Positions 1-64,000 of a stretch of 64,000 nucleotides of DNA are shown one piece after another. Position numbers and translations under genes: made by a program. The stretch lies in NCBI GenBank assembly GCA_007713595.1, contig VMRY01000015.1, positions 2,244-66,243 on the forward strand. The letters are read 5' to 3'. Source of the stretch: Sedimenticola thiotaurini (lineage in GTDB: Bacteria > Pseudomonadota > Gammaproteobacteria > Chromatiales > Chromatiaceae). How positions within the stretch are numbered: the stretch's first letter is position 1; each line of letters starts with the position of its first letter. Under the pieces are notes generated by a model, which saw only the letters and a program-made list of their open reading frames with translations, had not been told where the DNA came from and did not search any database.

Positions 1-705
1 AGCATGAACGAACACGTCAGCTATACCGGCGCGGCGGTGTCCATGTATACCCATATGGGCACCCACATCGATTCACTGGTGCACTTTGGTCTGGATGGAA
101 AGACCTGGAATGGTTTCAGTGCGGCTGAACATCTTGGTGATCGCGGCTGGCATATGGGCGGTGCCGAGAATATTCCGCCACTAATCGCTCGCGGCGTATT
201 GATAGATGTCGCCGCCGCCAAGGGACTGGAGATGCTACCAGAAGGCTACAGGGTGACTCGCGAAGACCTGATTCAGGCACTGAAGCAACAAAACACCACG
301 CTCCATGAAGGCGATATCGCGTTGATCCGTACCGGTCGCATGAAACAGTACAGCGATGCTCAGGCCTATATGACCAACCCGCCGGGTCTGGGGCTGGCTG
401 CGGCGCGCTTTCTGGTGGAGGAAAACGGTGTCATGGTGGTCGGTGCCGACAACCTGAGTTTGGAAGCCTTTCCATCCGAGTTGGAAACGGATTATGTACC
501 GGTGCACACCTATCTGCTTGCTGAACAGGGCACACCGATTATCGAGCTTGTATTTCTGGAAGAGTTATCCCGGGACAAGGTCTATGAATTTGCGTTTATC
601 GGTGGATCGCTGAAATTACGTGGGGCCGATGCCGCCCCCATCCGACCAATCGCTATACCGCTGAAGAGATCATTGGGGAATATCGACTTTGGGAGTACTG
701 ACTGA
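1..705 (+). CDS. Cyclase family (kynurenine formamidase-like) metal-dependent hydrolase, probably 5'-truncated by the window edge
   Basis: HMGTHIDSLVH matches the HxGTHxD motif; also has LIRTG and VGADNLSLE segments. The frame is open at position 1. Confidence 0.85.
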   Translation, partial: SMNEHVSYTGAAVSMYTHMGTHIDSLVHFGLDGKTWNGFSAAEHLGDRGWHMGGAENIPPLIARGVLIDVAAAKGLEMLPEGYRVTREDLIQALKQQNTTLHEGDIALIRTGRMKQYSDAQAYMTNPPGLGLAAARFLVEENGVMVVGADNLSLEAFPSELETDYVPVHTYLLAEQGTPIIELVFLEELSRDKVYEFAFIGGSLKLRGADAAPIRPIAIPLKRSLGNIDFGSTD

Positions 706-1670
706 TGAATGCCATCCCTATCACAGAATCACTCAAGCATTCACTGCCCTATTACACACGCTATGCCGCACTGCTGATTTTGCTAATGGCGGGATTACTA
801 CTCGCCATCTCAACCAACCTGGCAAAAGTGGCCCAGAATATCGGTTTCACACCTTTGGCCTACCTTGCCTGGTCATTGGCTGGCGCCTCATTTCTGCTGA
901 CGACTGTCAGCTATTTGCGAGGAAAACCCATTCAATTGAACCGACAAACCATCGAATATTTTGTCGTATCAGGCTTTCTTACCACCGCGGCAACGAACCT
1001 GATTTTTTTCTCTGCCGTCAGGCATATGGGCGTGGGTTTTGTCGCGTTGATGATGGCGTTGCCACCTTTACTGACGTATGTCGGAGCCTTGTTGTTGCAC
1101 ATGGAACGATTCTGCTGGTGGCGGATGATTGGCGTGAGTCTGGCGCTGATCGGAACTGTATTTCTGGTGCTGCAAAAATGGGCATCCCCCAATGTCGATC
1201 CAGTATGGATAGTCATCACCCTGACTGGCCCCATTCTGCTGGCAATCGGCAACCTCTACCGATCGCGCCGTTGGCCTGCGGGTGCGAGTGCTGAATCCCT
1301 GGCTCCAGGCATGCTGCTGAGCGCCCTGGCCATGCTGGTTATGTTCTCATTGCTACCCGGCCGGTCACTCAATATACCCAGCGAAAACGCTAACGCAATT
1401 GCACTACTGGGCGTTCAGGCCATCACTTTTGCAGGCCAGTTCCTGCTGCTGTTTGCGCTGCAAAAACTTGGTGGGCCAGTGTTGCTTAGCCTTATGGGTG
1501 GCGTCAGCGCAATGTTTGGCGTGCCCATAGCAGTGATGTTGCTTGATGAACCATTACTTCCCGCGTTCTTCGTTAGCGCCCTGTTTGTCGGGGCAGGAAT
1601 TGTCTGCATGTTGCGGGGCGCACAAGTCTGTCATGGACATATCACGTTAAGTTCAGAAAAAATAGGTTGA
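705..1670 (+). CDS. DMT/EamA family transporter
   Basis: About 10 hydrophobic helices in two repeats; start overlaps the upstream stop (TGATG). Confidence 0.85.
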   Translation: MNAIPITESLKHSLPYYTRYAALLILLMAGLLLAISTNLAKVAQNIGFTPLAYLAWSLAGASFLLTTVSYLRGKPIQLNRQTIEYFVVSGFLTTAATNLIFFSAVRHMGVGFVALMMALPPLLTYVGALLLHMERFCWWRMIGVSLALIGTVFLVLQKWASPNVDPVWIVITLTGPILLAIGNLYRSRRWPAGASAESLAPGMLLSALAMLVMFSLLPGRSLNIPSENANAIALLGVQAITFAGQFLLLFALQKLGGPVLLSLMGGVSAMFGVPIAVMLLDEPLLPAFFVSALFVGAGIVCMLRGAQVCHGHITLSSEKIG

Positions 1671-2527
1671 TAATCATGGTCACGATAAACGCGCTGAATA
1701 CTCCCGTATATACACAGGATAAAACATTGAAGCTGCACCTCTACCTCGCCTGGGCCTGCCCTTTCTGCCACCGCGTTCTGGCAGCTTTGGTGCTCGCTGG
1801 ATTCAGCGAACAGGTGAGCATCACCTGGATGCGCAATATCAAAAAAGCCGCAGGATGGGAAATCCCCACCGGAGATGATCCGCTGTTTGGAGAAACGACG
1901 CTTGCTCGAATTTATGAAAAACTTAATCCGCATAACAGCCATGCACCTTCAGTGCCTCTGCTGGTCGATCTGAATTCAGAAAAGTTGCTGTCTGCAAGCT
2001 CGACAGAGATAACACGGTTTTTCTCAACAGGAATGAGTGGCGCATACCCGGTGAAGCGGCAATTAGCCCCGTCATTACTCGTCGACAAAATTAACTGCAT
2101 GAACCAGTGGTTACATGAAAACATCAACCGGGCTGTTTACCGGGTTGGCTTCGCCACTGAGCAAAATGACTATGAAATAAAGGCAAGCCAACTGTTCAAG
2201 GCCATTGATAAACTGGAACAGCGATTAGGGCAACAAACATTTTTATTGGGTGATATGCTGACGGAAAGCGATGTGTATCTTCTGGCCACCCTGGTGCGTT
2301 TTGATAGCGTGTACTACCCGTTATTCAGGTGCAGTTATCGGTATATTTCCAGCTATCCAGTACTCAGCGAATATTTAAGCCGTCTTTGTGCAATAGAGGG
2401 TATCGCTGATACTTACAGCATTACGTTGAATAAGCAGCACTACTATTGCAGTGTCATGCACGTTGATGGCGAAATACGTGATCTTAATCCTTCGCGTATT
2501 ATCCCAGTGGCAGCGCAAAATGTTTAA
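1667..2527 (+). CDS. Glutathione S-transferase, glutathionyl-hydroquinone reductase (YqjG/Xi-like) family
   Basis: YLAWACPFCHR, SVPLLVD, INRAVYRVGFATEQ and TESDVYLLATLVRFDSVY are typical GHR-family segments. Confidence 0.85.
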   Translation: MIIMVTINALNTPVYTQDKTLKLHLYLAWACPFCHRVLAALVLAGFSEQVSITWMRNIKKAAGWEIPTGDDPLFGETTLARIYEKLNPHNSHAPSVPLLVDLNSEKLLSASSTEITRFFSTGMSGAYPVKRQLAPSLLVDKINCMNQWLHENINRAVYRVGFATEQNDYEIKASQLFKAIDKLEQRLGQQTFLLGDMLTESDVYLLATLVRFDSVYYPLFRCSYRYISSYPVLSEYLSRLCAIEGIADTYSITLNKQHYYCSVMHVDGEIRDLNPSRIIPVAAQNV

Positions 2528-2541
2528 AAGGTAGTCAATGG

Positions 2542-3237
2542 ATGAGTGATAAAAAAATCTGCATTGTGGGCGCTTCCGGTAAACTGGGTCAGTATATAAT
2601 TCAACATGCCCTCGATCAGGGATATAAAGTCGTCGGCGTTTGCCGGGAAAAAAGCGTTTACAAGCTGTCGAGATATAAAGATCGTATCACCGTCATTCCA
2701 GGCCCAACAAATGATCGTAATGTTATTCAAAAAGCAGTACAGGGGTGTGATGGTATACTTACTGTACTGGTACCCTGGGGTGTTCAACAATACTCAACGG
2801 GAACAGCCCAGGCAGTGCTCGATTTTGCCGAACCGCAGGCGCGGCTGATTTTTTCCTGCGGCTGGCACATCACCAAAGATGGTAAAGACAGATACTCATG
2901 GCGACTCAAAGCCTTCGTTAAATTTTTTGGCTGGGTAGCCAGAGCTATTCGCTTAGCTGACCTCGACGATCAGGTAGAGGCGTGCCGACGAATATTTTCC
3001 AGCGACAGCCGCTGGACGGTGGTACGTGGCAGCGATCTCGAAGAAGGTGAAAGTCAGGGTTTACCGGTTTGGAGTGAGCATGCGGGCGACCAGATTCTGG
3101 ACAGTAATCTTACCCGAAGAACAGATTTTGCTCTATTTATGGTTCACGCGCTTAAAAACGATATGCTCATCCACGAAGCGCCGGCAATCGTCAGCTGCAA
3201 ATCTCCATCAGCATTGGCGTATTCAGGCAGCAATTAA
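2542..3237 (+). CDS. NAD(P)-binding oxidoreductase (atypical SDR, flavin-reductase-like)
   Basis: N-terminal Rossmann motif IVGASGKLG; WTVVRG and TRRTDFALFM. Confidence 0.85.
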   Translation: MSDKKICIVGASGKLGQYIIQHALDQGYKVVGVCREKSVYKLSRYKDRITVIPGPTNDRNVIQKAVQGCDGILTVLVPWGVQQYSTGTAQAVLDFAEPQARLIFSCGWHITKDGKDRYSWRLKAFVKFFGWVARAIRLADLDDQVEACRRIFSSDSRWTVVRGSDLEEGESQGLPVWSEHAGDQILDSNLTRRTDFALFMVHALKNDMLIHEAPAIVSCKSPSALAYSGSN

Positions 3238-3451
3238 TCCGGTTCGCTCTGGAACAGCTTATCGCTTTGCACGTGAGCACGAGTAGTTCAAGCTCTTTGA
3301 TACCATGTCAGCATCAATTTTTCCTCATGGTATCGATGTTCTCTGCTTTGCCACATAAAATAAATACCATGAAACATGCCATTGATAATGCAGATTGTAT
3401 TATCGATTAGGTAATTTTCATTATTATATTTCCATGAGTTAAAAATTTTTC

Positions 3452-3470
3452 TCACTCCCACTCGATTGTA
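3452..3470 (-). repeat. Copy of the guaA 3' end (att core, distal copy)
   Basis: TCACTCCCACTCGATTGTA at 3452-3470 versus TCACTCCCACTCAATTGTA at 7324-7342; 18/19 identical, direct orientation. Confidence 0.85.
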
Positions 3471-3493
3471 AACGAGCCATTTTTGCAATTTAT

Positions 3494-3506
3494 AATCAAT
3501 GGCTTA
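3494..3506 (+). promoter_or_regulatory. IHF consensus site next to the att core
   Basis: AATCAA-TGGC-TTA matches WATCAANNNNTTR and lies between the core and the ATACCAT repeats at 3526 and 3538. Confidence 0.55.
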
Positions 3507-3677
3507 CTTGTAGGCGCTGGTGGTAATACCATACTAAATACCATGTTCATAAATTCTTTGAAATGGCTCATTTTCTCCATAAATCCGTAAGTACTCAATG
3601 TCTCTTTCGAACACTATTCCGTAAGGATATCTGCTTTGATTGTGCAAGCCTGATTGGGCTACGACTAAAAAAACCTG

Positions 3678-3706
3678 TTGTCTTAGTCCCATTTTGGGAC
3701 TATTAT
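3678..3706 (+). promoter_or_regulatory. higBA sigma70 promoter with palindromic operator
   Basis: TTGTCT-N17-TATTAT; palindrome TAGTCCCA-TTT-TGGGACTA at 3684-3702; ATG 7 nt after the -10 box. Confidence 0.7.
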
Positions 3707-3713
3707 TTAAAGC

Positions 3714-4016
3714 ATGCGAATCATTGCACTGTCGACGCTGAAAGCCTTCTGGGAAGAGAACCCGGAGTATCACGATGCCAAGGAGCCAACATTGGCTTGG
3801 CACCGTCATGCTTTGCATGCCGACTGGAATTCACCTGCTGAGGTAAAGCAGGACTTCAGAAATGCCAGCATCCTTAAAGATGGCCGAGTGGTGTTCAATA
3901 TTGCGGGGAATAAGTATCGACTTGTCGTCTGGATCAACTACGCCTACGGGGTTGTATACATCCGCTTTATTGGCACTCACGCTCGGTACGACAAGATTGA
4001 TGTGCTAACCATTTAA
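3714..4016 (+). CDS. higB: Type II toxin HigB (mRNA interferase)
   Basis: MRIIA..L..FW start; VFNIAGNKYRLV and FIGTHARYDKID are diagnostic of HigB. Confidence 0.92.
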   Translation: MRIIALSTLKAFWEENPEYHDAKEPTLAWHRHALHADWNSPAEVKQDFRNASILKDGRVVFNIAGNKYRLVVWINYAYGVVYIRFIGTHARYDKIDVLTI

Positions 4017-4033
4017 CCGCCAGAGGACTGATT

Positions 4034-4402
4034 ATGGACATCAAACCGATTAAAACTGATGCCGACTACCGCGCGGCATTAAAAGAAGTTGAAAGCCTGA
4101 TGATGGCAGGGCCTGATACGCCAGAAGGCGAAAAGCTGGATGTCATGGTTACTCTCATTGAGGCCTATGAATCCAAGCACTTTCCGATGGACTTGCCTGA
4201 TCCTGTTGAGGCGATCAAGTTCGAAATGGAACGCAAGGGCTTAACCGTAAAAGACCTGGAGCCGATGATCGGCAAAAGTAATCGCGTTTACGAGATCTTA
4301 AATCACAAGCGCTCGCTGACTTTGAAGATGATCTGGAAGCTCCACGAAGGTTTGGGTATTCCGGCTGAGTCGCTGATCAAACCACCTCAAGTTCATGCCT
4401 GA
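4034..4402 (+). CDS. higA: Antitoxin HigA (HTH XRE)
   Basis: LIEAYE..H, PDPVEAIKFEME and SEIL-like YEILNHKRSLT HTH; lies downstream of the toxin. Confidence 0.92.
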   Translation: MDIKPIKTDADYRAALKEVESLMMAGPDTPEGEKLDVMVTLIEAYESKHFPMDLPDPVEAIKFEMERKGLTVKDLEPMIGKSNRVYEILNHKRSLTLKMIWKLHEGLGIPAESLIKPPQVHA

Positions 4403-4583
4403 TCAATATCGCAGCGGAGATAAATTTCATGATATCTCCGCTATAGATTCGAGGCTGGCCGAACTTGAACAGGAAAAGCAGCCGCTCATCGCGCTCAGAA
4501 AGCATAAATCGGGTATCAATCGGGGACAGACAAGAATTTTGTTCTGATTATTGAGTGAGGCCGCAGGCGGACCAGGCGCAACA

Positions 4584-6845
4584 TCATGACGGCAGTTTTG
4601 CGTCGGGACGCAACGCCAGCATGAACACCAGGTAGATACCCAGCACCACCCACAAGGTGGTGGCCGCCTCGACATACGGCGAACCACCGTGCGACATGCC
4701 GAACAGGAATACGATCACCACGCCGGCCAGTGCGGCGAGAATAGCGAACAGGATGCCCATGGCAATTTTCCAGCCACTGAGCACTTCGCCCCGTTCACGC
4801 CGCTTCCGGCCGGGGCGCATCAGGAAAAAACCCGCCAGCAACACCACCGGGTAGGTATACAGGGTCAGGTTGAACAGCAATGCGTTGCGGTACAGGCTGT
4901 TTTCCATGCGTACCAGGAACGGGGTCCTGACACCCTGTCGAGCCAGCATCGCCCAGGCCGCATGGCGAATGTCGTAATCCTCGTTTTGCGTACCCTGCCT
5001 GAGCATCGCCTGGTCGACCGTGATGCTGTGCTGTCGCGAGCCGGCAGCCAGGCGATGCCAGATAGCCTGTTGCAAGGCCAGTGAGAATGTCTGGTAGCGA
5101 GGCAGCAGGCGCTGCGCAACGCCGGCCGCATCCTGCAGGGCGATACGCCGCAATACCTCCAGCCGCACCTGTTCGTCGAAAGTTTTGTCTTCAAACAGGC
5201 TGTACATGAATTCGAGTTGATCCAGTCCTTGCTGACCGGCATGCCGCAAAATGGCATCCAGCGCGAGCCCGGAAAGTGATCCGCGCGAGTTAACCAGGTC
5301 TTTTTTGAGCAGCGCTATGACCGGCTGATAGCGGCTGATCGAGTCATCATCCGGCAAGGACACCAGCACTGCACGCAGCAGCCCGCCGTTGTCGTGCTGA
5401 TCGAGCTCCCCGATGGCCAGTTGCACGGCCAGTAGCATGTTGTCCGGCGTAAACACCCGGTTATAGGCCAGGGTTTCGAGCACCGGCAACCGCAGCTTCC
5501 TGGAGGCCGGCGTCTGGTCATCCAGCGTCATGACAAGCAAATCATGTATCAAGTCATCGGAAAAAACCGCCTGGCCATCGCCGGGCTGTTTTTGCAAAGC
5601 GCGCCGGCTGTCGCTGTCGACAAACAGGTTGCGCAATTCATGTAGGTTTTTATAAAAGTCCGGGTATTGCATATAGGTACGCAAAAGGGTTTCCAGGGTC
5701 TGGTCGTCCAGTCCATGCAGTCGTTTTTCGCGCAGCAATATGCCAACCGGCGACACTGTCCGGCTGGCTGTCCTGAGCTGGCGGGACTGCTGCTCCAGCC
5801 GTAACAACTGTTGTATTTCGTCCGCATCCAGCGCTCGTTGTGAAACGATATCGCCGAACTGTCTCACTTGCGCGTCCAACACCTTGCGCTTGCCGGCCTC
5901 GTCCAGCCCACTGAACATCGACTTGCGCAGCTTTGCCTGACTTTGGGCCTGGCTGTCGAGCTGGATCGCCAGGCTGGACAAGGCGTCGCTGCATTGTTTG
6001 ATCAGCGTGTCGTCCTCAACCGTGGCGCAGTAGTCCTGCACCAGGCCGGCGCCATGGGCGGTTCTTTTTTCAGCGCGGATATACCAGTCCGTCAGCGCGT
6101 TCAGGGCCCGCCCCCTGAAATCACTTTTTTCATGCTCGCGGGCAACATGCCACAACAGCTGTTCGCTGCGTGCGGCATCGAAGATCAACTGCTGGCGTAT
6201 GATTCTCAACAGCGCATAGTCACGCTGGTAGCGGGTCGGTATGCTGAACGAATCCTTGACGAACTGCATGGCGGTATCGGGCAGCCACTGCACCGCCGAC
6301 CAGTGATCGAACATGGAATGATAAAAACCGATGCTGCTGTCACGGACATCCGGGTTCTGTCGCAACTGCCCGACAAGCCGGTTGGCATAACTCGCCACGC
6401 TGAGCGTGTCCGCGTCGACCAGGCGCTGTTTTTTGCTGACCGCCTCCAGTACCGCGGCCAGCCGATGATGCCAGTAACCCTGGCGCTGCTCGCAGGCCAA
6501 TGTCTGCTCGACCAGCGCATGCAGAGGCCCAGGCTGCAGATCAGAAAAGCCAATAAAGTCCAGCAGGGCCTGGATCACCGGGCGGACATACTGTGACGAG
6601 TTGACACCGCTTTGGTCGTGTTGCGGCAGGCAGGCATACTCGATCAGGGGCAGCAAGGCCGACTGCTCGGTCTTTGCCCGCAGCACCAGGCCGGTGATGG
6701 CCGCTTCGTGCTGATCCGCCGAACCCAGCTTATCTACCAGCCCGCTGAATGAAGATGCCGCCATGACCTCCTGGTCTTCGGCATTTGCCATGCAAACCGC
6801 AAGCAACAACACCAGCATGACAAAGCATCGATTAGATAATGACAT
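4584..6845 (-). CDS. Hypothetical secreted/membrane-anchored alpha-helical (HEAT-like) protein, about 750 aa
   Basis: Long ORF with a signal-peptide-like N-terminus (LVLLLAVCMANA), a Leu/Ala-rich helical body and three C-terminal TM segments; GGAGG upstream of ATG 6845. Confidence 0.7.
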   Translation of the reverse strand: MSLSNRCFVMLVLLLAVCMANAEDQEVMAASSFSGLVDKLGSADQHEAAITGLVLRAKTEQSALLPLIEYACLPQHDQSGVNSSQYVRPVIQALLDFIGFSDLQPGPLHALVEQTLACEQRQGYWHHRLAAVLEAVSKKQRLVDADTLSVASYANRLVGQLRQNPDVRDSSIGFYHSMFDHWSAVQWLPDTAMQFVKDSFSIPTRYQRDYALLRIIRQQLIFDAARSEQLLWHVAREHEKSDFRGRALNALTDWYIRAEKRTAHGAGLVQDYCATVEDDTLIKQCSDALSSLAIQLDSQAQSQAKLRKSMFSGLDEAGKRKVLDAQVRQFGDIVSQRALDADEIQQLLRLEQQSRQLRTASRTVSPVGILLREKRLHGLDDQTLETLLRTYMQYPDFYKNLHELRNLFVDSDSRRALQKQPGDGQAVFSDDLIHDLLVMTLDDQTPASRKLRLPVLETLAYNRVFTPDNMLLAVQLAIGELDQHDNGGLLRAVLVSLPDDDSISRYQPVIALLKKDLVNSRGSLSGLALDAILRHAGQQGLDQLEFMYSLFEDKTFDEQVRLEVLRRIALQDAAGVAQRLLPRYQTFSLALQQAIWHRLAAGSRQHSITVDQAMLRQGTQNEDYDIRHAAWAMLARQGVRTPFLVRMENSLYRNALLFNLTLYTYPVVLLAGFFLMRPGRKRRERGEVLSGWKIAMGILFAILAALAGVVIVFLFGMSHGGSPYVEAATTLWVVLGIYLVFMLALRPDAKLPS

Positions 6846-7064
6846 AACCCGGCATGACCTCCCTGTAATGTTGTTATTGCCCAAAGCATACAGACCTTGC
6901 CGGGCATGACAAAGCCGGGAGTATAGGAAGAATAAACGTCCATTTCACCCACATCTAACAGTTTTTGACTGCTGTTGACTCTCTCGGCAACCGTGCAATG
7001 CACCCCGAATCTGGCTGACGGGGAAACAGCAACGTTGAAAACTCGACCTCGGCTCCACACAATC

Positions 7065-7175
7065 CATGCCCTTGACAGCTGTATTGCCGCGATGAAACAG
7101 ACAGGACTAGAAATGTCGCAGGAGTTCAAGGAAACCTCGCTGGGAGGCCTTGTAGTCAGCATTACTGAGCGCTGA
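7065..7175 (+). pseudogene. 3'-terminal remnant of L-serine dehydratase (sdaA-like)
   Basis: LDSCIAAMKQTGLEMSQEFKETSLGGLVVSITE matches the SdaA C-terminal LD..I..M..TG..M...YKETS.GGL motif; no upstream body. Confidence 0.75.
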
Positions 7176-7323
7176 CATCATTGGAAGCGGAACTTACCAG
7201 ACAAAATAAATCAGGAGAACGAGGATTATACGAAGTATATTTTTCATCACCCCGATCCTGTTGGCATGATTTATACCATTGAAAAAGTTTGCTTGGCGGT
7301 GCCCGCCAGTGCCAGACCTGGAA

Positions 7324-8907
7324 TCACTCCCACTCAATTGTAGCCGGCGGCTTGCTGGATATGTCATAGGCCACACGGGAGATACCTGTGACTTCGTTGA
7401 TGATACGGCGGGATACCAGCTCCAGGAATTCAAATGGCAGGTGGGCAAACCGGGCAGTCATGAAGTCAACAGTCTCTACTGCACGCAGAGAGACCACATA
7501 CTCATAGCGACGCGCATCACCCACTACACCCACCGACTTGACCGGCAGAAATACTGCAAAGGCCTGGCTCACCTGATCATAGAGATCATGATTGCGCAGT
7601 TCCTGAATAAAGATATGATCCGCCTGCCGCAGGATATCGGCATAGGACTTCTTCACTTCACCCAGGATGCGTACGCCCAGACCAGGTCCTGGGAAGGGGT
7701 GGCGATAGACCATCTCAGAAGGCAAACCAAGCTCAACACCAATCTTGCGCACTTCGTCCTTGAACAGTTCACGCAGCGGCTCAACCAGCTTGAGCTTCAT
7801 GTAGTCCGGAAGCCCACCCACATTGTGGTGTGACTTGATCACATGGGCCTTACCTGACTTGGCACCGGCTGATTCGATCACATCCGGATAGATCGTTCCC
7901 TGTGCCAGGTAATCCACGCCTTGCAGCTTGGTCGCCTCCTCTTCGAAGATATCGATAAACAGGTTACCGATAATCTTGCGTTTCTTCTCTGGATCATTCT
8001 CGCCAGCCAGTGCATCCAGGAATCGTTGCTCTGCATCTACGCGAATCACCTTAACACCCATATGCTGGGCAAAGGTGGCCATAACCTGGTCACCTTCATG
8101 CAGGCGTAAAAGACCGTTATCAACAAAAATACAGGTCAGACGATCACCGATCGCCTTATGCAACATGGCCGCTACAACTGAAGAGTCAACACCACCGGAT
8201 AAACCAAGCAGTACCTTACCCTGCTCGCCCACCATCTCGCGGACATGGGTTATGCTGTCTTCAATAATACTGGCGGGGTTCCAGAGCGCCTCACAGCCAC
8301 AGATCTCAAAGAGGAAACGCTCAAGAATTCGCCCGCCCTGACGAGTGTGAGTCACCTCCGGATGGAACTGAATGCCATAAAATCCGCGCGACTCATCAGC
8401 CATACCCGCCAATGGCGCATTATCAGTTTCAGCAATAACCGTAAAGCCTTCTGGCAACACCTCGACCCGATCACCGTGACTCATCCAGACGTCAAGCAGT
8501 CCATAGCCTTCCGATGTGGTGTGATCTTCGATATCACGCAGCAGCTTGGAATGGCCTCTGGCCCTGACTTGGGCATAGCCATATTCATGGGCATCTGAAC
8601 CAGCAACCTTGCCACCGAGTTGTGCCGCCATCGCCTGCATGCCATAACAGATACCCAGCACTGGCACACCCAGTTCAAACACCCTATCCGGGACCCGGGG
8701 TGTGTCATCGGCCGTCACCGATTCCGGCCCGCCCGAGAGAATTACACCTACAGGGTTTTGTTCTTTAATCGCCTCTTCACAGTTATCGTAGGGCCAGATC
8801 TCACAATAGACTCCTGCCTCGCGAACGCGCCGGGCGATCAGCTGAGTATATTGAGATCCGAAATCAAGGATCATGATGCGGTGTGCGTGGATATCCTGAT
8901 TAGTCAT
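7324..8907 (-). CDS. guaA: GMP synthase (glutamine-hydrolysing)
   Basis: [31 protein letters not shown] and KPPATIEWE. Confidence 0.99.
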
Positions 8908-9002
8908 AGTCGCTTTCCAACTGTTCTGAAACGAAAGAACCGCAGAATGGTAAGAATCTCACTCCAACCCTCCTGCGGTTTTAAATTTTGCCTTTTAGCC
9001 CA

Positions 9003-10496
<1,494 letters not shown>

Positions 10497-10588
10497 TCAG
10501 TAAACAGAGTATTATAAAATCTTGGCAATTCGAGGTAAACTCAAATTAGCAATTAATTATAGGCAAACTGGCCAAAAAAGACGGATTT

Positions 10589-11962
10589 ATGTCTAAGCTG
10601 GATTCACAAGCGGGTTTTCACCGCGATATTTACTCGGTATCCCGCCTTAACAGCGAAGTCCGATCGGTACTGGAGGGCAGCTTCCCGCTGCTTTGGGTAG
10701 AAGGTGAGATCTCCAATCTGGCCCGACCCGCCTCGGGGCACATTTACTTCTCATTGAAAGATGCACAGGCCCAGGTACGTTGCGCCATGTTTCGCATGAA
10801 GCGTCAGCACCTACGCTTTCAACCAGAAAACGGACTGAAAGTACTGATTCGAGCCCGCGTCGGCTTGTACGAAGGACGGGGTGAATTTCAGCTGATAGCC
10901 GAACACATGGAGCCCGCAGGTGAGGGAGATCTCAGACAAGCCTTTGATCAGCTTAAGCAGAAGCTCCAGACGGAAGGCTTGTTTGATACGGCACAGAAAC
11001 GGGCACTGCCAATACTTCCAAAACGGATCGGTATTATTACCTCGCCCACTGGTGCCGCTGTGCAGGATGTGCTGACGGTGCTGCAACGCCGCTTCCCGGC
11101 CATTCCATTACTCATCTTTCCCGTCGTCGTGCAGGGCGATGAGGCAGCACAATCCATTATCAATGCGCTCAAACTGGCCGAAAAACGACAAGATTGCGAT
11201 CTATTGATCCTGACCCGTGGCGGAGGTTCACTGGAAGATCTTATGGCCTTCAATGATGAAGGCGTTGCCCGAACTATACATCAACTCACAATCCCTCTGA
11301 TTTCAGCTGTGGGACATGAAATCGACTTTACCATTGCCGACTTTGTAGCTGACCAGCGCGCCCCTACCCCCTCAGTTGCGGCAGAACTGGCCACACCCGA
11401 TAGCCAGGAGCTGCTCGATAAACTGAACATGTTGCAGCGAAGAGTCACCCTGGGAGTAACACGTAAGGTAAAACGCCTAACAGAATTGCAGCAAAACCTG
11501 AACCAAAGACTTAGACGGAGTCACCCCGGGGTTCGCCTGCAACAGCAGCAACAATATCTGGATGAATTGAGCATGAAACTTGAGCATCGCACCCGCGGAG
11601 TGATAAGTAACAAAAACAGTACCCTTGCGATTTTTGCAACCCAGTTATACGCCAAAACCCCAATACACAAATTAAGCAGGAACAAGGAGCTCTGCACCAC
11701 CCTGCACAACCGTCTGCAAAGGAATATTCAGACCCGACTGAAGGGAAAACAGCATGATCTTGGACTTGCCGTCGGAAAACTCAACACATTAAGTCCACTT
11801 GCCACTCTTGATCGCGGCTACTCGATTACCCGTCTGCTACCTCAAAAAAGCGTAATACTTGATGCTGCTGAAATCACAGTTGGCGACAACCTGGAAACTC
11901 GCATTGCCAATGGCACGCTATACTCCACCGTCACTTCCACATCAGCCAAAAACCAGGGGTAA
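10589..11962 (+). CDS. xseA: Exodeoxyribonuclease VII large subunit
   Basis: WVEGEISN, SGHIYFSLKD, RGGGSLEDL, SAVGHEIDFT and PTPS; divergent from guaB as usual. Confidence 0.98.
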   Translation: MSKLDSQAGFHRDIYSVSRLNSEVRSVLEGSFPLLWVEGEISNLARPASGHIYFSLKDAQAQVRCAMFRMKRQHLRFQPENGLKVLIRARVGLYEGRGEFQLIAEHMEPAGEGDLRQAFDQLKQKLQTEGLFDTAQKRALPILPKRIGIITSPTGAAVQDVLTVLQRRFPAIPLLIFPVVVQGDEAAQSIINALKLAEKRQDCDLLILTRGGGSLEDLMAFNDEGVARTIHQLTIPLISAVGHEIDFTIADFVADQRAPTPSVAAELATPDSQELLDKLNMLQRRVTLGVTRKVKRLTELQQNLNQRLRRSHPGVRLQQQQQYLDELSMKLEHRTRGVISNKNSTLAIFATQLYAKTPIHKLSRNKELCTTLHNRLQRNIQTRLKGKQHDLGLAVGKLNTLSPLATLDRGYSITRLLPQKSVILDAAEITVGDNLETRIANGTLYSTVTSTSAKNQG

Positions 11963-12022
11963 TTCGTTACCAATGAAACTTATTATCCATTTCTTGCAAT
12001 AACTTAAGCCCTTGCACACTCA

Positions 12023-12039
12023 ATATCCACACTGGATAT
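12023..12039. promoter_or_regulatory. Palindromic putative operator upstream of the MFS pump
   Basis: ATATCCA-CAC-TGGATAT. Confidence 0.3.
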
Positions 12040-12100
12040 AGACCTTATTGTTTCATATGCAACTATTGCGTTTTGAATAGAAACTGGTTAACAATGACCC

Positions 12101-13330
12101 ATGATATCGCCTAAATCTTTACTGGCCACAGCCATCATCGCCTCACTCGTCGCTATAGGGCCACTGTCGACAGACATGTACCTGCCTGCATTCCCGGTTT
12201 TGATGCAGAGTTTTAATACCAATATCAACCATGTACAGCAGACACTGAGTGTTTTTCTTATCGGTTTTGCCCTGGCCCAGTTAATCTATGGCCCCCTGTC
12301 AGATCGATACGGTAGAAAGCCTGTCTTACTGGGAGGCTTACTGCTGTTTCTGGTGAGTAGTCTCGCCATCGTCTTTGCTGAATCGATTACCACGCTCTCG
12401 ATCATGCGTCTGTTTCAGGCAATTGGTGGGAGTGCCGGTCCTGTACTGGGCCGGGCAATGGTCAGGGACATTCATGGCCCTAAAGATTCAGCCAGACTAC
12501 TCTCCTATATAGGCACCGCCATGGCTGTTGCCCCGGCAGCCGCCCCCATACTCGGTGGCTACATGACTGTCTGGTTTGGCTGGCAATCAATCTTCCTGTT
12601 CTTGGCCGCCTACGCCCTTTTGGGTGTATTAGTTCTGGGCACCAGCATTCCAGAAACAGCACCACCCGGCAGTCATCACATCATGAGTGTGGGTAACATG
12701 CTGAAGAACTACACACTCTTACTAAAACACCGGACCTGGCGCTGGTATACGCTCTCATGCAGCTTTGTGTTTGCCGGCCTGTTCTCTTTTCTATCCGGCT
12801 CTTCCTTCGTCATTATCGATTTTCTCGGCTATAAGGAAGAGCAGTACGGACTGTTTTTTGCCTTGGTGGTCGCCGGCTTCATGGCGGGCACCTTGATCGC
12901 CGGCCGCATGGTCAGGCAGATCGGCATCAACCGGCTGATGGGTTACGGCTCTGTTATTGCTGCCACGGGTGGGATTTCGATGGCGATCCTGGCAATCACC
13001 GAGGTTAACCATGTCGCGGCCATCGTAGTGCCACAAATGATCTATATGATGGGTGTCGGTATTGTGATGCCCCAAGCTATGGCTGGCGCCCTGGCCCCAT
13101 TCCCTCACATGGCGGGCACTTCATCAGCCTTTCTGGGTTTTATTCAGATGTCCTTCGCCGCCGCCATTGGTGTTTTGGTCGGTCACTACCACGACGGATC
13201 ACCACTGTCGATGGCGCTCTCAATCGCCTTGATGGGCGTGCTCACCCTGGTCAGCTTCTTACGACTGCGATTAGCCAGTGATAATGAAGAGGGTGATGAT
13301 GACCCGATGACTCAAGCCGATTCAGCCTGA
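12101..13330 (+). CDS. Bcr/CflA family drug-resistance MFS transporter
   Basis: STDMYLPAFP and GPLSDRYGRKPVLL; 12 TM helices. Confidence 0.93.
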   Translation: MISPKSLLATAIIASLVAIGPLSTDMYLPAFPVLMQSFNTNINHVQQTLSVFLIGFALAQLIYGPLSDRYGRKPVLLGGLLLFLVSSLAIVFAESITTLSIMRLFQAIGGSAGPVLGRAMVRDIHGPKDSARLLSYIGTAMAVAPAAAPILGGYMTVWFGWQSIFLFLAAYALLGVLVLGTSIPETAPPGSHHIMSVGNMLKNYTLLLKHRTWRWYTLSCSFVFAGLFSFLSGSSFVIIDFLGYKEEQYGLFFALVVAGFMAGTLIAGRMVRQIGINRLMGYGSVIAATGGISMAILAITEVNHVAAIVVPQMIYMMGVGIVMPQAMAGALAPFPHMAGTSSAFLGFIQMSFAAAIGVLVGHYHDGSPLSMALSIALMGVLTLVSFLRLRLASDNEEGDDDPMTQADSA

Positions 13331-13341
13331 GTCACGCGGCT

Positions 13342-14733
13342 TTAGGGCTTCCGTTTCGATAAAGGTTTGGATCGCTTACTCTTGTGCGCCAGGCGTTGCG
13401 TAAGCTTATTCGCTTTACCTTTGAAGGGATTTTCTCCTGACTTGAATTCAAGCCGGATCGGTGTTCCAGACAGTTTCAGCACCTCACGGAACCGGTTAAT
13501 CAGATACCGTTTATAGGTCATGGGAACCGCTTCCGTCTGGTTACCATGGATAACGATAATAGGGGGATTCTGGCCACCCTGATGGGCATAGCGCAGCTTA
13601 ATACGCCGACCATGCACCATCGGCGGCTGATGCTCCTGCACTGTCCATTCAAGGATGCGTGTTAGTTCAGGTGTGGCTAGCTTACGGGTGGCATTCGCGT
13701 AGGCCTTGTCGATCGCCTCATAGAGCTTGCCGACGCCAGAACCATGCAGAGCAGAGATAAAACGCTTAACGGCAAAATCGAGAAATGGCAATTTACGATC
13801 AATATCGGCTTTCACCTGATCCCGTTGTTCAGATTGCAGGCCATCCCACTTATTGATAACCACCACTAAGGCACGGCCACTCTCTAGAATATGCCCAGCC
13901 AAGGTGGCATCCTGCTCAGTGATTCCCTGCTGGGCATCCAGAACCAGCATCACCACATTGGACCGTTCAATGGCCTGCAGTGTTTTGATAATACTGAATT
14001 TCTCAATCACCTCACTGACTCTGGCGCGGCGCCTGACCCCAGCGGTATCAATCAAGGTATAGGGTTTATCATTGTGCGAGTAGGTGATGAAAACGCTGTC
14101 GCGGGTGGTGCCGGGTTGATCAAAAGCCACCACCCGCTCTTCGCCAAGCATGCGATTAACCAGCGTAGACTTACCTACATTAGGACGGCCGACGACCGCA
14201 ATCATCGTGCCTGTATCTTCCTTTTCTACCGCTTCAAACCCCTCCGGCAATAACTCCAGAAGTTCATTAATCAGAGAACGAACACCTCGGCCATGTGCCG
14301 CTGATATCGGCAGCGGTTCACCCAATCCCAGAGAGAAGAAATCAGCACCCGCGAGGTCACCATCCAGGCTTTCACTCTTGTTCACAACCACATGCACCGG
14401 TTTTCCAGTGCGCCGTAATTGTCCCGCTATTACCTGGTCAGCCGGGGTGCAACCAACACGGGCATCGAGCAGAAACAGGATATGATCCGCCTCATCAATA
14501 GCCGCCTGCACCTGTTTTTCCATCAGCTGTTCGACGCCGCCTTCTTCACCGCTCAGACCACCGGTATCGACCACTACGTAGGGGCGGTTACCCATCTTGC
14601 CAATACCATACTGACGGTCACGGGTCAGCCCAGGCTGATCAGCTACCAGCGCATCCCGACTCCGGGTCAGGCGATTAAACAGGGTCGATTTCCCTACATT
14701 TGGGCGACCGACCAGTGCAATTACAGGTAGCAT
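13342..14733 (-). CDS. der: Ribosome biogenesis GTPase Der
   Basis: Two GRPNVGKS G-domains plus KH domain; start reset to ATG 14733 (MLPVIALVG). Confidence 0.98.
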
Positions 14734-14750
14734 ATTTGTCACAGGATTAC

Positions 14751-15917
14751 TCAACGATCACTGATCGTAACGGCGGCTAGCTCGCCACCATCAGCATAGA
14801 TATAAGCCACACCATCTCTGACGATAGGAGGTGTGGAGATGGCGGACTTGGCAATTCGTAACCGTCCGAGAAGGCGTCCATCTTCACGGGATAACTGGTG
14901 CAGGTATCCTTCAAAATCACCCACCATAATTATTCCACTCAGTTCAATTGGCGCGGTCAATTTTCGGTACTGCAATTTCTGATTCTTCCACAGTGCTGCC
15001 CCGTTGCCTGGATCCACAGCGAGTACATGATCAGTATCATCAGAGACATAGAGTTGAGAGAAATCAGCACCCATACCTGCATAGGAGGAGAGTTTTCGAC
15101 GCCAGAGAACAACACCGGTATCAATCGAGATGGCGGCCATTTCACCCTGATAGGTTGTGACAAACACCACATCACCCACCACCAGCGGATCACCATCAAT
15201 ATCGACCATACGCTCCAGCTCAGAGCGACCGCTCGGCGCTGTTACGCTGATCTCCCACAGCAGATCACCATTAGACAGATTAAGCATTACCAGCTTGCCA
15301 CTGGCAAAACCGCATATCACCCGATTACCAACAATAACCGGCGAGCTGCTTCCATGCAGTGTCAGTACAGGAGTTGAACGATCATAGATCCACTTGTGAG
15401 TTCCAGTAGCTGCATCAAGGCCAAATAACTTTCCATCAATGGTATGCACGACAACCACACCCCGGGCAGCCCGGGGAACTGACAGCACTTCACTGCTGAC
15501 TCGGGCACGCCATTTTTCAGTGCCACCTGCCGCATCCAGTGCTACCACTTCACCATTGCTTGTGCCTATCAGCACTAAGCCATCACCGGCCCCGGGGCCG
15601 CCCGAAATCTCCAGATCGGTATCCACTGACCATACAGCCCTGCCTGTTGAGGCATCCAGCGCCCTTACCTCTCCACTTCGACTGGCCGCATAGACTTTTC
15701 CATCACTGACATAAGGCACCAGCTTAACCCGCTGCTCGTCGGCCCCACCACCTACAGAAGCAGTCCAGAGTACCCGCGTAGCCACACTATTAACCAGCTC
15801 TGTCAGTTCAGCCGGCGGTTCAGAATTATCTTCACTGGAAAACCAGTCCATTGGATTCATGGAACCACAACCAGTCAATAGCAAAGCCAGGAGAGGAACA
15901 GTTAGAAAGCGCAGCAT
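14751..15917 (-). CDS. bamB: Outer membrane assembly lipoprotein BamB
   Basis: Lipobox LLTGC and PQQ-type beta-propeller repeats; GAGGA RBS before ATG 15917. Confidence 0.95.
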
Positions 15918-15933
15918 TGGATGATCCTCAGGT

Positions 15934-16560
15934 TTATTCTGTAACAGCCAGATCATCAAACTTCATCTGAACCAAGGCGTTATTACTGACTTTATATTCA
16001 ATGGCCTCTTTGTATGCCTGCCTGGCTGCCATCTTATCGCCCCGCTTCAGCGCAATGTCGCCTCTCAACTCAGCCACGTCGCCACGGTAATTATCCTGTG
16101 GTGCCTGTTCAATCAATGCCGCAGCAGCATCCACCTGCCCCTCATCCAACAGGATGCGTGCCTGCCTTAAACGGGCAATCTGCTTCAAGGAAGGATCATC
16201 TGCATTATCCAGCACCCACTGCAGTTGAGCCTTAGCCCCGTTGACATCGCCCTGTTGATATTTCACTTTGGCGAGATCCAGCGCGGCAAACACGGCATAG
16301 GCACTCCCCTGATTAGAAGCGATAAGGCTTTCCGCCTGATTAACCGCCGCCGGGGATTTGCTCTCAACACTCTGGCTCAACTGCTCAAACTGTGCCGAGG
16401 CCTGCTCAGCAACTTCCTGCTGATGCTGCGTCCAGTACTGCCAGCCGAAAACACCGCCCAGCCCGATAATAATACCGGCCGCCACGGACTTTCCGTTCTC
16501 CTTCCACCACTTCTTGAGTGCCTCGACCTGCTCTTCTTCGGACAGATTTACATCTACCAT
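15934..16560 (-). CDS. yfgM: YfgM ancillary SecYEG subunit (TPR)
   Basis: EEEQVEALKKWWKENG, TM helix, TPR-like region; conserved synteny. Confidence 0.93.
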   Translation of the reverse strand: MVDVNLSEEEQVEALKKWWKENGKSVAAGIIIGLGGVFGWQYWTQHQQEVAEQASAQFEQLSQSVESKSPAAVNQAESLIASNQGSAYAVFAALDLAKVKYQQGDVNGAKAQLQWVLDNADDPSLKQIARLRQARILLDEGQVDAAAALIEQAPQDNYRGDVAELRGDIALKRGDKMAARQAYKEAIEYKVSNNALVQMKFDDLAVTE

Positions 16561-16628
16561 CTCAACCTCTCTTGCCGCCCCTTCTGGGCGGTAAATTCAA
16601 TTCTGGAAAACAATTCGCGTCTATTAAG

Positions 16629-17897
16629 TCAGACGATGCCTTTCAGGTAATCTGCCAGCCCATCAAGCGAAACCTGCTCCTGCTCAACGTCCTCGCGTAA
16701 AAACTTAATCCCTATAACACTCTGTGCAAGTTCATCTTCACCCAGTACCAGCGCTATACGGGCACCACTTCGGTCTGCCTTTTTGAACTGGCTTTTAAAA
16801 CTGCCACCACCACAATGGGTCAACAAACGTAACCCAGGGACATCTCTTCTCAATCGGTCGGCTAACACGACCCCCTGTTGCTGCGGGGTATCACCCACCA
16901 GCACAAGATAGGCATCGACGCTGATAAGCTCAGGTCTGTTCTCATCCTCTTCCAGCAACGCGATGAGTCGCTCCACGCCCATGGCAAAACCGATAGCCGG
17001 CGTTGGTTTTCCACCAAGCTGCTCTACTAGCCCATCATAACGCCCGCCAGCACACACCGTTCCCTGCGCACCCAGCCTGTCAGTCACCCACTCAAAAACT
17101 GTGCGTGCATAATAATCCAGTCCGCGTACCAGTCGTGTATTGATGATGTAGGGCACGCCTGCCGCTGATAGCCCCGTACAGAGCAACTCAAAATGCGCCT
17201 TAGATTCATCACCCAGATAGTCCATGAGCGAAGGCGCCTGCTCTATTAATGGCCGCATTGCCGGATTTTTCGAATCGAGAATACGCAAGGGATTGCTCTT
17301 GAGACGACGCTGACTATCCTCATCCAGCTGGTCGCTGTTTGCTGACAGATAGGTAACCAACTCTTCCCGATAGACCGATCGTTCTTCAGGCGTCCCGAGT
17401 GTATTGATCTGTAACTCCAGCCCAGTGAGTCCCAGTGCCTCCCAAAACCGTTGGGTAAGCAGGATTATCTCCAGATCTATATCGGGACCAGGGAGCCCAT
17501 AGGCCTCGGCACCAATCTGGTAAAACTGACGGTAACGCCCTTTCTGGGGACGCTCATGGCGAAACATCGGCCCGTAGTACCAAATGCGCTGTACCTGATT
17601 ATGAAACAGGCCGTTCTCGATACCTGCACGGACACAGCTGGCGGTACATTCCGGACGCAGTGTCAGGCTGTCACCATTCCGGTCAGCAAAGGTATACATC
17701 TCTTTTTCCACGATATCAGTGACTTCACCAATAGATCGCTTGAAAAGATCTGTCATCTCAACAACAGGGGTGCGCAGCTCCCGGTATCCGTAGCTTTCAA
17801 CAACTGTTCTGATCTGCTGCTCAAGAAAATGCCAAAGTGGCGACTGATCCGGCAGAATATCGTGCATGCCACGAATGGCTTGTATGTTTTTGGCCAT
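16629..17897 (-). CDS. hisS: Histidyl-tRNA synthetase
   Basis: [21 protein letters not shown] and GGRYDGL. Confidence 0.99.
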
Positions 17898-18010
17898 TAC
17901 TTACTTTCAATTCTTCGTTAAAAACCTACCGTTCACTAACTCAATCACTTTCTGCAATTGGGCTTGCCAACAGTGCCACACTGAAGAGCGAACAGGATTA
18001 TGGGAACATG

Positions 18011-19033
18011 TTATCTTGGATCCAAGGTGAGCCTGGCCACATTCCCACGAGTAAACGGCGTCAGATCGTACGTCTTCCCATTGACTGTCATTTTCACAGC
18101 CGCAGCATTGCCGAACACCATTTTGTAGGGGGGCTTACCACCCAGTATAAAATGCTCATCTGCCCCTCTGTTTCCGGCCAATCTAAACTCCCCTGAGGCA
18201 TCCGTGATGTCGGCCCAACACGCAGCAGAGAAGAACACCTCTATTTGATTTTCAGGGACAACCGACGTGTCCCTGGCTGGGCCTTCCTCGGTCGACGCTT
18301 CTGCCACGACCGGGGTTTCCGATGCTGGAGACAGCTGATCTGACACTTCGGGACTAGCCGCTGCTCCCTCCTCAGATGGCGTCGGATCACTGGCGGCGGC
18401 TTCAGAGGACGCGATTGAAGATGCTTCGTCATCTGCTCTCTTGTCCGCCTCAGAAGATTCCGTTATTGGTGCATCTAAAATCTCTGGCTTGCCAAGTAGA
18501 GCAGGCAATGGCATTGAGCCATTCAACTGTCCCGACTGCACTTCACTCTGCGCAGCTCCATCACTCAATGGCTCACCAATGCTGCTATTTGACTCCAACC
18601 CAAGATCAAGTGGCCATTGCAAGTAGCCGCGCCACCAAGTGATAACCAGGGCCAGAATCCCAAGTACGATCAGCCAAGTAAAAAAACGGACAACCGTGTG
18701 ACTACTGCGCACTTCATGTTTGACCTTTGCGGCCTTCAGATCCATTTTCTCTTCGCCCTGCGGACGAAATTGACGGAACGCATCGAGAATAGGCTCAGCC
18801 GGGGTATCAAGCAGCCGCGCGTAATTCTTGAGATAGCCCTGAACAAACACCGTTCCGGGCAGTTCACTAAAGTTATCCGCCTCCAGTGCCTTCAACAATG
18901 GCACATTAAGGTGCAACAGACTGGCGACCCGGTTAATGTCCATCTCTTTGGCCATACGGATATCCCGGAGCTGTTTTCCGGGGCCTTCAATAACGGGCAT
19001 CTGCTCTTCTTGATTTTGATCAGCAGCGTTCAT
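18011..19033 (-). CDS. rodZ: Cytoskeleton protein RodZ
   Basis: N-terminal HTH (FVQGYLKNYARLL), TM helix, C-terminal DUF4115-like region (CW..ITDA.G, GNAAAV). Confidence 0.92.
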   Translation of the reverse strand: MNAADQNQEEQMPVIEGPGKQLRDIRMAKEMDINRVASLLHLNVPLLKALEADNFSELPGTVFVQGYLKNYARLLDTPAEPILDAFRQFRPQGEEKMDLKAAKVKHEVRSSHTVVRFFTWLIVLGILALVITWWRGYLQWPLDLGLESNSSIGEPLSDGAAQSEVQSGQLNGSMPLPALLGKPEILDAPITESSEADKRADDEASSIASSEAAASDPTPSEEGAAASPEVSDQLSPASETPVVAEASTEEGPARDTSVVPENQIEVFFSAACWADITDASGEFRLAGNRGADEHFILGGKPPYKMVFGNAAAVKMTVNGKTYDLTPFTRGNVARLTLDPR

Positions 19034-19848
19034 TCTTTTTCTGAATCCTTTAAAAGCTGCACTTCATTTGAATCGGGGAAACCATTTTTCAGCATCAGTG
19101 TATAGCTGGAAACCGCATCCTGATTCCCCAATATTCGTTCATTTTGAATGCCCAGCCAAAGCGAGGCGGCGTTCGGTCGGGCCTGTTCCAGATAGCGCTG
19201 CAGGTAGGCCCTTGATGAGAGGTTCTCCCCAGCCTTAAAACTGATCCGTGACATCTGCATAAGGGCTGTAGGAAATTTAGGATTATAGTTCAACGCCCTT
19301 CGCAGATAAGCCTCTGCCTTGCCAAGATCATTGCTTCGCTCAGCACAAATGCCCGCATTAGTGAGTGCCACTTCCGGTGTCTTGTAAAGTGGGTTTTCCA
19401 GCGCCTTCAAAAAATATCGATCGGCGTCTTCATAATGCTCTTTCTGACATAGAAAGGTCGCATAGGCATTCAACACATAGGAGTTTTTAGGATCAATCTT
19501 CAAACTGCGTTTGAAATGATCCTCCGCCAGCCCTTTCTCACCAAGTCGATCATAGAGCAGGGCAATAACATTATGCCCCTCTGCATTTGTCGGCTCTAGC
19601 TCAAGCCCCTGGTTTGCCTTTTGTAACGCCACATCAAGATGCCCTTCCCGCATGTATGCAATAGCCAGCTTAACATAGACATCACCAGCTCCGGTCCGGG
19701 TATTAACACCAAACTGCCCTGTACTATCCGTCATGTCAGGTGCCAGTGGATCTGACGATGTCGCATCAGGCCTCACAGCCCCCTGCTGACAACCGGCAAC
19801 TAACAGGAACGAAGAGAGACTCAGGATAACTTTCAGACCTACGTTCAA
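19030..19848 (-). CDS. pilW: Type IV pilus biogenesis/stability lipoprotein PilW/PilF
   Basis: Lipobox LVAGC, TPR repeats, [17 protein letters not shown]. Confidence 0.92.
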
Positions 19849-20924
19849 TGCACTCCTCCTGATTGCTTCAATTCACGCCGACTCCGATCCTTGACGCGCC
19901 CGACCAGCTGGCCGCATGCGGCATCAATATCCTCACCCCGTGTCTTTCGCGTGGTCGTAACAATGCCTGCCTTAATTAAACGTTGCCGGAAGGCATCAAT
20001 CCGCTCAGGCGGCGAACAGCGATAGACCGTTCCCGGGAATGGGTTGAATGGAATAAGATTAACCTTGGACGGCGTCCCTTCGAGTAACTTGATGAGCTGT
20101 TTCGCCTGCTTGTCACTGTCATTGATGCCATCGAGCATCACATACTCCCAAGTCACCTTGCGTCTTTTGTCTCCACGCAGATATTCCCGGCAGGCGGGTA
20201 TCAGAGTTTCCAGCGGATATTTACGATTTATCGGAACCAATTGATCACGCAATTCATTCGTCGGCGCGTGCAGAGAGACTGCCAGGCTCATTTCAGATAC
20301 TGCTGTCAGCTCTCGCAAAGCTGGAACGATACCTGATGTGCTTATGGTCACCCGATACTTGGAGAGCATATAGGCCAAGTCATCCTGCATGATATTTGTC
20401 GCGGTAACCACGGCATCGAAATTTGCCAGTGGTTCACCCATACCCATCAGCACCACATTGGTCAACGATTTGCCTAACTGTCGTTCAGCCACCCAGACCT
20501 GACCAATTATCTCGGCAGCAGTTAAATTTCTGTTAAATCCTTGCTGGGCAGTTGAACAGAAACTGCAATCCAGCGCGCACCCCACCTGGGAAGATATGCA
20601 GAGAGTGCTACGATTTGGTTCCGGGATAAAAACCGACTCGATTCGATTATTACAATCCAGTTCGAGTACCCATTTGTGCGTTCCATCCAATGCGGGCTGC
20701 TCAAAGACGATCTCGGGAACTCTGACCTCCGCTATCGCTTTAAGTTGTTCACGGAGTTTTTTTGAGAGATCCGTCATGGCGTCAAAATCCGTAACGCCAT
20801 GCTTATGTATCCACTTCAGTACATTCCGACCGTTAAAGGCTTTGGCGCCAAGTCCCTCGAAAAAGGATTCCATCCCTTTTCTGTCAAACTCCAGCAGATT
20901 GATTTTTTGTTTAACACCCTGCAT
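19845..20924 (-). CDS. rlmN: 23S rRNA/tRNA m2A methyltransferase RlmN (radical SAM)
   Basis: [21 protein letters not shown] and DIDAACGQL; start reset to ATG after GAGGAG. Confidence 0.98.
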
Positions 20925-21032
20925 CACGCCACTCCTCGTTGAGGGCAATTACGGCGACCAGCCCCTCCAGGAACTGGCCACCCCAATGAAGAACACGCAT
21001 GCAAACAGGATGTAGGTAGGTCAAAGAGAACC

Positions 21033-21461
21033 TCAACGCAGCCTTTCGCAAACACCTTCGGGGAAAAAGAAATCGATCTCCACCTTGGCAGTTTCAGGTG
21101 CATCAGAACCATGCACAGCATTCTCATCTACAGTCTCGGCAAAATCCGCACGAATCGTTCCCGGTGCCGCATCCTTTGGATTGGTTGCACCCATCACTTC
21201 ACGGTTCTTGGCAATTGCATTCTCGCCTTCCAACACCTGCACCATGACAGGCCCGGAGGTCATGAAGTCGACCAGATCGTTATAGAACGGACGCTCTTTA
21301 TGTACGGCGTAAAACTCACCGGCCTGCTCACGGGTCAACTGCACCATCTTTGAGGCCACTATACTGAGACCTGCCTCTTCAAACCGATTATAGATCTTGC
21401 CAATCACGTTTTTCGCCACTGCATCCGGTTTCACTATTGAGAATGTACGCTCGATCGCCAT
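21033..21461 (-). CDS. ndk: Nucleoside diphosphate kinase
   Basis: [12 protein letters not shown] and NAVHGSD. Confidence 0.99.
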
Positions 21462-21737
21462 CAAAAACTCCAATTATTTCAAACAATAAGAAAACATGCC
21501 CAGCCTAGTAGCTACGCAAGGAACTTCTACAGACCCCACTCATGTAAGCCAAAAATGCATCCCGTACTGGAAGCTGTATCCAAGGCAGGGGAGCTGCGAA
21601 CGACGGGCACCCTTGAGAGAATCTGTTTTCTATTTACAAAACCAATGCTTAGTTTACCTTGCCGCAGGGGATACAGGCAATTTATGATTCAATAGCACGC
21701 CGAATCGCTGATCGGGACTCTCTGTTTTATCAGGCAG

Positions 21738-23960
21738 TCAAACGTCCCGATGAGCGCTCAAAACATCTGGGAGCTGTGAGATCTTATCGATCAGCCGACT
21801 CAATTGCCGCATGCTCGAAATCTCCACAGTAAACCGCATATTAGCCCTCTCCAGCTTCCTGTTTGACTGGGTACTCACGCCCAGTACATCCACCTCTTCA
21901 TTGGTCAGGATGGCAGATATATCCCTTAGCAATCCCTTTCGGTCTGTCGCAACGACTCGAATATCGACCGGATAAAATGCTGACGAACCCTCTTCGGCCC
22001 AGGTAACGTCAATCAGACGCTGCAAATCATCACCTTTCAGGTGGGTGATTTTACTACAGTCCGATCGATGTACAGTAACGCCACGACCACGGGTGATAAA
22101 ACCGAGAATCTGATCATTTGGCACCGGCTTGCAACAGCGTGCCATGTGAGTCATCAGGTCATCCACACCTTCAACAACCACCTCGCTTCTGGTACTTTTT
22201 GATGTTTTTGCCGGCTTTCGATGTGTAATGGGCACCACGCCAGTGGCAATTCTTGCTGGCGTCGCATGCGCTACGCCCATAGAAGCTACCTGTATCGGCG
22301 AAACTTCTCCACGACCAATAGCCGCCAATAAATCATCACTCTTTTTGAAATTAAACCGCTTTGCAGCAAGCGCCAGATCGGGCTTCGGCACACTGAGTCG
22401 ACCTACTTCACGATCCAGACTCACTTTTCCATCATGTAGATGCTGCTCGTAATCCTGGTGCTTGAACCACTGTCTTACCCGGTTTCTAGCCCGACTGGTT
22501 TTCAGATAACCTAGATGCGGACTCAGCCAATCACGACTGGGACCACCCTCTTTTGTAGTAAGAATCTCCACTAGCTGACCACTCTCGAGGGGATAGGTCA
22601 GCGGTTTGATCTTTCCATCAATTTTGGCACCGCGGCATCGATGACCGACATCTGAGTGTATTGCATAGGCAAAATCCACCGCTGTGGCGCCTTTTTGTAG
22701 CTCAATAACATTGCCTTGAGGCGTCAGCACATAGACCTGCCGCGACTCAAATTCACTCTTCATGTTGTCAACAAAATCTTCCGAACCGGCTGGGTCATCC
22801 TTCACCTCAATCCAGTTACGCATAAGGGATACGCGCCGCTCAAACTCGGCATCCCCTTTAGTACCACCCTCTTTGTAGCGCCAATGTGCTGCCACTCCCA
22901 ACTCAGCATGTTCATGCATATCGTGGGTTCGAATCTGTATCTCTAGCGTCTTATCCTCAGGCCCTATCACGGCAGTGTGAATGGAGCGGTACATATTGAC
23001 TTTCGGCGTGGCTATATAATCATCAAACTCACCCGGTATGTGACGCCACAATCCATGGACCACACCAATAGCCGCGTAACAATCAGCAACCGTATCTACC
23101 AACACCCTTACCGCTCGCAAATCGAATATCTGTTCAAAGGGAACCGATTTGCGTTTCATTTTTTTCCAGATGCTATAAATATGCTTCGGCCGACCGGTCA
23201 CTTCCGCATTTATGTGCAGCTCAGAAAACTTTGCCTGGAGCTCATCGATTACATCATCAATGTAATCTTCACGATCGGCACGTCGACCATCCAGTTTCTT
23301 AGCAATATCCTTATAGGTTTCTGGCTCAAGATAACGCAGACAGAGATCTTCAAGCTCCCACTTGATTTGCCAGATACCCAGACGATTGGCCAATGGCGCA
23401 TAGATCTGCTGCGTCTCACGCGCCTCTTTAACCCGCATTGGCTCAGGCAAAGACTTCAGAATGCGCATGATATGCAGACGCTCTGCCAAAACAATCAGCA
23501 CAACCCGGATATCATCCGCGATGCTGAGCAGCATCCGGCGTAGATTTTCAGTGTGTTCAGCTTCTTTATTGTGCTGACTATTCTCCCTGCCCCGGGAGAC
23601 AAAGCCAATTCGCGCCATATCACTGACCATACGGGCAACGCTCACGCCGAACTGCTTCTCAAGACGGGAAAGATTGACCTGATCACCAGGCAGGACATCA
23701 TGAAGAATGGCCGCTGCCAGAGTCTCCCAGTCCAGTTCCATTTCGGCCAAAATCTCAGCCACAGCAAGGGCGTGGCGCAGGGTCGTTTCTCCTGTCACCT
23801 CCAGACCTTCACGGTGGATTTCAAAAGCCAAGTCACAGGCTTCATGCAGCTTTTCCATTTCCGCTGCACTACGTTTTACTGAAAGACCAGCCAACCAGAC
23901 ACGTATATCCCGTTCATCCAGCGCGTCATTGTCAGGAAGATTGGTTGTAACACTAACCAT
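21738..23960 (-). CDS. relA: (p)ppGpp synthetase RelA
   Basis: RPKHIYSIWKKM, EFDDYIA (EXDD type), TGS, CCKPVP and ACT domains. Confidence 0.96.
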   Translation of the reverse strand: MVSVTTNLPDNDALDERDIRVWLAGLSVKRSAAEMEKLHEACDLAFEIHREGLEVTGETTLRHALAVAEILAEMELDWETLAAAILHDVLPGDQVNLSRLEKQFGVSVARMVSDMARIGFVSRGRENSQHNKEAEHTENLRRMLLSIADDIRVVLIVLAERLHIMRILKSLPEPMRVKEARETQQIYAPLANRLGIWQIKWELEDLCLRYLEPETYKDIAKKLDGRRADREDYIDDVIDELQAKFSELHINAEVTGRPKHIYSIWKKMKRKSVPFEQIFDLRAVRVLVDTVADCYAAIGVVHGLWRHIPGEFDDYIATPKVNMYRSIHTAVIGPEDKTLEIQIRTHDMHEHAELGVAAHWRYKEGGTKGDAEFERRVSLMRNWIEVKDDPAGSEDFVDNMKSEFESRQVYVLTPQGNVIELQKGATAVDFAYAIHSDVGHRCRGAKIDGKIKPLTYPLESGQLVEILTTKEGGPSRDWLSPHLGYLKTSRARNRVRQWFKHQDYEQHLHDGKVSLDREVGRLSVPKPDLALAAKRFNFKKSDDLLAAIGRGEVSPIQVASMGVAHATPARIATGVVPITHRKPAKTSKSTRSEVVVEGVDDLMTHMARCCKPVPNDQILGFITRGRGVTVHRSDCSKITHLKGDDLQRLIDVTWAEEGSSAFYPVDIRVVATDRKGLLRDISAILTNEEVDVLGVSTQSNRKLERANMRFTVEISSMRQLSRLIDKISQLPDVLSAHRDV

Positions 23961-24391
23961 CTGAATTCCTTGATGATATTACAAATAAACAGTGCCAACC
24001 CCGGAAAACAGGGCCAACATTTTGTCACAATTGTTCTTATTATTACTGCACCTAAGTATTGGTGCTAGGCAGGGCATTTTCCACTCCGACTTAAAATAAT
24101 CGGGTAATTTCCCTGATTACTTTTAATAAGCGGTGGGTATTATTCAGGAATTCGCAGGTAATGCCAAACCAGAACGCTGAATTAGTTAGGTTCATGTATA
24201 AAGATTGGAACTCTGTCTAGAAAAAGCTGATCACCAGAAAACGGCTGCGGACCAAGTTTCTTTTGGAAGATACGTTGTTGATTGAAGATGACAGTATCCC
24301 CCAAAACGTCACGCTCCCCATTGATCAAAAGCCGCTACAGCCCCGCATTTAATTGAGGACAGCGGTATCAGAATGGGATTATTGAGGTTTT

Positions 24392-25630
24392 TTATAACAG
24401 GTGACTAACCAGGCCATCGGCCAACTTTGGCTCAAACCAGGTGGATTTAGGCGGCATTATCTTGCCCGCATCAGAAACGGCCATCAACGCCGTCATGGAA
24501 GTGGGATATAGAGCGAAAGCAACGGCCCATTCCCCGCTATCAACTCGGTGCTCCAGGGCTTTCAGCCCCCGAATGCCACCAACAAAATCAATACGATTAT
24601 CAGTCCGCTGGTCAGCGACACCCAGTATCGGCTCCAATAACTCATTAGCCAGCAGACTCACATCAAGACTGGCCACGGGATCAGAAACTGGAATACGCTT
24701 TTGATCAAGCGCAAGCCGATACCACGCACCATCCAGATACATACCAAATTGCCCTGTCTCTTCCGGCTTTACCGGATGAGCAGCCTGTTCCACTTTAAAG
24801 TGCTCTCCTACGGCATCCATAAACTGGCTTTTGCTGAGTCCGTTCAGATCCCTGATAATGCGGTTGTAATCCAGGATGCGGGTCTGCTGATGCGGGAAAA
24901 TAACTGACAGAAAATAGTTGTATGGCTCGTCACCTGTGTGCTGCGGATTGGCAGCGGCTCTGGTTGCGGCCACCCTTGAAGCGGCCGCTGAGCGATGATG
25001 GCCGTCGGCGACATAGAGTGCGGGCAGCGCATCAAATAATAACGTCAGGGCAGTTATGCGAGTTTTATCTGACAGCACCCAGATCTGGTGCCTGACGCCA
25101 TCTGCTGCGGCAATATCAATCGCGGCCTCTCCCTCGGCAACACCCGCCAGCAGGTCATCGATTCGATCATCACTGTGATAGACCAGGTAGACAGGTCCAG
25201 TTTGAGCATTCAGTGCATCTATCTGATTAACCCTGTCCTGCTCTTTGGTCGGCCTAGTCAATTCATGGCGCTTAATTCGATCTGTATCATAGGCTGCAAC
25301 CGATGCAGCGGCCACCACACCCAGCTGCGAGTGCTCACCAATCGACAGACGATAGACATAGTAGCAATCACTGTTATCCTGGAGCAGGATGCCCTCATGC
25401 ATCATTTGGGCAAGGTTTTCCGCCGCTTTGGCATAGACCTGTGGTGAATAGGGATCAGTAGCGGGCGGTAGATCCACTTCAGAACGTGAGATATGCAGGA
25501 AGCTCCATGGCTTCCCTTTGACCATCTCCCTTGCCTCTGCTTCACTCATCACATCATAAGGCGGAGCAACTACCTCTGCTGCACGACCTGCAGCTGGTCG
25601 TAATCCGGGAAACGCTCTGATAAGTGTCAT
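24392..25630 (-). CDS. DUF1015 family protein
   Basis: VVAPPYDV, IKRHELTR, YVADGHHRSAAA and MPPKSTWFEPKL. Confidence 0.92.
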   Translation of the reverse strand: MTLIRAFPGLRPAAGRAAEVVAPPYDVMSEAEAREMVKGKPWSFLHISRSEVDLPPATDPYSPQVYAKAAENLAQMMHEGILLQDNSDCYYVYRLSIGEHSQLGVVAAASVAAYDTDRIKRHELTRPTKEQDRVNQIDALNAQTGPVYLVYHSDDRIDDLLAGVAEGEAAIDIAAADGVRHQIWVLSDKTRITALTLLFDALPALYVADGHHRSAAASRVAATRAAANPQHTGDEPYNYFLSVIFPHQQTRILDYNRIIRDLNGLSKSQFMDAVGEHFKVEQAAHPVKPEETGQFGMYLDGAWYRLALDQKRIPVSDPVASLDVSLLANELLEPILGVADQRTDNRIDFVGGIRGLKALEHRVDSGEWAVAFALYPTSMTALMAVSDAGKIMPPKSTWFEPKLADGLVSHLL

Positions 25631-25746
25631 ACTATTCCTCTTTACTATTCACTTTGGCGAGACACCTTTCTAATCCCGGCATTGTTCCAAAGAGACCAGG
25701 GAGTGTCCATATAGTCATGCTTATTATGCTATCAATAAACAAGGGG

Positions 25747-26189
25747 TTATTCATGGATCACTGTCAATCTTCCGGCCCACATTTCAACCATGCACACAAG
25801 TTGTGACTCTTGGAATGGTTTGAGAATACAATCATCGATGACTTGAGCATAGACCCCATCCAGGGACGGGGTATTTACTTCTGATGTCATGGCGATAATA
25901 TGCCGGTAATCATTCCCCTTCATCTGCCGGATAACTTGGGCCGCCTCATAGCCACTCATACCCGGCATATTGATATCCATCAGAATAAGAACTCCTATAC
26001 TGGGTAATCTTCAATTAAAAGCGCCTAAACGCTAAAGATAGAAACAGTCTCGGCAATTGCGTTGCCCTGCTGATCTAACAACTGCTCCAAAACCTGCTGC
26101 CCTTTTTGAACTGCCATCACGCCAAATCCAAACAGCACAATTGTCAGTACGATCAATAAAATGGTCGTTATACGGACGGTTAACATCAT
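25747..26189 (-). pseudogene. Decayed hybrid sensor kinase (TM N-terminus joined to a receiver domain)
   Basis: ATG 26189 opens a TM segment; in-frame TAG at 26027-26025 and 25997-25995; then a frameshift into LILMDINMPGMSGYEA...IIAMT...KPF. Confidence 0.65.
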
Positions 26190-26560
26190 TAGTGATTGCC
26201 AGATCCTTTTGCTTGATTTATGTAGTCGCGAAGTGAACCAGATCGTTGATCTTATCCTGACTGCTTGAGCACTTTTTGATCGGAGGGATTCACTGAAACT
26301 TGAATAAAACTGGCAAGCAAAAGCACATCGACTTGCTACACAAACAGCATTGCTAAGATGCTAACGAACAAAGACAACGTGATAATAGTTTTTTTAGATA
26401 GCGCACAGCTCCATTCCTCCTATCTGGAACCAGATAAGAAACAGAACAGGCGATTTATTCCGACAACTTTCTTGTCGAGTAGTGATGTATCAAGCGGTAA
26501 AAAGGGAATGATTTTTGTTTATGAAGAGCCTGGCTCTCGACTCTATGACTCAATTTGAGT

Positions 26561-26761
26561 TTATTCTCGCTCTTCAATCCAGGCCATTTGAATGGCCTCA
26601 AGAATGCGCTCCCCTGTGTGTTCAGGGTCATCATCAAAATCAGGCAGCGTCTTCACCCAATTATGCAGATCCAAAAAATTGACATAGCGTGGATCGGCAT
26701 CAGGATAGGCTTCATCAAGTTCTATCGCGATATCAAGAGAGTCTGTCCACTTCAACCCCAT
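26561..26761 (-). CDS. iscX: Fe-S assembly protein IscX
   Basis: LKWTDSLDIAIEL and ILEAIQMAWIEE. Confidence 0.96.
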   Translation of the reverse strand: MGLKWTDSLDIAIELDEAYPDADPRYVNFLDLHNWVKTLPDFDDDPEHTGERILEAIQMAWIEERE

Positions 26762-26776
26762 ATCAAATCTCCCGAG

Positions 26777-27115
26777 TTAATGAGTTTCTGAAACCATATT
26801 AATGGTGTACTTGGGGATCTCTATAACCAGATCCTGATCACCCACTACAGCCTGACAACTCAGGCGCGATTCAGGTTCCAGTCCCCAGGCCTTGTCCAGC
26901 AGATCCTCTTCTACTTCGTCGGCCTCACCCAGCGTATCAAAACCCTCCCTGACAATGACATGGCAGGTGGTACAGGCACAGGACTTTTCACAGGCATGCT
27001 CTATCTCTATACCATGTTGATTTGCGGCATCACAGATGGTCACGCCGGGCTCCACATCAATCACTGCCCCTTCTGGACAGATCTCTTCATGTGGAAGAAA
27101 GATTAATTGAGTCAT
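26777..27115 (-). CDS. fdx: ISC [2Fe-2S] ferredoxin
   Basis: HACEKSCACTTCH and SRLSCQ. Confidence 0.98.
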   Translation of the reverse strand: MTQLIFLPHEEICPEGAVIDVEPGVTICDAANQHGIEIEHACEKSCACTTCHVIVREGFDTLGEADEVEEDLLDKAWGLEPESRLSCQAVVGDQDLVIEIPKYTINMVSETH

Positions 27116-27138
27116 GATGAATTCTATGGCCTCTGCTG

Positions 27139-29010
27139 CTATTCAAAATCGTCCACGCTGTGGCCTGACATGGCCCTGCGAACACTTGCATTCATGCGTC
27201 GTTCTACATAGAACTCGCAACTTTTTTCCAACGACTCCACTGCCGCTTTGATCTTAGCATGACTGTCACTGTTAATGGTGGCCGCCAAATTGCTCAGGGC
27301 CGATTCCACTCTGTCACGCTCTTCCGTATTCAGCAGCTCACTACCATCATCAGCAAGCGCTGCTTTTAGCGCTTCAATTACCCGCTCGGCTTCAACTTGC
27401 TGCTCACGCAGTTTGCGCGCTTCCATATCATCCTGCGCATGATCGATTGACTCCTTCAACATGGATTCAATCTCACCATCAGTCAAACCATAAGAGGGCT
27501 TGACCTCAACACTCGCCTTGACGCCACTACTCTGCTCTTCCGCTTCAACACTCAGCAGACCATCCGCATCAACCGAAAAGGTTACACGAATGCGCGCCGC
27601 GCCCGCCACCATCGGTGGAATGCCCCGCAGCTCAAAACGGGCCAGCGAACGATTATCTGTTACCAATTCACGTTCACCCTGCAGCACATGAACCGCCATG
27701 GCTGTCTGGCCATCCTTGAATGTGGTGAACTCCTGAGCCCTGGCCACAGGAATGGTGGTATTGCGCGGAATAATCTTCTCGACCAGCCCACCCATTGTCT
27801 CGATACCCAGCGAGAGGGGATTTACATCCAGCAGCAGCATCTCGCTATCCGGTTTATTACCTACCAGGATATCTGCCTGAATAGCAGCGCCAATTGCTAC
27901 AACACGATCCGGATCTATAGTTACCAGTGGGTCTGCCTTAAAAAATTCGCCGACCAATTCACGAACCCGCGGCACCCGGGTCGAGCCACCCACCATGACA
28001 ACATCTTCAATATCTTCCGTGCTCAGACCGGCATCACGCAATGCACGCCGACAGGGGGCAAGTGTCTTGCGTATCAGCGGATCAACCAACGTGTTGAACT
28101 GATCACGACTGAGATCACCCTGCCAGGTTGTTCCATCGGCAAGTGATACATCGATCTGCACATGGTCTGTCTCTGATAGAGCCTCCTTGGCAGCACAGGC
28201 AATCTGCAGCAGGCGTCGCAACATGGAGTGGTCTGCATCCCGACTGATACCGGCCTGCTGCATAATCCATTCAGCTACGGCGTGATCCAGATCATCACCA
28301 CCCAGAGCAGAGTCACCCCCCGTTGAGAGGACTTCAAAGACACCCCGGTTCAATCGAAGGATGGAGATATCAAAAGTACCGCCACCCAGATCGTAAATGG
28401 CGTGAACACCATCTGCCTTACTATCCAATCCATAGGCAACCGCCGCCGCCGTGGGTTCATTCAACAGGCGCAGTACCTTCAAACCGGCAATCGTCGCTGC
28501 GTCTTTTGTTGCCTGCCGCTGGGCATCATCGAAATAGGCGGGGACGGTAATGACAATCCCTTCCAATTCACCACCTAATGACTCCTCGGCACGTTTAACC
28601 AGTACCTTTAGAATCTCAGAGGAGACTTCGATCGGACTAACTGCACCCCGCACTGTTTTTATCCGGGGAACAACCGCTTCTGCATCCTGAAAATTATAGG
28701 GCAGACTGCTGCCAAGCGATTTGATATCTGAAAGGCCTCGACCTATCAGTCGCTTCACAGAAATGATTGTATTCATTGGGTCCGAGGCGGAGTGCGCCCA
28801 GGCCTTCCGACCGACCACAACACCATCCTCAGCATAGTGGACGACTGAGGGTAACAGATGTTCACCCTCACTATCGGCAAGTGTCACAGCCTTACCACTG
28901 CGTACTGTGGCAACAAGGGAATTGGTTGTTCCCAGATCAATACCAACGGCCAGTCTATGCTGATGAGGTGCCGCTGATTGACCGGGTTCAGAAAGTTGTA
29001 ATAAAGCCAT
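27139..29010 (-). CDS. hscA: Fe-S chaperone HscA
   Basis: [12 protein letters not shown] and DLGGGTFD Hsp70 motifs; MALLQ.SEPG start; isc context. Confidence 0.98.
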
Positions 29011-29033
29011 AGTCAGAACAGTTTCGTGATAAA

Positions 29034-29579
29034 TTACAGGGCATCATCCAGCTCCGCCTCAATAGATTCCGCATCAAACCGCAGTTTTTTCAGGAATTGC
29101 ATCTTGAAGAGATTTTCCCTGGCTGCACTGAGTTGTTCGGGTGTTGCCGCTTCAAACTGAAGAGCCATCTGACCAATCAGCGTATTGATACGTCGATTCA
29201 CTTCAGCCATAAGATCGCTGATAACCGCATAGGGATCTGGCTTTTTGCGGGCATCCTCAAGTTCTTCACGCAGCTCCAGCTGCTCCATCAGAAAAACCGC
29301 ATCATGCGTGGTATCCTGCCGATCATCCATATCGATGCCATTTAGCTTGAGCAGATAACGGGCGCGCATTATGGGATCTTTAAGGGTCTCGTGCGCTTCA
29401 TTGATCAGAACGGAGCCCTGCATGGAAAGGCGGCGTTCCTGTTCAGTTGCATTGGCAAACCGGTCCGGATGCACACTCTTCTGCAACTCACGATAGTGAG
29501 TGGCGAGCTGATTCGCATCTACGATATACCCTACCGGTAGCCCAAACAACTCAAAGTAGTTCTTTGAGAAATCCAGCAT
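29034..29579 (-). CDS. hscB: Co-chaperone HscB
   Basis: NYFELFGLP; J-domain HPD. Confidence 0.97.
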
Positions 29580-29636
29580 CGTTTTGTGCTATGTAGTTAT
29601 TTGAGGTTAAGAGTCAGGATTGATCTTGAGCACAGA

Positions 29637-29960
29637 TCAGACATTAAAGCTTTCACCACAACCACAAGCATCCTTGACGTTGGGGTTGTTAAACTTAAAG
29701 CCCTCATTCAGCCCTTCACGGGTGTAATCCAGTTCAGTGCCATCAAGATAGAGCAGACTCTTGGGATCAACCAGCACTTTGACGCCGTGTTGTTCGAAGA
29801 TCTGATCATCCGCTTCACTCGCATCAGCGAACTCCAGCACATAAGCCATACCGGAGCATCCCGAAGTACGAACCCCAAGCCTTATACCTACGCCAGAACC
29901 TCGATTATCCAGATAATTACGGACATGTTTGGCAGCCGCTTCTGTAATGGTAATTGTCAT
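29637..29960 (-). CDS. iscA: Fe-S assembly protein IscA
   Basis: TSGCSG and CGCGESF. Confidence 0.98.
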
Positions 29961-30036
29961 ATCGTCTCACTTCCGGGGACGGTGTTACCCACCCCCGATC
30001 CATACTTCCTATAGAGGCAATATAATGCCTTAACGG

Positions 30037-30423
30037 CTAGCCCTTTGCATTCTTTGTAGCATAATCCTGTACAGCAGCCTTGATCGCATCCTCTGCAAGT
30101 ACTGAGCAGTGGACCTTCACTGGCGGAAGCGCCAGCTCTTCAGCAATTTGCGTATTCTTGATCTGCTGAGCCTCTTCCAGGGTCTTGCCTTTGACCCACT
30201 CGGTCAACAGACTGCTGGAGGCAATGGCAGAGCCGCAGCCATAGGTCTTGAACTTGGCGTCTTCAATCACACCCTGATCATTGACCTGTATTTGCAGGCG
30301 CATTACATCGCCACAAGCAGGTGCTCCCACCATACCGGTGCCAACATTCTTGGCGTTTTTATCCATATTCCCGACATTGCGGGGGTTCTCATAATGGTCT
30401 AGGACCTTGTCGCTGTAAGCCAT
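30037..30423 (-). CDS. iscU: Fe-S scaffold IscU
   Basis: YSDKVLDHYENPRN, APACGDVM and LPPVK.HC. Confidence 0.98.
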   Translation of the reverse strand: MAYSDKVLDHYENPRNVGNMDKNAKNVGTGMVGAPACGDVMRLQIQVNDQGVIEDAKFKTYGCGSAIASSSLLTEWVKGKTLEEAQQIKNTQIAEELALPPVKVHCSVLAEDAIKAAVQDYATKNAKG

Positions 30424-30524
30424 AATCTATTATCTCCGGATTCGGTACCTGCCTATTAAAGACCAAGGTACTTATAAACTGCTAACGGTTAAACCCTTTA
30501 CTTTATTCGGTTAAACACAATGGA

Positions 30525-31739
30525 TCAGTGTGCTGCCCATTGCACCGATTTAAGGTCAACCCCCTCCTTAAACATATCCCATAGAGGCGAGAGTTCGCGC
30601 AAACGATTCACTTGATTACTGATCGTATTGATTACGTAATCGATCTCTTCCTCGGTTGTAAAGCGACCAATGGAGAAACGGATTGAGCTGTGTGCCAACT
30701 CATCTTCCCGACCAATCGCCCGCAACACATAGCTGGGCTCAAGACTGGCCGAGGTACAGGCCGAGCCGGAGGAGACAGCGAAGTCTTTCAGTGCCATGAT
30801 GAGTGATTCACCCTCAACATAGGCAAAGCTGACGTTCAGGTTACCTGCAACACGCTGTTCAAGATCACCATTCAGATAGATCTCATCCATGCCTTTAAAA
30901 CCATTCCAGAGACGATCGCGTAGCTGAATAATTCGTTCATTCTCTTGCGCCATCTCCGCTTTTGCAATCTTGAAGGCTTCACCCATGCCAACAATCTGAT
31001 GGGTTGGCAAGGTGCCAGAGCGCATACCGCGCTCATGCCCGCCGCCGTGCATCTGAGCCTCCAAACGCACGCGGGGTTTGCGCCTTACATAAAGGGCACC
31101 GATCCCTTTCGGGCCATAGATTTTGTGTGCTGAAAGTGACAGCAGATCAACCTTTTGGCGCTCCATATCCAGCGGTATCTTGCCTGCGCTCTGTGCCGCA
31201 TCAACATGAAAAAGAATTTTGCGCGCCCGGGTCATCTCGCCAATGGCTTCGATATCCTGCACCACACCTATCTCATTATTAACGTGCATGATTGAGACCA
31301 GGATAGTGTCGTCACGCATTGCAGCTTCAAGCTTACCAAGGTCGATCATGCCGTTCGATTCAGGATCGAGGTAGGTTACTTCAAAACCTTCCCGCTCCAG
31401 CTGACGACAGGTATCAAGGACAGCCTTATGCTCCGTCTTGCAAGTGATAATGTGCTTGCCCTGTCGCTGATAGAAATGGGCCGCGCCCTTAATTGCCAAG
31501 TTGTCCGATTCAGTAGCACCGGATGTCCATACAATCTCTTTTGGGTTGGCATTTAACAATGCCGCAACATCACTCCGCGCCTGCTCTACGGCATCATCGG
31601 CATCCCAGCCAAACTGGTGCGAACGGGAAGCTGGATTGCCAAATTTTCCATCTGGGGTCAGATACTGGCACATTTTCTCAGCAACACGGGGATCCACTGG
31701 TGTGGTTGCCGAATAATCCATGTAGATGGGTAATTTCAT
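30525..31739 (-). CDS. iscS: Cysteine desulfurase IscS
   Basis: [24 protein letters not shown] and SSGSACTS. Confidence 0.99.
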
Positions 31740-31773
31740 TATCACTCCGATTTTGTATGTAGTCGACAATCGG

Positions 31774-32292
31774 TCAGGCTGTTGCGCCTGAACTCGCCGC
31801 TGTCACGCTAAACTTCACATCTTTTGAGGCAGCAGGCTCATCGGCCACGCGCTTTTTCTCTTGATCCTGCCGCTGTGCAACCTTCTTAACCCCCCGCCGC
31901 TCCATTAGATCGTTCAAGCTGATACGGTTAAGGTAGTCAAATATCTGATCACTCAGGTCATGCCACAAGTCATGAGTCAAACAACGCTCATTATCCTGGC
32001 AGTTATGGCTTCCACCACATCGGGTCGTATCGACTTTCTCATCCACTGCGGTAATAACAGAAGCGACGAATATTTGATCCGCCTCTTTTCCAAGCACATA
32101 GCCACCACCTGGACCACGAACACTGGCTACCAGCAGCTTTTTGCGCAAGCGTGAAAAAAGTTGCTCTAGGTAGGAGAGAGAAATACCCTGCCGCTCAGCG
32201 ATATCCGCCAGGGTGATCGGACCCTGACCCTGATGAAATGCCAGATCCAACATCGCGGTGACTGCATAGCGTCCTTTGGTGGTTAACCTCAC
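31774..32292 (-). CDS. iscR: Fe-S cluster regulator IscR
   Basis: [11 protein letters not shown] (GTG start), SVRGPGGGY and C-x5-C-x5-C-x2-H ligands. Confidence 0.98.
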
Positions 32293-32331
32293 AGCAGATA
32301 CTCCTTAAATATTTGATGACGCTAATATATA

Positions 32332-32356
32332 ATACCTGACTGATTCAGTCAACTAT
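32332..32356 (-). promoter_or_regulatory. IscR type-1 binding site
   Basis: ATAGTTGACTGAATCAGTCAGGTAT matches ATASYYGACTRWWWYAGTCRRSTAT at all 25 positions and overlaps the cysE stop codon. Confidence 0.88.
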
Positions 32357-33180
32357 TTGAGCGATGCATCCTGGGAAGGGGGTGTATCACGGGAAGCCTT
32401 GCCAACATTCTGTATTTTAAGAAGTTCTTCTGCTGTAGAGGCAATTTCACATGAATCTATTTCAGGGAGATCCAGATCCGGACACTCATCATTTACACGC
32501 TTGAGTGCCTGACACATAGACTGCATACGCTGATCCATCACATGGATATGATCGAGCATGCAGTTAATAGCATGGGCGACAGGATCAGGGGCATCGCCGG
32601 TGGCTCCGTAGGCATCAAAACCCATCTTCTCGGCCATCTCGGAACGACGTGTATCTGCTGTGGGTGCTGCCGTTTCGATTAACCGACCAGGAATCCCCAC
32701 AACAGTAGCACCTGCAGGGACTGGCTTCAGAACCACCGCATTGGAACCTATTCGAGCTCCATCTCCAATCTCTATTGGGCCCAATACCTTGGCTCCCGCT
32801 CCCACAACTACATTGTCCCCCAATGTAGGGTGACGCTTGCCTTTTTGCCAGCTGGTGCCACCCAGCGTCACGCCGTGATAGAGCGTGCAGTCATCACCAA
32901 TTACCGCTGTTTCGCCAATCACCACACCCATGCCGTGATCGATAAAGAAACGTCTACCTATAGAGGCACCGGGATGGATCTCAATTCCCGTCAACCAGCG
33001 AGTGAGGGCAGAGAGCATTCGGGCAAACCAGCAGAGCCCGATATTCCAAAGCCAATGAGTCAGACGATGCATCAACAGGGCGTGTAGCCCGGGGTAGGTG
33101 GTGAGTACATCAAAGGCGTTTCGAGCCGCCGGATCGCGGTCAAATACACTGGCAATATCTTCTTTAAGTCGGGCAAACAT
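32353..33180 (-). CDS. cysE: Serine O-acetyltransferase
   Basis: [29 protein letters not shown] and hexapeptide repeats. Confidence 0.98.
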
Positions 33181-33221
33181 TCAGGGGTTCCATTTGAACC
33201 GACACAACGCCGGTCATTTTT

Positions 33222-33246
33222 ATTCCCGACTATTCTACTCGATTAT
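33222..33246 (-). promoter_or_regulatory. Second IscR type-1-like site, upstream of cysE
   Basis: ATAATCGAGTAGAATAGTCGGGAAT has 21/25 matches to the consensus. Confidence 0.55.
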
Positions 33247-33323
33247 TTTCCTGGCTGACTAGCACACATATTCCATGTACTTTATAAGCTAGTTATTTCG
33301 ATTCCAGCACAAGAGTCAGCTGA

Positions 33324-34052
33324 TCAGTCTCGCCGCATCGACTTCCGCCCTTGGGCCGCACTGAGAATCCCACGTAAAATATTCAGTTCTTCGTGATCTG
33401 GGCGGGCACGAAAAAAAAGCCGGCGTAACCGACGCTGTAACTTCTCTGACTGCTGCGGATGACTAAACCCGGTCTCTTCCATCGTCTGCTGCAGATGCCT
33501 AAAAAAACCTTCCATCGCATCGGCTGTTGCCACTGCACTCTCCTCTTCAGCAGCAACCGGGGTTTGCTCCAGTGACTGCAGATGCACTTCATAGGCAATC
33601 ACCTGGAGTGCCTGGGCAATATTTAAGGAGCTGTACTCGGGGTTTGCCGGTATATGCACCAGGTACTGGCAACGGTCCAGTTCGCTATTTCGTAAGCCGG
33701 AACTCTCTCTGCCAAACAGAATAGCCACCTCCCCCTGTGTCGCCTCGCTCCAGACCTTCTCTGCACACTCTCTGGGACGCATCTGTGGCCACTCAACCGT
33801 TCTGAGTCGTGCACTGGCACCTACCACCAGCCTGCATCCCTGCAGCGCCTCGTCCAGTGAATCATAGACCTTGCACTGTTCGAGAATGCTGTCAGCACCA
33901 GCAGCCCGTGCTGTGGCCTCAGCACTTGGATAGGATCGAGGTGATACCAGACATAGATTCTCCAATGCCATATTCTTCATGGCACGGGCAGCGGCACCAA
34001 TATTGCCTGGATGGGTTGTTTCGATAAGAACTATTTTGATGTTTTTCAGCAT
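33324..34052 (-). CDS. trmJ: tRNA C32/U32 2'-O-methyltransferase TrmJ (SPOUT)
   Basis: THPGNIGAAARAMKNM, FGRESSGL and YSSLNIAQA. Confidence 0.95.
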   Translation of the reverse strand: MLKNIKIVLIETTHPGNIGAAARAMKNMALENLCLVSPRSYPSAEATARAAGADSILEQCKVYDSLDEALQGCRLVVGASARLRTVEWPQMRPRECAEKVWSEATQGEVAILFGRESSGLRNSELDRCQYLVHIPANPEYSSLNIAQALQVIAYEVHLQSLEQTPVAAEEESAVATADAMEGFFRHLQQTMEETGFSHPQQSEKLQRRLRRLFFRARPDHEELNILRGILSAAQGRKSMRRD

Positions 34053-34177
34053 AGAGGCGAAGCGTACATCAATCCAGGTGATTTCTCAGCCAAGAGTGAG
34101 CCCAGAAGCTAAAAATGTTGCCATTCAACCGCATTTTTTCTTTATTACAGGCCGCCGTTCATGTATCTTCCACCGCC

Positions 34178-34975
34178 ATGCACCCAATGATGAATATCGC
34201 TGTCCGCGCAGCACGTAGCGCCGGCAACATACTGCTCCGTTATTACGAGCGAGCCGATACCCTGACGATCACACAGAAGGGGATGAATGACTTTGTCTCT
34301 GAAGTGGACAGGGCATCTGAACAGGCTATTATCGACACGCTTCGCGGCTCATATCCTAACCATGCCATCCTTGCCGAGGAGAGTGGCAGCCATACTGGCA
34401 ACGAATATCAGTGGATCATCGATCCGCTTGACGGCACCACAAACTATTTGCATGGCTTTCCGCAGTTCTCTATCTCCATCGCGCTGAAGCACAAAGGTGT
34501 TCTGGAGCATGGCCTGGTCTATGACCCACTGCGTGATGAGATGTTTACAGCCAGCCGCGGCGATGGCGCACTGCTGAATGACCGTCGGCTGCGCGTTACA
34601 AATAGAAAAACCTTGCAAGGGGCACTTCTGGGAACAGGCTTTCCCTTTCGCGATCAATCCAACCTGGATGCCTATCTAGGCATGTTCCGGGCACTGATAA
34701 AAGATACCGCAGGCATCCGCCGACCCGGTTCAGCTGCACTTGATCTCGCTTATGTTGCCGCTGGCCGTCTGGATGGCTTCTGGGAACTGGGTCTTGCCGA
34801 ATGGGATTTTGCCGCCGGTGCTCTGCTGGTCAAGGAGGCAGGTGGAACCGTCTCTGATATCAACGGCGGTGGGCGCTTTATGGAAACAGGTAACCTTATA
34901 GCTGGTGGACTGAGACTCCATTCAGCCATGACAACGGCCATTCGCCCCCACCTCACAGACCGCATCCGCTCCTGA
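34178..34975 (+). CDS. suhB: Inositol monophosphatase SuhB
   Basis: MHPMMNIAVRAAR, WIIDPLDGTTN and WDFAAG. Confidence 0.97.
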   Translation: MHPMMNIAVRAARSAGNILLRYYERADTLTITQKGMNDFVSEVDRASEQAIIDTLRGSYPNHAILAEESGSHTGNEYQWIIDPLDGTTNYLHGFPQFSISIALKHKGVLEHGLVYDPLRDEMFTASRGDGALLNDRRLRVTNRKTLQGALLGTGFPFRDQSNLDAYLGMFRALIKDTAGIRRPGSAALDLAYVAAGRLDGFWELGLAEWDFAAGALLVKEAGGTVSDINGGGRFMETGNLIAGGLRLHSAMTTAIRPHLTDRIRS

Positions 34976-35144
34976 TACCATTATTGATGACCGGGTTGCC
35001 TGACATAAATCAGAAAGCCCGGTTATTGCTGTCTACCGACTCACAAATAGCCACAAGCCCCTCAAGTTTCCCTGACCGATACCGATAACCGGTTTAAATC
35101 AGCAGGGATTCATTCTCCCTGTAGTTACTGGAGAGAAGGGCATC

Positions 35145-35390
35145 ATGAAGGACAATCCAGACACGACAACAACTGTCAGTGACCGCGCACTCGAGATGAT
35201 CATGCGTGACGTACTGGACGGTCTATTTGAACTCTCCCTGGAATCATCCTTCGCTGCTCACTGCGGTGATGTCGAAATTCTGGCGATTCAACCTGAGCAG
35301 GCAGTCAGCCAGAATCAAGATCTGCTTGAAGCGGAAAAACCTAACGCGGATATCATTGAATTTCCAGGTTATAAACGCGCCTACGGTTAA
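35145..35390 (+). CDS. Small acidic hypothetical protein
   Basis: GGAGA/AAGGG RBS; followed by a terminator; C-terminal IIEFP. Confidence 0.6.
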   Translation: MKDNPDTTTTVSDRALEMIMRDVLDGLFELSLESSFAAHCGDVEILAIQPEQAVSQNQDLLEAEKPNADIIEFPGYKRAYG

Positions 35391-35409
35391 CTTCGAAGAT
35401 ATTCCAGAC

Positions 35410-35447
35410 AAAAAAAGCGCGCCGGTTTTAATCAGCGCGCTTTTTTT
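35410..35447. terminator. Bidirectional intrinsic terminator
   Basis: A7-GCGCGC...GCGCGC-T7 between convergent genes. Confidence 0.85.
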
Positions 35448-35461
35448 GTTTAAAGCTCCCC

Positions 35462-36400
35462 TTAAGGCTCTGCGTCTACTTGGCCGCCCTCTTTAGCGAC
35501 AGGCATCAGATCAGCCTTGCTGATTCCAAGCATTAAGACCGCAGTACTTGCCACATAGATAGAAGAGTAAGTTCCCACCACAATACCGATAATCAGTGCA
35601 AAAGCAAAACCGTGGATAATCTCACCACCAAACACGAAAAGGGCAATCAGCACCAACAGGGTGGTCATGGAAGTCATCAAGGTACGGGATAGCGTCTGAT
35701 TCAGAGAGCTATTGATTATCTCTGCAGCCCCGCCCTTGCGCATCTTGCGGAAATTTTCCCGAATGCGGTCAAAGACCACGATAGTGTCATTCAGTGAGTA
35801 ACCGATAACCGCCAACACAGCAGCCAGCACCGTCAGGTCAAACTCAATCTGAAACAGGGAAAAAATACCGATGGTGATCAGTACATCGTGAATCAGTGCT
35901 ATGACTGAACCCAGAGCAAAACGATACTCAAAGCGCAGCGCAACATAAGCCAGAATGCCGATCAGGGCATAGAGAACCGCGAGTCCACCATCCTCAGTTA
36001 AATCATCACCTACCTGCGGTCCGACAAACTCGACCCGCCGCAGGGTGGCTTCACCAGCATCGGCCTGTTTAAGAGCCGCAAAAGCGCGATCACTCAGCTG
36101 GGCACCCTGCAATTCAGCCTGCGGGGACAGTCTGACCAAAACATCTTTCGAGGTACCGAAATGCTGTACTGTGGCATCACCAAATCCTCCAGACTGAAGG
36201 ACTTCCCGCACCTTGGAAAGCTCTGCCGCCTCCTGATAGCCCACCTCAATCAGCGTACCACCGGTAAAATCGATACCCAGACTAAGCCCTCTCAGCACGA
36301 TAGCTCCCAGCGAGATGAGCATCAGTAGAATAGAGAAGTACATGGCCAGCTTGCGCTTGCCCATGAAGTCGATATGAGTGTTCTTTTTAAAGATCTGCAT
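35462..36400 (-). CDS. secF: Protein translocase subunit SecF
   Basis: LGIDFTGGT, VGPQVG and GYSLNDTIVVFDRIREN. Confidence 0.98.
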   Translation of the reverse strand: MQIFKKNTHIDFMGKRKLAMYFSILLMLISLGAIVLRGLSLGIDFTGGTLIEVGYQEAAELSKVREVLQSGGFGDATVQHFGTSKDVLVRLSPQAELQGAQLSDRAFAALKQADAGEATLRRVEFVGPQVGDDLTEDGGLAVLYALIGILAYVALRFEYRFALGSVIALIHDVLITIGIFSLFQIEFDLTVLAAVLAVIGYSLNDTIVVFDRIRENFRKMRKGGAAEIINSSLNQTLSRTLMTSMTTLLVLIALFVFGGEIIHGFAFALIIGIVVGTYSSIYVASTAVLMLGISKADLMPVAKEGGQVDAEP

Positions 36401-36414
36401 CAGCGTTGCTCTAC

Positions 36415-38268
36415 TCAGATACTCAGCTTGGCGACCCGCTTGCCGCCATAAACTAGGTTAACGATGGCTCGGGTGCCGACAATCGCAGTAAACATCGAGG
36501 TCAGGATGCCGATAAACAGCGTCACCGCAAAGCCCTTGATTGGCCCGGTACCGAAACTGAACAGTACCACCGCCGCGATCAACGTGGTGATATTGGCATC
36601 CACAATGGTGGAAAGCGCTTTTTCATAACCCGCATAGATACTCGCCTGGGGCGTACTGCCAACACCAATCTCTTCCCGAATACGCTCGAAGATCAGTACG
36701 TTTGCATCCACAGCCATACCCACTGTCAGCACGATACCGGCAATACCGGGTAAGGTCAGTGTCGCCTGCAGCATGGAGAGTACCGCCACAATGAACACCA
36801 GGTTCATCAGCAAGGCCAGATTGGCTACGAGCCCAAACACCCTGTAGTAAACCACCATGAAAACCATAACCAGCGCAAGACCGATCACTACCGAGGCAAA
36901 GCCCTGATCGATATTGTCTTGCCCAAGACTCGGTCCAATGGTCCGCTCCTCAATGATATCGATGGGTGCAGCCAGTGCGCCTGCCCTTAGCAGGAGCGCC
37001 AGATCATGGGCCTCCGCAGGGCTGTCCAGACCAGTCGTTTGGAAACGCCGACCAAACGGTTCCAGGATATTGGCGACACTGATCACCTCTTCCACTTGAA
37101 CCTTCCGGGTCACCGGTTCACCATCTACGATACGGGTATCTTTACGTGTTTCAATAAAGACAACCGCCATCGGCTTGTTGACGTTTTCCGTAGTGACAGT
37201 ACGCATCCGACGTGCGCCCTGGCTATCCAGACTGACCGAGACCATGGGGCCACCACTGCGCTGATCAAATCCGGACGAGGCATCGGTAATCTGATTACCG
37301 GTCACAATCACCCGCTTCTGCAGTAGAATCGGCCGACCATCACGTGTTTTATAGAGTTTTGAACCGGGAGGAACCTTCCCTGCCAACGCGTCCTCAACAC
37401 TGTGCTCTGTATCTTCCAGGCGATATTCAAGCGTGGCCGTCGCACCAAGAAGTTCTTTGAGTTTCGAAGGATCCTGCGCACCAGGCAGTTGCACTACGAT
37501 TCGACGATCGCCCTGCTGCTGAATGACCGGCTCAGAGACACCCAGTGCGTTGACGCGATTACGCAGCGTCGTGATATTTTGATCAAGCGCGAATTTTTTA
37601 ACCGCCCGCTGTTCTGTCGGACTCAGTTTTGCCGTTATCAGGTAATCGCCTTCATCATCCTTTGATTCCAGAATCAGGTCACGAAACCCATCTCCGATAA
37701 CTTCCAGCGCCTTATCGCGGACATCAGCCTCTTTGAACTTGATGACAATCAGGTCTCCCTCAATCGAGGGTCTGGAGCCACGCAGTTTTTTGTCACGCAG
37801 CTCTGTCCGTATATCGCCGGTATAACGCTCCATTGCCTGTGCCAGTGCAGCGTCCATATCCACATCAATCAAGACATGGATACCACCCCGCAGATCCAGT
37901 CCCAGATACATGGGCAATGCACCCATGCTCCGTAGCCAGCCAGGGACATCGGTCGATAGCGTCAATGCCTGCGTATAATCACCACCCAGAGTGGTTTCCA
38001 GGAGCTCTTTCGCTCGCAACTGGCTTTCAGAGTCCTGAAAACGGACCAGCAGTTTATTATCGCCAGACTTAGTCGACTTGATCGCGATATTAGCCCCAGA
38101 CAGGGCAGTTCGAATTGTCGTTTCAGTCTGAGCATCAACGGAAGCACGACGGCTGCCACTGATCTCCAGCGAAGGGTCCTGATCAAAGACGTTGGGCATG
38201 GCATAGATCAGTCCAATCAGCGCCAGCACCACTACTAGGATGTTCTTCCAGAGAGGATATCGGTTCAT
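36415..38268 (-). CDS. secD: Protein translocase subunit SecD
   Basis: LGLDLRGG, IGPSLG and GMAVDANVLIFERIREE. Confidence 0.98.
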   Translation of the reverse strand: MNRYPLWKNILVVVLALIGLIYAMPNVFDQDPSLEISGSRRASVDAQTETTIRTALSGANIAIKSTKSGDNKLLVRFQDSESQLRAKELLETTLGGDYTQALTLSTDVPGWLRSMGALPMYLGLDLRGGIHVLIDVDMDAALAQAMERYTGDIRTELRDKKLRGSRPSIEGDLIVIKFKEADVRDKALEVIGDGFRDLILESKDDEGDYLITAKLSPTEQRAVKKFALDQNITTLRNRVNALGVSEPVIQQQGDRRIVVQLPGAQDPSKLKELLGATATLEYRLEDTEHSVEDALAGKVPPGSKLYKTRDGRPILLQKRVIVTGNQITDASSGFDQRSGGPMVSVSLDSQGARRMRTVTTENVNKPMAVVFIETRKDTRIVDGEPVTRKVQVEEVISVANILEPFGRRFQTTGLDSPAEAHDLALLLRAGALAAPIDIIEERTIGPSLGQDNIDQGFASVVIGLALVMVFMVVYYRVFGLVANLALLMNLVFIVAVLSMLQATLTLPGIAGIVLTVGMAVDANVLIFERIREEIGVGSTPQASIYAGYEKALSTIVDANITTLIAAVVLFSFGTGPIKGFAVTLFIGILTSMFTAIVGTRAIVNLVYGGKRVAKLSI

Positions 38269-38370
38269 CGTTATCTATTATTGTGGAAGCTCTAAGTGAT
38301 CAAACCAGCAATCTCTGGTCGAACCCCTTATGACAAAAAAGTCAGTCGCAAGGGACTGACTCATGATTTC

Positions 38371-38703
38371 TTACAGCTCTTTCAGCGTGCCTTTCGGCAT
38401 GATTGCTGATATAGCCTGACGGCGGATCTTGACTTCAACCCCTTCCGCGATTTCTACCTTGGCAAAATTTTCACCCAGGTCAGATATCCGGCCCATCAAA
38501 CCACCTTCAGTCTGCACCTCATCACCCTTTGCCAGAGTTTCAACCAGCTTGCGATGCTCTTTCTGGCGTTTCATCTGCGGACGAATCATCAGGAAATAGA
38601 GCATGATAATCAGGCCGATCGGCAAGATCAGCCCTTCTAAACCCGGTGCTCCTGCACCGCCTTCGGCGGCCTGAGCCATGGCATCTGAAACAAAGAAACT
38701 CAT
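38371..38703 (-). CDS. yajC: Preprotein translocase subunit YajC
   Basis: YFLMIRPQMKRQKEH and KGDEV.T.GG. Confidence 0.97.
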   Translation of the reverse strand: MSFFVSDAMAQAAEGGAGAPGLEGLILPIGLIIMLYFLMIRPQMKRQKEHRKLVETLAKGDEVQTEGGLMGRISDLGENFAKVEIAEGVEVKIRRQAISAIMPKGTLKEL

Positions 38704-38894
38704 GGTGCTTTTACCTTAAGTCAAGTGGTCAAAATGTACTGATTCGGCACGGACCACACCGCGCAGGAATCACAAGCGGCGCATTATGCCACAGTTGTTG
38801 GAATTAAAGAATTTCTGGTATCTAAATATATGTGTCATATAACAGCCAATCACATCTAGATAGGGACAAAGAAGACACTATTCAAGTTCCCCCA

Positions 38895-39992
<1,098 letters not shown>

Positions 39993-40021
39993 TCATATCA
40001 ACATAAATGAAATTTAATTTC

Positions 40022-40142
40022 TTGACACAGTGCAGCATATATTAGAAACTGGTCATGTACTGAAGAACAGCTCAGTACACACTCCTCCATCCTCCTTTGG
40101 TGGATATATTTAACGCGGCAATCCACTTGCCGCGTTTTTTTT
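40022..40142 (+). ncRNA. Candidate sRNA (about 40057-40142) antisense to the queA-tgt direction, with its putative promoter
   Basis: TTGACA at 40022; hairpin GTACTGA/TCAGTAC; hairpin presenting a CTCCTTT loop; GC-rich hairpin followed by T8 on the + strand. Confidence 0.6.
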
Positions 40143-40151
40143 GTCTCGGTT

Positions 40152-41183
40152 TTAGGCCTGGCCAACCCGCTCAAGCAGCATCGCATCACCATAACTGAAA
40201 AAGCGATAGCGTTGTTCCACTGCATGCCGATAGGCCGCCATAATTCGCTCATAGCCCGAAAAAGCAGAGACCAACATCAGCAGGGTCGATTCAGGTAGGT
40301 GGAAATTAGTCACCATGGCATCAACACTGCGAAATTTATATCCGGGCGTAATAAAGAGCCGAGTGTCGCCATAGAATGGGTTGATTTCACCCTCCTGAGA
40401 GGCAGACTCAAGACTGCGCACGCTGGTGGTGCCCACTGCAATCACCCGCCCACCGCGCGTCCGTGTCGCCCTCACCTGTTCACAGACTGCCTCACTCACC
40501 TCAACATACTCACTGTGCATGACATGCTCTTCCAGCCGATCCACCCTGACCGGCCGAAAAGTCCCCGCCCCAACGTGCAGGGTTACATGGGCTTGTTCAA
40601 CACCTAAATCATCCAGCCTAGTCAACATCGCCTGATCGAAATGGAGTCCTGCAGTAGGGGCAGCCACCGCCCCCTCTCGACGCGAATAGACGGTCTGATA
40701 GCGCTCTACATCGAGTGCCTCATCATCACGCTCGATATAGGGCGGGAGAGGAATATGCCCGGACTGCGCCATGAGACTGGGCAGATCCAATTCAACTGCA
40801 GCTACCAGAAACAGATCATCCTCGCGTCCAAGCACTTCCAAAACGCCACCACCATCCAGCAAGATAAGGTTCCCCGGCTTGGGTGATTTGCTCGCTTTAA
40901 TATGAGCAAGTCCCCGCTCTGGCTCCAGCACCCGCTCGATTAGCAGTTCAACACGCCCACCACTCTCCTTCCGACCATAAAGTCTGGCGCGCATCACCCG
41001 GGTATCATTAAACACCAGCAGATCACCTGGATTGAGCAAGCTAGGCAGATCGGTGAACTGACGATCGACTGCCTCCTGCACTCCCGCAGGCAGGTGGAGC
41101 AGACGGCTATCCTGCCTGTTCCGGGTAGGAAACTGGGCAATCAGCTCATCAGGCAGTTCATAATGGAAATCAGATGTTTGCAT
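40152..41183 (-). CDS. queA: S-adenosylmethionine:tRNA ribosyltransferase-isomerase
   Basis: [23 protein letters not shown] and [10 protein letters not shown]. Confidence 0.99.
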
Positions 41184-41288
41184 GGGGGCGGAATATTACC
41201 ATAGAGAACGCCTCCGCCAAGGCTATATATTGAGTATCACAGGGGATTGCACAGATTGGGGAAATGATTATACTACGCCTTCCCTCAT

Positions 41289-41375
41289 GCCGGGGTGGTG
41301 AAATTGGTAGACACAGGGGATTCAAAATCCCCCGGGGGCAACCCCTTGTCGGTTCGAGTCCGACCCTCGGTACCA
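41289..41375 (+). tRNA. tRNA-Leu(CAA)
   Basis: 87-nt cloverleaf with long variable arm; anticodon stem GGGGA/TCCCC with loop TTCAAAA; GGTTCGAGTCC T-arm; encoded CCA. Confidence 0.97.
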
Positions 41376-41383
41376 GACCTGCT

Positions 41384-41442
41384 AAACACTCGACTTGCGG
41401 AAAGCTTACCCTCAAACACAAGCTTTCCGCGTTCGGGTGTTT
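41384..41442 (+). terminator. Long nested hairpin 3' of tRNA-Leu
   Basis: AAACACTCGA/TCGGGTGTTT outer stem and GCGGAAAGCTT/AAGCTTTCCGC inner stem, followed by a T-rich tail. Confidence 0.6.
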
Positions 41443-41738
41443 TCTTTAGATCTAATCCTTATTGGCATAAACCCGCAAACAGACGTGGCCAACAGCCTCA
41501 CACTTAATCTTTAGCCAATCATCATCAACAAGTTCGACAGCTCGATTTTCAGTCTCGTAAAGAGCCAAATCGACTGTGAATCAGTCAAATCAGACTAAAT
41601 TAATTCCATAAGAAAGCTGCAATACAATCTGAATTATATTCTTTATGTCATTGATAGCATTGCAATGAACATTCATTTCATGCTACTAAACTATAGAAGC
41701 AGTAACACTACTAAAACTATAGCTGCGGGAAATAGAGG

Positions 41739-43673
41739 ATGGAGTTCAACACGAATAAAGAGCATGGTGGACTGGTCACATCTACCGTTCGAGGGAACAG
41801 AACCAGTGCAACCCCGGTAAATGATTGCATTGTTCAATCCTGGAAACGTTGTCTTGAGGATTATGATCTCGATCCTGAACGACGACCTGAACCGGTGGTG
41901 GTTGACAGATCGGAACTCAAAGAGCGCCAGGAAAAATCCTGCAGGCTGGTGGAGATCGCCCGCTCAGAGATGACCAATCTCTATCAGCAGGTGGCAGGTT
42001 CTGGGCACTCCATTCTGCTCACTGACAATGACGGTGTCGTACTCAATTATGTCGGTGATCCAATGTTCACCAATACCGCCGTCAAGACAGCACTGCAGAC
42101 GGGTGCGATCTGGAGTGAAAAGACCCAGGGCACCAACGGTATGGGTACCTGCCTAGTTGAGAAAAGGCCACTGATTATTCATCAGGATGAGCACTTCTTT
42201 TCAAAGAACACCCGGCTGACCTGCTCGGCTGCACCCATCTTCGATCCAACCGGTGAACTGGTGGCAGTCCTGGATGCCTCTGGTGAATCCAGACAAGCCC
42301 AACAACACACCATGGTGTTGGTCAACATGTCGGCACAGTTGATCGAGAACCGTCTGTTTCTCTGCAAGATGCGGGACAACTATATACTGCGTTTCCACAG
42401 TCGGCCGGAATTCATCAGCACGCTCGGTGAAGGGGTCATTGCCTTCAATGAAGAGGGACGCATTCAGGCCGCCAACCGTAGCGCCCTGTTCCAACTCGAC
42501 ATGAAAGATATTATAGGTCGCCCCTTCGAAGAGTTGTTTAGTCTTCGAACCAATCATGCACTTAGCAATGCACAGAATCAGGCGATGGTGCCCCTACCCG
42601 TGCGGGACGCCAATCAGGGCAGACGTTTCTATGCAAGCTTCCAACCGCCCAATCCAGACACGGGCGGTAAACGACCCATTGCCCGCTCGGCCCGTGCATT
42701 TGTCAAAGAGACGATCAGCGAAACACCCACTCTGGAAGATCTCGAATTTGGCGACAACCGCATGCGCCACAATATCGAGCGAGCAAAAAAGCTGCTGGAA
42801 CTGGATATCCCCTTTATCCTGCTGGGCGAAACCGGCTCGGGCAAAGATGTATTCGCCAATGCCGTACATAAGACCAGCAGCCGGGCAAATAAACCCTTTG
42901 TCGCGGTCAACTGCGCTTCACTACCTGAGACTCTGATCGAGAGCGAGCTATTCGGTTATCGCCCCGGCGCCTTTACCGGAGCCAGTAAGGAGGGCTCACG
43001 GGGAAAGATCGCCCAGGCCCATGGTGGCACCCTGTTCCTGGATGAGATCGGTGATATGCCGCTGCATCTGCAGGCGCGGCTGTTACGGGTACTGGAAGAG
43101 CGTGAAGTGATACCGCTGGGTAGTGAAACACCGATCAAGGTGGATATACGCCTGATCAGCGCCACCCATCAGAACCTTCAACTGCAGATCGAAGATGGCA
43201 GTTTCCGGGAGGATCTTTTCTACCGGCTGAATGGCATCAGCCTGCAGATGCCGCCGCTGCGTGACAGGGAAGACCGGCGCGCCCTGATCCAGCATATCAA
43301 GCAACTGGAGGCTGGAGGCGAAGACAAAGTCGTCATTGATGACGAGGCACTGGATGCCCTGGAGCATTACGAGTGGCCCGGCAACATGCGCCAGCTACGC
43401 AATATCATGCGCACCCTGATCGGCCTCTGCGACAATAACCGCATAACGGTCGATGATCTGCCCGAAGAGATTTTTAGCAACAGCAGCGAGCTGGGTGAAC
43501 CGAGACAGCGAGTCAGACCCAGTAACCCGTTGGATATCGCCGAACGTGACGCGATCATTCGTGAACTGGAGGCCGCCCACTGGAATGTCACTCGGGTTGC
43601 CACGAAATTGAACATCAGCCGCAACACTCTGTACCGCAAAATGAAACGGTACGATGTAAAACCCCCACGCTAG
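41739..43673 (+). CDS. GAF-domain sigma54-dependent activator (AcoR/AcxR-like, Fis HTH)
   Basis: SW.RC GAF start, GTNGMGT, GETGSGKD, ESELFGY, GAFTGA, FLDEIGDM and SRNTLYRKM. Confidence 0.95.
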   Translation: MEFNTNKEHGGLVTSTVRGNRTSATPVNDCIVQSWKRCLEDYDLDPERRPEPVVVDRSELKERQEKSCRLVEIARSEMTNLYQQVAGSGHSILLTDNDGVVLNYVGDPMFTNTAVKTALQTGAIWSEKTQGTNGMGTCLVEKRPLIIHQDEHFFSKNTRLTCSAAPIFDPTGELVAVLDASGESRQAQQHTMVLVNMSAQLIENRLFLCKMRDNYILRFHSRPEFISTLGEGVIAFNEEGRIQAANRSALFQLDMKDIIGRPFEELFSLRTNHALSNAQNQAMVPLPVRDANQGRRFYASFQPPNPDTGGKRPIARSARAFVKETISETPTLEDLEFGDNRMRHNIERAKKLLELDIPFILLGETGSGKDVFANAVHKTSSRANKPFVAVNCASLPETLIESELFGYRPGAFTGASKEGSRGKIAQAHGGTLFLDEIGDMPLHLQARLLRVLEEREVIPLGSETPIKVDIRLISATHQNLQLQIEDGSFREDLFYRLNGISLQMPPLRDREDRRALIQHIKQLEAGGEDKVVIDDEALDALEHYEWPGNMRQLRNIMRTLIGLCDNNRITVDDLPEEIFSNSSELGEPRQRVRPSNPLDIAERDAIIRELEAAHWNVTRVATKLNISRNTLYRKMKRYDVKPPR

Positions 43674-43709
43674 AGCGACAATACCCTTCACAGCTTAAAT
43701 CTGCATAGT

Positions 43710-43725
43710 TGGCCCGAGCCTTGCA
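43710..43725 (+). promoter_or_regulatory. sigma54 (-24/-12) promoter
   Basis: TGGCCCGAGCCTTGCA has exact GG-N10-GC spacing, 40 nt upstream of the operon start. Confidence 0.75.
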
Positions 43726-43765
43726 CTCAGCATAGGCAAAGAGCCAACTTGCAGGTTAACGAACT

Positions 43766-44266
43766 ATGAGCCGCTTTGCTGTACGGGTCCATCCTGGCGA
43801 ACTCCATTTCAACGCCGCACACTTCATCACCTTCAACCAGTGCTGCGAAAACATTCATGGCCACAACTTCCACCTAAAACTGGAGGCGCAAGGTAACAAC
43901 ACCCTAGATGGGTTCGTTATTGATTTTGTTCAGTTAAACAGGCTGGCTGCCGAGATCTGCAGTGAACTGCATGACGGCGTACTCATCCCAACCCAGAGCA
44001 AAGAGGTGACACTGACCGAACGTGACAATGACATGCTGGAGATCCGCAGTTATGACAAGTGTTTCATCCTCAGTCGCTCCAGCTGCATTCTGTTGCCGAT
44101 AGCCAACACCACAGCCGAGATGCTCGCTTACCACATCAGCAATCGACTGATTGAATCACTCCAGGCGCATCAGGGCTTGGGGAATCTAAAAACCCTGGAA
44201 ATCGCCGTGGAAGAGGCGGACCAGCAGTGGGGCATCTATCAGTGTGAACTATCCCATGACGGATAA
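43766..44266 (+). CDS. COG0720 (PTPS/QueD-fold) pterin synthase with the C-E-x2-H-G-H motif
   Basis: FNAAHF, CENIHGHNF, VIDF and NTTAE. Confidence 0.88.
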   Translation: MSRFAVRVHPGELHFNAAHFITFNQCCENIHGHNFHLKLEAQGNNTLDGFVIDFVQLNRLAAEICSELHDGVLIPTQSKEVTLTERDNDMLEIRSYDKCFILSRSSCILLPIANTTAEMLAYHISNRLIESLQAHQGLGNLKTLEIAVEEADQQWGIYQCELSHDG

Positions 44267-44807
44267 AATACGCACAGCCTGGGCTATTACCGGCTCGGGC
44301 CACTACCTGAAAGAGTGCCTGACACTGGCGGAGCAGCTCCCCGATGTTGATCTGTTCCTGAGCAAGGCGGCGGCCGAAGTGTTGCAGGTCTATGGCTTTC
44401 CCATAAAAGCATTGAAACAGCGGTTTAAGATCTTTCACGACAGTACCGCCAGCGCACCACCTGTCGGCCTGTTTTATGAAGGTATCTATGAGCAATTGAT
44501 CGTCGCACCCGCCACCTCCAACAGCGTAGCCAAAATGGTCTGTGGCATTTCTGACTCACTGGTCACCAATGTCTATGCCCAGGCAGGTAAGTGTCGCATC
44601 CCCAGTATTGTATTTGCCTGCGATGCAGCACCAGAGATGGAGACAGAAGCACCCGGCGGCACCGTCATGGTCTATCCCCGGCGCATTGATCTGGAAAACA
44701 CCCAACGCCTGATGGATTTTGAATACACCCAAGTAGTCACCTCACTTCAGTCACTCAAGGATGCCATTGGCATACCGGCCCTATGTCAGAACATCTCCTC
44801 TTTCTGA
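44244..44807 (+). CDS. AfpA/DmrB-like flavoprotein (dihydromethanopterin reductase candidate)
   Basis: AWAITGSGH and APATSNSVAKMVCGISDSLVTN flavoprotein motifs; H4MPT context. The true start may be ATG 44259. Confidence 0.85.
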   Translation: MNYPMTDKIRTAWAITGSGHYLKECLTLAEQLPDVDLFLSKAAAEVLQVYGFPIKALKQRFKIFHDSTASAPPVGLFYEGIYEQLIVAPATSNSVAKMVCGISDSLVTNVYAQAGKCRIPSIVFACDAAPEMETEAPGGTVMVYPRRIDLENTQRLMDFEYTQVVTSLQSLKDAIGIPALCQNISSF

Positions 44808-46177
44808 CCGGATCACTGGCCGAGACCAGCCTGAAACAGGTGCTGCATGAGATGGCACCAACCCCGGTGACCTGGGAAGTGCAGCCTCTGAAAATTAAAG
44901 TCGCCGCCCTGTTGACCGGTGAGATGATCAAACGACAGCTACCCCACACCGGCAACGCCGGGCGCGTAATAATCCCCGGCCGATGTTGTGGTGACCTGGA
45001 CGCACTAAGTGAACACTTTGGCGTCCCCTTTCAGCGCGGCCCGGAAGAGTTGCGTGATCTACCCGAATGGTTGGGGCAGGCTGGCAGGCCACCCGACCTG
45101 ACACAACACGATGTGCTGATTTTTGCAGAGATTGTCGATGCACCTAACCTGACATCCGAAGCCATCTGCCAACAGGCGGAACGCTTTCGACAGCAGGGCG
45201 CTGATGTGATTGATTTGGGTTGTCTGCCCGACCAGCCATTTCCCCACCTGGCCGAGAGCATGCGGTTACTCAAATCGCAAGGCTTCAAGGTCAGTGTTGA
45301 TTCACATCGAAGCGAAGAGCTTTTAACCGGCGGCAAAGCGGGTGCAGATTATCTGCTCAGCCTGACCGAAGAGACGCTGTGGATTGCAGACGAGGTCGAA
45401 TCAACCCCCATCATCATCCCAACCAGCTCTGGCGATCTGGCGAGCTTACAGCGATCCTGGGAGCAACTCACCGCCAAGGGACGTACCTGTTTTCTAGATC
45501 CTATCCTTGATCCGATCCATTTTGGTTTTACCGAATCTATCGTACGTTACCACCAAGCCCGTCAACGCCTGCCAGAGGCCATGATGATGATGGGCGTAGG
45601 CAACCTGACTGAGCTCACCGAAGCGGACACCAGCGGCATCAATGCCCTACTATTTGGCATCATCTCCGAACTGCATGTGGGTGCGGTACTGACCACGGCC
45701 GTCAGCCCCCACTGCCGATCCGCCATTCGTGAGGCGGATCTGTCACGGCGTATCATGTTTCGTGCACGGGCCGATCGCAGCCTGCCCAAACGGCTGCATG
45801 CTGGCCTGAGTAACCGTCACGCCCTTAACCCCTTCCCTTACACGCCAGCCGAGATAGAAACAGCGGCCGACCAGGTGAAGGACCGAAACTTCCGCATCCA
45901 GGTCAGCAAAGAGCATATTCACATCTACAACCGGGAAACCCTACTTCACGCGACCGACCCCTATGATCTGTTTCCCCATCTGGGCGTTGAAGAGAATGGC
46001 AGCCACGCCTTCTATCTTGGGGTGGAGCTGGCCCGCGCCGAGATTGCACTGCAACTGGGAAAGCGCTACACACAGGACCAACTGCTTGACTGGGGGGCCG
46101 CCTGCGCGCCCGTAGAAAAAGACCAGCTCACCTATGCCAAACCGGGCAGCACCAAGCAGCGCAAAAAAGTATCTTGA
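44783..46177 (+). CDS. Dihydropteroate synthase-like pterin-binding protein (Orf20)
   Basis: LFLTGSLAE start, GADVIDLGC, SVDS, DPILDPI and GVGNLTELTEAD. Confidence 0.88.
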   Translation: MSEHLLFLTGSLAETSLKQVLHEMAPTPVTWEVQPLKIKVAALLTGEMIKRQLPHTGNAGRVIIPGRCCGDLDALSEHFGVPFQRGPEELRDLPEWLGQAGRPPDLTQHDVLIFAEIVDAPNLTSEAICQQAERFRQQGADVIDLGCLPDQPFPHLAESMRLLKSQGFKVSVDSHRSEELLTGGKAGADYLLSLTEETLWIADEVESTPIIIPTSSGDLASLQRSWEQLTAKGRTCFLDPILDPIHFGFTESIVRYHQARQRLPEAMMMMGVGNLTELTEADTSGINALLFGIISELHVGAVLTTAVSPHCRSAIREADLSRRIMFRARADRSLPKRLHAGLSNRHALNPFPYTPAEIETAADQVKDRNFRIQVSKEHIHIYNRETLLHATDPYDLFPHLGVEENGSHAFYLGVELARAEIALQLGKRYTQDQLLDWGAACAPVEKDQLTYAKPGSTKQRKKVS

Positions 46178-47418
46178 AGTGGAGCCTATTAGGTTGGCCC
46201 AGCTCTTGCTCCCTTCAACCGATAATGAACACATACAATAGGCTGAATACTTTGGCGTCTGTTAGCTGCCCCTTCTGTGCCATGGTTTGTGACGATCTGT
46301 CACTGCCACTACACAATGAACAAACTATTCCTGGTCAGGGCACCTGCGAAAAAGCGGTTACCGGATTCACCCTTGCACTTGAGGCAACCCAGGCGATGCC
46401 GCTGTTAAAGGGTAAAGAGATCACCTGGACAGAGGCGCTGACCAAGGCCGGTGCCCTGTTAAGAGAGGCGAATCACCCCCTGATACATGGCCTGATCGGG
46501 GATCTTATCGACAGCAAGGCCGCACATAAACTGGCCGAGCATTTTGCAGGTACGGTTGATCACCGGCATGGTGATGCAATCGCCCGCAATCTACGCATCT
46601 ATCAGCAAGGGGGTTGGCAGGTCAGTAGTATGGGTGAAGTACGTAATCGGGCGGATCTGGTTATTTTGGTGTGTGACGACCTGGAAACCACCCTGCCCCG
46701 GCTGCAAGAAAAAGTATTGCACAGTGAAGCGCGGCTGCACACCTCTGCTCCACCAACCGTTTATACGCTAGATGAAAATCGACTTGAGACACTCTCGATC
46801 CTGCGCGCACGTCTGGCCAACAAGCCGTTGCAAACCGATACTTCGGCGACCGATGAACTGCTGTCGCTCATAAACAAAGCCGACTACCCCGTATTCATGA
46901 TCGGGCCACTACAAGATAAAGCGACCGAGCTGATCATACGCACCTGTGTGGGCCTGGTACGTGATATGAATGAGCAACAGCGTTGTGCGCTCCTGCTGCT
47001 CGGGACAGGTGAAGGCGACATCACTGCACAACTGAGCGGCGCCTGGCATAACGGTTTTGGCATCCGCACCAGCTTTACAAAAGGCTATCCGGTTCAGGAT
47101 CTACAGATGCATTCTGGAGATCGCTTGCTGCAGTCTGGGGAATCTGACCTGCTGGTCTGGATCAGCACCCTAAGTAGCGATCCACCACCTAACGTAACCC
47201 AGCCGACTATCGTTATCGGACATCCTGCCATGACCTTCAAAACTGACCCGCCCGAGCTATTCTTGCCTGTCAGTATTCCCGGCATTCATCGTGCCGGTTA
47301 TCTGCATCGTGCCGATGGTCTGCGCATGGTACCGCTCAATGCCTTGATAGAGAGTCCACTCTCAAGCAGTGCTGCACTCTGTGAGCAGTTGATCGCACAG
47401 GAGCCACGCCCATGTTGA
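46174..47418 (+). CDS. fhcB: Formyltransferase/hydrolase complex subunit B (FwdB homologue)
   Basis: CPFCAMVCDDL, GEVRNRADLV and RADGLRMVPL. The true start may be ATG 46225. Confidence 0.88.
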   Translation: MKWSLLGWPSSCSLQPIMNTYNRLNTLASVSCPFCAMVCDDLSLPLHNEQTIPGQGTCEKAVTGFTLALEATQAMPLLKGKEITWTEALTKAGALLREANHPLIHGLIGDLIDSKAAHKLAEHFAGTVDHRHGDAIARNLRIYQQGGWQVSSMGEVRNRADLVILVCDDLETTLPRLQEKVLHSEARLHTSAPPTVYTLDENRLETLSILRARLANKPLQTDTSATDELLSLINKADYPVFMIGPLQDKATELIIRTCVGLVRDMNEQQRCALLLLGTGEGDITAQLSGAWHNGFGIRTSFTKGYPVQDLQMHSGDRLLQSGESDLLVWISTLSSDPPPNVTQPTIVIGHPAMTFKTDPPELFLPVSIPGIHRAGYLHRADGLRMVPLNALIESPLSSSAALCEQLIAQEPRPC

Positions 47419-49046
47419 CTCGACTCAAAGGCGCACGCCTCTATGATCCGGTGAATCAGATTAACGGCGAGGTTGGTGATGTGTGGATTCGGGATAACCT
47501 GATCTGCGCCGCACCGGATAACCCTGCAGAAGCAGACAAGACCATTAACCTCGAAGGCAAGATATTAATGGCGGGGGCGATTGACATCCACAGTCATATC
47601 GCGGGCGGTAATGTGAACAGTGCCCGTGTTTTACTGCCAGAACAGCATCTGGCAGAACAGGCCCGCTACCCTCAGCACCCGTTTTCATCAGCCAAGTGGT
47701 CAGCTGCTGATACGGGCTATCGCTATGCCGAGATGGGATTTACCACCGTGGTAGAGCCTGCCGTGTTACCTATCAACGCGGCTCAGGTCCATGCCGAGCT
47801 GGCTGATATACCGATTATTGATACCGCTGGCCTGGCCATTGTCGGTAATGATGATTTTCTCCTGCGGATGCTGCGGTATAAGGCAGAGCAGGCACGCATC
47901 AATGACTATATCGCCTGGACCTTACACGCCACCCAATGCCTGGGAGTGAAGGTCATCAATGCCGGTGGGGCCACGGCATTCAAGTTTAATCAGCGCCAGC
48001 TCAATCTGGATGATGAAGTTCCGATGTACGGCATGAGCTCGCGGGACATTCTAACTGCCGTACAACGTGCCGTGGTGCAATTGGGCATTGCCCACCCGGT
48101 ACACGTTCACTGCAATAACCTGGGTATACCGGGCAATGTCTCTACCGCGCTGGAGACCATCAAGGCGGCGGAGGGTATGCCCATGCATCTCGCGCATGTG
48201 CAGTTCTATGGCTATGGTGACCAAGGCGATAGTGGCTTTTCATCTGGAGCCAAGGCCCTGGCTGACGCCGTTATGGCCAACCCAAATATTACGGTCGATG
48301 TTGGCCAAGTGCTATTTGGTCAAACCGTCACCATCTCCGGCGATGTGATGCGTCAATTTGATGCCCGACATATCGCCAACCCGAAAAAGTGGGTGGTATG
48401 GGAAGGTGAGGATGGCGGCGGCGGTATTGTGCCGTTCCAGTATCGTCCGAAAAACCAAGTCAATGCCCTGCAATGGGCTATCGGTCTGGAACTGTTCCTG
48501 CTGATCGATGATCCATGGCGCATCTTCTTCACCACCGATCACCCCAATGGTGCACCGTTCACTGCTTACCCGGAGCTGTTCAGGTTACTGATGGACCGCG
48601 ACTACAGAAACCTGTGGCTGGATAAGATCAACGCAAAATCGGCTGATATATCCCTGTTACGTCATCTGGATCGGGAGTATGACTTGTATGAGATCGCCAT
48701 CATGACTCGCGCTGCTCCGGCCAAGCTCCTGGGGCTGAGTGACCGGGGACATCTCTCTGTTGGTGCCATTGCTGACATTGCCGTTTACCAACCACAAGAT
48801 AATAAAGCAGCCCTATTTGGCAAAGCCGAACTGGTATTGAAAGATGGCGTTACGGTAGTTGAAAAAGGTCAGGTGGTTCACTCACTACAGGGTAAGACCC
48901 ATGCGGTTGCCCCTGGTTTCGATAGTGCTATTGAATCAGCAGTAAGCAGGTATTTTGACCGTTATCACCTGATGAAAATGGACCACTACAAACTTAGTCC
49001 ACAACATCTCCTTGAAACAGTAGGCAGTGAACTGGTACTGCACTGA
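47412..49046 (+). CDS. fhcA: Formyltransferase/hydrolase complex subunit A (FwdA-like amidohydrolase)
   Basis: GAIDIHSHIAGG, GVKVINAGG, HVHCNNLG, TTDHPNG and TRAAPAK.LG. Confidence 0.96.
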   Translation: MLTRLKGARLYDPVNQINGEVGDVWIRDNLICAAPDNPAEADKTINLEGKILMAGAIDIHSHIAGGNVNSARVLLPEQHLAEQARYPQHPFSSAKWSAADTGYRYAEMGFTTVVEPAVLPINAAQVHAELADIPIIDTAGLAIVGNDDFLLRMLRYKAEQARINDYIAWTLHATQCLGVKVINAGGATAFKFNQRQLNLDDEVPMYGMSSRDILTAVQRAVVQLGIAHPVHVHCNNLGIPGNVSTALETIKAAEGMPMHLAHVQFYGYGDQGDSGFSSGAKALADAVMANPNITVDVGQVLFGQTVTISGDVMRQFDARHIANPKKWVVWEGEDGGGGIVPFQYRPKNQVNALQWAIGLELFLLIDDPWRIFFTTDHPNGAPFTAYPELFRLLMDRDYRNLWLDKINAKSADISLLRHLDREYDLYEIAIMTRAAPAKLLGLSDRGHLSVGAIADIAVYQPQDNKAALFGKAELVLKDGVTVVEKGQVVHSLQGKTHAVAPGFDSAIESAVSRYFDRYHLMKMDHYKLSPQHLLETVGSELVLH

Positions 49047-49053
49047 GGCGCTT

Positions 49054-49626
49054 ATGAGTGAACGCATTCATGAAGTTATCGTGATTACCCACAACCATGA
49101 TGGCTCACCCCACATGGCACCCATGGGTATTCGTCAGCGCAACAAAAACTGGCTGATCGCCCCATTTCGCCCGTCACGCACACTGGAAAACCTGCTGCGA
49201 GAGGGTGTAGCCACTCTCAATACCACAGACGATATGCGTATCTATGCAGGCTGTCTGACAAAACACTATGACTGGCCATTGGTTGAATGTGAGAAAATAA
49301 ACGGCCATCGATTGAAAGATGCACTCAGTCATAAAGAGATCCAAGTAGAGCAGGTAATAGAAGACACGCAACGACCACAACTGCTATGCAAGGAGATCCA
49401 TCAAGTGAATCACCGCCCTTTCAGTGGTTATAACCGGGCGCAGGCCGCCGTACTGGAGTTGGCCATACTGGTAAGCAGACTGCATCTACTCACCGAAGAA
49501 AAACTGAACAGTGAGATCAACTACCTGCAGATCGCAATAGAGAAAACGGCGGGAAGAAGTGAACGAGAGGCATGGAATTGGCTAATGCAATCGGTAGATG
49601 ACTATCGTAAGAGGAATTGCGCATGA
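49054..49626 (+). CDS. DUF447 family protein (Orf19-like)
   Basis: PHMAPMGI, PFRPSRTLENL, NRAQAAVLELAI..SR and IEKTAG. Confidence 0.88.
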   Translation: MSERIHEVIVITHNHDGSPHMAPMGIRQRNKNWLIAPFRPSRTLENLLREGVATLNTTDDMRIYAGCLTKHYDWPLVECEKINGHRLKDALSHKEIQVEQVIEDTQRPQLLCKEIHQVNHRPFSGYNRAQAAVLELAILVSRLHLLTEEKLNSEINYLQIAIEKTAGRSEREAWNWLMQSVDDYRKRNCA

Positions 49627-50339
49627 CCGGTCTGCTTGCCAGCATCTGCTCTGTGGAAGAGGCGGACATTGCACTGCACTCCTATGTCGATATTATTGAC
49701 TGCAAGGATCCGACGCGTGGTGCCTTGGGTGCCCTTGACCTGGACCTGATCGCATCCATAGTTGATTTAGTTAATGGCGAACGTCCGGTCAGCGCCACCA
49801 TTGGTGATCTACCGGCCGATCCAAAACGGATACGGCATGCCGTCAGAAATACAGCAGACTGTGGCGTTGATTACATCAAGCTCGGTCTGTTTGAAGAGAC
49901 AACTGCCGCGCCATGCATAATGGCAATGAAAGAAGAGTGTAAACATAATCAGCTTATTGCTGTCTGTTTTGCCGATCTGTTTGATCCCATGCCCCTGCTC
50001 CCACTGCTTTCCACACAAGGTTTTCATGGCGTAATGATCGACACGGCAGAAAAAAAGAGTGGTCGACTGACTGATCTCTGGAGCCTGACCCACCTTGCAC
50101 GCTTTATCGATCAAGCTCAACTGCTCGGCTTAGTCTGTGGATTGGCTGGTCGCCTCACACTCGACGCCATCCCCTCCCTGCTACCCTTGCAGGCCGACTA
50201 CCTGGGATTTCGCAGCGCCCTGTGCGTCAGTGATCGCACAAGCCAACTCGATCATCGGGCCGTTATGCGTGCGCGTAACGCCATGCCTTTTGGTTTTGAT
50301 GTACCGACCATCAACACGGCATTTGTGGCTGTACATTGA
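49623..50339 (+). CDS. mfnB: 4-HFC-P synthase MfnB (DUF556)
   Basis: LLASI.SVEEA, IIDCKDP..GALGA, YIKLGL, GVMIDTAEK and GFRSALC. Confidence 0.92.
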   Translation: MTGLLASICSVEEADIALHSYVDIIDCKDPTRGALGALDLDLIASIVDLVNGERPVSATIGDLPADPKRIRHAVRNTADCGVDYIKLGLFEETTAAPCIMAMKEECKHNQLIAVCFADLFDPMPLLPLLSTQGFHGVMIDTAEKKSGRLTDLWSLTHLARFIDQAQLLGLVCGLAGRLTLDAIPSLLPLQADYLGFRSALCVSDRTSQLDHRAVMRARNAMPFGFDVPTINTAFVAVH

Positions 50340-50704
50340 TGGCGCTCTGCCCTGAAATTTTTCGTCAACGCGCCATAATCGAAGGACTCTACGGCATTAA
50401 CGAGATAAATGAACAGACGGTGTCACAGGTTCTCCAGGTCATGACCAAGACACTCGGGATGACGCCCATCGCTGATCTGCTTATTTTCTCACCCGATCAT
50501 GTCAGTGAATTACATCATGGTATTGGTGGCTTCCAGGCCTGGGCAGAATCCGGCTGTTCACTCTATACCTGGCGTGAGCAAAAACTGTTTACTCTGGAAC
50601 TCTATTCATGCAAACCGTTCCAAGTCAGCGACTGCATTCTCAAGCTGCAACAACTTCTCAAGGTGGAACGTGTTGAGTGGCGTAACATTCCCTCTGACTC
50701 ATAA
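50336..50704 (+). CDS. Divergent AdoMet-decarboxylase-fold (pyruvoyl-type) protein
   Basis: GIGGFQAWAESGCSLYTW...ELYSC aligns without gaps to the class 1b SpeD core GVSGVVVISESHLTIHTW...DLFTC. Confidence 0.75.
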   Translation: MMALCPEIFRQRAIIEGLYGINEINEQTVSQVLQVMTKTLGMTPIADLLIFSPDHVSELHHGIGGFQAWAESGCSLYTWREQKLFTLELYSCKPFQVSDCILKLQQLLKVERVEWRNIPSDS

Positions 50705-50756
50705 AAGTTATTACCCAAGTAGTCAGCACCGAGACAGTATTGGTTAGAAAGTCACC

Positions 50757-50915
50757 GCAGGCTGGGCTGAACAGAGTGAAGCCCAACAATGCAAAATCCA
50801 TAAAGGGATGCCGGAGCGTGACCGAAGACGTTGGGCTTCGCTGCACTTAGCCCTACCTACTTTTGGCATTGGTTAAAAATCCCCGTAGGTTGGGCTGAAC
50901 AGCGTGAAGCCCAAC
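50757..50915. repeat. Cluster of three GTAG-type REP elements (+,-,+)
   Basis: G(C/T)AGG(C/T)TGGGCTGAACAG(A/C)GTGAAGCCCAAC at 50757 and 50885; inverted copy at 50830-50860. Confidence 0.85.
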
Positions 50916-51030
50916 AATCATCTTACTGTGATGCCATGGCTGAATAGGCCGTGTAACCTGAAAAAAATGGACCGCAAAGTAAACTAAGCGGTCCCAAGCG
51001 GAGGCAAATCGAAAAAACAAATCACTGTAG

Positions 51031-51573
51031 CTAAATTATGAGTGACGGCCATTCATGAATCGCGTCACGTTGAACCAATTTCACCTCACCACCCCACCCT
51101 TGTCGATATTCCTCAAAGGCGGCATCCAATAACTCTGAACTCGATGTGGTAAGAGTTACCGACTTCACGAGCAGTACACCTTCTGCATCAACTTGCTTCG
51201 CCAACCAGAGCGCCAGGCTATCTGAAGTGACCCGCCAACTCTGTTCAACATCAGGGTCTTCTTCGACTGGCAACCAGACAACACTACGCCCGGACTCAAC
51301 CTGCTTTATCAGTTCTGGAATTTTAGACGCTCTCGACAACTGGGGTTCGATACCGGTCATGAGTAACCCAAATTGATTCATGGCACAGAGCGCCATCTGA
51401 TGTGCAGTTCCATCATCCACACCCCAGCGTTGCTGGGCGACACGCACCTGATCAGCAAATGGACCACCACCAGGCACAATAATAACGGGCACACCTGACG
51501 CTGCAATTTTGTTCAGCCACATTTTAAGCTGTGGCGCGTCATACAGGCTGCCGCCGATCTTAACTACCCACAT
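51031..51573 (-). CDS. Amino-acid-kinase family MfnE-like kinase (Orf21-like)
   Basis: VVKIGGSL, VPGGGPFADQVR, TSDSLA and LLVKS. Confidence 0.88.
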   Translation of the reverse strand: MWVVKIGGSLYDAPQLKMWLNKIAASGVPVIIVPGGGPFADQVRVAQQRWGVDDGTAHQMALCAMNQFGLLMTGIEPQLSRASKIPELIKQVESGRSVVWLPVEEDPDVEQSWRVTSDSLALWLAKQVDAEGVLLVKSVTLTTSSSELLDAAFEEYRQGWGGEVKLVQRDAIHEWPSLII

Positions 51574-52945
51574 GAGACAGCCGCCCCTGACTCAACAACC
51601 GCAATAGCGCCGAGGCCTTATCAAACGTCTCCTGATATTCGGCATCAACCTCAGAATCATGCACGATGCCACCGCCCGCCCAGCAGCGAATTTTACCCTG
51701 ATTGTAGACCAGCGTACGTATGGTGATGTTACTGTCCATCTGTCCATCAAAACTGATGTAACCGATGGAACCACAATAGAGCCCCCGACGATCCGGTTCC
51801 AGTTCAGCAATGACCTCCATGGCACGAATCTTAGGCGCCCCGGTAATCGATCCTCCGGGGAAACAGGCCCGCAGCAGCCCCACCCCATCCTGATCACCCT
51901 TCAATTCACCGGTAACCGTACTAACCAGATGATGTACGGTGGCATAACTCTCTACTGCAAACAGTTCAGGCACCTTCACTGTTCCGGGTGAGCAGACCCG
52001 ACCCAGATCATTACGCAACAGATCCACAATCATCAGATTTTCCGCCCGGTCCTTGACACTCATTGACAGCTCTTTTGCCATTGCAGAGTCACCCTCCGGC
52101 GAATCCCCACGGGGACGAGTTCCCTTTATCGGTTTGGTCTCCACCTGCCGATTTTGCAGCTTTAAAAAACGCTCCGGAGATGAACTGAGTATTTCCGCAT
52201 AGGGTGTTTTGAGATAGGCAGAGAACGGTGCCGGATTCATTTCGCGCAGATCTTGGTAGGCAGTCCATCCATCCCCTTCCGCAGAGGCAGAGAAACGCTG
52301 TGCAAAGTTTACCTGATAGCAATCACCCTCTCTTATATACGTTTTTATACACTCAAACGCAGTCGCATAGGTCGCACGATCCATATTCGTTTGGATCGGG
52401 CCGGTAATCTGAAAAGTTCTATTTTTAGCGGTTTTAGAAGACGTACAGAAAAGTCGTAGCAGTGACCACCAGCGCTGGCGTGTCTGCGGATCACGGCCGT
52501 CGCCAACCAGCCAGCTACGTTGTTGCTCATGATCAACCACAACCGCCCAATCATAGAGACCGATCGCCATGTCGGGGAGTTGCTCACGACTCTTTAGCGA
52601 CTCCGGCAGTTTTTCAATACGCCAGGCAAGGTCATAGGAAAACCAGCCAATCGCTCCACCACAAAAGGGCAAATCACTCTGTTGCTTAAGCGCTGGCCCT
52701 AGCATTTCACGTAGAATGGTAAACGGATCATCCGGACGTAGTGTTATGCAATCACCTTGACGAATCTCGGTAATATTATCCCGAGTCGTCAACGTCAGAT
52801 AAGGGTCTGCTGCCAGGATGTCATAACGCCCAACATCGGTATGGGGATAGCCACTATCAAGAAAAACCGCCCAGGGTCTTTCCGCAATACGGGAAAATAG
52901 CAGACGGCTTTCTGCCCGGTAGGGGATTTCAACTCTCAGGCACAT
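51560..52945 (-). CDS. pabB: Aminodeoxychorismate synthase component I
   Basis: GDCYQVN, SSPERF, TKPIKGTRPR, AENLMIVDLLRND and FPGGSITGAPK. Confidence 0.95.
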   Translation of the reverse strand: MCLRVEIPYRAESRLLFSRIAERPWAVFLDSGYPHTDVGRYDILAADPYLTLTTRDNITEIRQGDCITLRPDDPFTILREMLGPALKQQSDLPFCGGAIGWFSYDLAWRIEKLPESLKSREQLPDMAIGLYDWAVVVDHEQQRSWLVGDGRDPQTRQRWWSLLRLFCTSSKTAKNRTFQITGPIQTNMDRATYATAFECIKTYIREGDCYQVNFAQRFSASAEGDGWTAYQDLREMNPAPFSAYLKTPYAEILSSSPERFLKLQNRQVETKPIKGTRPRGDSPEGDSAMAKELSMSVKDRAENLMIVDLLRNDLGRVCSPGTVKVPELFAVESYATVHHLVSTVTGELKGDQDGVGLLRACFPGGSITGAPKIRAMEVIAELEPDRRGLYCGSIGYISFDGQMDSNITIRTLVYNQGKIRCWAGGGIVHDSEVDAEYQETFDKASALLRLLSQGRLSHVGS

Positions 52946-54024
52946 GCTCGATGGGGCTCTCTAGTTAACCTTAGTAGTGCAACCGCCGGCGCACAATCGG
53001 CGGCCAGACTGGAATTTTCGTCACCTTGCGAAAGGAGTTCACCTATATCCAGATAGACACGCCCCAGCCGTATGGCTACACGCTCCACCAGAAACCGGCC
53101 AACCCCAGCGCCGATTAATACAGCTGAATCAGACAAGCCCAAACTGAGCTGACGCTGACACGCCAGTGACAGGGCATCAATCTGTCTATCAGCAAAAAAA
53201 GCAGCTAAACGATGCCAATCGGCCTCTGACCCATCAGACAGATCCGCTCCGATCATACGGGAGAGTCGTCGCCTGCTTGCAGATGTGGTTTTCTCTTTCC
53301 CGTCAGCAGCAGGGTAAAGATCGGCCGCTTCCGGTAGATCACCCAGTACCCTATAAACATCCGCTGTCGTGGCAAACAGCTCATTGGCCAGTGTTAACCA
53401 CTCCCCTTTAAAGGGTACCCGATCTGCGATGGCCATTAGGGGTGTGCGTACCACACCGGCATAGATCATTTCATCATGCGCCAATCGCTGACGATCAGTG
53501 AATCCCTTATTGAGTAGACACTGTTTTTTAAAGGGTAAAAGATCACTGGTGGTCGTTCCGACATCCATCATCACGCCCGAAGATACCACCGATGCCGCAT
53601 AGCGGGTTGTTGCCAGCCAGTTGGCTGAGGCAATCTGCTCCGTGAATTCGCCCGCCTTTGCAAAAGGAATGAAACCTTCAACACCGGCATAAAAATAGAG
53701 CGACTGCCGTGGTAATCGCTGCTTAAGCCAGTCAATCAGTTCAAGCACACCTGAGCGGCGATCATCGAACAGATCAACCAGTTCTGCCGTCATGGTGATG
53801 CGATGTTCACAATCATGAAGTGGAAGTCGCCGCGAAAGATCCTGCAATGCCTGGCCCAGTGATTCCAGGCCTTGCCATAGCGGTGTTGGCATTATCTCTA
53901 CCGCTTTTATTCGGCCGCACTGATCCTGCCAGGCCACTTTCAGGTGAGCACCACCAATGTCCCAGCCAATCACCCCCTGTTCAGGCAACACGACCCAACT
54001 CCAGATCGACATGAACACACTCAC
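52936..54024 (-). CDS. MfnF-like ASKHA/hydantoinase-family H4MPT-linked protein (Orf9-like)
   Basis: GWDIGGAHLK, TMTAEL.D, SANW, DVGTTTSD and E.FATTADVY. The start may lie a few codons downstream. Confidence 0.88.
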   Translation of the reverse strand: MSVFMSIWSWVVLPEQGVIGWDIGGAHLKVAWQDQCGRIKAVEIMPTPLWQGLESLGQALQDLSRRLPLHDCEHRITMTAELVDLFDDRRSGVLELIDWLKQRLPRQSLYFYAGVEGFIPFAKAGEFTEQIASANWLATTRYAASVVSSGVMMDVGTTTSDLLPFKKQCLLNKGFTDRQRLAHDEMIYAGVVRTPLMAIADRVPFKGEWLTLANELFATTADVYRVLGDLPEAADLYPAADGKEKTTSASRRRLSRMIGADLSDGSEADWHRLAAFFADRQIDALSLACQRQLSLGLSDSAVLIGAGVGRFLVERVAIRLGRVYLDIGELLSQGDENSSLAADCAPAVALLRLTREPHRACA

Positions 54025-54979
54025 CGGTAATTAATCCCGCCGGGCGTTCATTCGGATACTCTGCCAAACGCATCATCATCGCCGCCAGATTCCTCCCGGT
54101 AGATTGACTTAATCCTACATAGGCCGTGGTTAAGCGTGGATTCACTTCAAGTACAACAGGCCCCTGTTCAGTCAATATCAGATCCACGCCTACATAACCC
54201 CAGAGACCGGGGATCGCCTGACAAATACCCTGGGCCAGTTCCAGCAGTTCGGTCTGGTGACTTTTAAGGCCATTGACCACACATCCCAGCAGACAAAAAC
54301 CATCATTCATCTGCACAACACGTTGAATATTGGTACCCACCATGCAGACACAATTCGCACCCACCATCATCGACATACTGATCGACTGACCAGCCAGATA
54401 GGGTTGCACCACCCATTTAAGGGTAGATTCGCGACTCCCTACATAATCCAACAAGGCCTCTTCATTCGGAACAATATGGATATCCTGACAACCAACACCT
54501 TCATCTGGCTTGACTACCAGTGGTTGATCATCAAATTGAGGATGGGAGCCAACACGCCAGGTCGGTATGACAGAGACACCTTGCAGTGCCAGGCAATCCA
54601 CCGTTGCCTTTTTACTTGAGGCAATTGCCACCGCCTCGGCACTACTATTAAGTAACAATTTGCCAGCGGCCTCTACCGAACGACACAATGACTCCAGCAC
54701 ACCATCGGTTTCAGGTGCAATCGGCAGTACCGCATCCACCTCATCCAGACAGGTGAGCCAGGCACCCCACCAATCCGTTTCGACCCAGTGAATGTTTGCA
54801 GGCAGCGGTAACGAATCCAACCGGAGATCCCGACAGACCAATACATCGATTGATTCAAGTTGAGTCAGATCACGAACAATGGCATTAAGCATCATGTCGC
54901 CCTCCGCCATCAGACTTGGTATGATCTCTTTATCCACACAACCACCACCGGTTATGTATTCAAAAACAAAGACCCGCAT
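53981..54979 (-). CDS. MfnD-like ATP-grasp ligase (OrfY; tyramine/tyrosine-glutamate ligase family)
   Basis: MRVFVFEYITGGG, IAPETDG, VVKPDEGVGC, GYVGVD and EVNPRLTT; AAGGAG RBS. Confidence 0.88.
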   Translation of the reverse strand: MRVFVFEYITGGGCVDKEIIPSLMAEGDMMLNAIVRDLTQLESIDVLVCRDLRLDSLPLPANIHWVETDWWGAWLTCLDEVDAVLPIAPETDGVLESLCRSVEAAGKLLLNSSAEAVAIASSKKATVDCLALQGVSVIPTWRVGSHPQFDDQPLVVKPDEGVGCQDIHIVPNEEALLDYVGSRESTLKWVVQPYLAGQSISMSMMVGANCVCMVGTNIQRVVQMNDGFCLLGCVVNGLKSHQTELLELAQGICQAIPGLWGYVGVDLILTEQGPVVLEVNPRLTTAYVGLSQSTGRNLAAMMMRLAEYPNERPAGLITGECVHVDLELGRVA

Positions 54980-54988
54980 ACGAACTCC

Positions 54989-55675
54989 TTGAATATCATC
55001 CCTGTCATTGATCTGTTAGACGGCCAGTCGGTCCACGCCAAACTCGGACGGCGAACTGAGTACCGGCCACTGAACTCACCTTTGTGCCAACAGGGTGAAG
55101 TTCTTCCACTGATACAAAGACTCTGTGATGACTTCGGCATGCAGCAACTCTACATTGCCGACCTGAATGCCATACAGGGCAAGGGTGATAACCACTTGAC
55201 CCTGCACCGCATTGCTCACAGCTTTCCTGACCTGACACTATGGATTGATGCCGGCTTCGCCACACCTGATGCCATTCAGACATTACAATCCTCTGTTACA
55301 TGTCGCCCGGTCATCGGTTCCGAGAGTTGGCAATACACCAAACCCTTTGCAAATGACCAGGCTATAATACTCTCTGTTGACTCTGTTGATGGCGTGCTGC
55401 GTGATCTTTCCGGTATCACAACCGATACCAGACGACGCCCGAATACATTAATCCTGATGAATCTCGCCCGCGTTGGCTCACAACGGGGCCCAGATATCGA
55501 TCTGCTTTCACTCTGGAGCAAAACCGCACCTGGCGCCGAACTGTACATGGCAGGCGGCGTACGCCATTGTGATGATCTGTTAACCCTGCAGGCAGCCGGT
55601 GCCAGCGGTGTTTTACTCGCCAGTGCAATACACAGTGGTGCCTTGACTGCTACTGATCTCACTGCATTCAGTTGA
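54989..55675 (+). CDS. HisA/HisF-related TIM-barrel protein of H4MPT clusters
   Basis: NIIPVIDLLDGQSVHA, LYIADLNAI, WIDAG, VIGSES and GGVR; TTG start inferred from homologue-like length. Confidence 0.82.
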   Translation: MNIIPVIDLLDGQSVHAKLGRRTEYRPLNSPLCQQGEVLPLIQRLCDDFGMQQLYIADLNAIQGKGDNHLTLHRIAHSFPDLTLWIDAGFATPDAIQTLQSSVTCRPVIGSESWQYTKPFANDQAIILSVDSVDGVLRDLSGITTDTRRRPNTLILMNLARVGSQRGPDIDLLSLWSKTAPGAELYMAGGVRHCDDLLTLQAAGASGVLLASAIHSGALTATDLTAFS

Positions 55676-56894
55676 CCTGACATGCCGCCACCGTCGACTG
55701 ACCAAACTTATTAAGTAAGCGTTTTCTGTTGGCCGCCTGTGCTGGCAAATTTTTAAACGGATGCAGCACCGGATCAGATCCTGCCGCCTGTTGTTCCGCC
55801 AGCGTACGTCCTTGATAATCACACCAGGAGTTAGTCGTTTCATATAAGCGGATACCACTTAACCCTGGCAGATAGTCTATCAGCTGCTCCCAGATATAGA
55901 CGCAGAGCATCTCCGTACTGGAACGCCAGGCCAGCTCCTCTGCGGCATAGTTAAGATGGTGGTGATCAAACCGCTCAATAATCAGTTGATTAACCACTTG
56001 TTTGAGATAACCATAATCAACGACACAACCCGTTACCGGATCAATTCGTCCAGTCACTTCAACCTGTAATACATAGCGCCCACCATGCAGATTGGAACAC
56101 TTCGCCGGGTGATCCGTTATAAAATGCGCAGAGTCAAACACCAGCTCTTTAGTTACACTCGCCTGCGGTGTTTCAGCTTTAAATCTTTCCCAGGCAGTGG
56201 GTATGGCAATCAACCGACTCTTCAGCAGATCAAGCAGCTTGATACCATCAGCCAAGGTCTGGGTTCTCAGAAGCAACTCATCCGACGAGTCTGATAGTTT
56301 CAACTGTTGACATTGAATATTGAAATCACGGGCCAGCTGTTCGCGCACAGACTCTGCATAGATGGGTCGACTGAACGCCATAAACAGATAGCCGGCATGC
56401 CACTCTGCAACGTGCGCCATATAGACAGCCAGCGCACCAAGAAAAGCGGGAGGCGGCTCAGGCGTGGCCCATTCGTTGACCAGGTTTCGCAACGGAACAC
56501 GCAACCGGTTTTTTGCGACTACGCGGTGAGAGTCGGCACGGTACTCATAATCCTGATGAAACTGGAATCCGTAATCGCTCAGATAATCCAGCGCCCAGAG
56601 CAGCAGATCCAGACGACGCACCTCGCCCGGCACTTCTACGAAAGCATCACGCTCTTGCAGCAGTCCAGACCAGCGCAGACCCAACAACGTTTGGCGGGCG
56701 GCTTCTGTCGGCCTTGCAACAGGGCGGGAATAATTATCAACATGATCAGGCAGATTGATCTGATCACTGTGCAGAATCATATCCAACGGAAGATGGTGAC
56801 GTATGGCATACTCCTGAAGTGTCAGGCTACTGCAGTTAAGCAGATGACCATTATCCAGTTGGTATATTGTTTCACCGCATTCCAGACACTGCAT
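55668..56894 (-). CDS. Fusion protein: Zn-finger-like N-terminus, degenerate LAGLIDADG-like middle, PTPS/QueD-fold C-terminus
   Basis: MQCLECG...HL...LTLQEYA; C-terminal FDSAHF, CSNLHGG, VVDY..LK, FDHHHLN and LYET; GGGAG RBS before ATG 56894. Confidence 0.75.
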   Translation of the reverse strand: MQCLECGETIYQLDNGHLLNCSSLTLQEYAIRHHLPLDMILHSDQINLPDHVDNYSRPVARPTEAARQTLLGLRWSGLLQERDAFVEVPGEVRRLDLLLWALDYLSDYGFQFHQDYEYRADSHRVVAKNRLRVPLRNLVNEWATPEPPPAFLGALAVYMAHVAEWHAGYLFMAFSRPIYAESVREQLARDFNIQCQQLKLSDSSDELLLRTQTLADGIKLLDLLKSRLIAIPTAWERFKAETPQASVTKELVFDSAHFITDHPAKCSNLHGGRYVLQVEVTGRIDPVTGCVVDYGYLKQVVNQLIIERFDHHHLNYAAEELAWRSSTEMLCVYIWEQLIDYLPGLSGIRLYETTNSWCDYQGRTLAEQQAAGSDPVLHPFKNLPAQAANRKRLLNKFGQSTVAACQVN

Positions 56895-56952
56895 AGACAA
56901 CTCCCGTAATGACAAAGGATGTGTGGGGCCCACCGGACCCCACAGCATTCAC

Positions 56953-57465
56953 TTACGCGTGAGCAGCAAACGGATGTTCGTTGGTCGACTTGCCCGCAAT
57001 TACCTCAGCCGGGGTAGGCGTACCAGCAACCGCACGCTTAATGGACTGCTTGGTGGCTTCGTAGTTGTAATCCTGGATCTTGGCATCATCTGCCGCTTCC
57101 CAGTGAATGAATACACCCACACAGATAAACACATCATCCGCTTCATCAGCCGGAATAGTGCCATCTTCCAGACAATCAGCCACAGCCATCGCCACGCCGC
57201 GCTGTGCAGGACCAAACATCTGCACCGCTTGAGTCGCACCTTTGATGGTTACTTTATTGAACATCATGGTGTGCGGCTTACATGGCAGGTTAGGCGCAAC
57301 AACAGCCAGCAACGATGTAAAGCCATCTTTGTTATTCACCAGACCATTACAGAATGCCGTTTCTGCAGCAGAGCCACGCGGGCCCATGATCAGGTCGATG
57401 TGTGCCACTTCATTACCGTCGCCGACCAGTGACTCTCCCACCATCGTTTTATTAATAATTGCCAT
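56953..57465 (-). CDS. fae: Formaldehyde-activating enzyme
   Basis: [34 protein letters not shown] and YNYEATK. Confidence 0.98.
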
Positions 57466-57489
57466 ATCGGATCTCCTCAGATTATTGGC

Positions 57490-58413
57490 TTATAGTATTT
57501 GCGGTGTTTCGGCCACACTTGGCTTCATCATCCGCGGATAATTCCGGGCAACCCCGGTGTTGTGTATCACCTGTTTCTGCAAGTGATGGATGAATACGCC
57601 AGCAACGCAAAGGTCTGCTGTCGTACCAGGATTTATTGATTGCTGTTTCAGTTTTCTATCCATCTCAATCAACAGCTGTTGACGCACAGATGGTTGATCT
57701 GTTTCGAGGAATTTCTGATGTACCGCTGCCGCCCATCGGCAGACCGTAGCGGCTTGGGTCGAACCCTGTTTACGTTCGATATGACTGTCCTGATAGAGCG
57801 CCAACAGATAAAGGAATAGATCGGTGACGGCCAATACTTCTTCACCATGCTGTTCAATAGCGGTTGCCAGATAGGGCTGAACAACCCACTGCAACTCATA
57901 GAAACCATTGCTGTATTGTCGTGCGATCAGATCTCGTTGCGCAGCCAGCGTCATAACATCAATCAGTGGCAGTGTGGCAACACCAGATACATCCTCTGCA
58001 TCAGACTGACCAAGGCCACCCGGGTTGGCCATTCGGATGGCCGCAAAGAGTTTGCTGCTGTCATCAACCTGAGATGCAGCCAGTACATTTCTCACGGCGT
58101 CCTGCAGTGACAACTCAGGATAATCAATAACTGCCTGAATAATGGGGGCACAGAGAAGAATAATGCCGAGATTGGTATTACAACCAACCGCCTGCTGGGT
58201 CGCGCCGACCGCTTCCAGAATACGCTGACCCAATGAATACGACGGGTTGGTTATAACCTTCGCACTAACCTGTGCACTGGCTAAGAACTGATCGGCAACC
58301 ATGCCATGACCCGCCGACTGATGCGATACATTGCCGGGCTTAAAAGCCGCCACATCCAATGTGCAGGCATGCTGATAGAGATCGCTGATTTGTTGCGACG
58401 TTATCCGGCTCAT
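57490..58413 (-). CDS. CitG-like triphosphoribosyl transferase (Orf7)
   Basis: KPGNV, NTNLGIILL, DSHIERK.G and NPGTTADL. Confidence 0.9.
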   Translation of the reverse strand: MSRITSQQISDLYQHACTLDVAAFKPGNVSHQSAGHGMVADQFLASAQVSAKVITNPSYSLGQRILEAVGATQQAVGCNTNLGIILLCAPIIQAVIDYPELSLQDAVRNVLAASQVDDSSKLFAAIRMANPGGLGQSDAEDVSGVATLPLIDVMTLAAQRDLIARQYSNGFYELQWVVQPYLATAIEQHGEEVLAVTDLFLYLLALYQDSHIERKQGSTQAATVCRWAAAVHQKFLETDQPSVRQQLLIEMDRKLKQQSINPGTTADLCVAGVFIHHLQKQVIHNTGVARNYPRMMKPSVAETPQIL

Positions 58414-59321
58414 TGCATCACCTCACAACGGTGATACCCGGCACATTTGCTTAACAGATCATCAGCCAGTGCCGCTGCAATATCTATGGATATCACCTGC
58501 TGAAGACCGCGCCAGGCAGGGACACTGTTAACTTCAATGACCCACCAGCGCCCATCCACATCACGCATCAGATCTACACCAGCATAATCCATACTCAGGC
58601 TGGCCACGGCACGCTCAGCCAGTTGCTTCAACTGACCTTCAGGTAAAGCAGCATGACAGACACCACCCTGCGCCACATTCGCCAGCCAACCCTTTGTAGA
58701 GCGACGCATAGCAGCGACTGCCACACCGGCAATAACAAATACACGCCAATCGCAGGCCAAGCCTTCAGGCTGTTCGATAAACCGTTGCAGATACCAGACA
58801 TTGTGGATTGCATTGGCATCCGGGAGGTCCGTCTGATTATTTATCTTTACAATGCCCTTCCCTTGCGAACCAAATAGGGGTTTGCAAATTAACGAATGGC
58901 CTTGGGCTATTTCACGTGCCGTAACCGCTTCAGCCATGGAGCGTTCACTACAGACCCAGGTGGGTGGTGTCGGAATGTTCTCCTGAGCGAGTCTCGCCGT
59001 TGTCAGGCATTTATCGACAGAGCGTTCAATAGCGCGGCCATCGTTGTAGACCCGCACACCCAACGTTTTCATGACATGAAGAATATTCAGGTAGAACACC
59101 ACCTGCTGCAATGAACCGCCCGGTATGCCCCGCACAAACACCGCATCCGGCAGACCCATCTCAAACCCGGGCAGTACCACACGTACTTTCCGCACCATCT
59201 CCAGCCGGGCATGCTGCAGAGAGCTAAACAGGCAGGTAACCCCCCTGGCAATAAACGCATCACGCAGACATCGGCCGTGCCAACCGGGGTCATCCGTTAT
59301 AATGGCAACCCGCACAGTCAC
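58410..59321 (-). CDS. RimK-family ATP-grasp glutamate ligase (Orf5/MyfA-like)
   Basis: [28 protein letters not shown] and EVNSVPAW. Confidence 0.9.
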
Positions 59322-60301
59322 AACGTCACACCAAACGAGTCGAGCAGCAGTTGTTGGTCTATCTGACCACTGGTAAAACTACGACCCGTATTAATATTGC
59401 TGACAAGGGTACGGGCCGGACTGAACAGCATCGGATCAATTTTGAAAAAGTCATATTCATAGGCCTTGAACACCTCAGCAAAAGGCCGGCCATAATCTTT
59501 CGAGCTGCTACTCGGTAGCGAATCGGCCAGTGCCTCTGCAGCAGCATCATCACCCGACACAAACAGATGAACCTGCCCGGCAAACAGGATGGCATCATTG
59601 GTTCGGCCCATCGCCTGCAGAAAATCCGGGGCCGGCGGTGGTAACGGTGCCGTTGCCATACCGTCGACGATATCTATTAGCGAAAAACCCAGTTCATGGG
59701 CCTTATGCAATGCCACTTCCAACACCCGGGCCACCACCTGTGTACTGCCCGCAAGACTACAGGTCGGTGTTAAAATCAAACGCAACTGCTCAGGGGCAAC
59801 ACCACAATCAGATGCAATCTTTTCGGTTAACGCCAACGGCGGTAGTTTGTCCACTTCCAACACCAACGTGGCGCAACCGGCATTGTCATTCAGTTCAAGA
59901 TGTTCGTAGAGCTTCTCCTTGCGCGCAAGAATACGCCCCGGGCCAGAGCCTAATGCATGAAATGCCTGCTTTCCTTCACCGTGAGAAAGACTCCATCCGG
60001 CATACTGACTCCCCAGACAGGCGATTACCGGGTTGTTGCTGTGAACGGTAATATTGGTACTCCAACCTGACACCGTACCGGCAGCTTGTAGTGCAACATG
60101 ACCTTGTCCACCCATGCAGATCTCTGCAATGCGCCGTCCTGCCTCCAGGCTACCCTGACAGGCTATTCCCGCATCAACCACCAGCACACCGTTATCAAGT
60201 CGTTGCGCTACCAAACGAAGTGAGGCGGCATCGGCAATAAGCGCATCAACCAGCCGCAGCGTGTCTCTATTCAAAGAACCCGTTGAAGTTAACTGCGCCA
60301 T
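59318..60301 (-). CDS. mch: Methenyl-H4MPT cyclohydrolase
   Basis: [42 protein letters not shown] and [12 protein letters not shown]. Confidence 0.97.
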
Positions 60302-60302
60302 A

Positions 60303-61412
60303 TCAAGCGGCCTCTCGGGAGGAGGATGCAATAAATCGCGCAATCCGCCCCTTTCTGTCACGCAAGCGTTCAAGAACTTGCGTGCGGTTAATGCCACTCG
60401 CATGCAACCCACAAACAGGGGAACCTTGTTGAACAGATGTGCCCGCAGGAGGTAGGTCAGAGCACCAGGCTGGCCAATCAATTTGCCCTATTGTCAGATC
60501 CTGCGGTGCATAAAAAATATGGCTCCCCCGAACACGACTATTCACTGGTGACCTTTTCAGCACACCTTCACAAGCGGCAATATGTAAACTCACCCCGCCA
60601 AGATGATGTTGCTGGTCATAGAGTTCTAACGTTGCAGATGGTCGTGCGTTGAGATCAAGGAGCTGTACCCGGCCATTTGCCAGGACAAAATCAATACCAT
60701 TGGCACCGCGCAACTGCAGTGCCTTAGTCAGTTTCAATGCGACAGATTGCATTTGAGTGATGACGGCCTGACCAGGATCGAAGTGACTCAATGAACCGGC
60801 ATAGTTGAAGTCACCCCGCACCGTGTCCCTGGCAAACAGTTGATTAATACCCAGTACCTGCACCTCACTGCCGTTGGCAAGAAAGGTTATGGAGCAGATT
60901 ACTCCTGCAATATACCGTTGATAGTAATGTGGCCCTGAGCTGTGACTGCCTGAATTAATGAAATGGACACCTATACCACCACAGCTTCCGGACTTTTTAA
61001 TAAGCCAACCATCGGTCACGGCCGGTCGCTGAAATTGTACCCGCGGATAGGCAATACCGAGATCGTCCAACAGTGAAAACAGTGATTCAGCATCCGCCAG
61101 CAGTTTCAGCGTCTGGTAACTGTTCCCCAGACAACGGCCCAACGGAATCAACTGTTGCAGCTGATCAGGCTCCGCTTCAAAGCCTGCCCCAAAAAGCCAG
61201 GGCGTTTTATGTGAGCGCTGCACCTCAAAACAAGTCGCGACAAGACCTGCCGGATCAGTCTGCTCTGCCTTGATGGCAACATGACATACCGCCTCTGTAT
61301 CCCGGTCAGAAAAGAGATCAACCCCGGTCACTGCGTACCCACTGCGTGCAGCAGATTGTGCAAGATAACGCACACTGTTACCGACAATGAGAAGTGGCCG
61401 ATCCTCATTCAT
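60303..61412 (-). CDS. ATP-grasp protein, COG2232-like (Orf17/MyfB-like)
   Basis: [29 protein letters not shown] and LNARPSAT. Confidence 0.85.
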
Positions 61413-61413
61413 A

Positions 61414-62313
61414 TCAGGCCTTACTCCGGGCGACATTCAGTGCCTGCGAGAAATCAAGATAGACAGGGGTTTCGGACTCAATCATCTGCTTCAACATGGC
61501 GCGTTGCGTCTGATATTTCACATTGCCCACCGCCAAGGCACCAATGCCCAATGCTTTCATTGGTGTTGAAGACATCGCCACACCGTTGTCCATAACACCC
61601 AGTCCGGCAATTCCTTCTGGCGGTACCGCGTTAACATCACAAAACACCTGCACCGATTTTGCTGCCGCAAGATGCAGTTCATTCAGCACTTGCACCCCGG
61701 CTTTGGCTGCACCAAAGACAAGATCAGCCTCTGCCAGCAAGGTTGTGATTTCTGCATCCGTACTTCCCGCCGCACCCAGTACCGAAACATGGTAGCGCTC
61801 CGAACAGTAACCGGCCGCCACATCAGCTTTCTCTTTACTCTCATGGCTTACGATGGTGGCGCAGGCACCCGCCTGTGCCGCCAGCATGGCGCAGGTCATA
61901 CCCACAGGACCGGTACCACCAAACACCACTACCCGCTTATCTTGCAACGATTCGCCTGTACGTATCTGGTACTGTTTTTCAGCACAAGCCACCATCGCGG
62001 CGGCCGTGGTAAAGGCACCACTGGGATCGGCAAAAACAGAAACTTCAAAGGGTGGCACCATGGCTCGTTTAGCCGCATCAAGCATGTCCATGGCATTGTG
62101 AATATCACGCCCACCAATAAATATGCCGGTGCGTTTAACACCGTTTGGACCGCGGGAAAATATCGCATCCTGCGTGAAGTCGCCTACTTGCCAGACACCC
62201 AACCCGGTATAGGGAATGCAGTGATTCCAACCGGCATCGACTGCCATATTGACGTCGAACGGACTTAGGTTGGGGACTTCAGTAAACATGTGCAGAATCG
62301 TTTGGTATTTCAT
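61414..62313 (-). CDS. mtdB: NAD(P)-dependent methylene-H4MPT dehydrogenase
   Basis: SPFDVNMAVDAG, QDAIFSRGP, ADPSGAFTTAAA, GGTGPVG and DVNAVPP.G. Confidence 0.93.
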   Translation of the reverse strand: MKYQTILHMFTEVPNLSPFDVNMAVDAGWNHCIPYTGLGVWQVGDFTQDAIFSRGPNGVKRTGIFIGGRDIHNAMDMLDAAKRAMVPPFEVSVFADPSGAFTTAAAMVACAEKQYQIRTGESLQDKRVVVFGGTGPVGMTCAMLAAQAGACATIVSHESKEKADVAAGYCSERYHVSVLGAAGSTDAEITTLLAEADLVFGAAKAGVQVLNELHLAAAKSVQVFCDVNAVPPEGIAGLGVMDNGVAMSSTPMKALGIGALAVGNVKYQTQRAMLKQMIESETPVYLDFSQALNVARSKA

Positions 62314-62316
62314 AAC

Positions 62317-63327
62317 CTACAGTGCTTCCTTCGTAAGCCTATTCGTCTCTTCAATGGCTACCCGGCTCCCCTCATTACAGGCCGCCGTTATCTGAAAACT
62401 TAACGGTGAAAGCTCTCCTACACGCTTGCGGGCCAGTCTCTCAAGCTCTACAGCAGAGGAATAATCTGGTAGTAAAATGAAACCGGTTGGCCCCCATGAA
62501 CTCTGCCCAACACCGGCATAGCCCTTTGACTCTGCCCAGCCCAACAGATCAGCAACCGCGGGACTGGTATAGCGGCCACCCTGTGCAGCGGAAAAATGAT
62601 CGCCAACACTGCGTTGCAATTCGGCAATACCCTGAGCAACAGGATCGAGCTTATGTTCTCTGATACCCGGCAGGATCTGCATCAAGGTCAAGTGACAGAG
62701 ATGGGCCGCTTGCGTCGCAGGAAAGGGCGGCAGCCGCTTGAATGCCTCCACCTCTTGCTTGCCATGCAAGCCTTGCCCGCGCGTATCCATGACCAATAAC
62801 AAGTGCCACTCATCTGGAAACGGCATCTGCACTGTAAGTGGTGGTGGATCACCTTCATCACCCACACCGCTGTCGACCATGAAACCGCCGTAATCAAATC
62901 CGCCAATGCCAATACCGGAACGTCGACCACGCTGCATTTCTGATGCCACTTGCGAGGTACTGGCAGACACGTCAAACAGCGCATGAATGGCATGCCCCAC
63001 TGCCAGCGCCATCTGAGTTCCCGAGCCTAACCCTGCATGATCAGGAATGGCCTCTTCGAGGGTAATATCAACGCCTTCCTCGATGCCAAGCAGATCCAGT
63101 ATGTGGCGGGCGTATCCTGCAGCACGTTCAGCCGCAGGACCACGGGCCGAGACAGAGGGAGCCACCTGCATCTGCAGAGTCGTCCTGAAGGCATCAATAC
63201 TCAGACCAAGACTGCCGAACCGACGCCCCAGTGCACCGCTGATATCGAGAAAACCCAGATGCAATCGTGCTGCCGTACTAACAACGACACGTTGCTGCGT
63301 TTGATGATGTGACCACTGTTCATACAT
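62317..63327 (-). CDS. mptG: Beta-ribofuranosylaminobenzene 5'-phosphate synthase
   Basis: ARLHLGFLD, HAGLGSGTQ (GHMP fold), RGRRSGIG and GQSSWGPT. Start either TTG 63345 or ATG 63327. Confidence 0.95.
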   Translation of the reverse strand: MYEQWSHHQTQQRVVVSTAARLHLGFLDISGALGRRFGSLGLSIDAFRTTLQMQVAPSVSARGPAAERAAGYARHILDLLGIEEGVDITLEEAIPDHAGLGSGTQMALAVGHAIHALFDVSASTSQVASEMQRGRRSGIGIGGFDYGGFMVDSGVGDEGDPPPLTVQMPFPDEWHLLLVMDTRGQGLHGKQEVEAFKRLPPFPATQAAHLCHLTLMQILPGIREHKLDPVAQGIAELQRSVGDHFSAAQGGRYTSPAVADLLGWAESKGYAGVGQSSWGPTGFILLPDYSSAVELERLARKRVGELSPLSFQITAACNEGSRVAIEETNRLTKEAL

Positions 63328-63340
63328 ATTCAGCAGCGTC

Positions 63341-63356
63341 TGCAACTCCCGTGCCT
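63341..63356 (-). promoter_or_regulatory. sigma54-type promoter motif for the mptG operon
   Basis: AGGCACGGGAGTTGCA, nearly consensus TGGCACG-N4-TTGCA. Confidence 0.55.
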
Positions 63357-63415
63357 GCTTTTACAAATTCATAAAAACAGCCAGTTGTACAAGGGCCTCC
63401 TGTTTCGGGTGCGTC

Positions 63416-63459
63416 TGTCATGTGTCACTGTGTCACGGCTCAACGGCGCACCCATGACA
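63416..63459. promoter_or_regulatory. Candidate enhancer (UAS) between the divergent promoters
   Basis: TGTCA at 63416, 63423 and 63431, plus inverted TGACA at 63455. Confidence 0.4.
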
Positions 63460-63523
63460 ATCCAAAAACCCGCACTGCTTTGAAACCAGCCACACCAGCG
63501 CAACACACCCTACGGAACCATCC

Positions 63524-63539
63524 CGGCATAGCTTTTGCC
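63524..63539 (+). promoter_or_regulatory. sigma54-type promoter motif for fhcD
   Basis: CGGCATAGCTTTTGCC with GG-N10-GC spacing, 37 nt upstream of the ATG. Confidence 0.6.
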
Positions 63540-63576
63540 TTGCACAGTTTCATCAATTAGAAGAGTGGTTATTTCG

Positions 63577-64000
63577 ATGCAAATAAATGGCGTCACAATT
63601 GAAGACACGTTTGCGGAAGCATTTGGCATGCGGGCTACTCGCATCATCATTACCGCACTGAATCTGCGCTGGGCCCGCCAGGCGGGAGAGACCATGACTG
63701 GCTTTGCCACGTCAGTGATTGGCTGCGGCGTTGAAGCAGGGATTGAGTCCGAGTTGAGCGGTGATCAGACACCTGATGGGCGACCCGGTGTCAGCGTGTT
63801 GCTGTTTGCCATGTCCACCAAGGATCTTGCCAAGGCACTCGAACTGCGCACAGGGCAGTGCATACTCACTTGCCCGACCACAGCGGTCTATGCCGGCATG
63901 GAAGGTGATGAACGACTGCCTCTCGGTAAAAACCTGCGCTATTTTGGTGATGGCTACCAGATCAGTAAACTGATCAGTGGTAAACGTTACTGGCGTATCC
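63577..64000 (+). CDS. fhcD: Formylmethanofuran/MYFR:H4MPT formyltransferase (3'-truncated; absent from the ORF track)
   Basis: My own translation gives MQINGVTIEDTFAEAFGMRATRIIITA...GFATSVIGCGVEAGIE...TPDGRPG...GQCILTCPTTA...LRYFGDGYQISK. Confidence 0.96.
   Translation, partial: MQINGVTIEDTFAEAFGMRATRIIITALNLRWARQAGETMTGFATSVIGCGVEAGIESELSGDQTPDGRPGVSVLLFAMSTKDLAKALELRTGQCILTCPTTAVYAGMEGDERLPLGKNLRYFGDGYQISKLISGKRYWRI

What the first reader, a model, noticed from the sequence alone, without database searches (positions are those of the whole stretch)
41739..63576. A sigma54 regulon for the C1 pathway: one GAF activator, three -24/-12 promoters and a shared enhancer
Seen: TGGCCCGAGCCTTGCA (43710, +), AGGCACGGGAGTTGCA (63356-63341, -) and CGGCATAGCTTTTGCC (63524, +) each precede one of the three main operons. 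TGTCA/TGACA repeats lie between the divergent pair. The mptG motif would place +1 about 3 nt before ATG 63327, giving a near-leaderless mRNA. Established: sigma54 promoters need an enhancer-binding protein, and AcoR-like GAF activators respond to small alcohols or carbonyls. Inference: the adjacent activator switches on the whole pathway. I am not aware of this being the standard control of H4MPT genes.
Basis: partly seen in the sequence, partly recalled or inferred. Interest (0 to 1): 0.72.

Follow-up and report, generated by a model that had tools for sequence, protein, structure and literature searches.

The report
Sigma-54 switch for formaldehyde-oxidation genes
A dedicated sigma-54 activator protein sits beside the methanopterin-dependent formaldehyde-oxidation genes and most likely turns them on through conserved -24/-12 promoters, one of which lies so close to its gene that the messenger RNA should have almost no leader. 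No transcriptional regulator of these genes turned up in the literature I could search.

Summary
All three -24/-12 motifs and the TGTCA/TGACA repeats are at the stated coordinates.

The raw motif count in the window is not above chance (2 found, 1.1 expected). Placement and conservation are what make the sites convincing:
- All three sites and a 56-bp block between the divergent pair are footprinted in three congeners whose flanking DNA has diverged.
- The activator (MimR_N-GAF-PAS-AAA+ with GAFTGA, plus HTH) occurs only in those genus members that carry the H4MPT island.
- In a class-wide sample of 400 genomes, all 13 with a sensor hit at 50% identity or more carry H4MPT biosynthesis genes. 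The activator lies within about 3 kb of them in 9 of 11 resolvable cases, and beside the dmrA-like gene in a tenth.
- The enhancer core is TGTCA-N19-TGACA. It starts 101-103 nt upstream of the mptG promoter in six genera.
- In 16 of 18 genomes an in-frame ATG follows the mptG promoter 16-mer by 11-14 nt, which predicts a 1-4 nt leader.

Caveats:
- The fhcD promoter is weak by matrix score, but canonical sites occupy the orthologous position elsewhere.
- No enhancer was found for the promoter at 43710.
- Two transcription units (mfnD to mfnE, and the hisA-like gene) have no sigma-54 site.
- The ligand is unknown, and no transcript data could be obtained.

I found no literature linking sigma-54 to H4MPT genes.

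The parts
41739..43673 (+). Sigma-54 enhancer-binding protein, 644 aa. Domains: MimR_N and GAF sensor, weak PAS_4, AAA+ sigma-54 interaction domain with GAFTGA, C-terminal HTH_8.
   Evidence: Pfam: Sigma54_activat 1.2e-66, GAF 1.7e-12, HTH_8 3.3e-13. GAFTGA, Walker A and Walker B are read in the sequence. MimR_N comes from precomputed Pfam. The best NCBIfam hit is DhaR at 340 bits, below its cut-off of 551.
43710..43725 (+). P1, a -24/-12 promoter (TGGCCCGAGCCTTGCA) in front of the PTPS-like to AdoMetDC-like operon. Predicted +1 is near 43736, giving a leader of about 30 nt.
   Evidence: Matrix score 15.5, among the top 36 in the genome. TTGGCCCG-N4-CTTGC is kept in G003, G004 and G006 despite diverged flanks and a 180-bp insertion in G004. 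Equivalent sites follow the activator gene in G017, G298, G145, G374, G357 and metagenome locus L133.
43766..50704 (+). Operon downstream of P1: PTPS-like, DmrA/AfpA-like flavoprotein, DUF6513 dihydropteroate-synthase-like, fhcB, fhcA, DUF447, MfnB-like, AdoMetDC-like.
   Evidence: NCBIfam and Pfam. The same gene order follows the activator in L133, G298 and G145.
51031..54979 (-). mfnD-like, mfnF-like (TIGR03123), pabB and mfnE-like unit. No sigma-54 site was found for it.
   Evidence: NCBIfam. No site scoring 9 or more on the minus strand between 54331 and 57163.
54989..55675 (+). HisA-like gene lying antisense between the two minus-strand units. It starts 9 bp from the mfnD-like ATG.
   Evidence: Pfam His_biosynth 1.7e-21, sequence read. 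The same wedge is present in G135 and G357, which belong to other families.
55668..63327 (-). mptG operon: mptG, mtdB, ATP-grasp, mch, MptN-like, CitG-like, fae, PTPS fusion.
   Evidence: NCBIfam and Pfam. Synteny is identical in G003, G004 and G006.
63341..63356 (-). PmptG, a -24/-12 promoter (AGGCACGGGAGTTGCA). Predicted +1 is near 63330, 3 nt before ATG 63327, so the mRNA is near-leaderless.
   Evidence: Matrix score 15.8. AGGCACG-N4-TTGCA is kept in the congeners with 12 nt to the ATG, and G017 has 14 nt. In 11 of 12 further genomes a strong 16-mer is followed by 11-12 nt and an in-frame ATG.
63406..63461 (.). Conserved enhancer block. Its core is the inverted repeat TGTCA-N19-TGACA at 63431-63459. 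Two further TGTCA half-sites lie at 63416 and 63423, and a GGGTGCG/CGCACCC pair is also present.
   Evidence: The block is nearly identical in four congeners. The core occurs at the same offset from the mptG promoter in G298, G135, G357 and G374 (N19) and in G145 and G322 (N17). It occurs once in the window against 0.13 expected. It is unique in the genome by nhmmer.
63524..63539 (+). PfhcD, a weak -24/-12 promoter (CGGCATAGCTTTTGCC) in front of fhcD-fhcC. Predicted +1 is near 63550, giving a leader of about 27 nt.
   Evidence: Matrix score is only 8.6. CCGGCATAGCTTTTGCCTT is kept in all four congeners, with one spacer change in G004. Canonical sites occupy the orthologous divergent position: G298 CGGCACAGCTATTGCT, G145/G322 TGGCACGGACCCTGCT, G357/G374 TGGCACGATCYCTGCT.
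63577..64000 (+). fhcD (298 aa, runs off the window), followed on the contig by fhcC.
   Evidence: NCBIfam TIGR03119. Full length and 83-91% identity in congeners. fhcC identified by its GXGXG motif.

Best explanation
This is a self-contained sigma-54 regulatory module of an accessory H4MPT/methylofuran formaldehyde-oxidation island.

Proposed mechanism:
- The activator encoded at 41739-43673 binds as an oligomer to the enhancer at 63406-63461, whose core is TGTCA-N19-TGACA.
- The core is centred about 115 nt upstream of the mptG start and about 105 nt upstream of the fhcD start.
- When its MimR_N/GAF sensor is relieved by a small C1-related signal, ATP hydrolysis remodels sigma-54 holoenzyme at the two divergent promoters.
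- The same activator probably also drives the promoter directly behind its own gene (43710). That operon encodes pterin and methanofuran biosynthesis proteins and fhcBA.
- The mptG operon mRNA starts 1-4 nt before its AUG, so it is translated as a leaderless message.

Shown by sequence and comparison: the motifs, their conservation, the enhancer geometry, the gene linkage and the ATG spacing.

Inferred: sigma-54 and activator dependence, activator binding to the palindrome, the start sites and the ligand.
For: - Domains and GAFTGA are present, and rpoN is in the genome.
- Within the genus, the activator ortholog and mptG occur in the same 4 of 10 genomes. They also co-occur in G017, a different genus of the same family.
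- In the class-wide sample, 13 of 13 genomes with a sensor hit at 50% identity or more carry the DUF6513 gene (base rate 52 of 400). The activator is within about 3 kb of it in 9 of 11 resolvable cases. In a tenth, G017, it lies beside the dmrA-like gene but 45 kb from DUF6513.
- The same linkage is seen in a metagenome contig and in Thioalkalivibrio.
- In the tree, a clade of 16 activators holds 14 H4MPT-linked members. The Pseudomonas homologs next to aldehyde dehydrogenase form a separate clade.
- All three promoters and the enhancer are footprinted in the congeners.
- The enhancer core sits at a fixed offset in six genera, and divergent canonical partner promoters are present in several of them.
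- The ATG spacing holds in 16 of 18 genomes.
- TGTCAC/GTGACA clusters lie upstream of the activator gene itself in six other lineages.
- mptG in four families without the activator has no comparable site upstream.
Against: - No transcript, TSS or binding data exist here.
- The motif count in the window is not above chance on its own.
- PfhcD departs from consensus at -26, -21, -20 and -11.
- No enhancer copy or palindrome lies near P1.
- P1 is absent in G135, G323, G146, G377 and G339, where the activator gene abuts the next gene.
- The mfnD-to-mfnE and hisA-like units lack sigma-54 sites.
- The genome has about 18 activator paralogs that could in principle serve these promoters.
- My sigma-54 matrix was written from memory of a published compilation and is approximate.
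Confidence: 0.75

Rival explanations
1. The sites are real sigma-54 promoters, but a different activator drives them (for example an NtrC-type paralog). The adjacent activator would then control only its downstream operon, or something else.
For: The genome holds about 18 sigma-54 activator homologs. No enhancer of the divergent-region type is found at P1. No binding data exist.
Against: The activator and island co-occur and are linked across many families. The TGTCA/TGACA motif recurs both at mptG promoters and upstream of the activator gene in other lineages.
Confidence: 0.1
2. The mptG message is not leaderless. Transcription would start further upstream from another promoter, or translation would start at a different codon. 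The ATG next to the -12 element would then be incidental.
For: No TSS data exist. G377 and a Paraburkholderia carry the site about 100-200 nt upstream of mptG, so a leader is tolerated in some lineages. I found no documented sigma-54-driven leaderless mRNA in the searched library.
Against: An in-frame ATG lies 11-14 nt after the 16-mer in 16 of 18 genomes from about ten genera. The distance from that ATG to the conserved protein core varies. There is no room for a Shine-Dalgarno sequence. In the window there is no other in-frame start codon before the conserved RLHLGF core.
Confidence: 0.25
3. The fhcD-proximal element (63524-63539) is not a sigma-54 promoter. It would instead be an operator for another factor, or part of a sigma-70 promoter.
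For: The matrix score is 8.6, and 3091 sites in the genome score as well or better. It has four departures from TGGCACG-N4-TTGCW.
Against: GG-N10-GC is intact. The element is identical in congeners. Its distance to the ATG is appropriate. Canonical sigma-54 sites occupy the same divergent position in G298, G145/G322 and G357/G374. fhcDC must be made together with fhcBA, which sits in the operon downstream of P1.
Confidence: 0.15
4. All the motif matches are chance and no dedicated regulation exists.
For: Two consensus matches in 64 kb is what shuffles give.
Against: The sites are placed in the right orientation before operons. They are footprinted in the congeners. The same architecture recurs in many families.
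Confidence: 0.02

Closest known systems
AcoR / EatR-type sigma-54 activators (acetoin and acetaldehyde/ethanolamine catabolism; recalled from memory, not tested here)
   Same: Same domain order: N-terminal GAF-type sensor, AAA+ with GAFTGA, HTH_8. Source databases name homologs 'transcriptional regulator of acetoin/glycerol metabolism'. Pseudomonas homologs at 46-48% identity sit next to aldehyde dehydrogenase genes.
   Different: It forms a separate clade in the tree. Its targets are H4MPT, methylofuran and Fhc genes, not acetoin or aldehyde dehydrogenase genes. The ligand is unknown.
DhaR (E. coli dihydroxyacetone kinase operon regulator)
   Same: Best NCBIfam hit over the full length, with GAF-PAS-AAA+-HTH architecture.
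   Different: It scores 340 bits against a cut-off of 551, so it is not a DhaR equivalog. There are no dha genes nearby.
MimR (Pfam MimR_N) and BmoR, alcohol/ketone-responsive sigma-54 activators of monooxygenase operons
   Same: The precomputed Pfam MimR_N domain hits the N-terminus. These are small-molecule-sensing activators placed next to their target operon.
   Different: The target genes are different. There is no evidence here about which molecule is sensed.
MmoR, sigma-54 activator of the soluble methane monooxygenase operon in methanotrophs (from memory)
   Same: Sigma-54 control of a C1-oxidation operon by a neighbouring activator.
   Different: MmoR controls the methane-oxidation step, not formaldehyde oxidation or cofactor synthesis. 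No homology test was made here.
Known regulators of formaldehyde metabolism (FlhRS, HxlR, FrmR, AdhR/NmlR, EfgA/TtmR) as listed in the review PMC8879981
   Same: They would serve the same physiological purpose, which is matching formaldehyde removal to formaldehyde supply.
   Different: None is a sigma-54 activator, and none is described as controlling H4MPT pathway genes.

Membership tests
Bacterial enhancer-binding protein (sigma-54 activator) | AAA+ sigma-54 interaction domain with GAFTGA loop, Walker A and Walker B | tested here: met
   PF00158 at 1.2e-66. GETGSGK, GAFTGA and LFLDEIGD are read in the translation.
Bacterial enhancer-binding protein (sigma-54 activator) | C-terminal DNA-binding HTH and N-terminal regulatory domain | tested here: met
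   HTH_8 at 3.3e-13, GAF at 1.7e-12, PAS_4 at 1.8e-6. MimR_N from precomputed Pfam.
Sigma-54-dependent promoter | GG and GC dinucleotides 10 nt apart with TGGCAC-N5-TTGCW context, upstream of a gene, in a genome that encodes RpoN | tested here: met
   rpoN is above the cut-off. P1 and PmptG have 1 mismatch each. PfhcD keeps GG-N10-GC but has 4 mismatches. All three are conserved.
Sigma-54-dependent promoter | Transcription start about 12 nt after the GC, with dependence on rpoN and an activator | not testable with these tools
Enhancer (UAS) of a sigma-54 activator | Repeated or inverted binding sites about 80-150 bp upstream of the promoter, conserved with the activator | tested here: met
   TGTCA-N19-TGACA starts 101-103 nt upstream of the mptG 16-mer in the window genus, G135, G357 and G374, and 115 nt upstream in G298. 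An N17 variant sits at the same offset in G145 and G322. Binding itself was not tested.
DhaR equivalog (NF008485) | Score above the curated cut-off of 551 bits | tested here: not met
   340.3 bits.
Leaderless mRNA (5 nt or fewer between TSS and start codon; definition as quoted in PMC12754779) | AUG start codon at or within 5 nt of the 5' end, with no Shine-Dalgarno sequence | tested here: inconclusive
   The geometry predicts a 1-4 nt leader, and the codon is ATG in all 16 genomes. The 5' end itself was not mapped.

The most novel reading that the evidence does not exclude
This activator clade would be a dedicated sensor of formaldehyde, or of another C1 signal such as methanol or methanethiol-derived formaldehyde. 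It would switch on H4MPT-linked oxidation in sulfur-oxidising and other non-model proteobacteria. It would do so partly through a sigma-54 promoter that produces a leaderless mRNA. I found no description of that promoter-translation coupling, and here it is conserved across about ten genera.
Probability: 0.35. Interest if true: 0.8.

Novelty: new member of a known kind. Interest (0 to 1): 0.62.

Why it matters
No transcriptional regulator of the H4MPT formaldehyde-oxidation pathway, or of methanopterin and methylofuran biosynthesis genes, appears in the review and papers I could search. In model methylotrophs the pathway is usually treated as constitutive.

A portable module made of one activator, one palindromic enhancer and defined -24/-12 promoters would explain how facultative carriers of this island keep it silent until it is needed. 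It would also offer a tightly off/on C1-responsive switch for synthetic methylotrophy and biosensing.

The conserved abutment of a sigma-54 promoter with the mptG start codon gives a directly testable case of leaderless translation from an activator-dependent promoter.

Tried and rejected
- A cluster of TGACA motifs inside the PTPS-like gene (44007-44060) resembled the enhancer, but it is not conserved in the congeners and is taken as chance.
- A second enhancer copy for P1 was sought three ways and not found. I used nhmmer with the 63-nt block, a genome-wide scan for TGTCA-N19-TGACA, and inspection of 300 nt upstream of P1-type sites in ten genomes. A run of perfectly conserved codons at 43593-43620 encodes the HTH recognition helix, so I did not read it as a site.
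- Simple sigma-70 and terminator scans of 41150-43800 and 50500-55900 gave nothing above shuffles.
- A tRNA-Leu 3'-end repeat that would mark the island as integrated at the tRNA was not found in the assembly.
- An apparent low identity of FhcD among congeners was my own frame error. The true identity is 83-91%.
- In Paraburkholderia there is no promoter between the activator and dmrA.
- In Pollutimonas and an uncultured betaproteobacterium, activator homologs lie next to an mfnD-like ATP-grasp gene, but those genomes lack mptG.
- Literature searches for sigma-54 with H4MPT, RpoN with fae, enhancer-binding protein with formaldehyde, and sigma-54 with leaderless mRNA found nothing on point. The Burkholderia fungorum LB400 paper was not held.
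Full report
**What is in the region.** Profile searches identify the genes of 41739-64000 as an H4MPT/methylofuran formaldehyde-oxidation island.
- A 644-aa sigma-54 activator lies at 41739-43673.
- A plus-strand operon runs from 43766 to 50704. It encodes a PTPS-like protein, a DmrA/AfpA-like flavoprotein, a DUF6513 dihydropteroate-synthase-like protein, fhcB, fhcA, DUF447, an MfnB-like protein and an AdoMetDC-like protein.
- A minus-strand unit at 54979-51031 holds mfnD-like, mfnF-like, pabB and mfnE-like genes.
- A plus-strand hisA-like gene lies at 54989-55675.
- A minus-strand operon at 63327-55668 holds mptG, mtdB, an ATP-grasp gene, mch, an MptN-like gene, a CitG-like gene, fae and a PTPS fusion.
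- fhcD starts at 63577 and is followed on the contig by fhcC.

**The activator.** It has a GAF domain, a weak PAS_4 match, a sigma-54 interaction domain and HTH_8. Walker A, GAFTGA and Walker B are visible in the translation. Precomputed Pfam adds an N-terminal MimR_N domain. The genome encodes RpoN.

**Check of the observation.**
- The count alone is unremarkable. TGGCACG-N4-TTGCW with at most one mismatch gives 2 matches in the window against 1.14 expected.
- With an approximate matrix written from memory of the published sigma-54 compilation, the sites at 43710 and 63356 score 15.5 and 15.8. These are the two best scores in the window, and both sit in intergenic DNA facing an operon. Only 36 sites in both strands of the 3.86-Mb genome score 15 or more.
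- Many of those 36 lie in gaps right behind other activator genes, which suggests the matrix finds real promoters.
- The fhcD site scores only 8.6 and would not be credible on its own.

**Conservation within the genus.** Three congeners (G003, G004, G006) carry the same island in the same order. In the intergenic regions the flanks are unalignable, but four elements stand out:
- TTGGCCCG-N4-CTTGC, kept even though G004 has a 180-bp insertion beside it;
- AGGCACG-N4-TTGCA;
- CCGGCATAGCTTTTGCCTT;
- a 56-bp block, GGGTGCGTCTGTCATGTGTCACTGTGTCACGG-N8-CGGCGCACCCATGACAAT.

G017, another genus of the family, has mptG divergent from fhcB with AGGCATGCAAATTGCA and TGGCACGTTTTCTGCA. Its activator ortholog is followed by TGGCTCACTTTTTGCG and dmrA.

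**Linkage of the activator to the island.**
- Within the genus, the activator ortholog and mptG occur in the same 4 of 10 genomes.
- In an even sample of 400 genomes of the class, 13 have a sensor-region hit at 50% identity or more. All 13 carry the DUF6513 gene, whose base rate is 52 of 400.
- In 9 of the 11 cases where the assembly allows a judgement, the two genes lie within about 3 kb. In a tenth, G017, the activator lies beside dmrA but 45 kb from DUF6513.
- A metagenome contig at 71-76% identity has the activator followed by the identical eight-gene operon. A Thioalkalivibrio genome has it followed by DUF6513-fhcB-fhcA-DUF447. A Paraburkholderia has a 44% homolog inside its H4MPT cluster.
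- In a maximum-likelihood tree, a clade of 16 activators (support 85/94) holds 14 H4MPT-linked members. The Pseudomonas homologs next to aldehyde dehydrogenase genes form a separate, well-supported clade.
- Homolog names point to sulfur-oxidising Gammaproteobacteria such as Ca. Thiodiazotropha, Thioalbus, Thioalkalivibrio and Thiohalocapsa.

**The enhancer.**
- Oriented on the mptG promoter, the inverted repeat TGTCA-N19-TGACA starts 101-103 nt upstream of the 16-mer in the four congeners, G135, G357 and G374.
- In G298 it starts 115 nt upstream, about one helical turn further. An N17 variant sits at the same offset in G145 and G322.
- In the window it is 63431-63459. The only copy in the window is this one (0.13 expected). 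Of the eight copies in the genome, it is the only one near a sigma-54 site.
- Its centre lies about 115 nt from the predicted mptG start and about 105 nt from the predicted fhcD start, which is classical activator geometry.
- Clusters of TGTCAC/GTGACA also lie upstream of the activator gene in six other lineages. In G135 and G145 they accompany a -24/-12 site, which suggests autoregulation there.

**The weak fhcD promoter.** In lineages with the same divergent layout, the partner of the mptG promoter is canonical:
- CGGCACAGCTATTGCT in G298;
- TGGCACGGACCCTGCT in G145 and G322;
- TGGCACGATCYCTGCT in G357 and G374, where it faces fhcB.

The window's CGGCATAGCTTTTGCC occupies the orthologous position, 166-168 bp from the mptG site. 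It is invariant in the genus apart from one spacer change. Because fhcDC must be made together with fhcBA, common control is also functionally sensible. I rate it a probable but weak sigma-54 promoter.

**The near-leaderless mptG message.**
- In the window, 13 nt separate the 16-mer from ATG 63327. In the congeners the gap is 12 nt and in G017 it is 14 nt.
- In 12 further genomes carrying the activator clade, 11 have a strong 16-mer (scores 13.9-19.0) followed by 11 or 12 nt and then an ATG in frame with mptG.
- The distance from that ATG to the conserved protein core varies from a few to about 16 codons.
- With the last base of the 16-mer at -11, the ATG begins at +2 to +5.
- There is no room for a Shine-Dalgarno sequence. 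In the window, no other in-frame start codon precedes the conserved RLHLGF core.
- The exceptions are G377 and Paraburkholderia, whose leaders are 100-200 nt.
- A rough chance estimate is 1/16 per independent lineage, which makes the pattern in about nine further genera very unlikely by chance.
- The prediction falls under the usual definition of a leaderless mRNA, 5 nt or fewer, as quoted in PMC12754779. I found no description of a sigma-54-driven leaderless message in the searched library.

**What remains open.**
- P1 has no recognisable enhancer. The block is unique in the genome, and no palindrome lies within 300 nt of P1-type sites in ten genomes.
- P1 is present after the activator gene in the window genus, G017, G298, G145, G374, G357 and the metagenome contig. 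It is absent in G135, G323, G146, G377 and G339, where the genes are probably co-transcribed.
- The mfnD-to-mfnE unit and the hisA-like gene have no sigma-54 site. Whether they are read through from the mptG promoter or have their own promoters is unknown.
- The ligand is not addressed by any result here. Relatives of this activator type are known, from memory, to sense small alcohols, aldehydes or ketones.

**Comparison with what is known.** Sigma-54 activators with GAF sensors placed next to their catabolic targets are a well-known kind (AcoR, EatR, MimR, BmoR, MmoR, FhlA). This protein is not a DhaR equivalog, scoring 340 bits against a cut-off of 551. A 2022 review of formaldehyde metabolism lists FlhRS, HxlR, FrmR, AdhR, EfgA and TtmR. 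It lists no sigma-54 activator and no regulator of H4MPT genes. Full-text searches that combined sigma-54 or RpoN with tetrahydromethanopterin or fae returned only unrelated co-mentions.

**Verdict.** I classify the finding as a new member of a known kind: a dedicated activator clade with a defined enhancer and promoters for H4MPT islands. It has one unusual feature, the conserved leaderless geometry. Interest is 0.62.

Noticed in passing
window 41289-41375 and the AT-rich stretch 41376-41738: tRNA-Leu(CAA) lies directly left of the activator gene. In G003 and G004 the queA-tRNA-Leu locus is far from their H4MPT island, so the island sits in different chromosomal contexts within the genus. G007 has an exact 60-nt copy of the tRNA 3' end about 9 kb downstream of the tRNA, which looks like an att repeat. 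No such repeat was found in the window's own assembly.
   Followed up: partly
window 54989-55675 (+): A hisA-like gene is wedged antisense between the PTPS-fusion gene and the mfnD-like gene. Its start is 9 bp from the mfnD ATG, and its stop overlaps the PTPS-fusion stop. The same wedge exists in G135 and G357, which belong to other families, so the layout is old.
   Followed up: partly
own genome C48:21100-22735 (locus L159) and metagenome locus L133:300-720: An SBP56 gene (methanethiol-oxidase-like) has TGGCATCTTTATTGCG upstream and a divergent TGGCATCAAAGCTGCA. The same pair, TGGCATCTTCATTGCA and TGGCATCAAAGCTGCT, is found before SBP56 and SCO1/SenC in L133. A 12-bp palindrome TGACATATGTCA abuts the promoter in the own genome. 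The end of the window's contig carries a Redoxin gene and a MauG/SCO1 fusion gene. Methanethiol may be a source of the formaldehyde.
   Followed up: partly
L133:2700-3000: In the metagenome relative, a Pterin_bind gene and the NAD-formate dehydrogenase operon (fdsGBA-fdhD-fdsD) are divergently preceded by TGGCACGGGGCTTGCT and TGGCACAGCTCTTGCG. The latter is almost identical to that contig's P1 (TGGCACAGCGCTTGCG). The regulon may therefore extend to formate oxidation there.
   Followed up: no
own genome C79:73324, C139:44625, C118:3660: Three other high-scoring -24/-12 sites lie 100-230 bp behind the stop codons of other sigma-54 activator genes. The layout of an activator gene followed at once by its target promoter is thus recurrent in this genome.
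   Followed up: no
G374 (L140) and G357 (L142), leader of the PTPS-like operon: A conserved inverted repeat TGTGGA-N17-TCCACA lies just downstream of the -12 element of the P1-type promoter in both genomes. It may be an operator or an RNA hairpin. It is not present in the window.
   Followed up: no

What the first reader, a model, noticed from the sequence alone, without database searches (positions are those of the whole stretch)
43766..44266. PTPS with the C-E-x2-H-G-H motif heading the methanopterin operon: candidate FolB-bypass entry step
Seen: CCENIHGHNF, directly upstream of dmrB-like and the dihydropteroate synthase-like orf20. Established: in COG0720, E-x2-HGH (PTPS-III) enzymes cleave dihydroneopterin triphosphate to 6-hydroxymethyl-dihydropterin, and CE-x2-HGH marks dual I/III enzymes. 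That pterin is the methanopterin precursor. Inference: a dedicated pterin supply for bacterial H4MPT rather than a queuosine QueD.
Basis: partly seen in the sequence, partly recalled or inferred. Interest (0 to 1): 0.62.

Follow-up and report, generated by a model that had tools for sequence, protein, structure and literature searches.

The report
Plasmodium-type pterin synthase heading methanopterin operon
The first gene of this one-carbon cofactor operon encodes a PTPS-III-type pterin enzyme that most likely makes the pterin building block of methanopterin directly from dihydroneopterin triphosphate. It runs in parallel with the cell's ordinary folate enzyme FolB, and public databases label its relatives as the queuosine enzyme QueD.

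Summary
ORF 43766-44266(+) encodes a 166-aa PF01242 protein with C26-C27-E28-N-I-H31-G-H33. Genes for a DmrB/AfpA flavoprotein and a DHPS-like protein follow and overlap it.

By sequence and predicted fold it is a Plasmodium-type (PTPS-III) enzyme, not a QueD:
- PDB hits to Plasmodium PTPS have E about 1e-18 over the full length, against 0.017 for E. coli QueD.
- The AlphaFold model (pLDDT 96) matches Plasmodium PTPS at TM about 0.9.
- E28 aligns with the Plasmodium vivax catalytic residue E37.

In its genus the gene occurs only in the four genomes that carry the H4MPT island, whereas FolB and QueC are in all ten. C-E-type relatives lie beside H4MPT and methanofuran genes in at least five phyla (51 of 80 loci).

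The best reading is a separately regulated route from dihydroneopterin triphosphate to 6-hydroxymethyl-dihydropterin for methanopterin. It skips FolB chemically but does not replace it, because FolB is present.

It is not a general part of bacterial H4MPT synthesis: 15 of 16 Mch-positive Pseudomonadota sampled lack it.

Nothing biochemical was tested. I rate it a new member of a known kind, of moderate interest.

The parts
41739..43673 (+). Sigma-54-dependent activator (GAF-PAS-AAA+-HTH_8) directly upstream
   Evidence: Pfam Sigma54_activat 224 bits, plus GAF, PAS_4 and HTH_8. A homologue lies directly upstream of the PTPS gene in 7 related proteobacterial loci, L017-L023.
43710..43725 (+). 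Sigma-54-type promoter-like site TGGCCCGAGCCTTGCA (TGGC-N7-TTGCA), 40 nt before the ATG
   Evidence: The closest locus, L023, has TGGCCCGGCGCTTGC at the same place. By count alone it is not significant (4 matches in the window against 2.45 expected). Position is the only argument, so this is an inference.
43766..44266 (+). PTPS-III-type (Plasmodium-type) COG0720 enzyme, 166 aa
43841..43870 (+). Active-site motif C26-C27-E28-N-I-H31-G-H33-N-F. The zinc ligands are H19, H31 and H33. E28 aligns with P. vivax E37.
   Evidence: The titles of PDB 3m0n and 3lze name E37 the catalytic residue.
44244..44807 (+). DmrB/AfpA-type dihydromethanopterin reductase flavoprotein. The likely start is ATG 44256, which overlaps the PTPS stop.
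   Evidence: PF02441. PDB 3wis/4mwg at E 4.5e-55. Start position read.
44783..46177 (+). Dihydropteroate-synthase-like protein (DUF6513 + TIGR00284 + PterinBD-DUF4346), the presumed user of the activated pterin
   Evidence: It is adjacent to the PTPS gene, or separated from it only by afpA, in most of the 17 related loci that carry it.
46174..50704 (+). Rest of the overlapping gene chain: fhcB, fhcA, DUF447, MfnB-like 4-HFC-P synthase, AdoMetDC-like gene
   Evidence: Every junction overlaps by 4-25 nt. No + strand terminator-like site lies between 43500 and 51200.

Best explanation
The gene encodes a zinc-dependent T-fold enzyme of the PTPS-III (Plasmodium-type) branch of COG0720. It most likely takes 7,8-dihydroneopterin triphosphate, which this genome makes with FolE2, and cleaves the side chain to give 6-hydroxymethyl-7,8-dihydropterin in one step. 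E28 would act as the catalytic base, next to the zinc held by H19, H31 and H33. One of the two FolK kinases would then pyrophosphorylate the product. The DHPS-like protein two genes downstream would join it to ribofuranosylaminobenzene phosphate made by MptG. DmrB, the next gene, would later reduce the dihydro cofactor. The gene is the first of eight overlapping genes behind a sigma-54-type promoter and next to a sigma-54 activator, so pterin supply for methanopterin can be switched on with the pathway, independently of the housekeeping FolB-FolK route for folate. Shown here: family, fold, motif, gene order, co-occurrence. Inferred: substrate, product, regulation.
For: PF01242 at 62.8 bits, but below the QueD equivalog cut-off (52.3 against 89.25). 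The best solved relatives are P. vivax and P. falciparum PTPS at E 6.5e-19 and 1.2e-18 over residues 6-156, including the roughly 35-aa insertion; E. coli QueD scores E 0.017. The AlphaFold model has pLDDT 96.2. Foldseek gives TM 0.87-0.91 and rmsd about 2 A to Plasmodium PTPS, but about 0.5 to QueD and PTPS-II. E28 aligns with the P. vivax E37 'catalytic residue', and archaeal PH0634 also has E-x2-HGH. In the tree the long-form family separates from QueD with 100/98 support. In the genus, the long-form PTPS is in G000, G003, G004 and G006, which are exactly the Mch-positive genomes. It is also in the Mch-positive family member G017 and in none of the 14 Mch-negative family genomes. 51 of 80 C-E loci from Pseudomonadota, Planctomycetota, Chloroflexota, Gemmatimonadota and Thermodesulfobacteriota have H4MPT or methanofuran genes within 8 kb. 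DmrB and the DHPS-like gene follow directly. Literature: PTPS-III makes the hydroxymethyl-dihydropterin and is used for H4MPT in some Archaea (PMC5041015; PMC9894224).
Against: There is no enzymology or genetics for this clade. FolB and two FolK are present, so the cell does not need this route. 15 of 16 Mch-positive Pseudomonadota sampled have no such gene, so H4MPT synthesis works without it. The conserved Cys27 is unexplained by a pure PTPS-III role. The Asp-His pair found in most of the family (LDH) reads H69-D70 here, and S-D or Y-D in close relatives, so the chemistry could differ. 29 of 80 C-E loci, for example in Ktedonobacteria, show no H4MPT neighbour.
Confidence: 0.68

Rival explanations
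1. It is a true dual PTPS-I/III enzyme. It supplies hydroxymethyl-dihydropterin for methanopterin and also serves as the cell's QueD, making 6-carboxy-tetrahydropterin for queuosine.
For: It has the hybrid motif C-E-x2-HGH, and Cys27 is conserved in all 120 near homologues. The literature says such hybrids can serve both pathways (PMC5041015). The genome has queE, queC, tgt and queA. Its most QueD-like protein (window 55668-56948) has H-G-G instead of H-G-H.
Against: Genus genomes G001, G002 and G007 (99-100% complete) have QueC but neither this gene nor the QueD-like fusion. Their only PF01242 member is a two-domain protein of about 290 aa, which G000 also has (C97:52143-52994). A QueD role is therefore already covered. 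The gene is not linked to que genes. It scores below the QueD cut-off. The Asp-His pair of the QueD triad is not kept.
Confidence: 0.12
2. It acts in methanopterin synthesis but on a different substrate or with a different product from classical PTPS-III. Examples are dihydroneopterin monophosphate or cyclic phosphate as substrate, as suggested for Archaea, or a methanopterin-specific pterin intermediate as product.
For: The review notes that archaeal PTPS-III in H4MPT synthesis may use the monophosphate (PMC5041015). The proteobacterial clade sits on a long, fully supported stem (length 1.15, support 100/100) and has swapped or lost the Asp-His pair. Cys27 is conserved beside Glu28.
Against: The genome's cyclohydrolases are the FolE2 type, whose usual product is the triphosphate. 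Both copies resemble each other and neither lies in the island. All pterin-binding and zinc residues shared with Plasmodium PTPS are kept.
Confidence: 0.15
3. It is simply QueD, as the public names of its homologues say ('6-carboxytetrahydropterin synthase'), and lies near queA-tgt by ancestry.
For: NCBI names for homologues. queA and tgt lie 2.6-4.9 kb upstream on the other strand. The C-x3-HGH motif is present.
Against: All the points listed against the dual-role rival apply. In addition, queA-tgt-yajC-secD is a separate conserved block, divided from this gene by a tRNA-Leu gene and a regulator gene. The gene's distribution follows Mch, not QueC.
Confidence: 0.03

Closest known systems
Plasmodium falciparum / P. 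vivax PTPS (PDB 1y13, 2a0s), the prototype PTPS-III
   Same: Same long form of about 165 aa with the extra beta-hairpin insertion. Three zinc histidines. Glu at -3 from HGH aligned with catalytic E37. Predicted fold TM about 0.9.
   Different: 27-30% identity. Plasmodium has R-E where this protein has C-E. Plasmodium keeps L-D-H-H where this protein has L-H-D-G. The Plasmodium enzyme serves folate synthesis in an organism without FolB; this one sits in a methanopterin operon in a genome that has FolB.
Bacterial PTPS-III that replace FolB in folate synthesis (Pribat et al. 2009 and Phillips et al. 2012, cited from PMC5041015; neither paper could be read here)
   Same: Same family and the E-x2-HGH signature. 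Five Gammaproteobacteria in my sample carry long-form R-E-type genes; four of these lie beside a pteridine reductase gene.
   Different: Those form a separate clade, lack Cys at -4, and are not linked to H4MPT genes. Here FolB is present.
Archaeal PTPS-III involved in tetrahydromethanopterin synthesis (PMC5041015; for example Pyrococcus PF1278/PH0634, PDB 2dj6)
   Same: Same proposed role, pterin entry into methanopterin. E-x2-HGH is present.
   Different: The archaeal proteins are the short form (115 aa) with W-E, and match only residues 14-69 here at E 3.7e-7.
QueD / PTPS-I (E. coli 4ntk)
   Same: T-fold, zinc site, and Cys at -4.
   Different: E 0.017, TM about 0.5, no insertion, Gly instead of Glu at -3, intact Asp-His pair, and a distribution tied to que genes.

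Membership tests
PTPS-III (COG0720 subfamily) | PF01242 T-fold with three zinc-binding histidines | tested here: met
   PF01242 at 62.8 bits. H19, H31 and H33 are conserved. Model pLDDT 96.2.
PTPS-III (COG0720 subfamily) | Signature E-x2-HGH (Glu three residues before HGH) | tested here: met
   E28-N-I-H31-G-H33. The Glu is invariant in the alignment and aligns with P. vivax E37.
PTPS-III (COG0720 subfamily) | Closest characterised relatives are PTPS-III enzymes | tested here: met
   Plasmodium PTPS at E 1e-18 and TM 0.9, against QueD at E 0.017 and TM 0.5.
PTPS-III (COG0720 subfamily) | Converts dihydroneopterin triphosphate to 6-hydroxymethyl-7,8-dihydropterin; rescues folB mutants | not testable with these tools
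   Needs an enzyme assay and complementation.
FolB-replacing PTPS-III (the 'bypass' in the strict sense) | Genome lacks folB | tested here: not met
   FolB at C139:6793-7170 (113.9 bits), followed by folK. FolB is also present in all other genomes of the family that carry the gene.
QueD / PTPS-I | C-x3-HGH motif | tested here: met
   C27 lies four residues before H31.
QueD / PTPS-I | Reaches the curated QueD equivalog score (TIGR03367) | tested here: not met
   52.3 bits against a cut-off of 89.25.
QueD / PTPS-I | Co-distribution with the preQ0 genes queC and queE | tested here: not met
   QueC is in all 10 genus genomes. This gene is in only 4 of them, the Mch-positive ones.
QueD / PTPS-I | Cys-Asp-His catalytic triad | tested here: not met
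   The family's L-D-H reads L-H69-D70 here, and S-D or Y-D in close relatives.
Dual PTPS-I/III | Hybrid motif C-E-x2-HGH | tested here: met
   C27-E28.
Dual PTPS-I/III | Physiological need: no other QueD candidate and no FolB in the genome | tested here: not met
   FolB is present. The two-domain PTPS protein at C97:52143-52994 is the sole family member in island-free relatives that have QueC.

The most novel reading that the evidence does not exclude
The C-E-type long-form PTPS found in H4MPT islands of at least five bacterial phyla is a functional subclass of its own. In this reading the conserved Cys-Glu pair carries out chemistry that differs from classical PTPS-III, and in the proteobacterial clade so does the swapped Asp/His pair. 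The difference could be a different phosphorylation state of the substrate or a methanopterin-specific pterin product. That would define an undescribed entry step of bacterial methanopterin synthesis.
Probability: 0.12. Interest if true: 0.65.

Novelty: new member of a known kind. Interest (0 to 1): 0.4.

Why it matters
Bacterial methanopterin synthesis is only partly mapped, and how the pterin half enters the pathway has mostly been assumed to go through the folate enzymes. A separately regulated PTPS-III at the head of the operon would show that some sulfur oxidisers, Thiobacillus relatives, Planctomycetes and Chloroflexi uncouple methanopterin pterin supply from folate supply. It also corrects a systematic database label, since homologues are named '6-carboxytetrahydropterin synthase'. 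This is the kind of paralogue over-annotation described for COG0720 in PMC5041015. The prediction can be tested directly with standard E. coli folB and queD complementation and one enzyme assay.

Tried and rejected
1. From memory I first equated this gene with 'orf19' of the Methylobacterium/Methylosinus island orf19-orf20-afpA-orf21-orf22 (PMC3615186). I dropped this. None of the 15 other Mch-positive Pseudomonadota in the sample has a long-form PTPS. I could not read the papers that define orf19.

2. Phillips 2012, Pribat 2009, Kalyuzhnaya 2005, Chistoserdova 2005 and de Crecy-Lagard 2012 are not held. A prior description of the bacterial H4MPT link therefore cannot be excluded.

3. The search for related loci with the 40-sequence alignment A1 failed because it had no conserved stretch. 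The 12-sequence alignment A2 worked, but it searched only the pattern CE[NRK][LI]HGHN[FY]. The 80 loci are therefore biased towards the C-E type.

4. The look-up of encoding contigs for two x-E representatives returned contigs of only about 1 kb, with no usable context.

5. My first sigma-54 pattern used the wrong spacing, N8. The corrected N7 pattern finds the site, but the count is not above chance.

I could not test FolB presence in Planctomycetes or Chloroflexi that carry C-E-type genes, or in the five R-E-type genomes.

Full report
**Observation**

ORF 43766..44266 on the + strand starts with ATG and encodes 166 aa. Residues 26-35 read C-C-E-N-I-H-G-H-N-F, at nt 43841-43870. The protein matches Pfam PTPS (PF01242) at 62.8 bits against a cut-off of 22.4. 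It stays below both NCBIfam cut-offs: QueD equivalog 52.3 against 89.25, and the PTPS/QueD subfamily 56 against 125.5.

The next gene overlaps its stop codon. The listed start is GTG 44244, but ATG 44256 is more likely. This gene matches the solved 'dihydromethanopterin reductase (AfpA)' 3wis/4mwg at E 4.5e-55. The third gene (44783-46177) is the DHPS-like TIGR00284 protein with DUF6513.

**The operon**

Eight genes from 43766 to 50704 overlap by 4-25 nt at every junction:
- the PTPS gene
- dmrB/afpA
- the DHPS-like gene
- fhcB and fhcA
- a DUF447 gene
- an MfnB-like gene
- an AdoMetDC-like gene

No + strand terminator-like site lies inside this stretch.

Directly upstream is a GAF-PAS-AAA+-HTH sigma-54 activator gene (41739-43673). 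Forty bases before the ATG lies TGGCCCGAGCCTTGCA, a near-consensus -24/-12 element. The closest related locus has TGGCCCGGCGCTTGC at the same place. By count alone the motif is not above chance, so this is an inference from position.

The rest of the window carries pabB, mfnD/E/F-like genes, fae, a citG-like gene, mptN, mch, mtdB, mptG and fhcD. The gene therefore heads one operon of a large H4MPT and methanofuran island.

**What kind of PTPS it is**

Sequence search of the PDB puts P. vivax and P. falciparum PTPS first, at E 6.5e-19 and 1.2e-18. The alignment is full length and includes the roughly 35-residue insertion. The archaeal PH0634 follows at 3.7e-7 and E. coli QueD at 0.017.

An AlphaFold model built on a 40-sequence alignment has mean pLDDT 96.2. 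Its best structural matches are again the Plasmodium enzymes, with TM 0.87-0.91 and rmsd about 2 A. QueD and the mammalian PTPS reach about 0.5.

The depositors' titles of 3m0n and 3lze call P. vivax E37 the catalytic residue. In the alignment E37 pairs with E28 of this protein. H19, H31 and H33 (zinc ligands), E118 and E149/E150 are conserved across the family.

Published motif rules are CxxxHGH for PTPS-I (QueD), CxxxxxHGH for PTPS-II, ExxHGH for PTPS-III, and CExxHGH for I/III hybrids. PTPS-III enzymes make the 6-hydroxymethyl-dihydropterin, and some Archaea use PTPS-III for methanopterin (PMC5041015; PMC9894224).

Among 150 representatives of the whole protein universe, 137 of the 146 with HGH have Glu at -3, and 61 also have Cys at -4. 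All 120 near homologues are C-E.

**Is it the cell's QueD?**

The genome (99.98% complete) has the following:
- queE and queC (C53:45298-46642)
- tgt and queA (window 38895-41183)
- no type-IA FolE
- two FolE2 genes
- three PF01242 genes

The three PF01242 genes are this one, a 426-aa fusion next to fae, and a 283-aa two-domain protein.
- The fusion's C-terminal domain is QueD-like but reads C-S-N-L-H-G-G, so the third zinc histidine is lost.
- The two-domain protein (C97:52143-52994) has C-x4-HGH in its second half.

Across the ten genomes of the genus, QueC is universal. Genomes G001, G002 and G007 (99-100% complete) contain only the two-domain protein. That protein is therefore the likely housekeeping QueD, and this gene is not needed for queuosine.

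**Co-occurrence**

In the genus, the long-form PTPS is present in G000, G003, G004 and G006, which are exactly the genomes with Mch. It is in none of the 14 Mch-negative genomes of the family. FolB is in 30 of 31 relatives, including every carrier.

Outside the family, a pattern scan of GTDB species found 512 C-E relatives. Of the best 80 loci, 51 have H4MPT or methanofuran genes within 8 kb. The arrangements are conserved within groups:

| Group | Gene order |
|---|---|
| Gamma- and Betaproteobacteria | activator, PTPS, (afpA), DHPS-like, DUF447, mfnB-like |
| Planctomycetota | mch, mptN, citG-like, PTPS |
| Anaerolineae and a Desulfovibrionaceae genome | PTPS, DHPS-like, (DUF447), mptG |

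Ktedonobacteria loci show no such neighbours.

**Limits of the link**

In an even sample of 401 Pseudomonadota, Mch is in 16 genomes and the long-form PTPS in 6. Only this genome has both. Classical Mch-positive proteobacteria therefore make methanopterin without it.

The five other long-form carriers have R-E, not C-E. Four of the five lie beside a pteridine reductase gene (NF006598, above cut-off for the L128 copy, the one scanned), and three of those also beside a MidA-like gene. These are the same neighbours that folB-folK have in this genome. Another relative has a K-E-type gene directly after folE2. In the tree these x-E genes form their own clade. The proteobacterial C-E/H4MPT clade has 100/100 support on a long stem, and the whole long-form family is separated from QueD at 100/98.

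**An unexplained detail**

Where most of the family, Plasmodium and QueD have L-D-H (the Asp-His of the classical triad), this protein has L-H69-D70. Its closest relatives have H-D, S-D or Y-D, and one has T-N. The R-E clade has also lost the His. The triad thus appears dispensable when Glu is present, but different chemistry cannot be excluded.

**Conclusion**

The finding stands. This is a PTPS-III-type enzyme placed at the head of a methanopterin operon. It most likely gives a one-step, separately regulated route from dihydroneopterin triphosphate to 6-hydroxymethyl-dihydropterin. That product is then activated by one of two FolK and used by the DHPS-like enzyme.

It bypasses FolB chemically but does not replace it. 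The kind of enzyme and its use for methanopterin in Archaea are already known. Substrate, product and regulation remain untested.

Noticed in passing
window 55668-56948 (-): A 426-aa ORF directly after fae. Its C-terminal domain is clearly QueD-like (79 bits; E. coli QueD at E 4.5e-18) but reads C-S-N-L-H-G-G, so the third zinc histidine is Gly. About 260 extra N-terminal residues give only a weak ROS/MucR hit. It co-occurs with the island in G003, G004, G006 and G017.
   Followed up: partly
genome contig C97:52143-52994 (-): A 283-aa protein with two PTPS domains and C-x4-HGH in the second. It is the only PF01242 member in genus genomes that lack the H4MPT island but have QueC, so it is the likely real QueD. 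It has no close solved structure (best E 0.006).
   Followed up: partly
window 41289-41375 (+): A tRNA-Leu(CAA) gene sits immediately before the first island gene (the activator, at 41739). The island is present in only 4 of 10 genomes of the genus, which suggests a horizontally acquired island at a tRNA site. GC content shows no clear step.
   Followed up: partly
window 41739-43673 (+): The sigma-54 activator with GAF and PAS sensor domains is conserved directly upstream of the PTPS gene in seven proteobacterial loci. In Thiobacillus its stop codon abuts the PTPS start. Its signal is unknown; formaldehyde or methanol are guesses.
   Followed up: no
genome contigs C53:7544-8341, C48:15215-16120, C139:6793-7678, C153:9230-9730: The genome has no type-IA GTP cyclohydrolase but two FolE2 paralogues, one next to a formate dehydrogenase gene. 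It has two FolK genes: folB-folK beside a pteridine reductase gene, and pcnB-folK-panBC.
   Followed up: partly
L126, L128, L129, L130 (genomes G204, G052, G196, G372): Long-form R-E-type PTPS-III genes lie next to a pteridine reductase gene, and in three of the four also a MidA-like methyltransferase gene. G220 (L127) has a similar SDR neighbour that was not scanned against NCBIfam. These are the neighbours that folB-folK have in the window's genome, so they are probable FolB replacements. FolB absence was not checked.
   Followed up: partly
L132 (genome G019) 6845-8199 and 10042-10548: folE2 is directly followed by a K-E-type long-form PTPS. A second PTPS-like gene nearby reads FGPAQRLHGATY, which is the published PTPS-IV signature FGPAQ.
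   Followed up: no
homologues P0003, P0006, P0033, P0050 and others: Public records name these proteins '6-carboxytetrahydropterin synthase' (QueD), although the window's protein, to which they are 70-83% identical, scores below the QueD equivalog cut-off. This is a likely systematic mis-annotation.
   Followed up: partly

What the first reader, a model, noticed from the sequence alone, without database searches (positions are those of the whole stretch)
50336..50704. Divergent pyruvoyl-type decarboxylase coupled to mfnB: candidate non-orthologous tyrosine decarboxylase for methylofuran
Seen: a 122-aa AdoMetDC-fold ORF overlapping the mfnB stop and closing the operon. Relative to T. maritima SpeD numbering it keeps the E62-S63 cleavage site and C83, but has S55G, H64G and H68Y. 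No spermidine synthase is nearby. Established: many bacterial MYFRs contain tyramine, archaea make it with PLP-dependent MfnA (absent here), and the AdoMetDC fold has been repurposed for Arg and Orn decarboxylation. Inference: it supplies tyramine or performs another cofactor decarboxylation. The substitutions could also mean it does not self-cleave.
Basis: partly seen in the sequence, partly recalled or inferred. Interest (0 to 1): 0.82.

Follow-up and report, generated by a model that had tools for sequence, protein, structure and literature searches.

The report
Decarboxylase-fold gene in methylofuran operon
A small gene that databases label "S-adenosylmethionine decarboxylase" sits in methanofuran/methylofuran cofactor gene clusters of some sulfur bacteria and Bathyarchaeia, where the usual tyrosine decarboxylase gene sits in related archaea, so it probably makes the cofactor's tyramine unit by an undescribed route.

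Summary
A 121-aa ORF (ATG 50339, stop 50704) overlaps the mfnB stop by one base. It has the class 1b AdoMetDC fold (Pfam 36.9 bits; AF2 pLDDT 90; TM 0.75 to T. maritima SpeD). It keeps Glu-Ser and Cys83 but has S55G, H64G and H68Y.

It is not a plain AdoMetDC:
- It scores 28.5 against the 75.65 equivalog cut-off.
- It is the only PF02675 gene in a 99.98%-complete genome that has no real spermidine synthase.
- dN/dS is 0.06-0.13.

Its clade is narrow (Sedimenticola, Thiodiazotropha, Chromatiales and Thiotrichales MAGs, and Bathyarchaeia) and tracks methanofuran genes. 21 of 22 carrier genomes examined have mfnB. In 13 gammaproteobacterial loci the gene directly follows mfnB. In Bathyarchaeia it heads SpeD-like–orf17–mfnD–mfnF–mfnE operons or lies next to mfnB.

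In 19 sister Bathyarchaeia genomes, bona fide mfnA lies directly downstream of mfnB. Only 1 of 8 carriers has mfnA, against 29 of 54 non-carriers (p≈0.05).

Best reading: a pyruvoyl tyrosine decarboxylase replacing MfnA. A role in the pathway is about 85% likely; tyrosine as the substrate about 55%.

Main caveat: Tyr replaces His68, which is conserved in every characterised family member, so self-cleavage is unproven. No paper found describes this.

The parts
50339..50704 (+). SpeD-like (AdoMetDC-fold) ORF, 121 aa plus stop. An alternative TTG start lies at 50336.
   Evidence: ORF list. Pfam PF02675 at 36.9 bits. AF2 plus Foldseek, TM 0.75 to 1tmi/1vr7/1tlu. dN/dS 0.06-0.13 against Sedimenticola orthologues.
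50546..50551 (+). Glu70-Ser71 codons (gaa tcc). This is the predicted self-cleavage site, and Ser71 is the predicted pyruvoyl precursor.
   Evidence: Aligned to T. maritima E62-S63. S71 is invariant and E70 nearly invariant across bacterial and archaeal members. The pair lies in the turn between strands 63-68 and 71-78 of the model.
50564..50566 (+). Tyr76 codon, at the position of catalytic His68 of T. maritima AdoMetDC.
   Evidence: Alignment. Invariant in both domains. H68 is reported essential and conserved in characterised homologues.
50609..50611 (+). Cys91 codon, equivalent to Cys83, the proton donor of AdoMetDC.
   Evidence: Alignment. Invariant.
50513..50515 (+). His59 codon, a clade-specific invariant His in the F-S-P...H-x-G loop. 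It is a candidate substitute base; this is inference.
   Evidence: Invariant across Gammaproteobacteria and Bathyarchaeia. The loop is modelled with lower confidence (pLDDT 68 for residues 51-60).
49617..50339 (+). mfnB ((5-formylfuran-3-yl)methyl phosphate synthase, Orf22). Its stop overlaps the SpeD-like start.
   Evidence: PF04476 at 223.8 bits. Sequence.
49027..49626 (+). DUF447 gene, always preceding mfnB in this synteny block.
   Evidence: Pfam DUF447_N/C. DUF447-mfnB-SpeD-like synteny in 13 gammaproteobacterial loci.
46174..49046 (+). fhcB-like gene (46174-47418; its position matches FhcB, no Pfam hit) and fhcA (47412-49046), the formyltransferase/hydrolase subunits that use MYFR.
   Evidence: Amidohydro_3 hit for the 544-aa protein. 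Conserved synteny.
51031..54979 (-). Convergent operon: mfnE-like kinase (51031-51573), pabB (51560-52945), mfnF-like (52936-54024), mfnD-like ATP-grasp (53981-54979).
   Evidence: NCBIfam/Pfam hits: MfnE 72 bits, TIGR03123 321 bits (over its cut-off), MfnD_Meth 98 bits.
54860..55675 (+). HisA/HisF-family gene, a homologue of Orf17, which is essential for MYFR synthesis in M. extorquens.
   Evidence: PF00977 and TIGR00734. Orf17 is a PF00977 protein in PMC8141765. Its homologue follows the SpeD-like gene in archaeal operons.
41739..43673 (+). Sigma-54 activator (GAF-PAS-AAA-HTH_8) heading the island.
   Evidence: Pfam. Its 70%-identical orthologue sits directly upstream of the stand-alone SpeD-like gene in Ca. 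Thiodiazotropha.
50763..50918 (+). Two copies of a 28-nt REP-like hairpin element (50763-50790 and 50891-50918) in the 326-bp gap between the convergent operons.
   Evidence: Exact or near-exact repeat; 0 expected by chance. Read from the sequence.

Best explanation
The ORF encodes a neofunctionalised class 1b AdoMetDC-fold enzyme that belongs to methylofuran (MYFR) / methanofuran (MFR) biosynthesis.

Most likely mechanism:
1. The proenzyme self-cleaves between Glu70 and Ser71. This gives a 7.8-kDa beta chain and a 6.1-kDa alpha chain whose N-terminus is a pyruvoyl group.
2. The pyruvoyl group forms a Schiff base with the alpha-amine of L-tyrosine.
3. CO2 is lost and Cys91 protonates the intermediate, releasing tyramine.
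4. The MfnD-like ATP-grasp ligase joins tyramine to glutamate.
5. The MfnF-like enzyme couples this product to the furan unit made by MfnB and MfnE.

On this reading the protein is a non-homologous replacement for the PLP enzyme MfnA.

What is shown: fold, conserved residues, purifying selection, operon membership in two domains, co-occurrence with mfnB, and occupation of the position next to mfnB in genomes lacking mfnA.

What is inferred: self-cleavage, tyrosine as the substrate, and a tyramine-type MYFR in this organism.
For: Fold and site geometry
- Pfam, AF2 and Foldseek.
- Ser71, Cys91 and Glu70 align to Tm S63, C83 and E62.

Functional protein
- dN/dS is 0.06-0.13.
- 18 columns are invariant across Gammaproteobacteria and Bathyarchaeia, including S71, C91, Y76 and H59.

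Not housekeeping AdoMetDC
- TIGR03330 scores 28.5 against a 75.65 cut-off.
- It is the only PF02675 gene in the genome, and the genome has no real SpeE.
- 13 of 21 clade genomes have no SpeE near the cut-off, including all Sedimenticola, all Thiodiazotropha and 6 Bathyarchaeia.

Linkage to mfn genes
- DUF447-mfnB-SpeD-like synteny in 13 gammaproteobacterial loci.
- mfnB is present in 14 of the 15 genomes behind the first scan's loci.
- In a blind sample of 55 mfnB-positive Gammaproteobacteria, all 3 carriers have the gene directly after mfnB.
- Bathyarchaeia operons run SpeD-like, Orf17-like, MfnD-like, MfnF-like, MfnE-like with mfnB alongside, or SpeD-like divergent from mfnB.
- The bacterial and archaeal mfn-linked proteins form one clade (97/94). 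The large sister clade is not mfn-linked.

Displacement of MfnA
- 19 Bathyarchaeia genomes have mfnA (444-509 bits) immediately downstream of mfnB.
- mfnA is present in 1 of 8 clade carriers against 29 of 54 non-carriers, Fisher p=0.054.
- None of the 15 genomes behind the first scan's loci reaches the MfnA cut-off, and 10 have no hit at all at E<=1e-10.

Pathway logic
- The only decarboxylation in MFR/MYFR core synthesis is Tyr to tyramine.
- Archaeal MFR always contains tyramine.
- MfnA-less tyramine-MYFR bacteria exist, and an unknown decarboxylase has been postulated (PMC8141765).
- The window encodes an MfnD-like ligase in addition to MyfA- and MyfB-like ATP-grasp proteins. This is the pattern reported mostly for tyramine-type strains.

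Regulation
- In Ca. Thiodiazotropha the gene stands alone, next to the orthologue of the island's sigma-54 activator.
Against: - His68 is replaced by an invariant Tyr. His68 is reported essential for self-processing and catalysis and is conserved in all characterised SpeD, ADC and ODC enzymes. Ser55 and His64 are also lost. Self-cleavage is therefore unproven, and a V. vadensis domain lacking critical residues does not cleave.
- One archaeal member has Gly-Ser instead of Glu-Ser.
- No pyruvoyl tyrosine decarboxylase is known, and substrate specificity cannot be read from the sequence.
- The anti-correlation with mfnA is only borderline significant, the MAGs are incomplete, and one genome (G476) has both genes.
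- In Gammaproteobacteria the test has no power. No sampled genome reaches the MfnA cut-off, and about 22 of 55 mfnB-positive genomes lack both this gene and any MfnA-family hit at E<=1e-10. One of these, G360, is in the same family.
- Sedimenticola genomes carry another group II PLP decarboxylase of unknown substrate.
- Seven carrier Gammaproteobacteria have a genuine speE. I could not test whether they also have a separate canonical AdoMetDC.
Confidence: 0.55

Rival explanations
1. It is a decarboxylase of MFR/MYFR biosynthesis but acts on a different substrate with a free alpha-amine. One candidate is the tyrosine-furan ether (the MYFR-Glu0 tyrosine form), decarboxylated before glutamate is added. 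Another is aspartate, since MfnA of M. jannaschii is recalled to make beta-alanine as well.
For: All the linkage evidence applies equally. Hemmann et al. note that tyrosine or tyramine might first be joined to F1-PP and glutamylated later, and that tyramine might come from another precursor. Nothing in the sequence fixes the substrate.
Against: The gene sits directly in front of orf17 and the MfnD-like tyramine-glutamate ligase homologue in the archaeal operons. This fits supply of free tyramine. The own genome already has PanP for beta-alanine (900 bits). A Schiff-base mechanism excludes N-acylated tyrosine, so late-stage MYFR cannot be the substrate.
Confidence: 0.17
2. It is a non-cleaving, catalytically dead AdoMetDC-fold protein retained in the pathway as a scaffold, a substrate-binding subunit or a regulatory subunit, for example for MfnB or Fhc.
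For: H68Y, S55G and H64G depart from every characterised active homologue. Inactive SpeD-derived domains and prozymes exist (the T. brucei prozyme appears among the fold hits). The gene is translationally coupled to mfnB.
Against: Ser71 and Cys91, which are needed only for pyruvoyl chemistry, are invariant across bacteria and archaea at 36-88% identity, and Glu70 is nearly so. Tyr at the H68 position is typical of a whole subfamily of 883 representative clusters, which argues for an alternative catalytic solution rather than decay. In archaea the gene is often not next to mfnB but heads the mfnD-F-E operon. It replaces mfnA positionally.
Confidence: 0.13
3. It is an ordinary, merely divergent AdoMetDC that makes decarboxylated AdoMet for polyamine synthesis, and its position next to mfnB is incidental.
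For: Database annotations call it S-adenosylmethionine decarboxylase. Seven carrier Gammaproteobacteria have a genuine speE, and no second AdoMetDC was seen with the clade profile. The own genome has a weak aminopropyltransferase-like protein (PRK04457, 140 bits against a 304 cut-off).
Against: It scores far below the AdoMetDC equivalog cut-off and lacks H68. No genuine SpeE was found in the own genome, in three other Sedimenticola, in two Thiodiazotropha or in six Bathyarchaeia carriers. Linkage to mfn genes is conserved in two domains, and the gene co-occurs with mfnB in 21 of 22 carriers. G012 carries a second, canonical-type SpeD hit elsewhere. speE in G010, G005 and G009 pairs with speA, not with this gene.
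Confidence: 0.05

Closest known systems
Class 1b S-adenosylmethionine decarboxylase (SpeD/SpeH; T. maritima 1TLU/1VR7/1TMI, Aquifex 2III)
   Same: Same fold and size (TM 0.75). It has Ser at the Glu-Ser self-cleavage site in the same beta-turn, and the conserved Cys83 equivalent. It reaches the Pfam PF02675 cut-off.
   Different: Identity is 18-20%. It scores 28.5 against the 75.65 TIGR03330 cut-off. His68 is Tyr, and Ser55 and His64 are Gly. It has a clade-specific F-S-P...H-x-G loop and an N-terminal R-x-R...E-G motif. It has no SpeE partner in most carriers and is embedded in mfn clusters rather than polyamine genes.
Neofunctionalised SpeD homologues: SpeDA arginine decarboxylases and SpeDC ornithine decarboxylases (Li et al. 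2023, PMC10407285), and the crenarchaeal SpeD-derived arginine decarboxylase
   Same: It follows the same evolutionary principle: an AdoMetDC-fold pyruvoyl enzyme re-targeted to an amino acid. The gene context differs from that of canonical speD.
   Different: Those enzymes keep S63, H68 and C83 and serve polyamine synthesis. This clade has Tyr at the H68 position and sits in a cofactor pathway. The predicted substrate is aromatic (tyrosine), which has no precedent for this fold.
MfnA, the PLP-dependent L-tyrosine decarboxylase of methanofuran biosynthesis (TIGR03812, PF00282)
   Same: It has the same predicted reaction and pathway step and the same genomic neighbours. In 19 Bathyarchaeia genomes mfnA sits immediately downstream of mfnB, the position this gene occupies in the Gammaproteobacteria.
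   Different: There is no homology. MfnA is about 390 aa, has the fold type I PLP architecture and needs an external cofactor. This protein is 121 aa, has the AdoMetDC fold and presumably carries a protein-derived pyruvoyl group.

Membership tests
Class 1b AdoMetDC (SpeD/SpeH; PF02675 / TIGR03330) | AdoMetDC alpha-beta sandwich fold, about 110-130 aa | tested here: met
   Pfam 36.9 bits against GA 25. AF2 pLDDT 89.9. Foldseek TM 0.75-0.77 to 1tmi, 1vr7 and 1tlu.
Class 1b AdoMetDC (SpeD/SpeH; PF02675 / TIGR03330) | Equivalog-level sequence match (TIGR03330 at 75.65 bits or more) | tested here: not met
   28.5 bits. Archaeal clade members score 25-33 bits.
Class 1b AdoMetDC (SpeD/SpeH; PF02675 / TIGR03330) | Glu-Ser self-cleavage site (Tm E62-S63) | tested here: met
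   E70-S71 aligned. S71 is invariant. E70 is present in 15 of 16 sequences across domains; one archaeal member has Gly-Ser.
Class 1b AdoMetDC (SpeD/SpeH; PF02675 / TIGR03330) | His68, essential for processing and catalysis | tested here: not met
   Tyr76 at this position, invariant in the clade. The requirement is stated in PMC10407285.
Class 1b AdoMetDC (SpeD/SpeH; PF02675 / TIGR03330) | Cys83 proton donor | tested here: met
   Cys91, invariant.
Class 1b AdoMetDC (SpeD/SpeH; PF02675 / TIGR03330) | Works with an aminopropyltransferase (SpeE) in the same genome | tested here: not met
   In the own genome the best speE hit is 28.9 bits against a 249.55 cut-off, and the PRK04457-like protein scores 140 against 304. 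13 of 21 clade genomes have no SpeE near the cut-off.
Class 1b AdoMetDC (SpeD/SpeH; PF02675 / TIGR03330) | Autocatalytic formation of a pyruvoyl group, and AdoMet decarboxylation | not testable with these tools
   Needs protein expression, mass spectrometry and an enzyme assay.
Neofunctionalised SpeD (SpeDA arginine decarboxylase / SpeDC ornithine decarboxylase, Li et al. 2023) | S63, H68 and C83 all retained | tested here: not met
   The S and C are kept; the H is replaced by Y.
Neofunctionalised SpeD (SpeDA arginine decarboxylase / SpeDC ornithine decarboxylase, Li et al. 2023) | Located with, or substituting for, polyamine genes (speA/speC/speB/speE) | tested here: not met
   The neighbours are DUF447, mfnB and mfnE. 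speE-speA pairs lie elsewhere in carrier genomes.
Neofunctionalised SpeD (SpeDA arginine decarboxylase / SpeDC ornithine decarboxylase, Li et al. 2023) | SpeDC diagnostic residues (Gln, Thr, Phe, Tyr in the central block) | not tested
   The positions are shown only in a figure that is not held.
MfnA-type tyrosine decarboxylase (functional class, methanofuran pathway) | Homology to PLP group II decarboxylases (TIGR03812 / PF00282) | tested here: not met
   Different fold. The claim is therefore functional analogy only.
MfnA-type tyrosine decarboxylase (functional class, methanofuran pathway) | Clusters and co-occurs with mfnB/D/E/F | tested here: met
MfnA-type tyrosine decarboxylase (functional class, methanofuran pathway) | Mutually exclusive with the known isofunctional gene (mfnA) | tested here: inconclusive
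   Bathyarchaeia: 1 of 8 against 29 of 54, p=0.054. Adding two genomes with a different SpeD next to mfnB gives 1 of 10 against 29 of 52, p=0.013. The test is uninformative in Gammaproteobacteria.
MfnA-type tyrosine decarboxylase (functional class, methanofuran pathway) | Converts L-tyrosine to tyramine | not testable with these tools
   Needs an enzyme assay or in vivo MYFR mass analysis.

The most novel reading that the evidence does not exclude
This clade is the first pyruvoyl-dependent aromatic amino acid (tyrosine) decarboxylase. It would be an AdoMetDC-fold enzyme that forms its cofactor without the canonical His, using Tyr76 and/or His59 instead. It has displaced PLP-dependent MfnA in methanofuran/methylofuran synthesis, and it has been exchanged between Bathyarchaeia and sulfur-oxidising Gammaproteobacteria together with mfn genes. 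It would also be the first member with a predicted function in a large uncharacterised 'Tyr-for-His68' SpeD subfamily (883 representative clusters, some fused to SET or GNAT-like domains).
Probability: 0.4. Interest if true: 0.8.

Novelty: new variant of a known kind. Interest (0 to 1): 0.72.

Why it matters
Pathway gap. Methanofuran and methylofuran are the formyl carriers of methanogenesis and of bacterial formaldehyde oxidation. Hemmann et al. 2021 showed that tyramine-type methylofuran is the commoner form, and that half of its producers lack MfnA. They explicitly postulated unknown tyrosine decarboxylases. This gene is a concrete, easily testable candidate for one such enzyme, at least in Sedimenticolaceae, Chromatiales, Thiotrichales and Bathyarchaeia.

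Enzymology. It would extend the substrate range of the AdoMetDC fold beyond AdoMet, arginine and ornithine. It would also show pyruvoyl formation without the His thought to be essential.

Annotation. These genes are currently mislabelled "S-adenosylmethionine decarboxylase". That label wrongly implies spermidine synthesis in symbiont and sediment genomes, and it makes the methanofuran pathway look incomplete in metabolic reconstructions of Bathyarchaeia.

Tried and rejected
- Plain AdoMetDC: rejected as the main reading. See the SpeE and equivalog tests.
- MfnA anti-correlation in Gammaproteobacteria: tried on 55 mfnB-positive genomes. It is uninformative, because none reaches the MfnA cut-off and about 22 lack both this gene and any MfnA-family hit.
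- The own genome's two PF00282 genes as hidden MfnA. One is PanP (900 bits). The other is a 498-aa decarboxylase of unknown substrate, found among 15 SpeD-like genomes only in Sedimenticola. Its neighbours (nei, an exonuclease, an EamA transporter, a U32 peptidase) say nothing.
- Whether the wider 'Tyr-for-His68' subfamily is generally mfn-linked: it is not. Two contexts from the 1771-member sister clade show NAD synthase/SMR or CPBP protease/PPDK neighbours.
- Consensus promoter and terminator scans of 43000-51200: nothing above shuffled expectation.
- Literature: no paper combines methanofuran, tyrosine decarboxylase and pyruvoyl. Li et al. 2023 mention neither methanofuran nor tyrosine.
- Distances from His59 and Tyr76 to Ser71 in the model: coordinates are not exposed, so not done.
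Full report
**1. What is at the coordinates**

- The ORF 50336-50704 (+) is real. Orthologues start at the equivalent of the ATG at 50339 (MALCPEI / MTICPEI), so the product is most likely 121 aa.
- That ATG shares one base with the TGA stop of the preceding gene, giving TGATG. The preceding gene is mfnB (PF04476, 223.8 bits).
- The next gene downstream is convergent: an MfnE-like kinase at 51031-51573 (-). It follows a 326-bp gap containing two copies of a 28-nt hairpin repeat. The ORF therefore closes the plus-strand operon PTPS, AfpA-like, DHPS-like, fhcB-like, fhcA, DUF447, mfnB, ORF.
- The rest of the window is a complete H4MPT/methylofuran island. It holds a sigma-54 activator, an mfnE-like gene, pabB, an mfnF-like gene, an mfnD-like ATP-grasp gene, a HisA-like orf17 homologue, fae, a CitG-like gene, a RimK-like (MyfB-type) gene, mch, a second ATP-grasp_3 (MyfA-type) gene, mtdB and a GHMP kinase.

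**2. The protein**

- It passes the Pfam AdoMet_dc cut-off (36.9 against 25). It falls far short of NCBI's AdoMetDC equivalog (28.5 against 75.65).
- An AF2 model built from 18 homologues is confident (pLDDT 89.9, pTM 0.84). Its five significant PDB matches are all class 1b AdoMetDCs: T. maritima 1tmi/1vr7/1tlu and Aquifex 2iii, with TM 0.68-0.77 and 18-20% identity.
E62-S63 becomes E70-S71, C83 becomes C91, S55 becomes G63, H64 becomes G72 and H68 becomes Y76.
- The Glu-Ser pair lies in the turn between two strands of the model, as in the template.
- dN/dS against three Sedimenticola orthologues is 0.06-0.13, so this is a working protein.

**3. It is not the housekeeping AdoMetDC**

- The window's genome is 99.98% complete, and its relatives are Sedimenticola. 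It has exactly one PF02675 gene, this one.
- It has no genuine spermidine synthase. The best TIGR00417 hit is 28.9 bits against a 249.55 cut-off. A PRK04457-like protein reaches 140 bits against 304. By my reading of its sequence, that protein carries GLGAGS where the aminopropyltransferase GGGDG motif, as I recall it, would be.
- Across 21 genomes carrying a clade member, 13 have no SpeE near the cut-off. These are four Sedimenticola, two Ca. Thiodiazotropha and seven Bathyarchaeia, one of which (G587) has only a 90-bit partial hit.
- Seven Gammaproteobacteria do have speE. In the three I read it is paired with a speA-like gene and not with this gene. This is the main loose end for the polyamine rival.

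**4. Distribution and linkage**

- A word-indexed search found only 58 close relatives (Sedimenticola, Ca. Thiodiazotropha, Chromatiaceae).
- An exhaustive profile search of 1.84 billion representatives found 883 clusters at E<=1e-3. Only a handful belong with the query. The rest form a broad subfamily sharing an N-terminal RQRLxIEG motif and W-x-[ED]SG-x3-Y-x-W...Y-x-C-K. Most have Tyr at the His68 position, and some are fused to SET or GNAT-like domains.
- A scan of one genome per species gave 16 loci. In 12 gammaproteobacterial loci the order is DUF447, mfnB, SpeD-like. A thirteenth came from the blind class sample (G285).
- A Bathyarchaeota contig carries mfnE, mfnB and the SpeD-like gene together.
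- 14 of the 15 genomes behind these loci have mfnB. The exception is an incomplete MAG with only a gene fragment.
- In Ca. Thiodiazotropha the gene is separated from mfnB. It lies directly downstream of a 70%-identical orthologue of the sigma-54 activator that heads the island in the window.
- In a maximum-likelihood tree, all mfn-linked bacterial and archaeal proteins form one clade (97/94), with the Gammaproteobacteria monophyletic (98/93).
- A large sister clade has no mfn neighbours in the two contexts read. It contains 1771 proteins from Steroidobacteraceae, Woeseiaceae and Burkholderiales MAGs. The linkage is therefore specific to this clade.

**5. The displacement test**

Archaeal methanofuran always contains tyramine (PMC8141765). 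Archaea with the pathway therefore need a tyrosine decarboxylase.

- I sampled 301 genomes of the class of the Bathyarchaeota hit, and 61 have mfnB. I added G013, a carrier from the first scan, and searched all 62 with the clade profile and with the MfnA model.
- Eight carry a clade member (127-149 bits). 29 carry MfnA above its curated cut-off, and one more has it split.
- Only one genome (G476) has both. That gives 1 of 8 against 29 of 54, Fisher p=0.054.
- The positions tell more. In 19 genomes mfnA lies immediately downstream of mfnB on the same strand (coordinates).
- In the carriers the SpeD-like gene takes one of two positions. In G012, G476 and G587 it is divergent from mfnB. In G448, G416 and G424 it is the first gene of an operon: SpeD-like, HisA/HisF-family (TIGR00734), MfnD-like (143 bits), MfnF-like (TIGR03123, 335 bits, over its cut-off), MfnE-like (157 bits). 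In those three genomes mfnB abuts the operon.
- The HisA-like gene is the homologue of Orf17, which is essential for methylofuran synthesis in M. extorquens. Every gene of that operon is thus a known or suspected cofactor gene.
- Two further genomes (G663, G474; closely related, so effectively one lineage) lack MfnA. They have a different, canonical-type 112-aa SpeD (DKSHISIHTF...FSCK, with His64 and His68 kept) directly upstream of mfnB. It is very distant in the tree. Counting them gives 1 of 10 against 29 of 52, p=0.013. I treat this as weak supporting evidence that the fold can fill this role.

In Gammaproteobacteria the same test has no power. Of 55 mfnB-positive genomes among 400 sampled, none reaches the MfnA cut-off. 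Only three carry the clade, each directly after mfnB. About 22 lack both this gene and any MfnA-family hit at E<=1e-10, including G360 from the window's own family. Those genomes may make tyrosine-type methylofuran or use yet another enzyme.

**6. Mechanism**

- Shown: the fold; Ser71 and Cys91 invariant and Glu70 nearly invariant across two domains of life; purifying selection; and pathway membership.
- Inferred: self-cleavage at Glu70-Ser71 to a pyruvoyl enzyme (predicted masses 7.78 and 6.06 kDa), Schiff-base decarboxylation of L-tyrosine, and hand-over of tyramine to the MfnD-like ligase.
- The only decarboxylation in the core pathway is Tyr to tyramine. A pyruvoyl mechanism needs a free alpha-amine, which excludes N-glutamylated intermediates.
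- The window encodes an MfnD-like ligase besides the MyfA- and MyfB-like proteins. Hemmann et al. report this combination mainly in tyramine-type strains.

The serious objection concerns His68. Li et al. state that S63, H68 and C83 are essential in T. maritima AdoMetDC and expected them to be conserved in all AdoMetDC, ADC and ODC homologues. A domain lacking critical residues does not cleave. Here position 68 is an invariant Tyr.

Two points soften this objection:
- Tyr at this position typifies the whole 883-cluster subfamily, which suggests a different catalytic solution rather than decay.
- Ser71 and Cys91 would have no reason to stay invariant in a dead protein.

His59, an invariant residue in a clade-specific loop, is a candidate substitute base. 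That loop is modelled at lower confidence, and I could not measure distances.

**7. Comparison with what is known, and novelty**

- The protein has the AdoMetDC fold but fails the membership tests for AdoMetDC proper: the equivalog score, His68 and a SpeE partner.
- It also fails the tests for the described ADC/ODC neofunctionalisations: His68 and a polyamine context.
- It would work like MfnA without being related to it.
- Searches of 8.4 million papers and preprints found nothing that links methanofuran or methylofuran with a pyruvoyl or SpeD-type decarboxylase. The key methylofuran paper lists the missing tyrosine decarboxylase as an open question.
- Two earlier notes of this scan flag the same kind of gene in other genomes, and one follow-up reached the same reading. 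That is agreement, not independent proof.
- The clade is too rare among sampled Gammaproteobacteria (GTDB sense, which includes Burkholderiales) to be the general answer for the MfnA-less strains of Hemmann et al.

**8. Verdict**

- Observation: confirmed.
- Interpretation: supported by comparative genomics, unproven biochemically.
- Probabilities: role in MFR/MYFR synthesis about 0.85; tyrosine decarboxylase specifically about 0.55; plain AdoMetDC about 0.05.

Noticed in passing
L052:675-1013 (-) and L053:3194-3532 (-) (Bathyarchaeia genomes G663, G474): A second, unrelated SpeD lineage sits directly upstream of mfnB in two MfnA-less Bathyarchaeia genomes. It is 112 aa, keeps His64, His68 and Cys83, and reads DKSHISIHTF...FSCK. 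It scores 43-50 bits against the 75.65 AdoMetDC cut-off. This may be an independent recruitment of the fold to the same step.
   Followed up: partly
window 54860-55675 (+); L048:2510-3235, L049:5406-6128, L050:5238-5963: The HisA/HisF-family Orf17 homologue is essential for MYFR synthesis in M. extorquens, and its function is unknown. In Bathyarchaeia it sits inside the SpeD-like, mfnD, mfnF, mfnE operon. Its role in making the cofactor core is therefore conserved between bacteria and archaea.
   Followed up: partly
proteins P0059-P0207; P0099, P0107, P0112, P0115, P0119 (SET fusions); P0131, P0144: A broad uncharacterised AdoMetDC subfamily exists, with 883 representative clusters. Most members have Tyr instead of His68 and share an N-terminal RQRLxIEG motif. 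Some are fused to C-terminal SET-domain or GNAT-like modules. This suggests amino-acid decarboxylation followed by methylation or acylation of the amine.
   Followed up: partly
L056:5147-5503, L057:6001-6357: The sister 'DSG' clade holds 1771 proteins from Steroidobacteraceae, Woeseiaceae and Burkholderiales MAGs. It has no mfn neighbours. In one case it follows NAD synthase and a 108-aa ORF and precedes an SMR transporter.
   Followed up: partly
L011:3887-6354 (Ca. Thiodiazotropha) against window 41739-43673: In Ca. Thiodiazotropha the SpeD-like gene is detached from mfnB. It sits beside the 70%-identical orthologue of the sigma-54 (GAF-PAS-AAA) activator that heads the C1 island in the window, followed by modABC. 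This hints that the activator controls the cofactor genes.
   Followed up: partly
window 50763-50790 and 50891-50918: Two copies of a 28-nt hairpin element (TGGGCTGAACAGNGTGAAGCCCAACAAT) lie between the convergent operons. None is expected by chance. They are REP-like and may act as a bidirectional terminator or mRNA stabiliser.
   Followed up: no
G000:C139, = L055:6430-7926 (-): A 498-aa group II PLP decarboxylase of unknown substrate. Its best matches are the DABA decarboxylase model (203 bits against a 900 cut-off) and the MfnA model (112 against 299). Among the 15 SpeD-like genomes searched it occurs only in the Sedimenticola genomes. Its neighbours are nei, an exonuclease and an EamA transporter. 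It is an alternative tyramine source that I could not exclude.
   Followed up: partly
window 46174-47418 (+): The 414-aa ORF in the FhcB position has no Pfam hit at E<=1e-5, although it is conserved (41-68% identity) in all syntenic loci.
   Followed up: no
L037 (G360:C22:16000-30000): A genome of the same family has the DHPS-like, DUF447, mfnB block but no SpeD-like gene anywhere and no MfnA-family hit. The gene is therefore dispensable or replaced even among close relatives.
   Followed up: partly
L039:1483-1848 (Bathyarchaeia G013): One archaeal clade member has Gly-Ser instead of Glu-Ser at the predicted cleavage site. It is not near mfnB, and its neighbours are radical-SAM genes.
   Followed up: no
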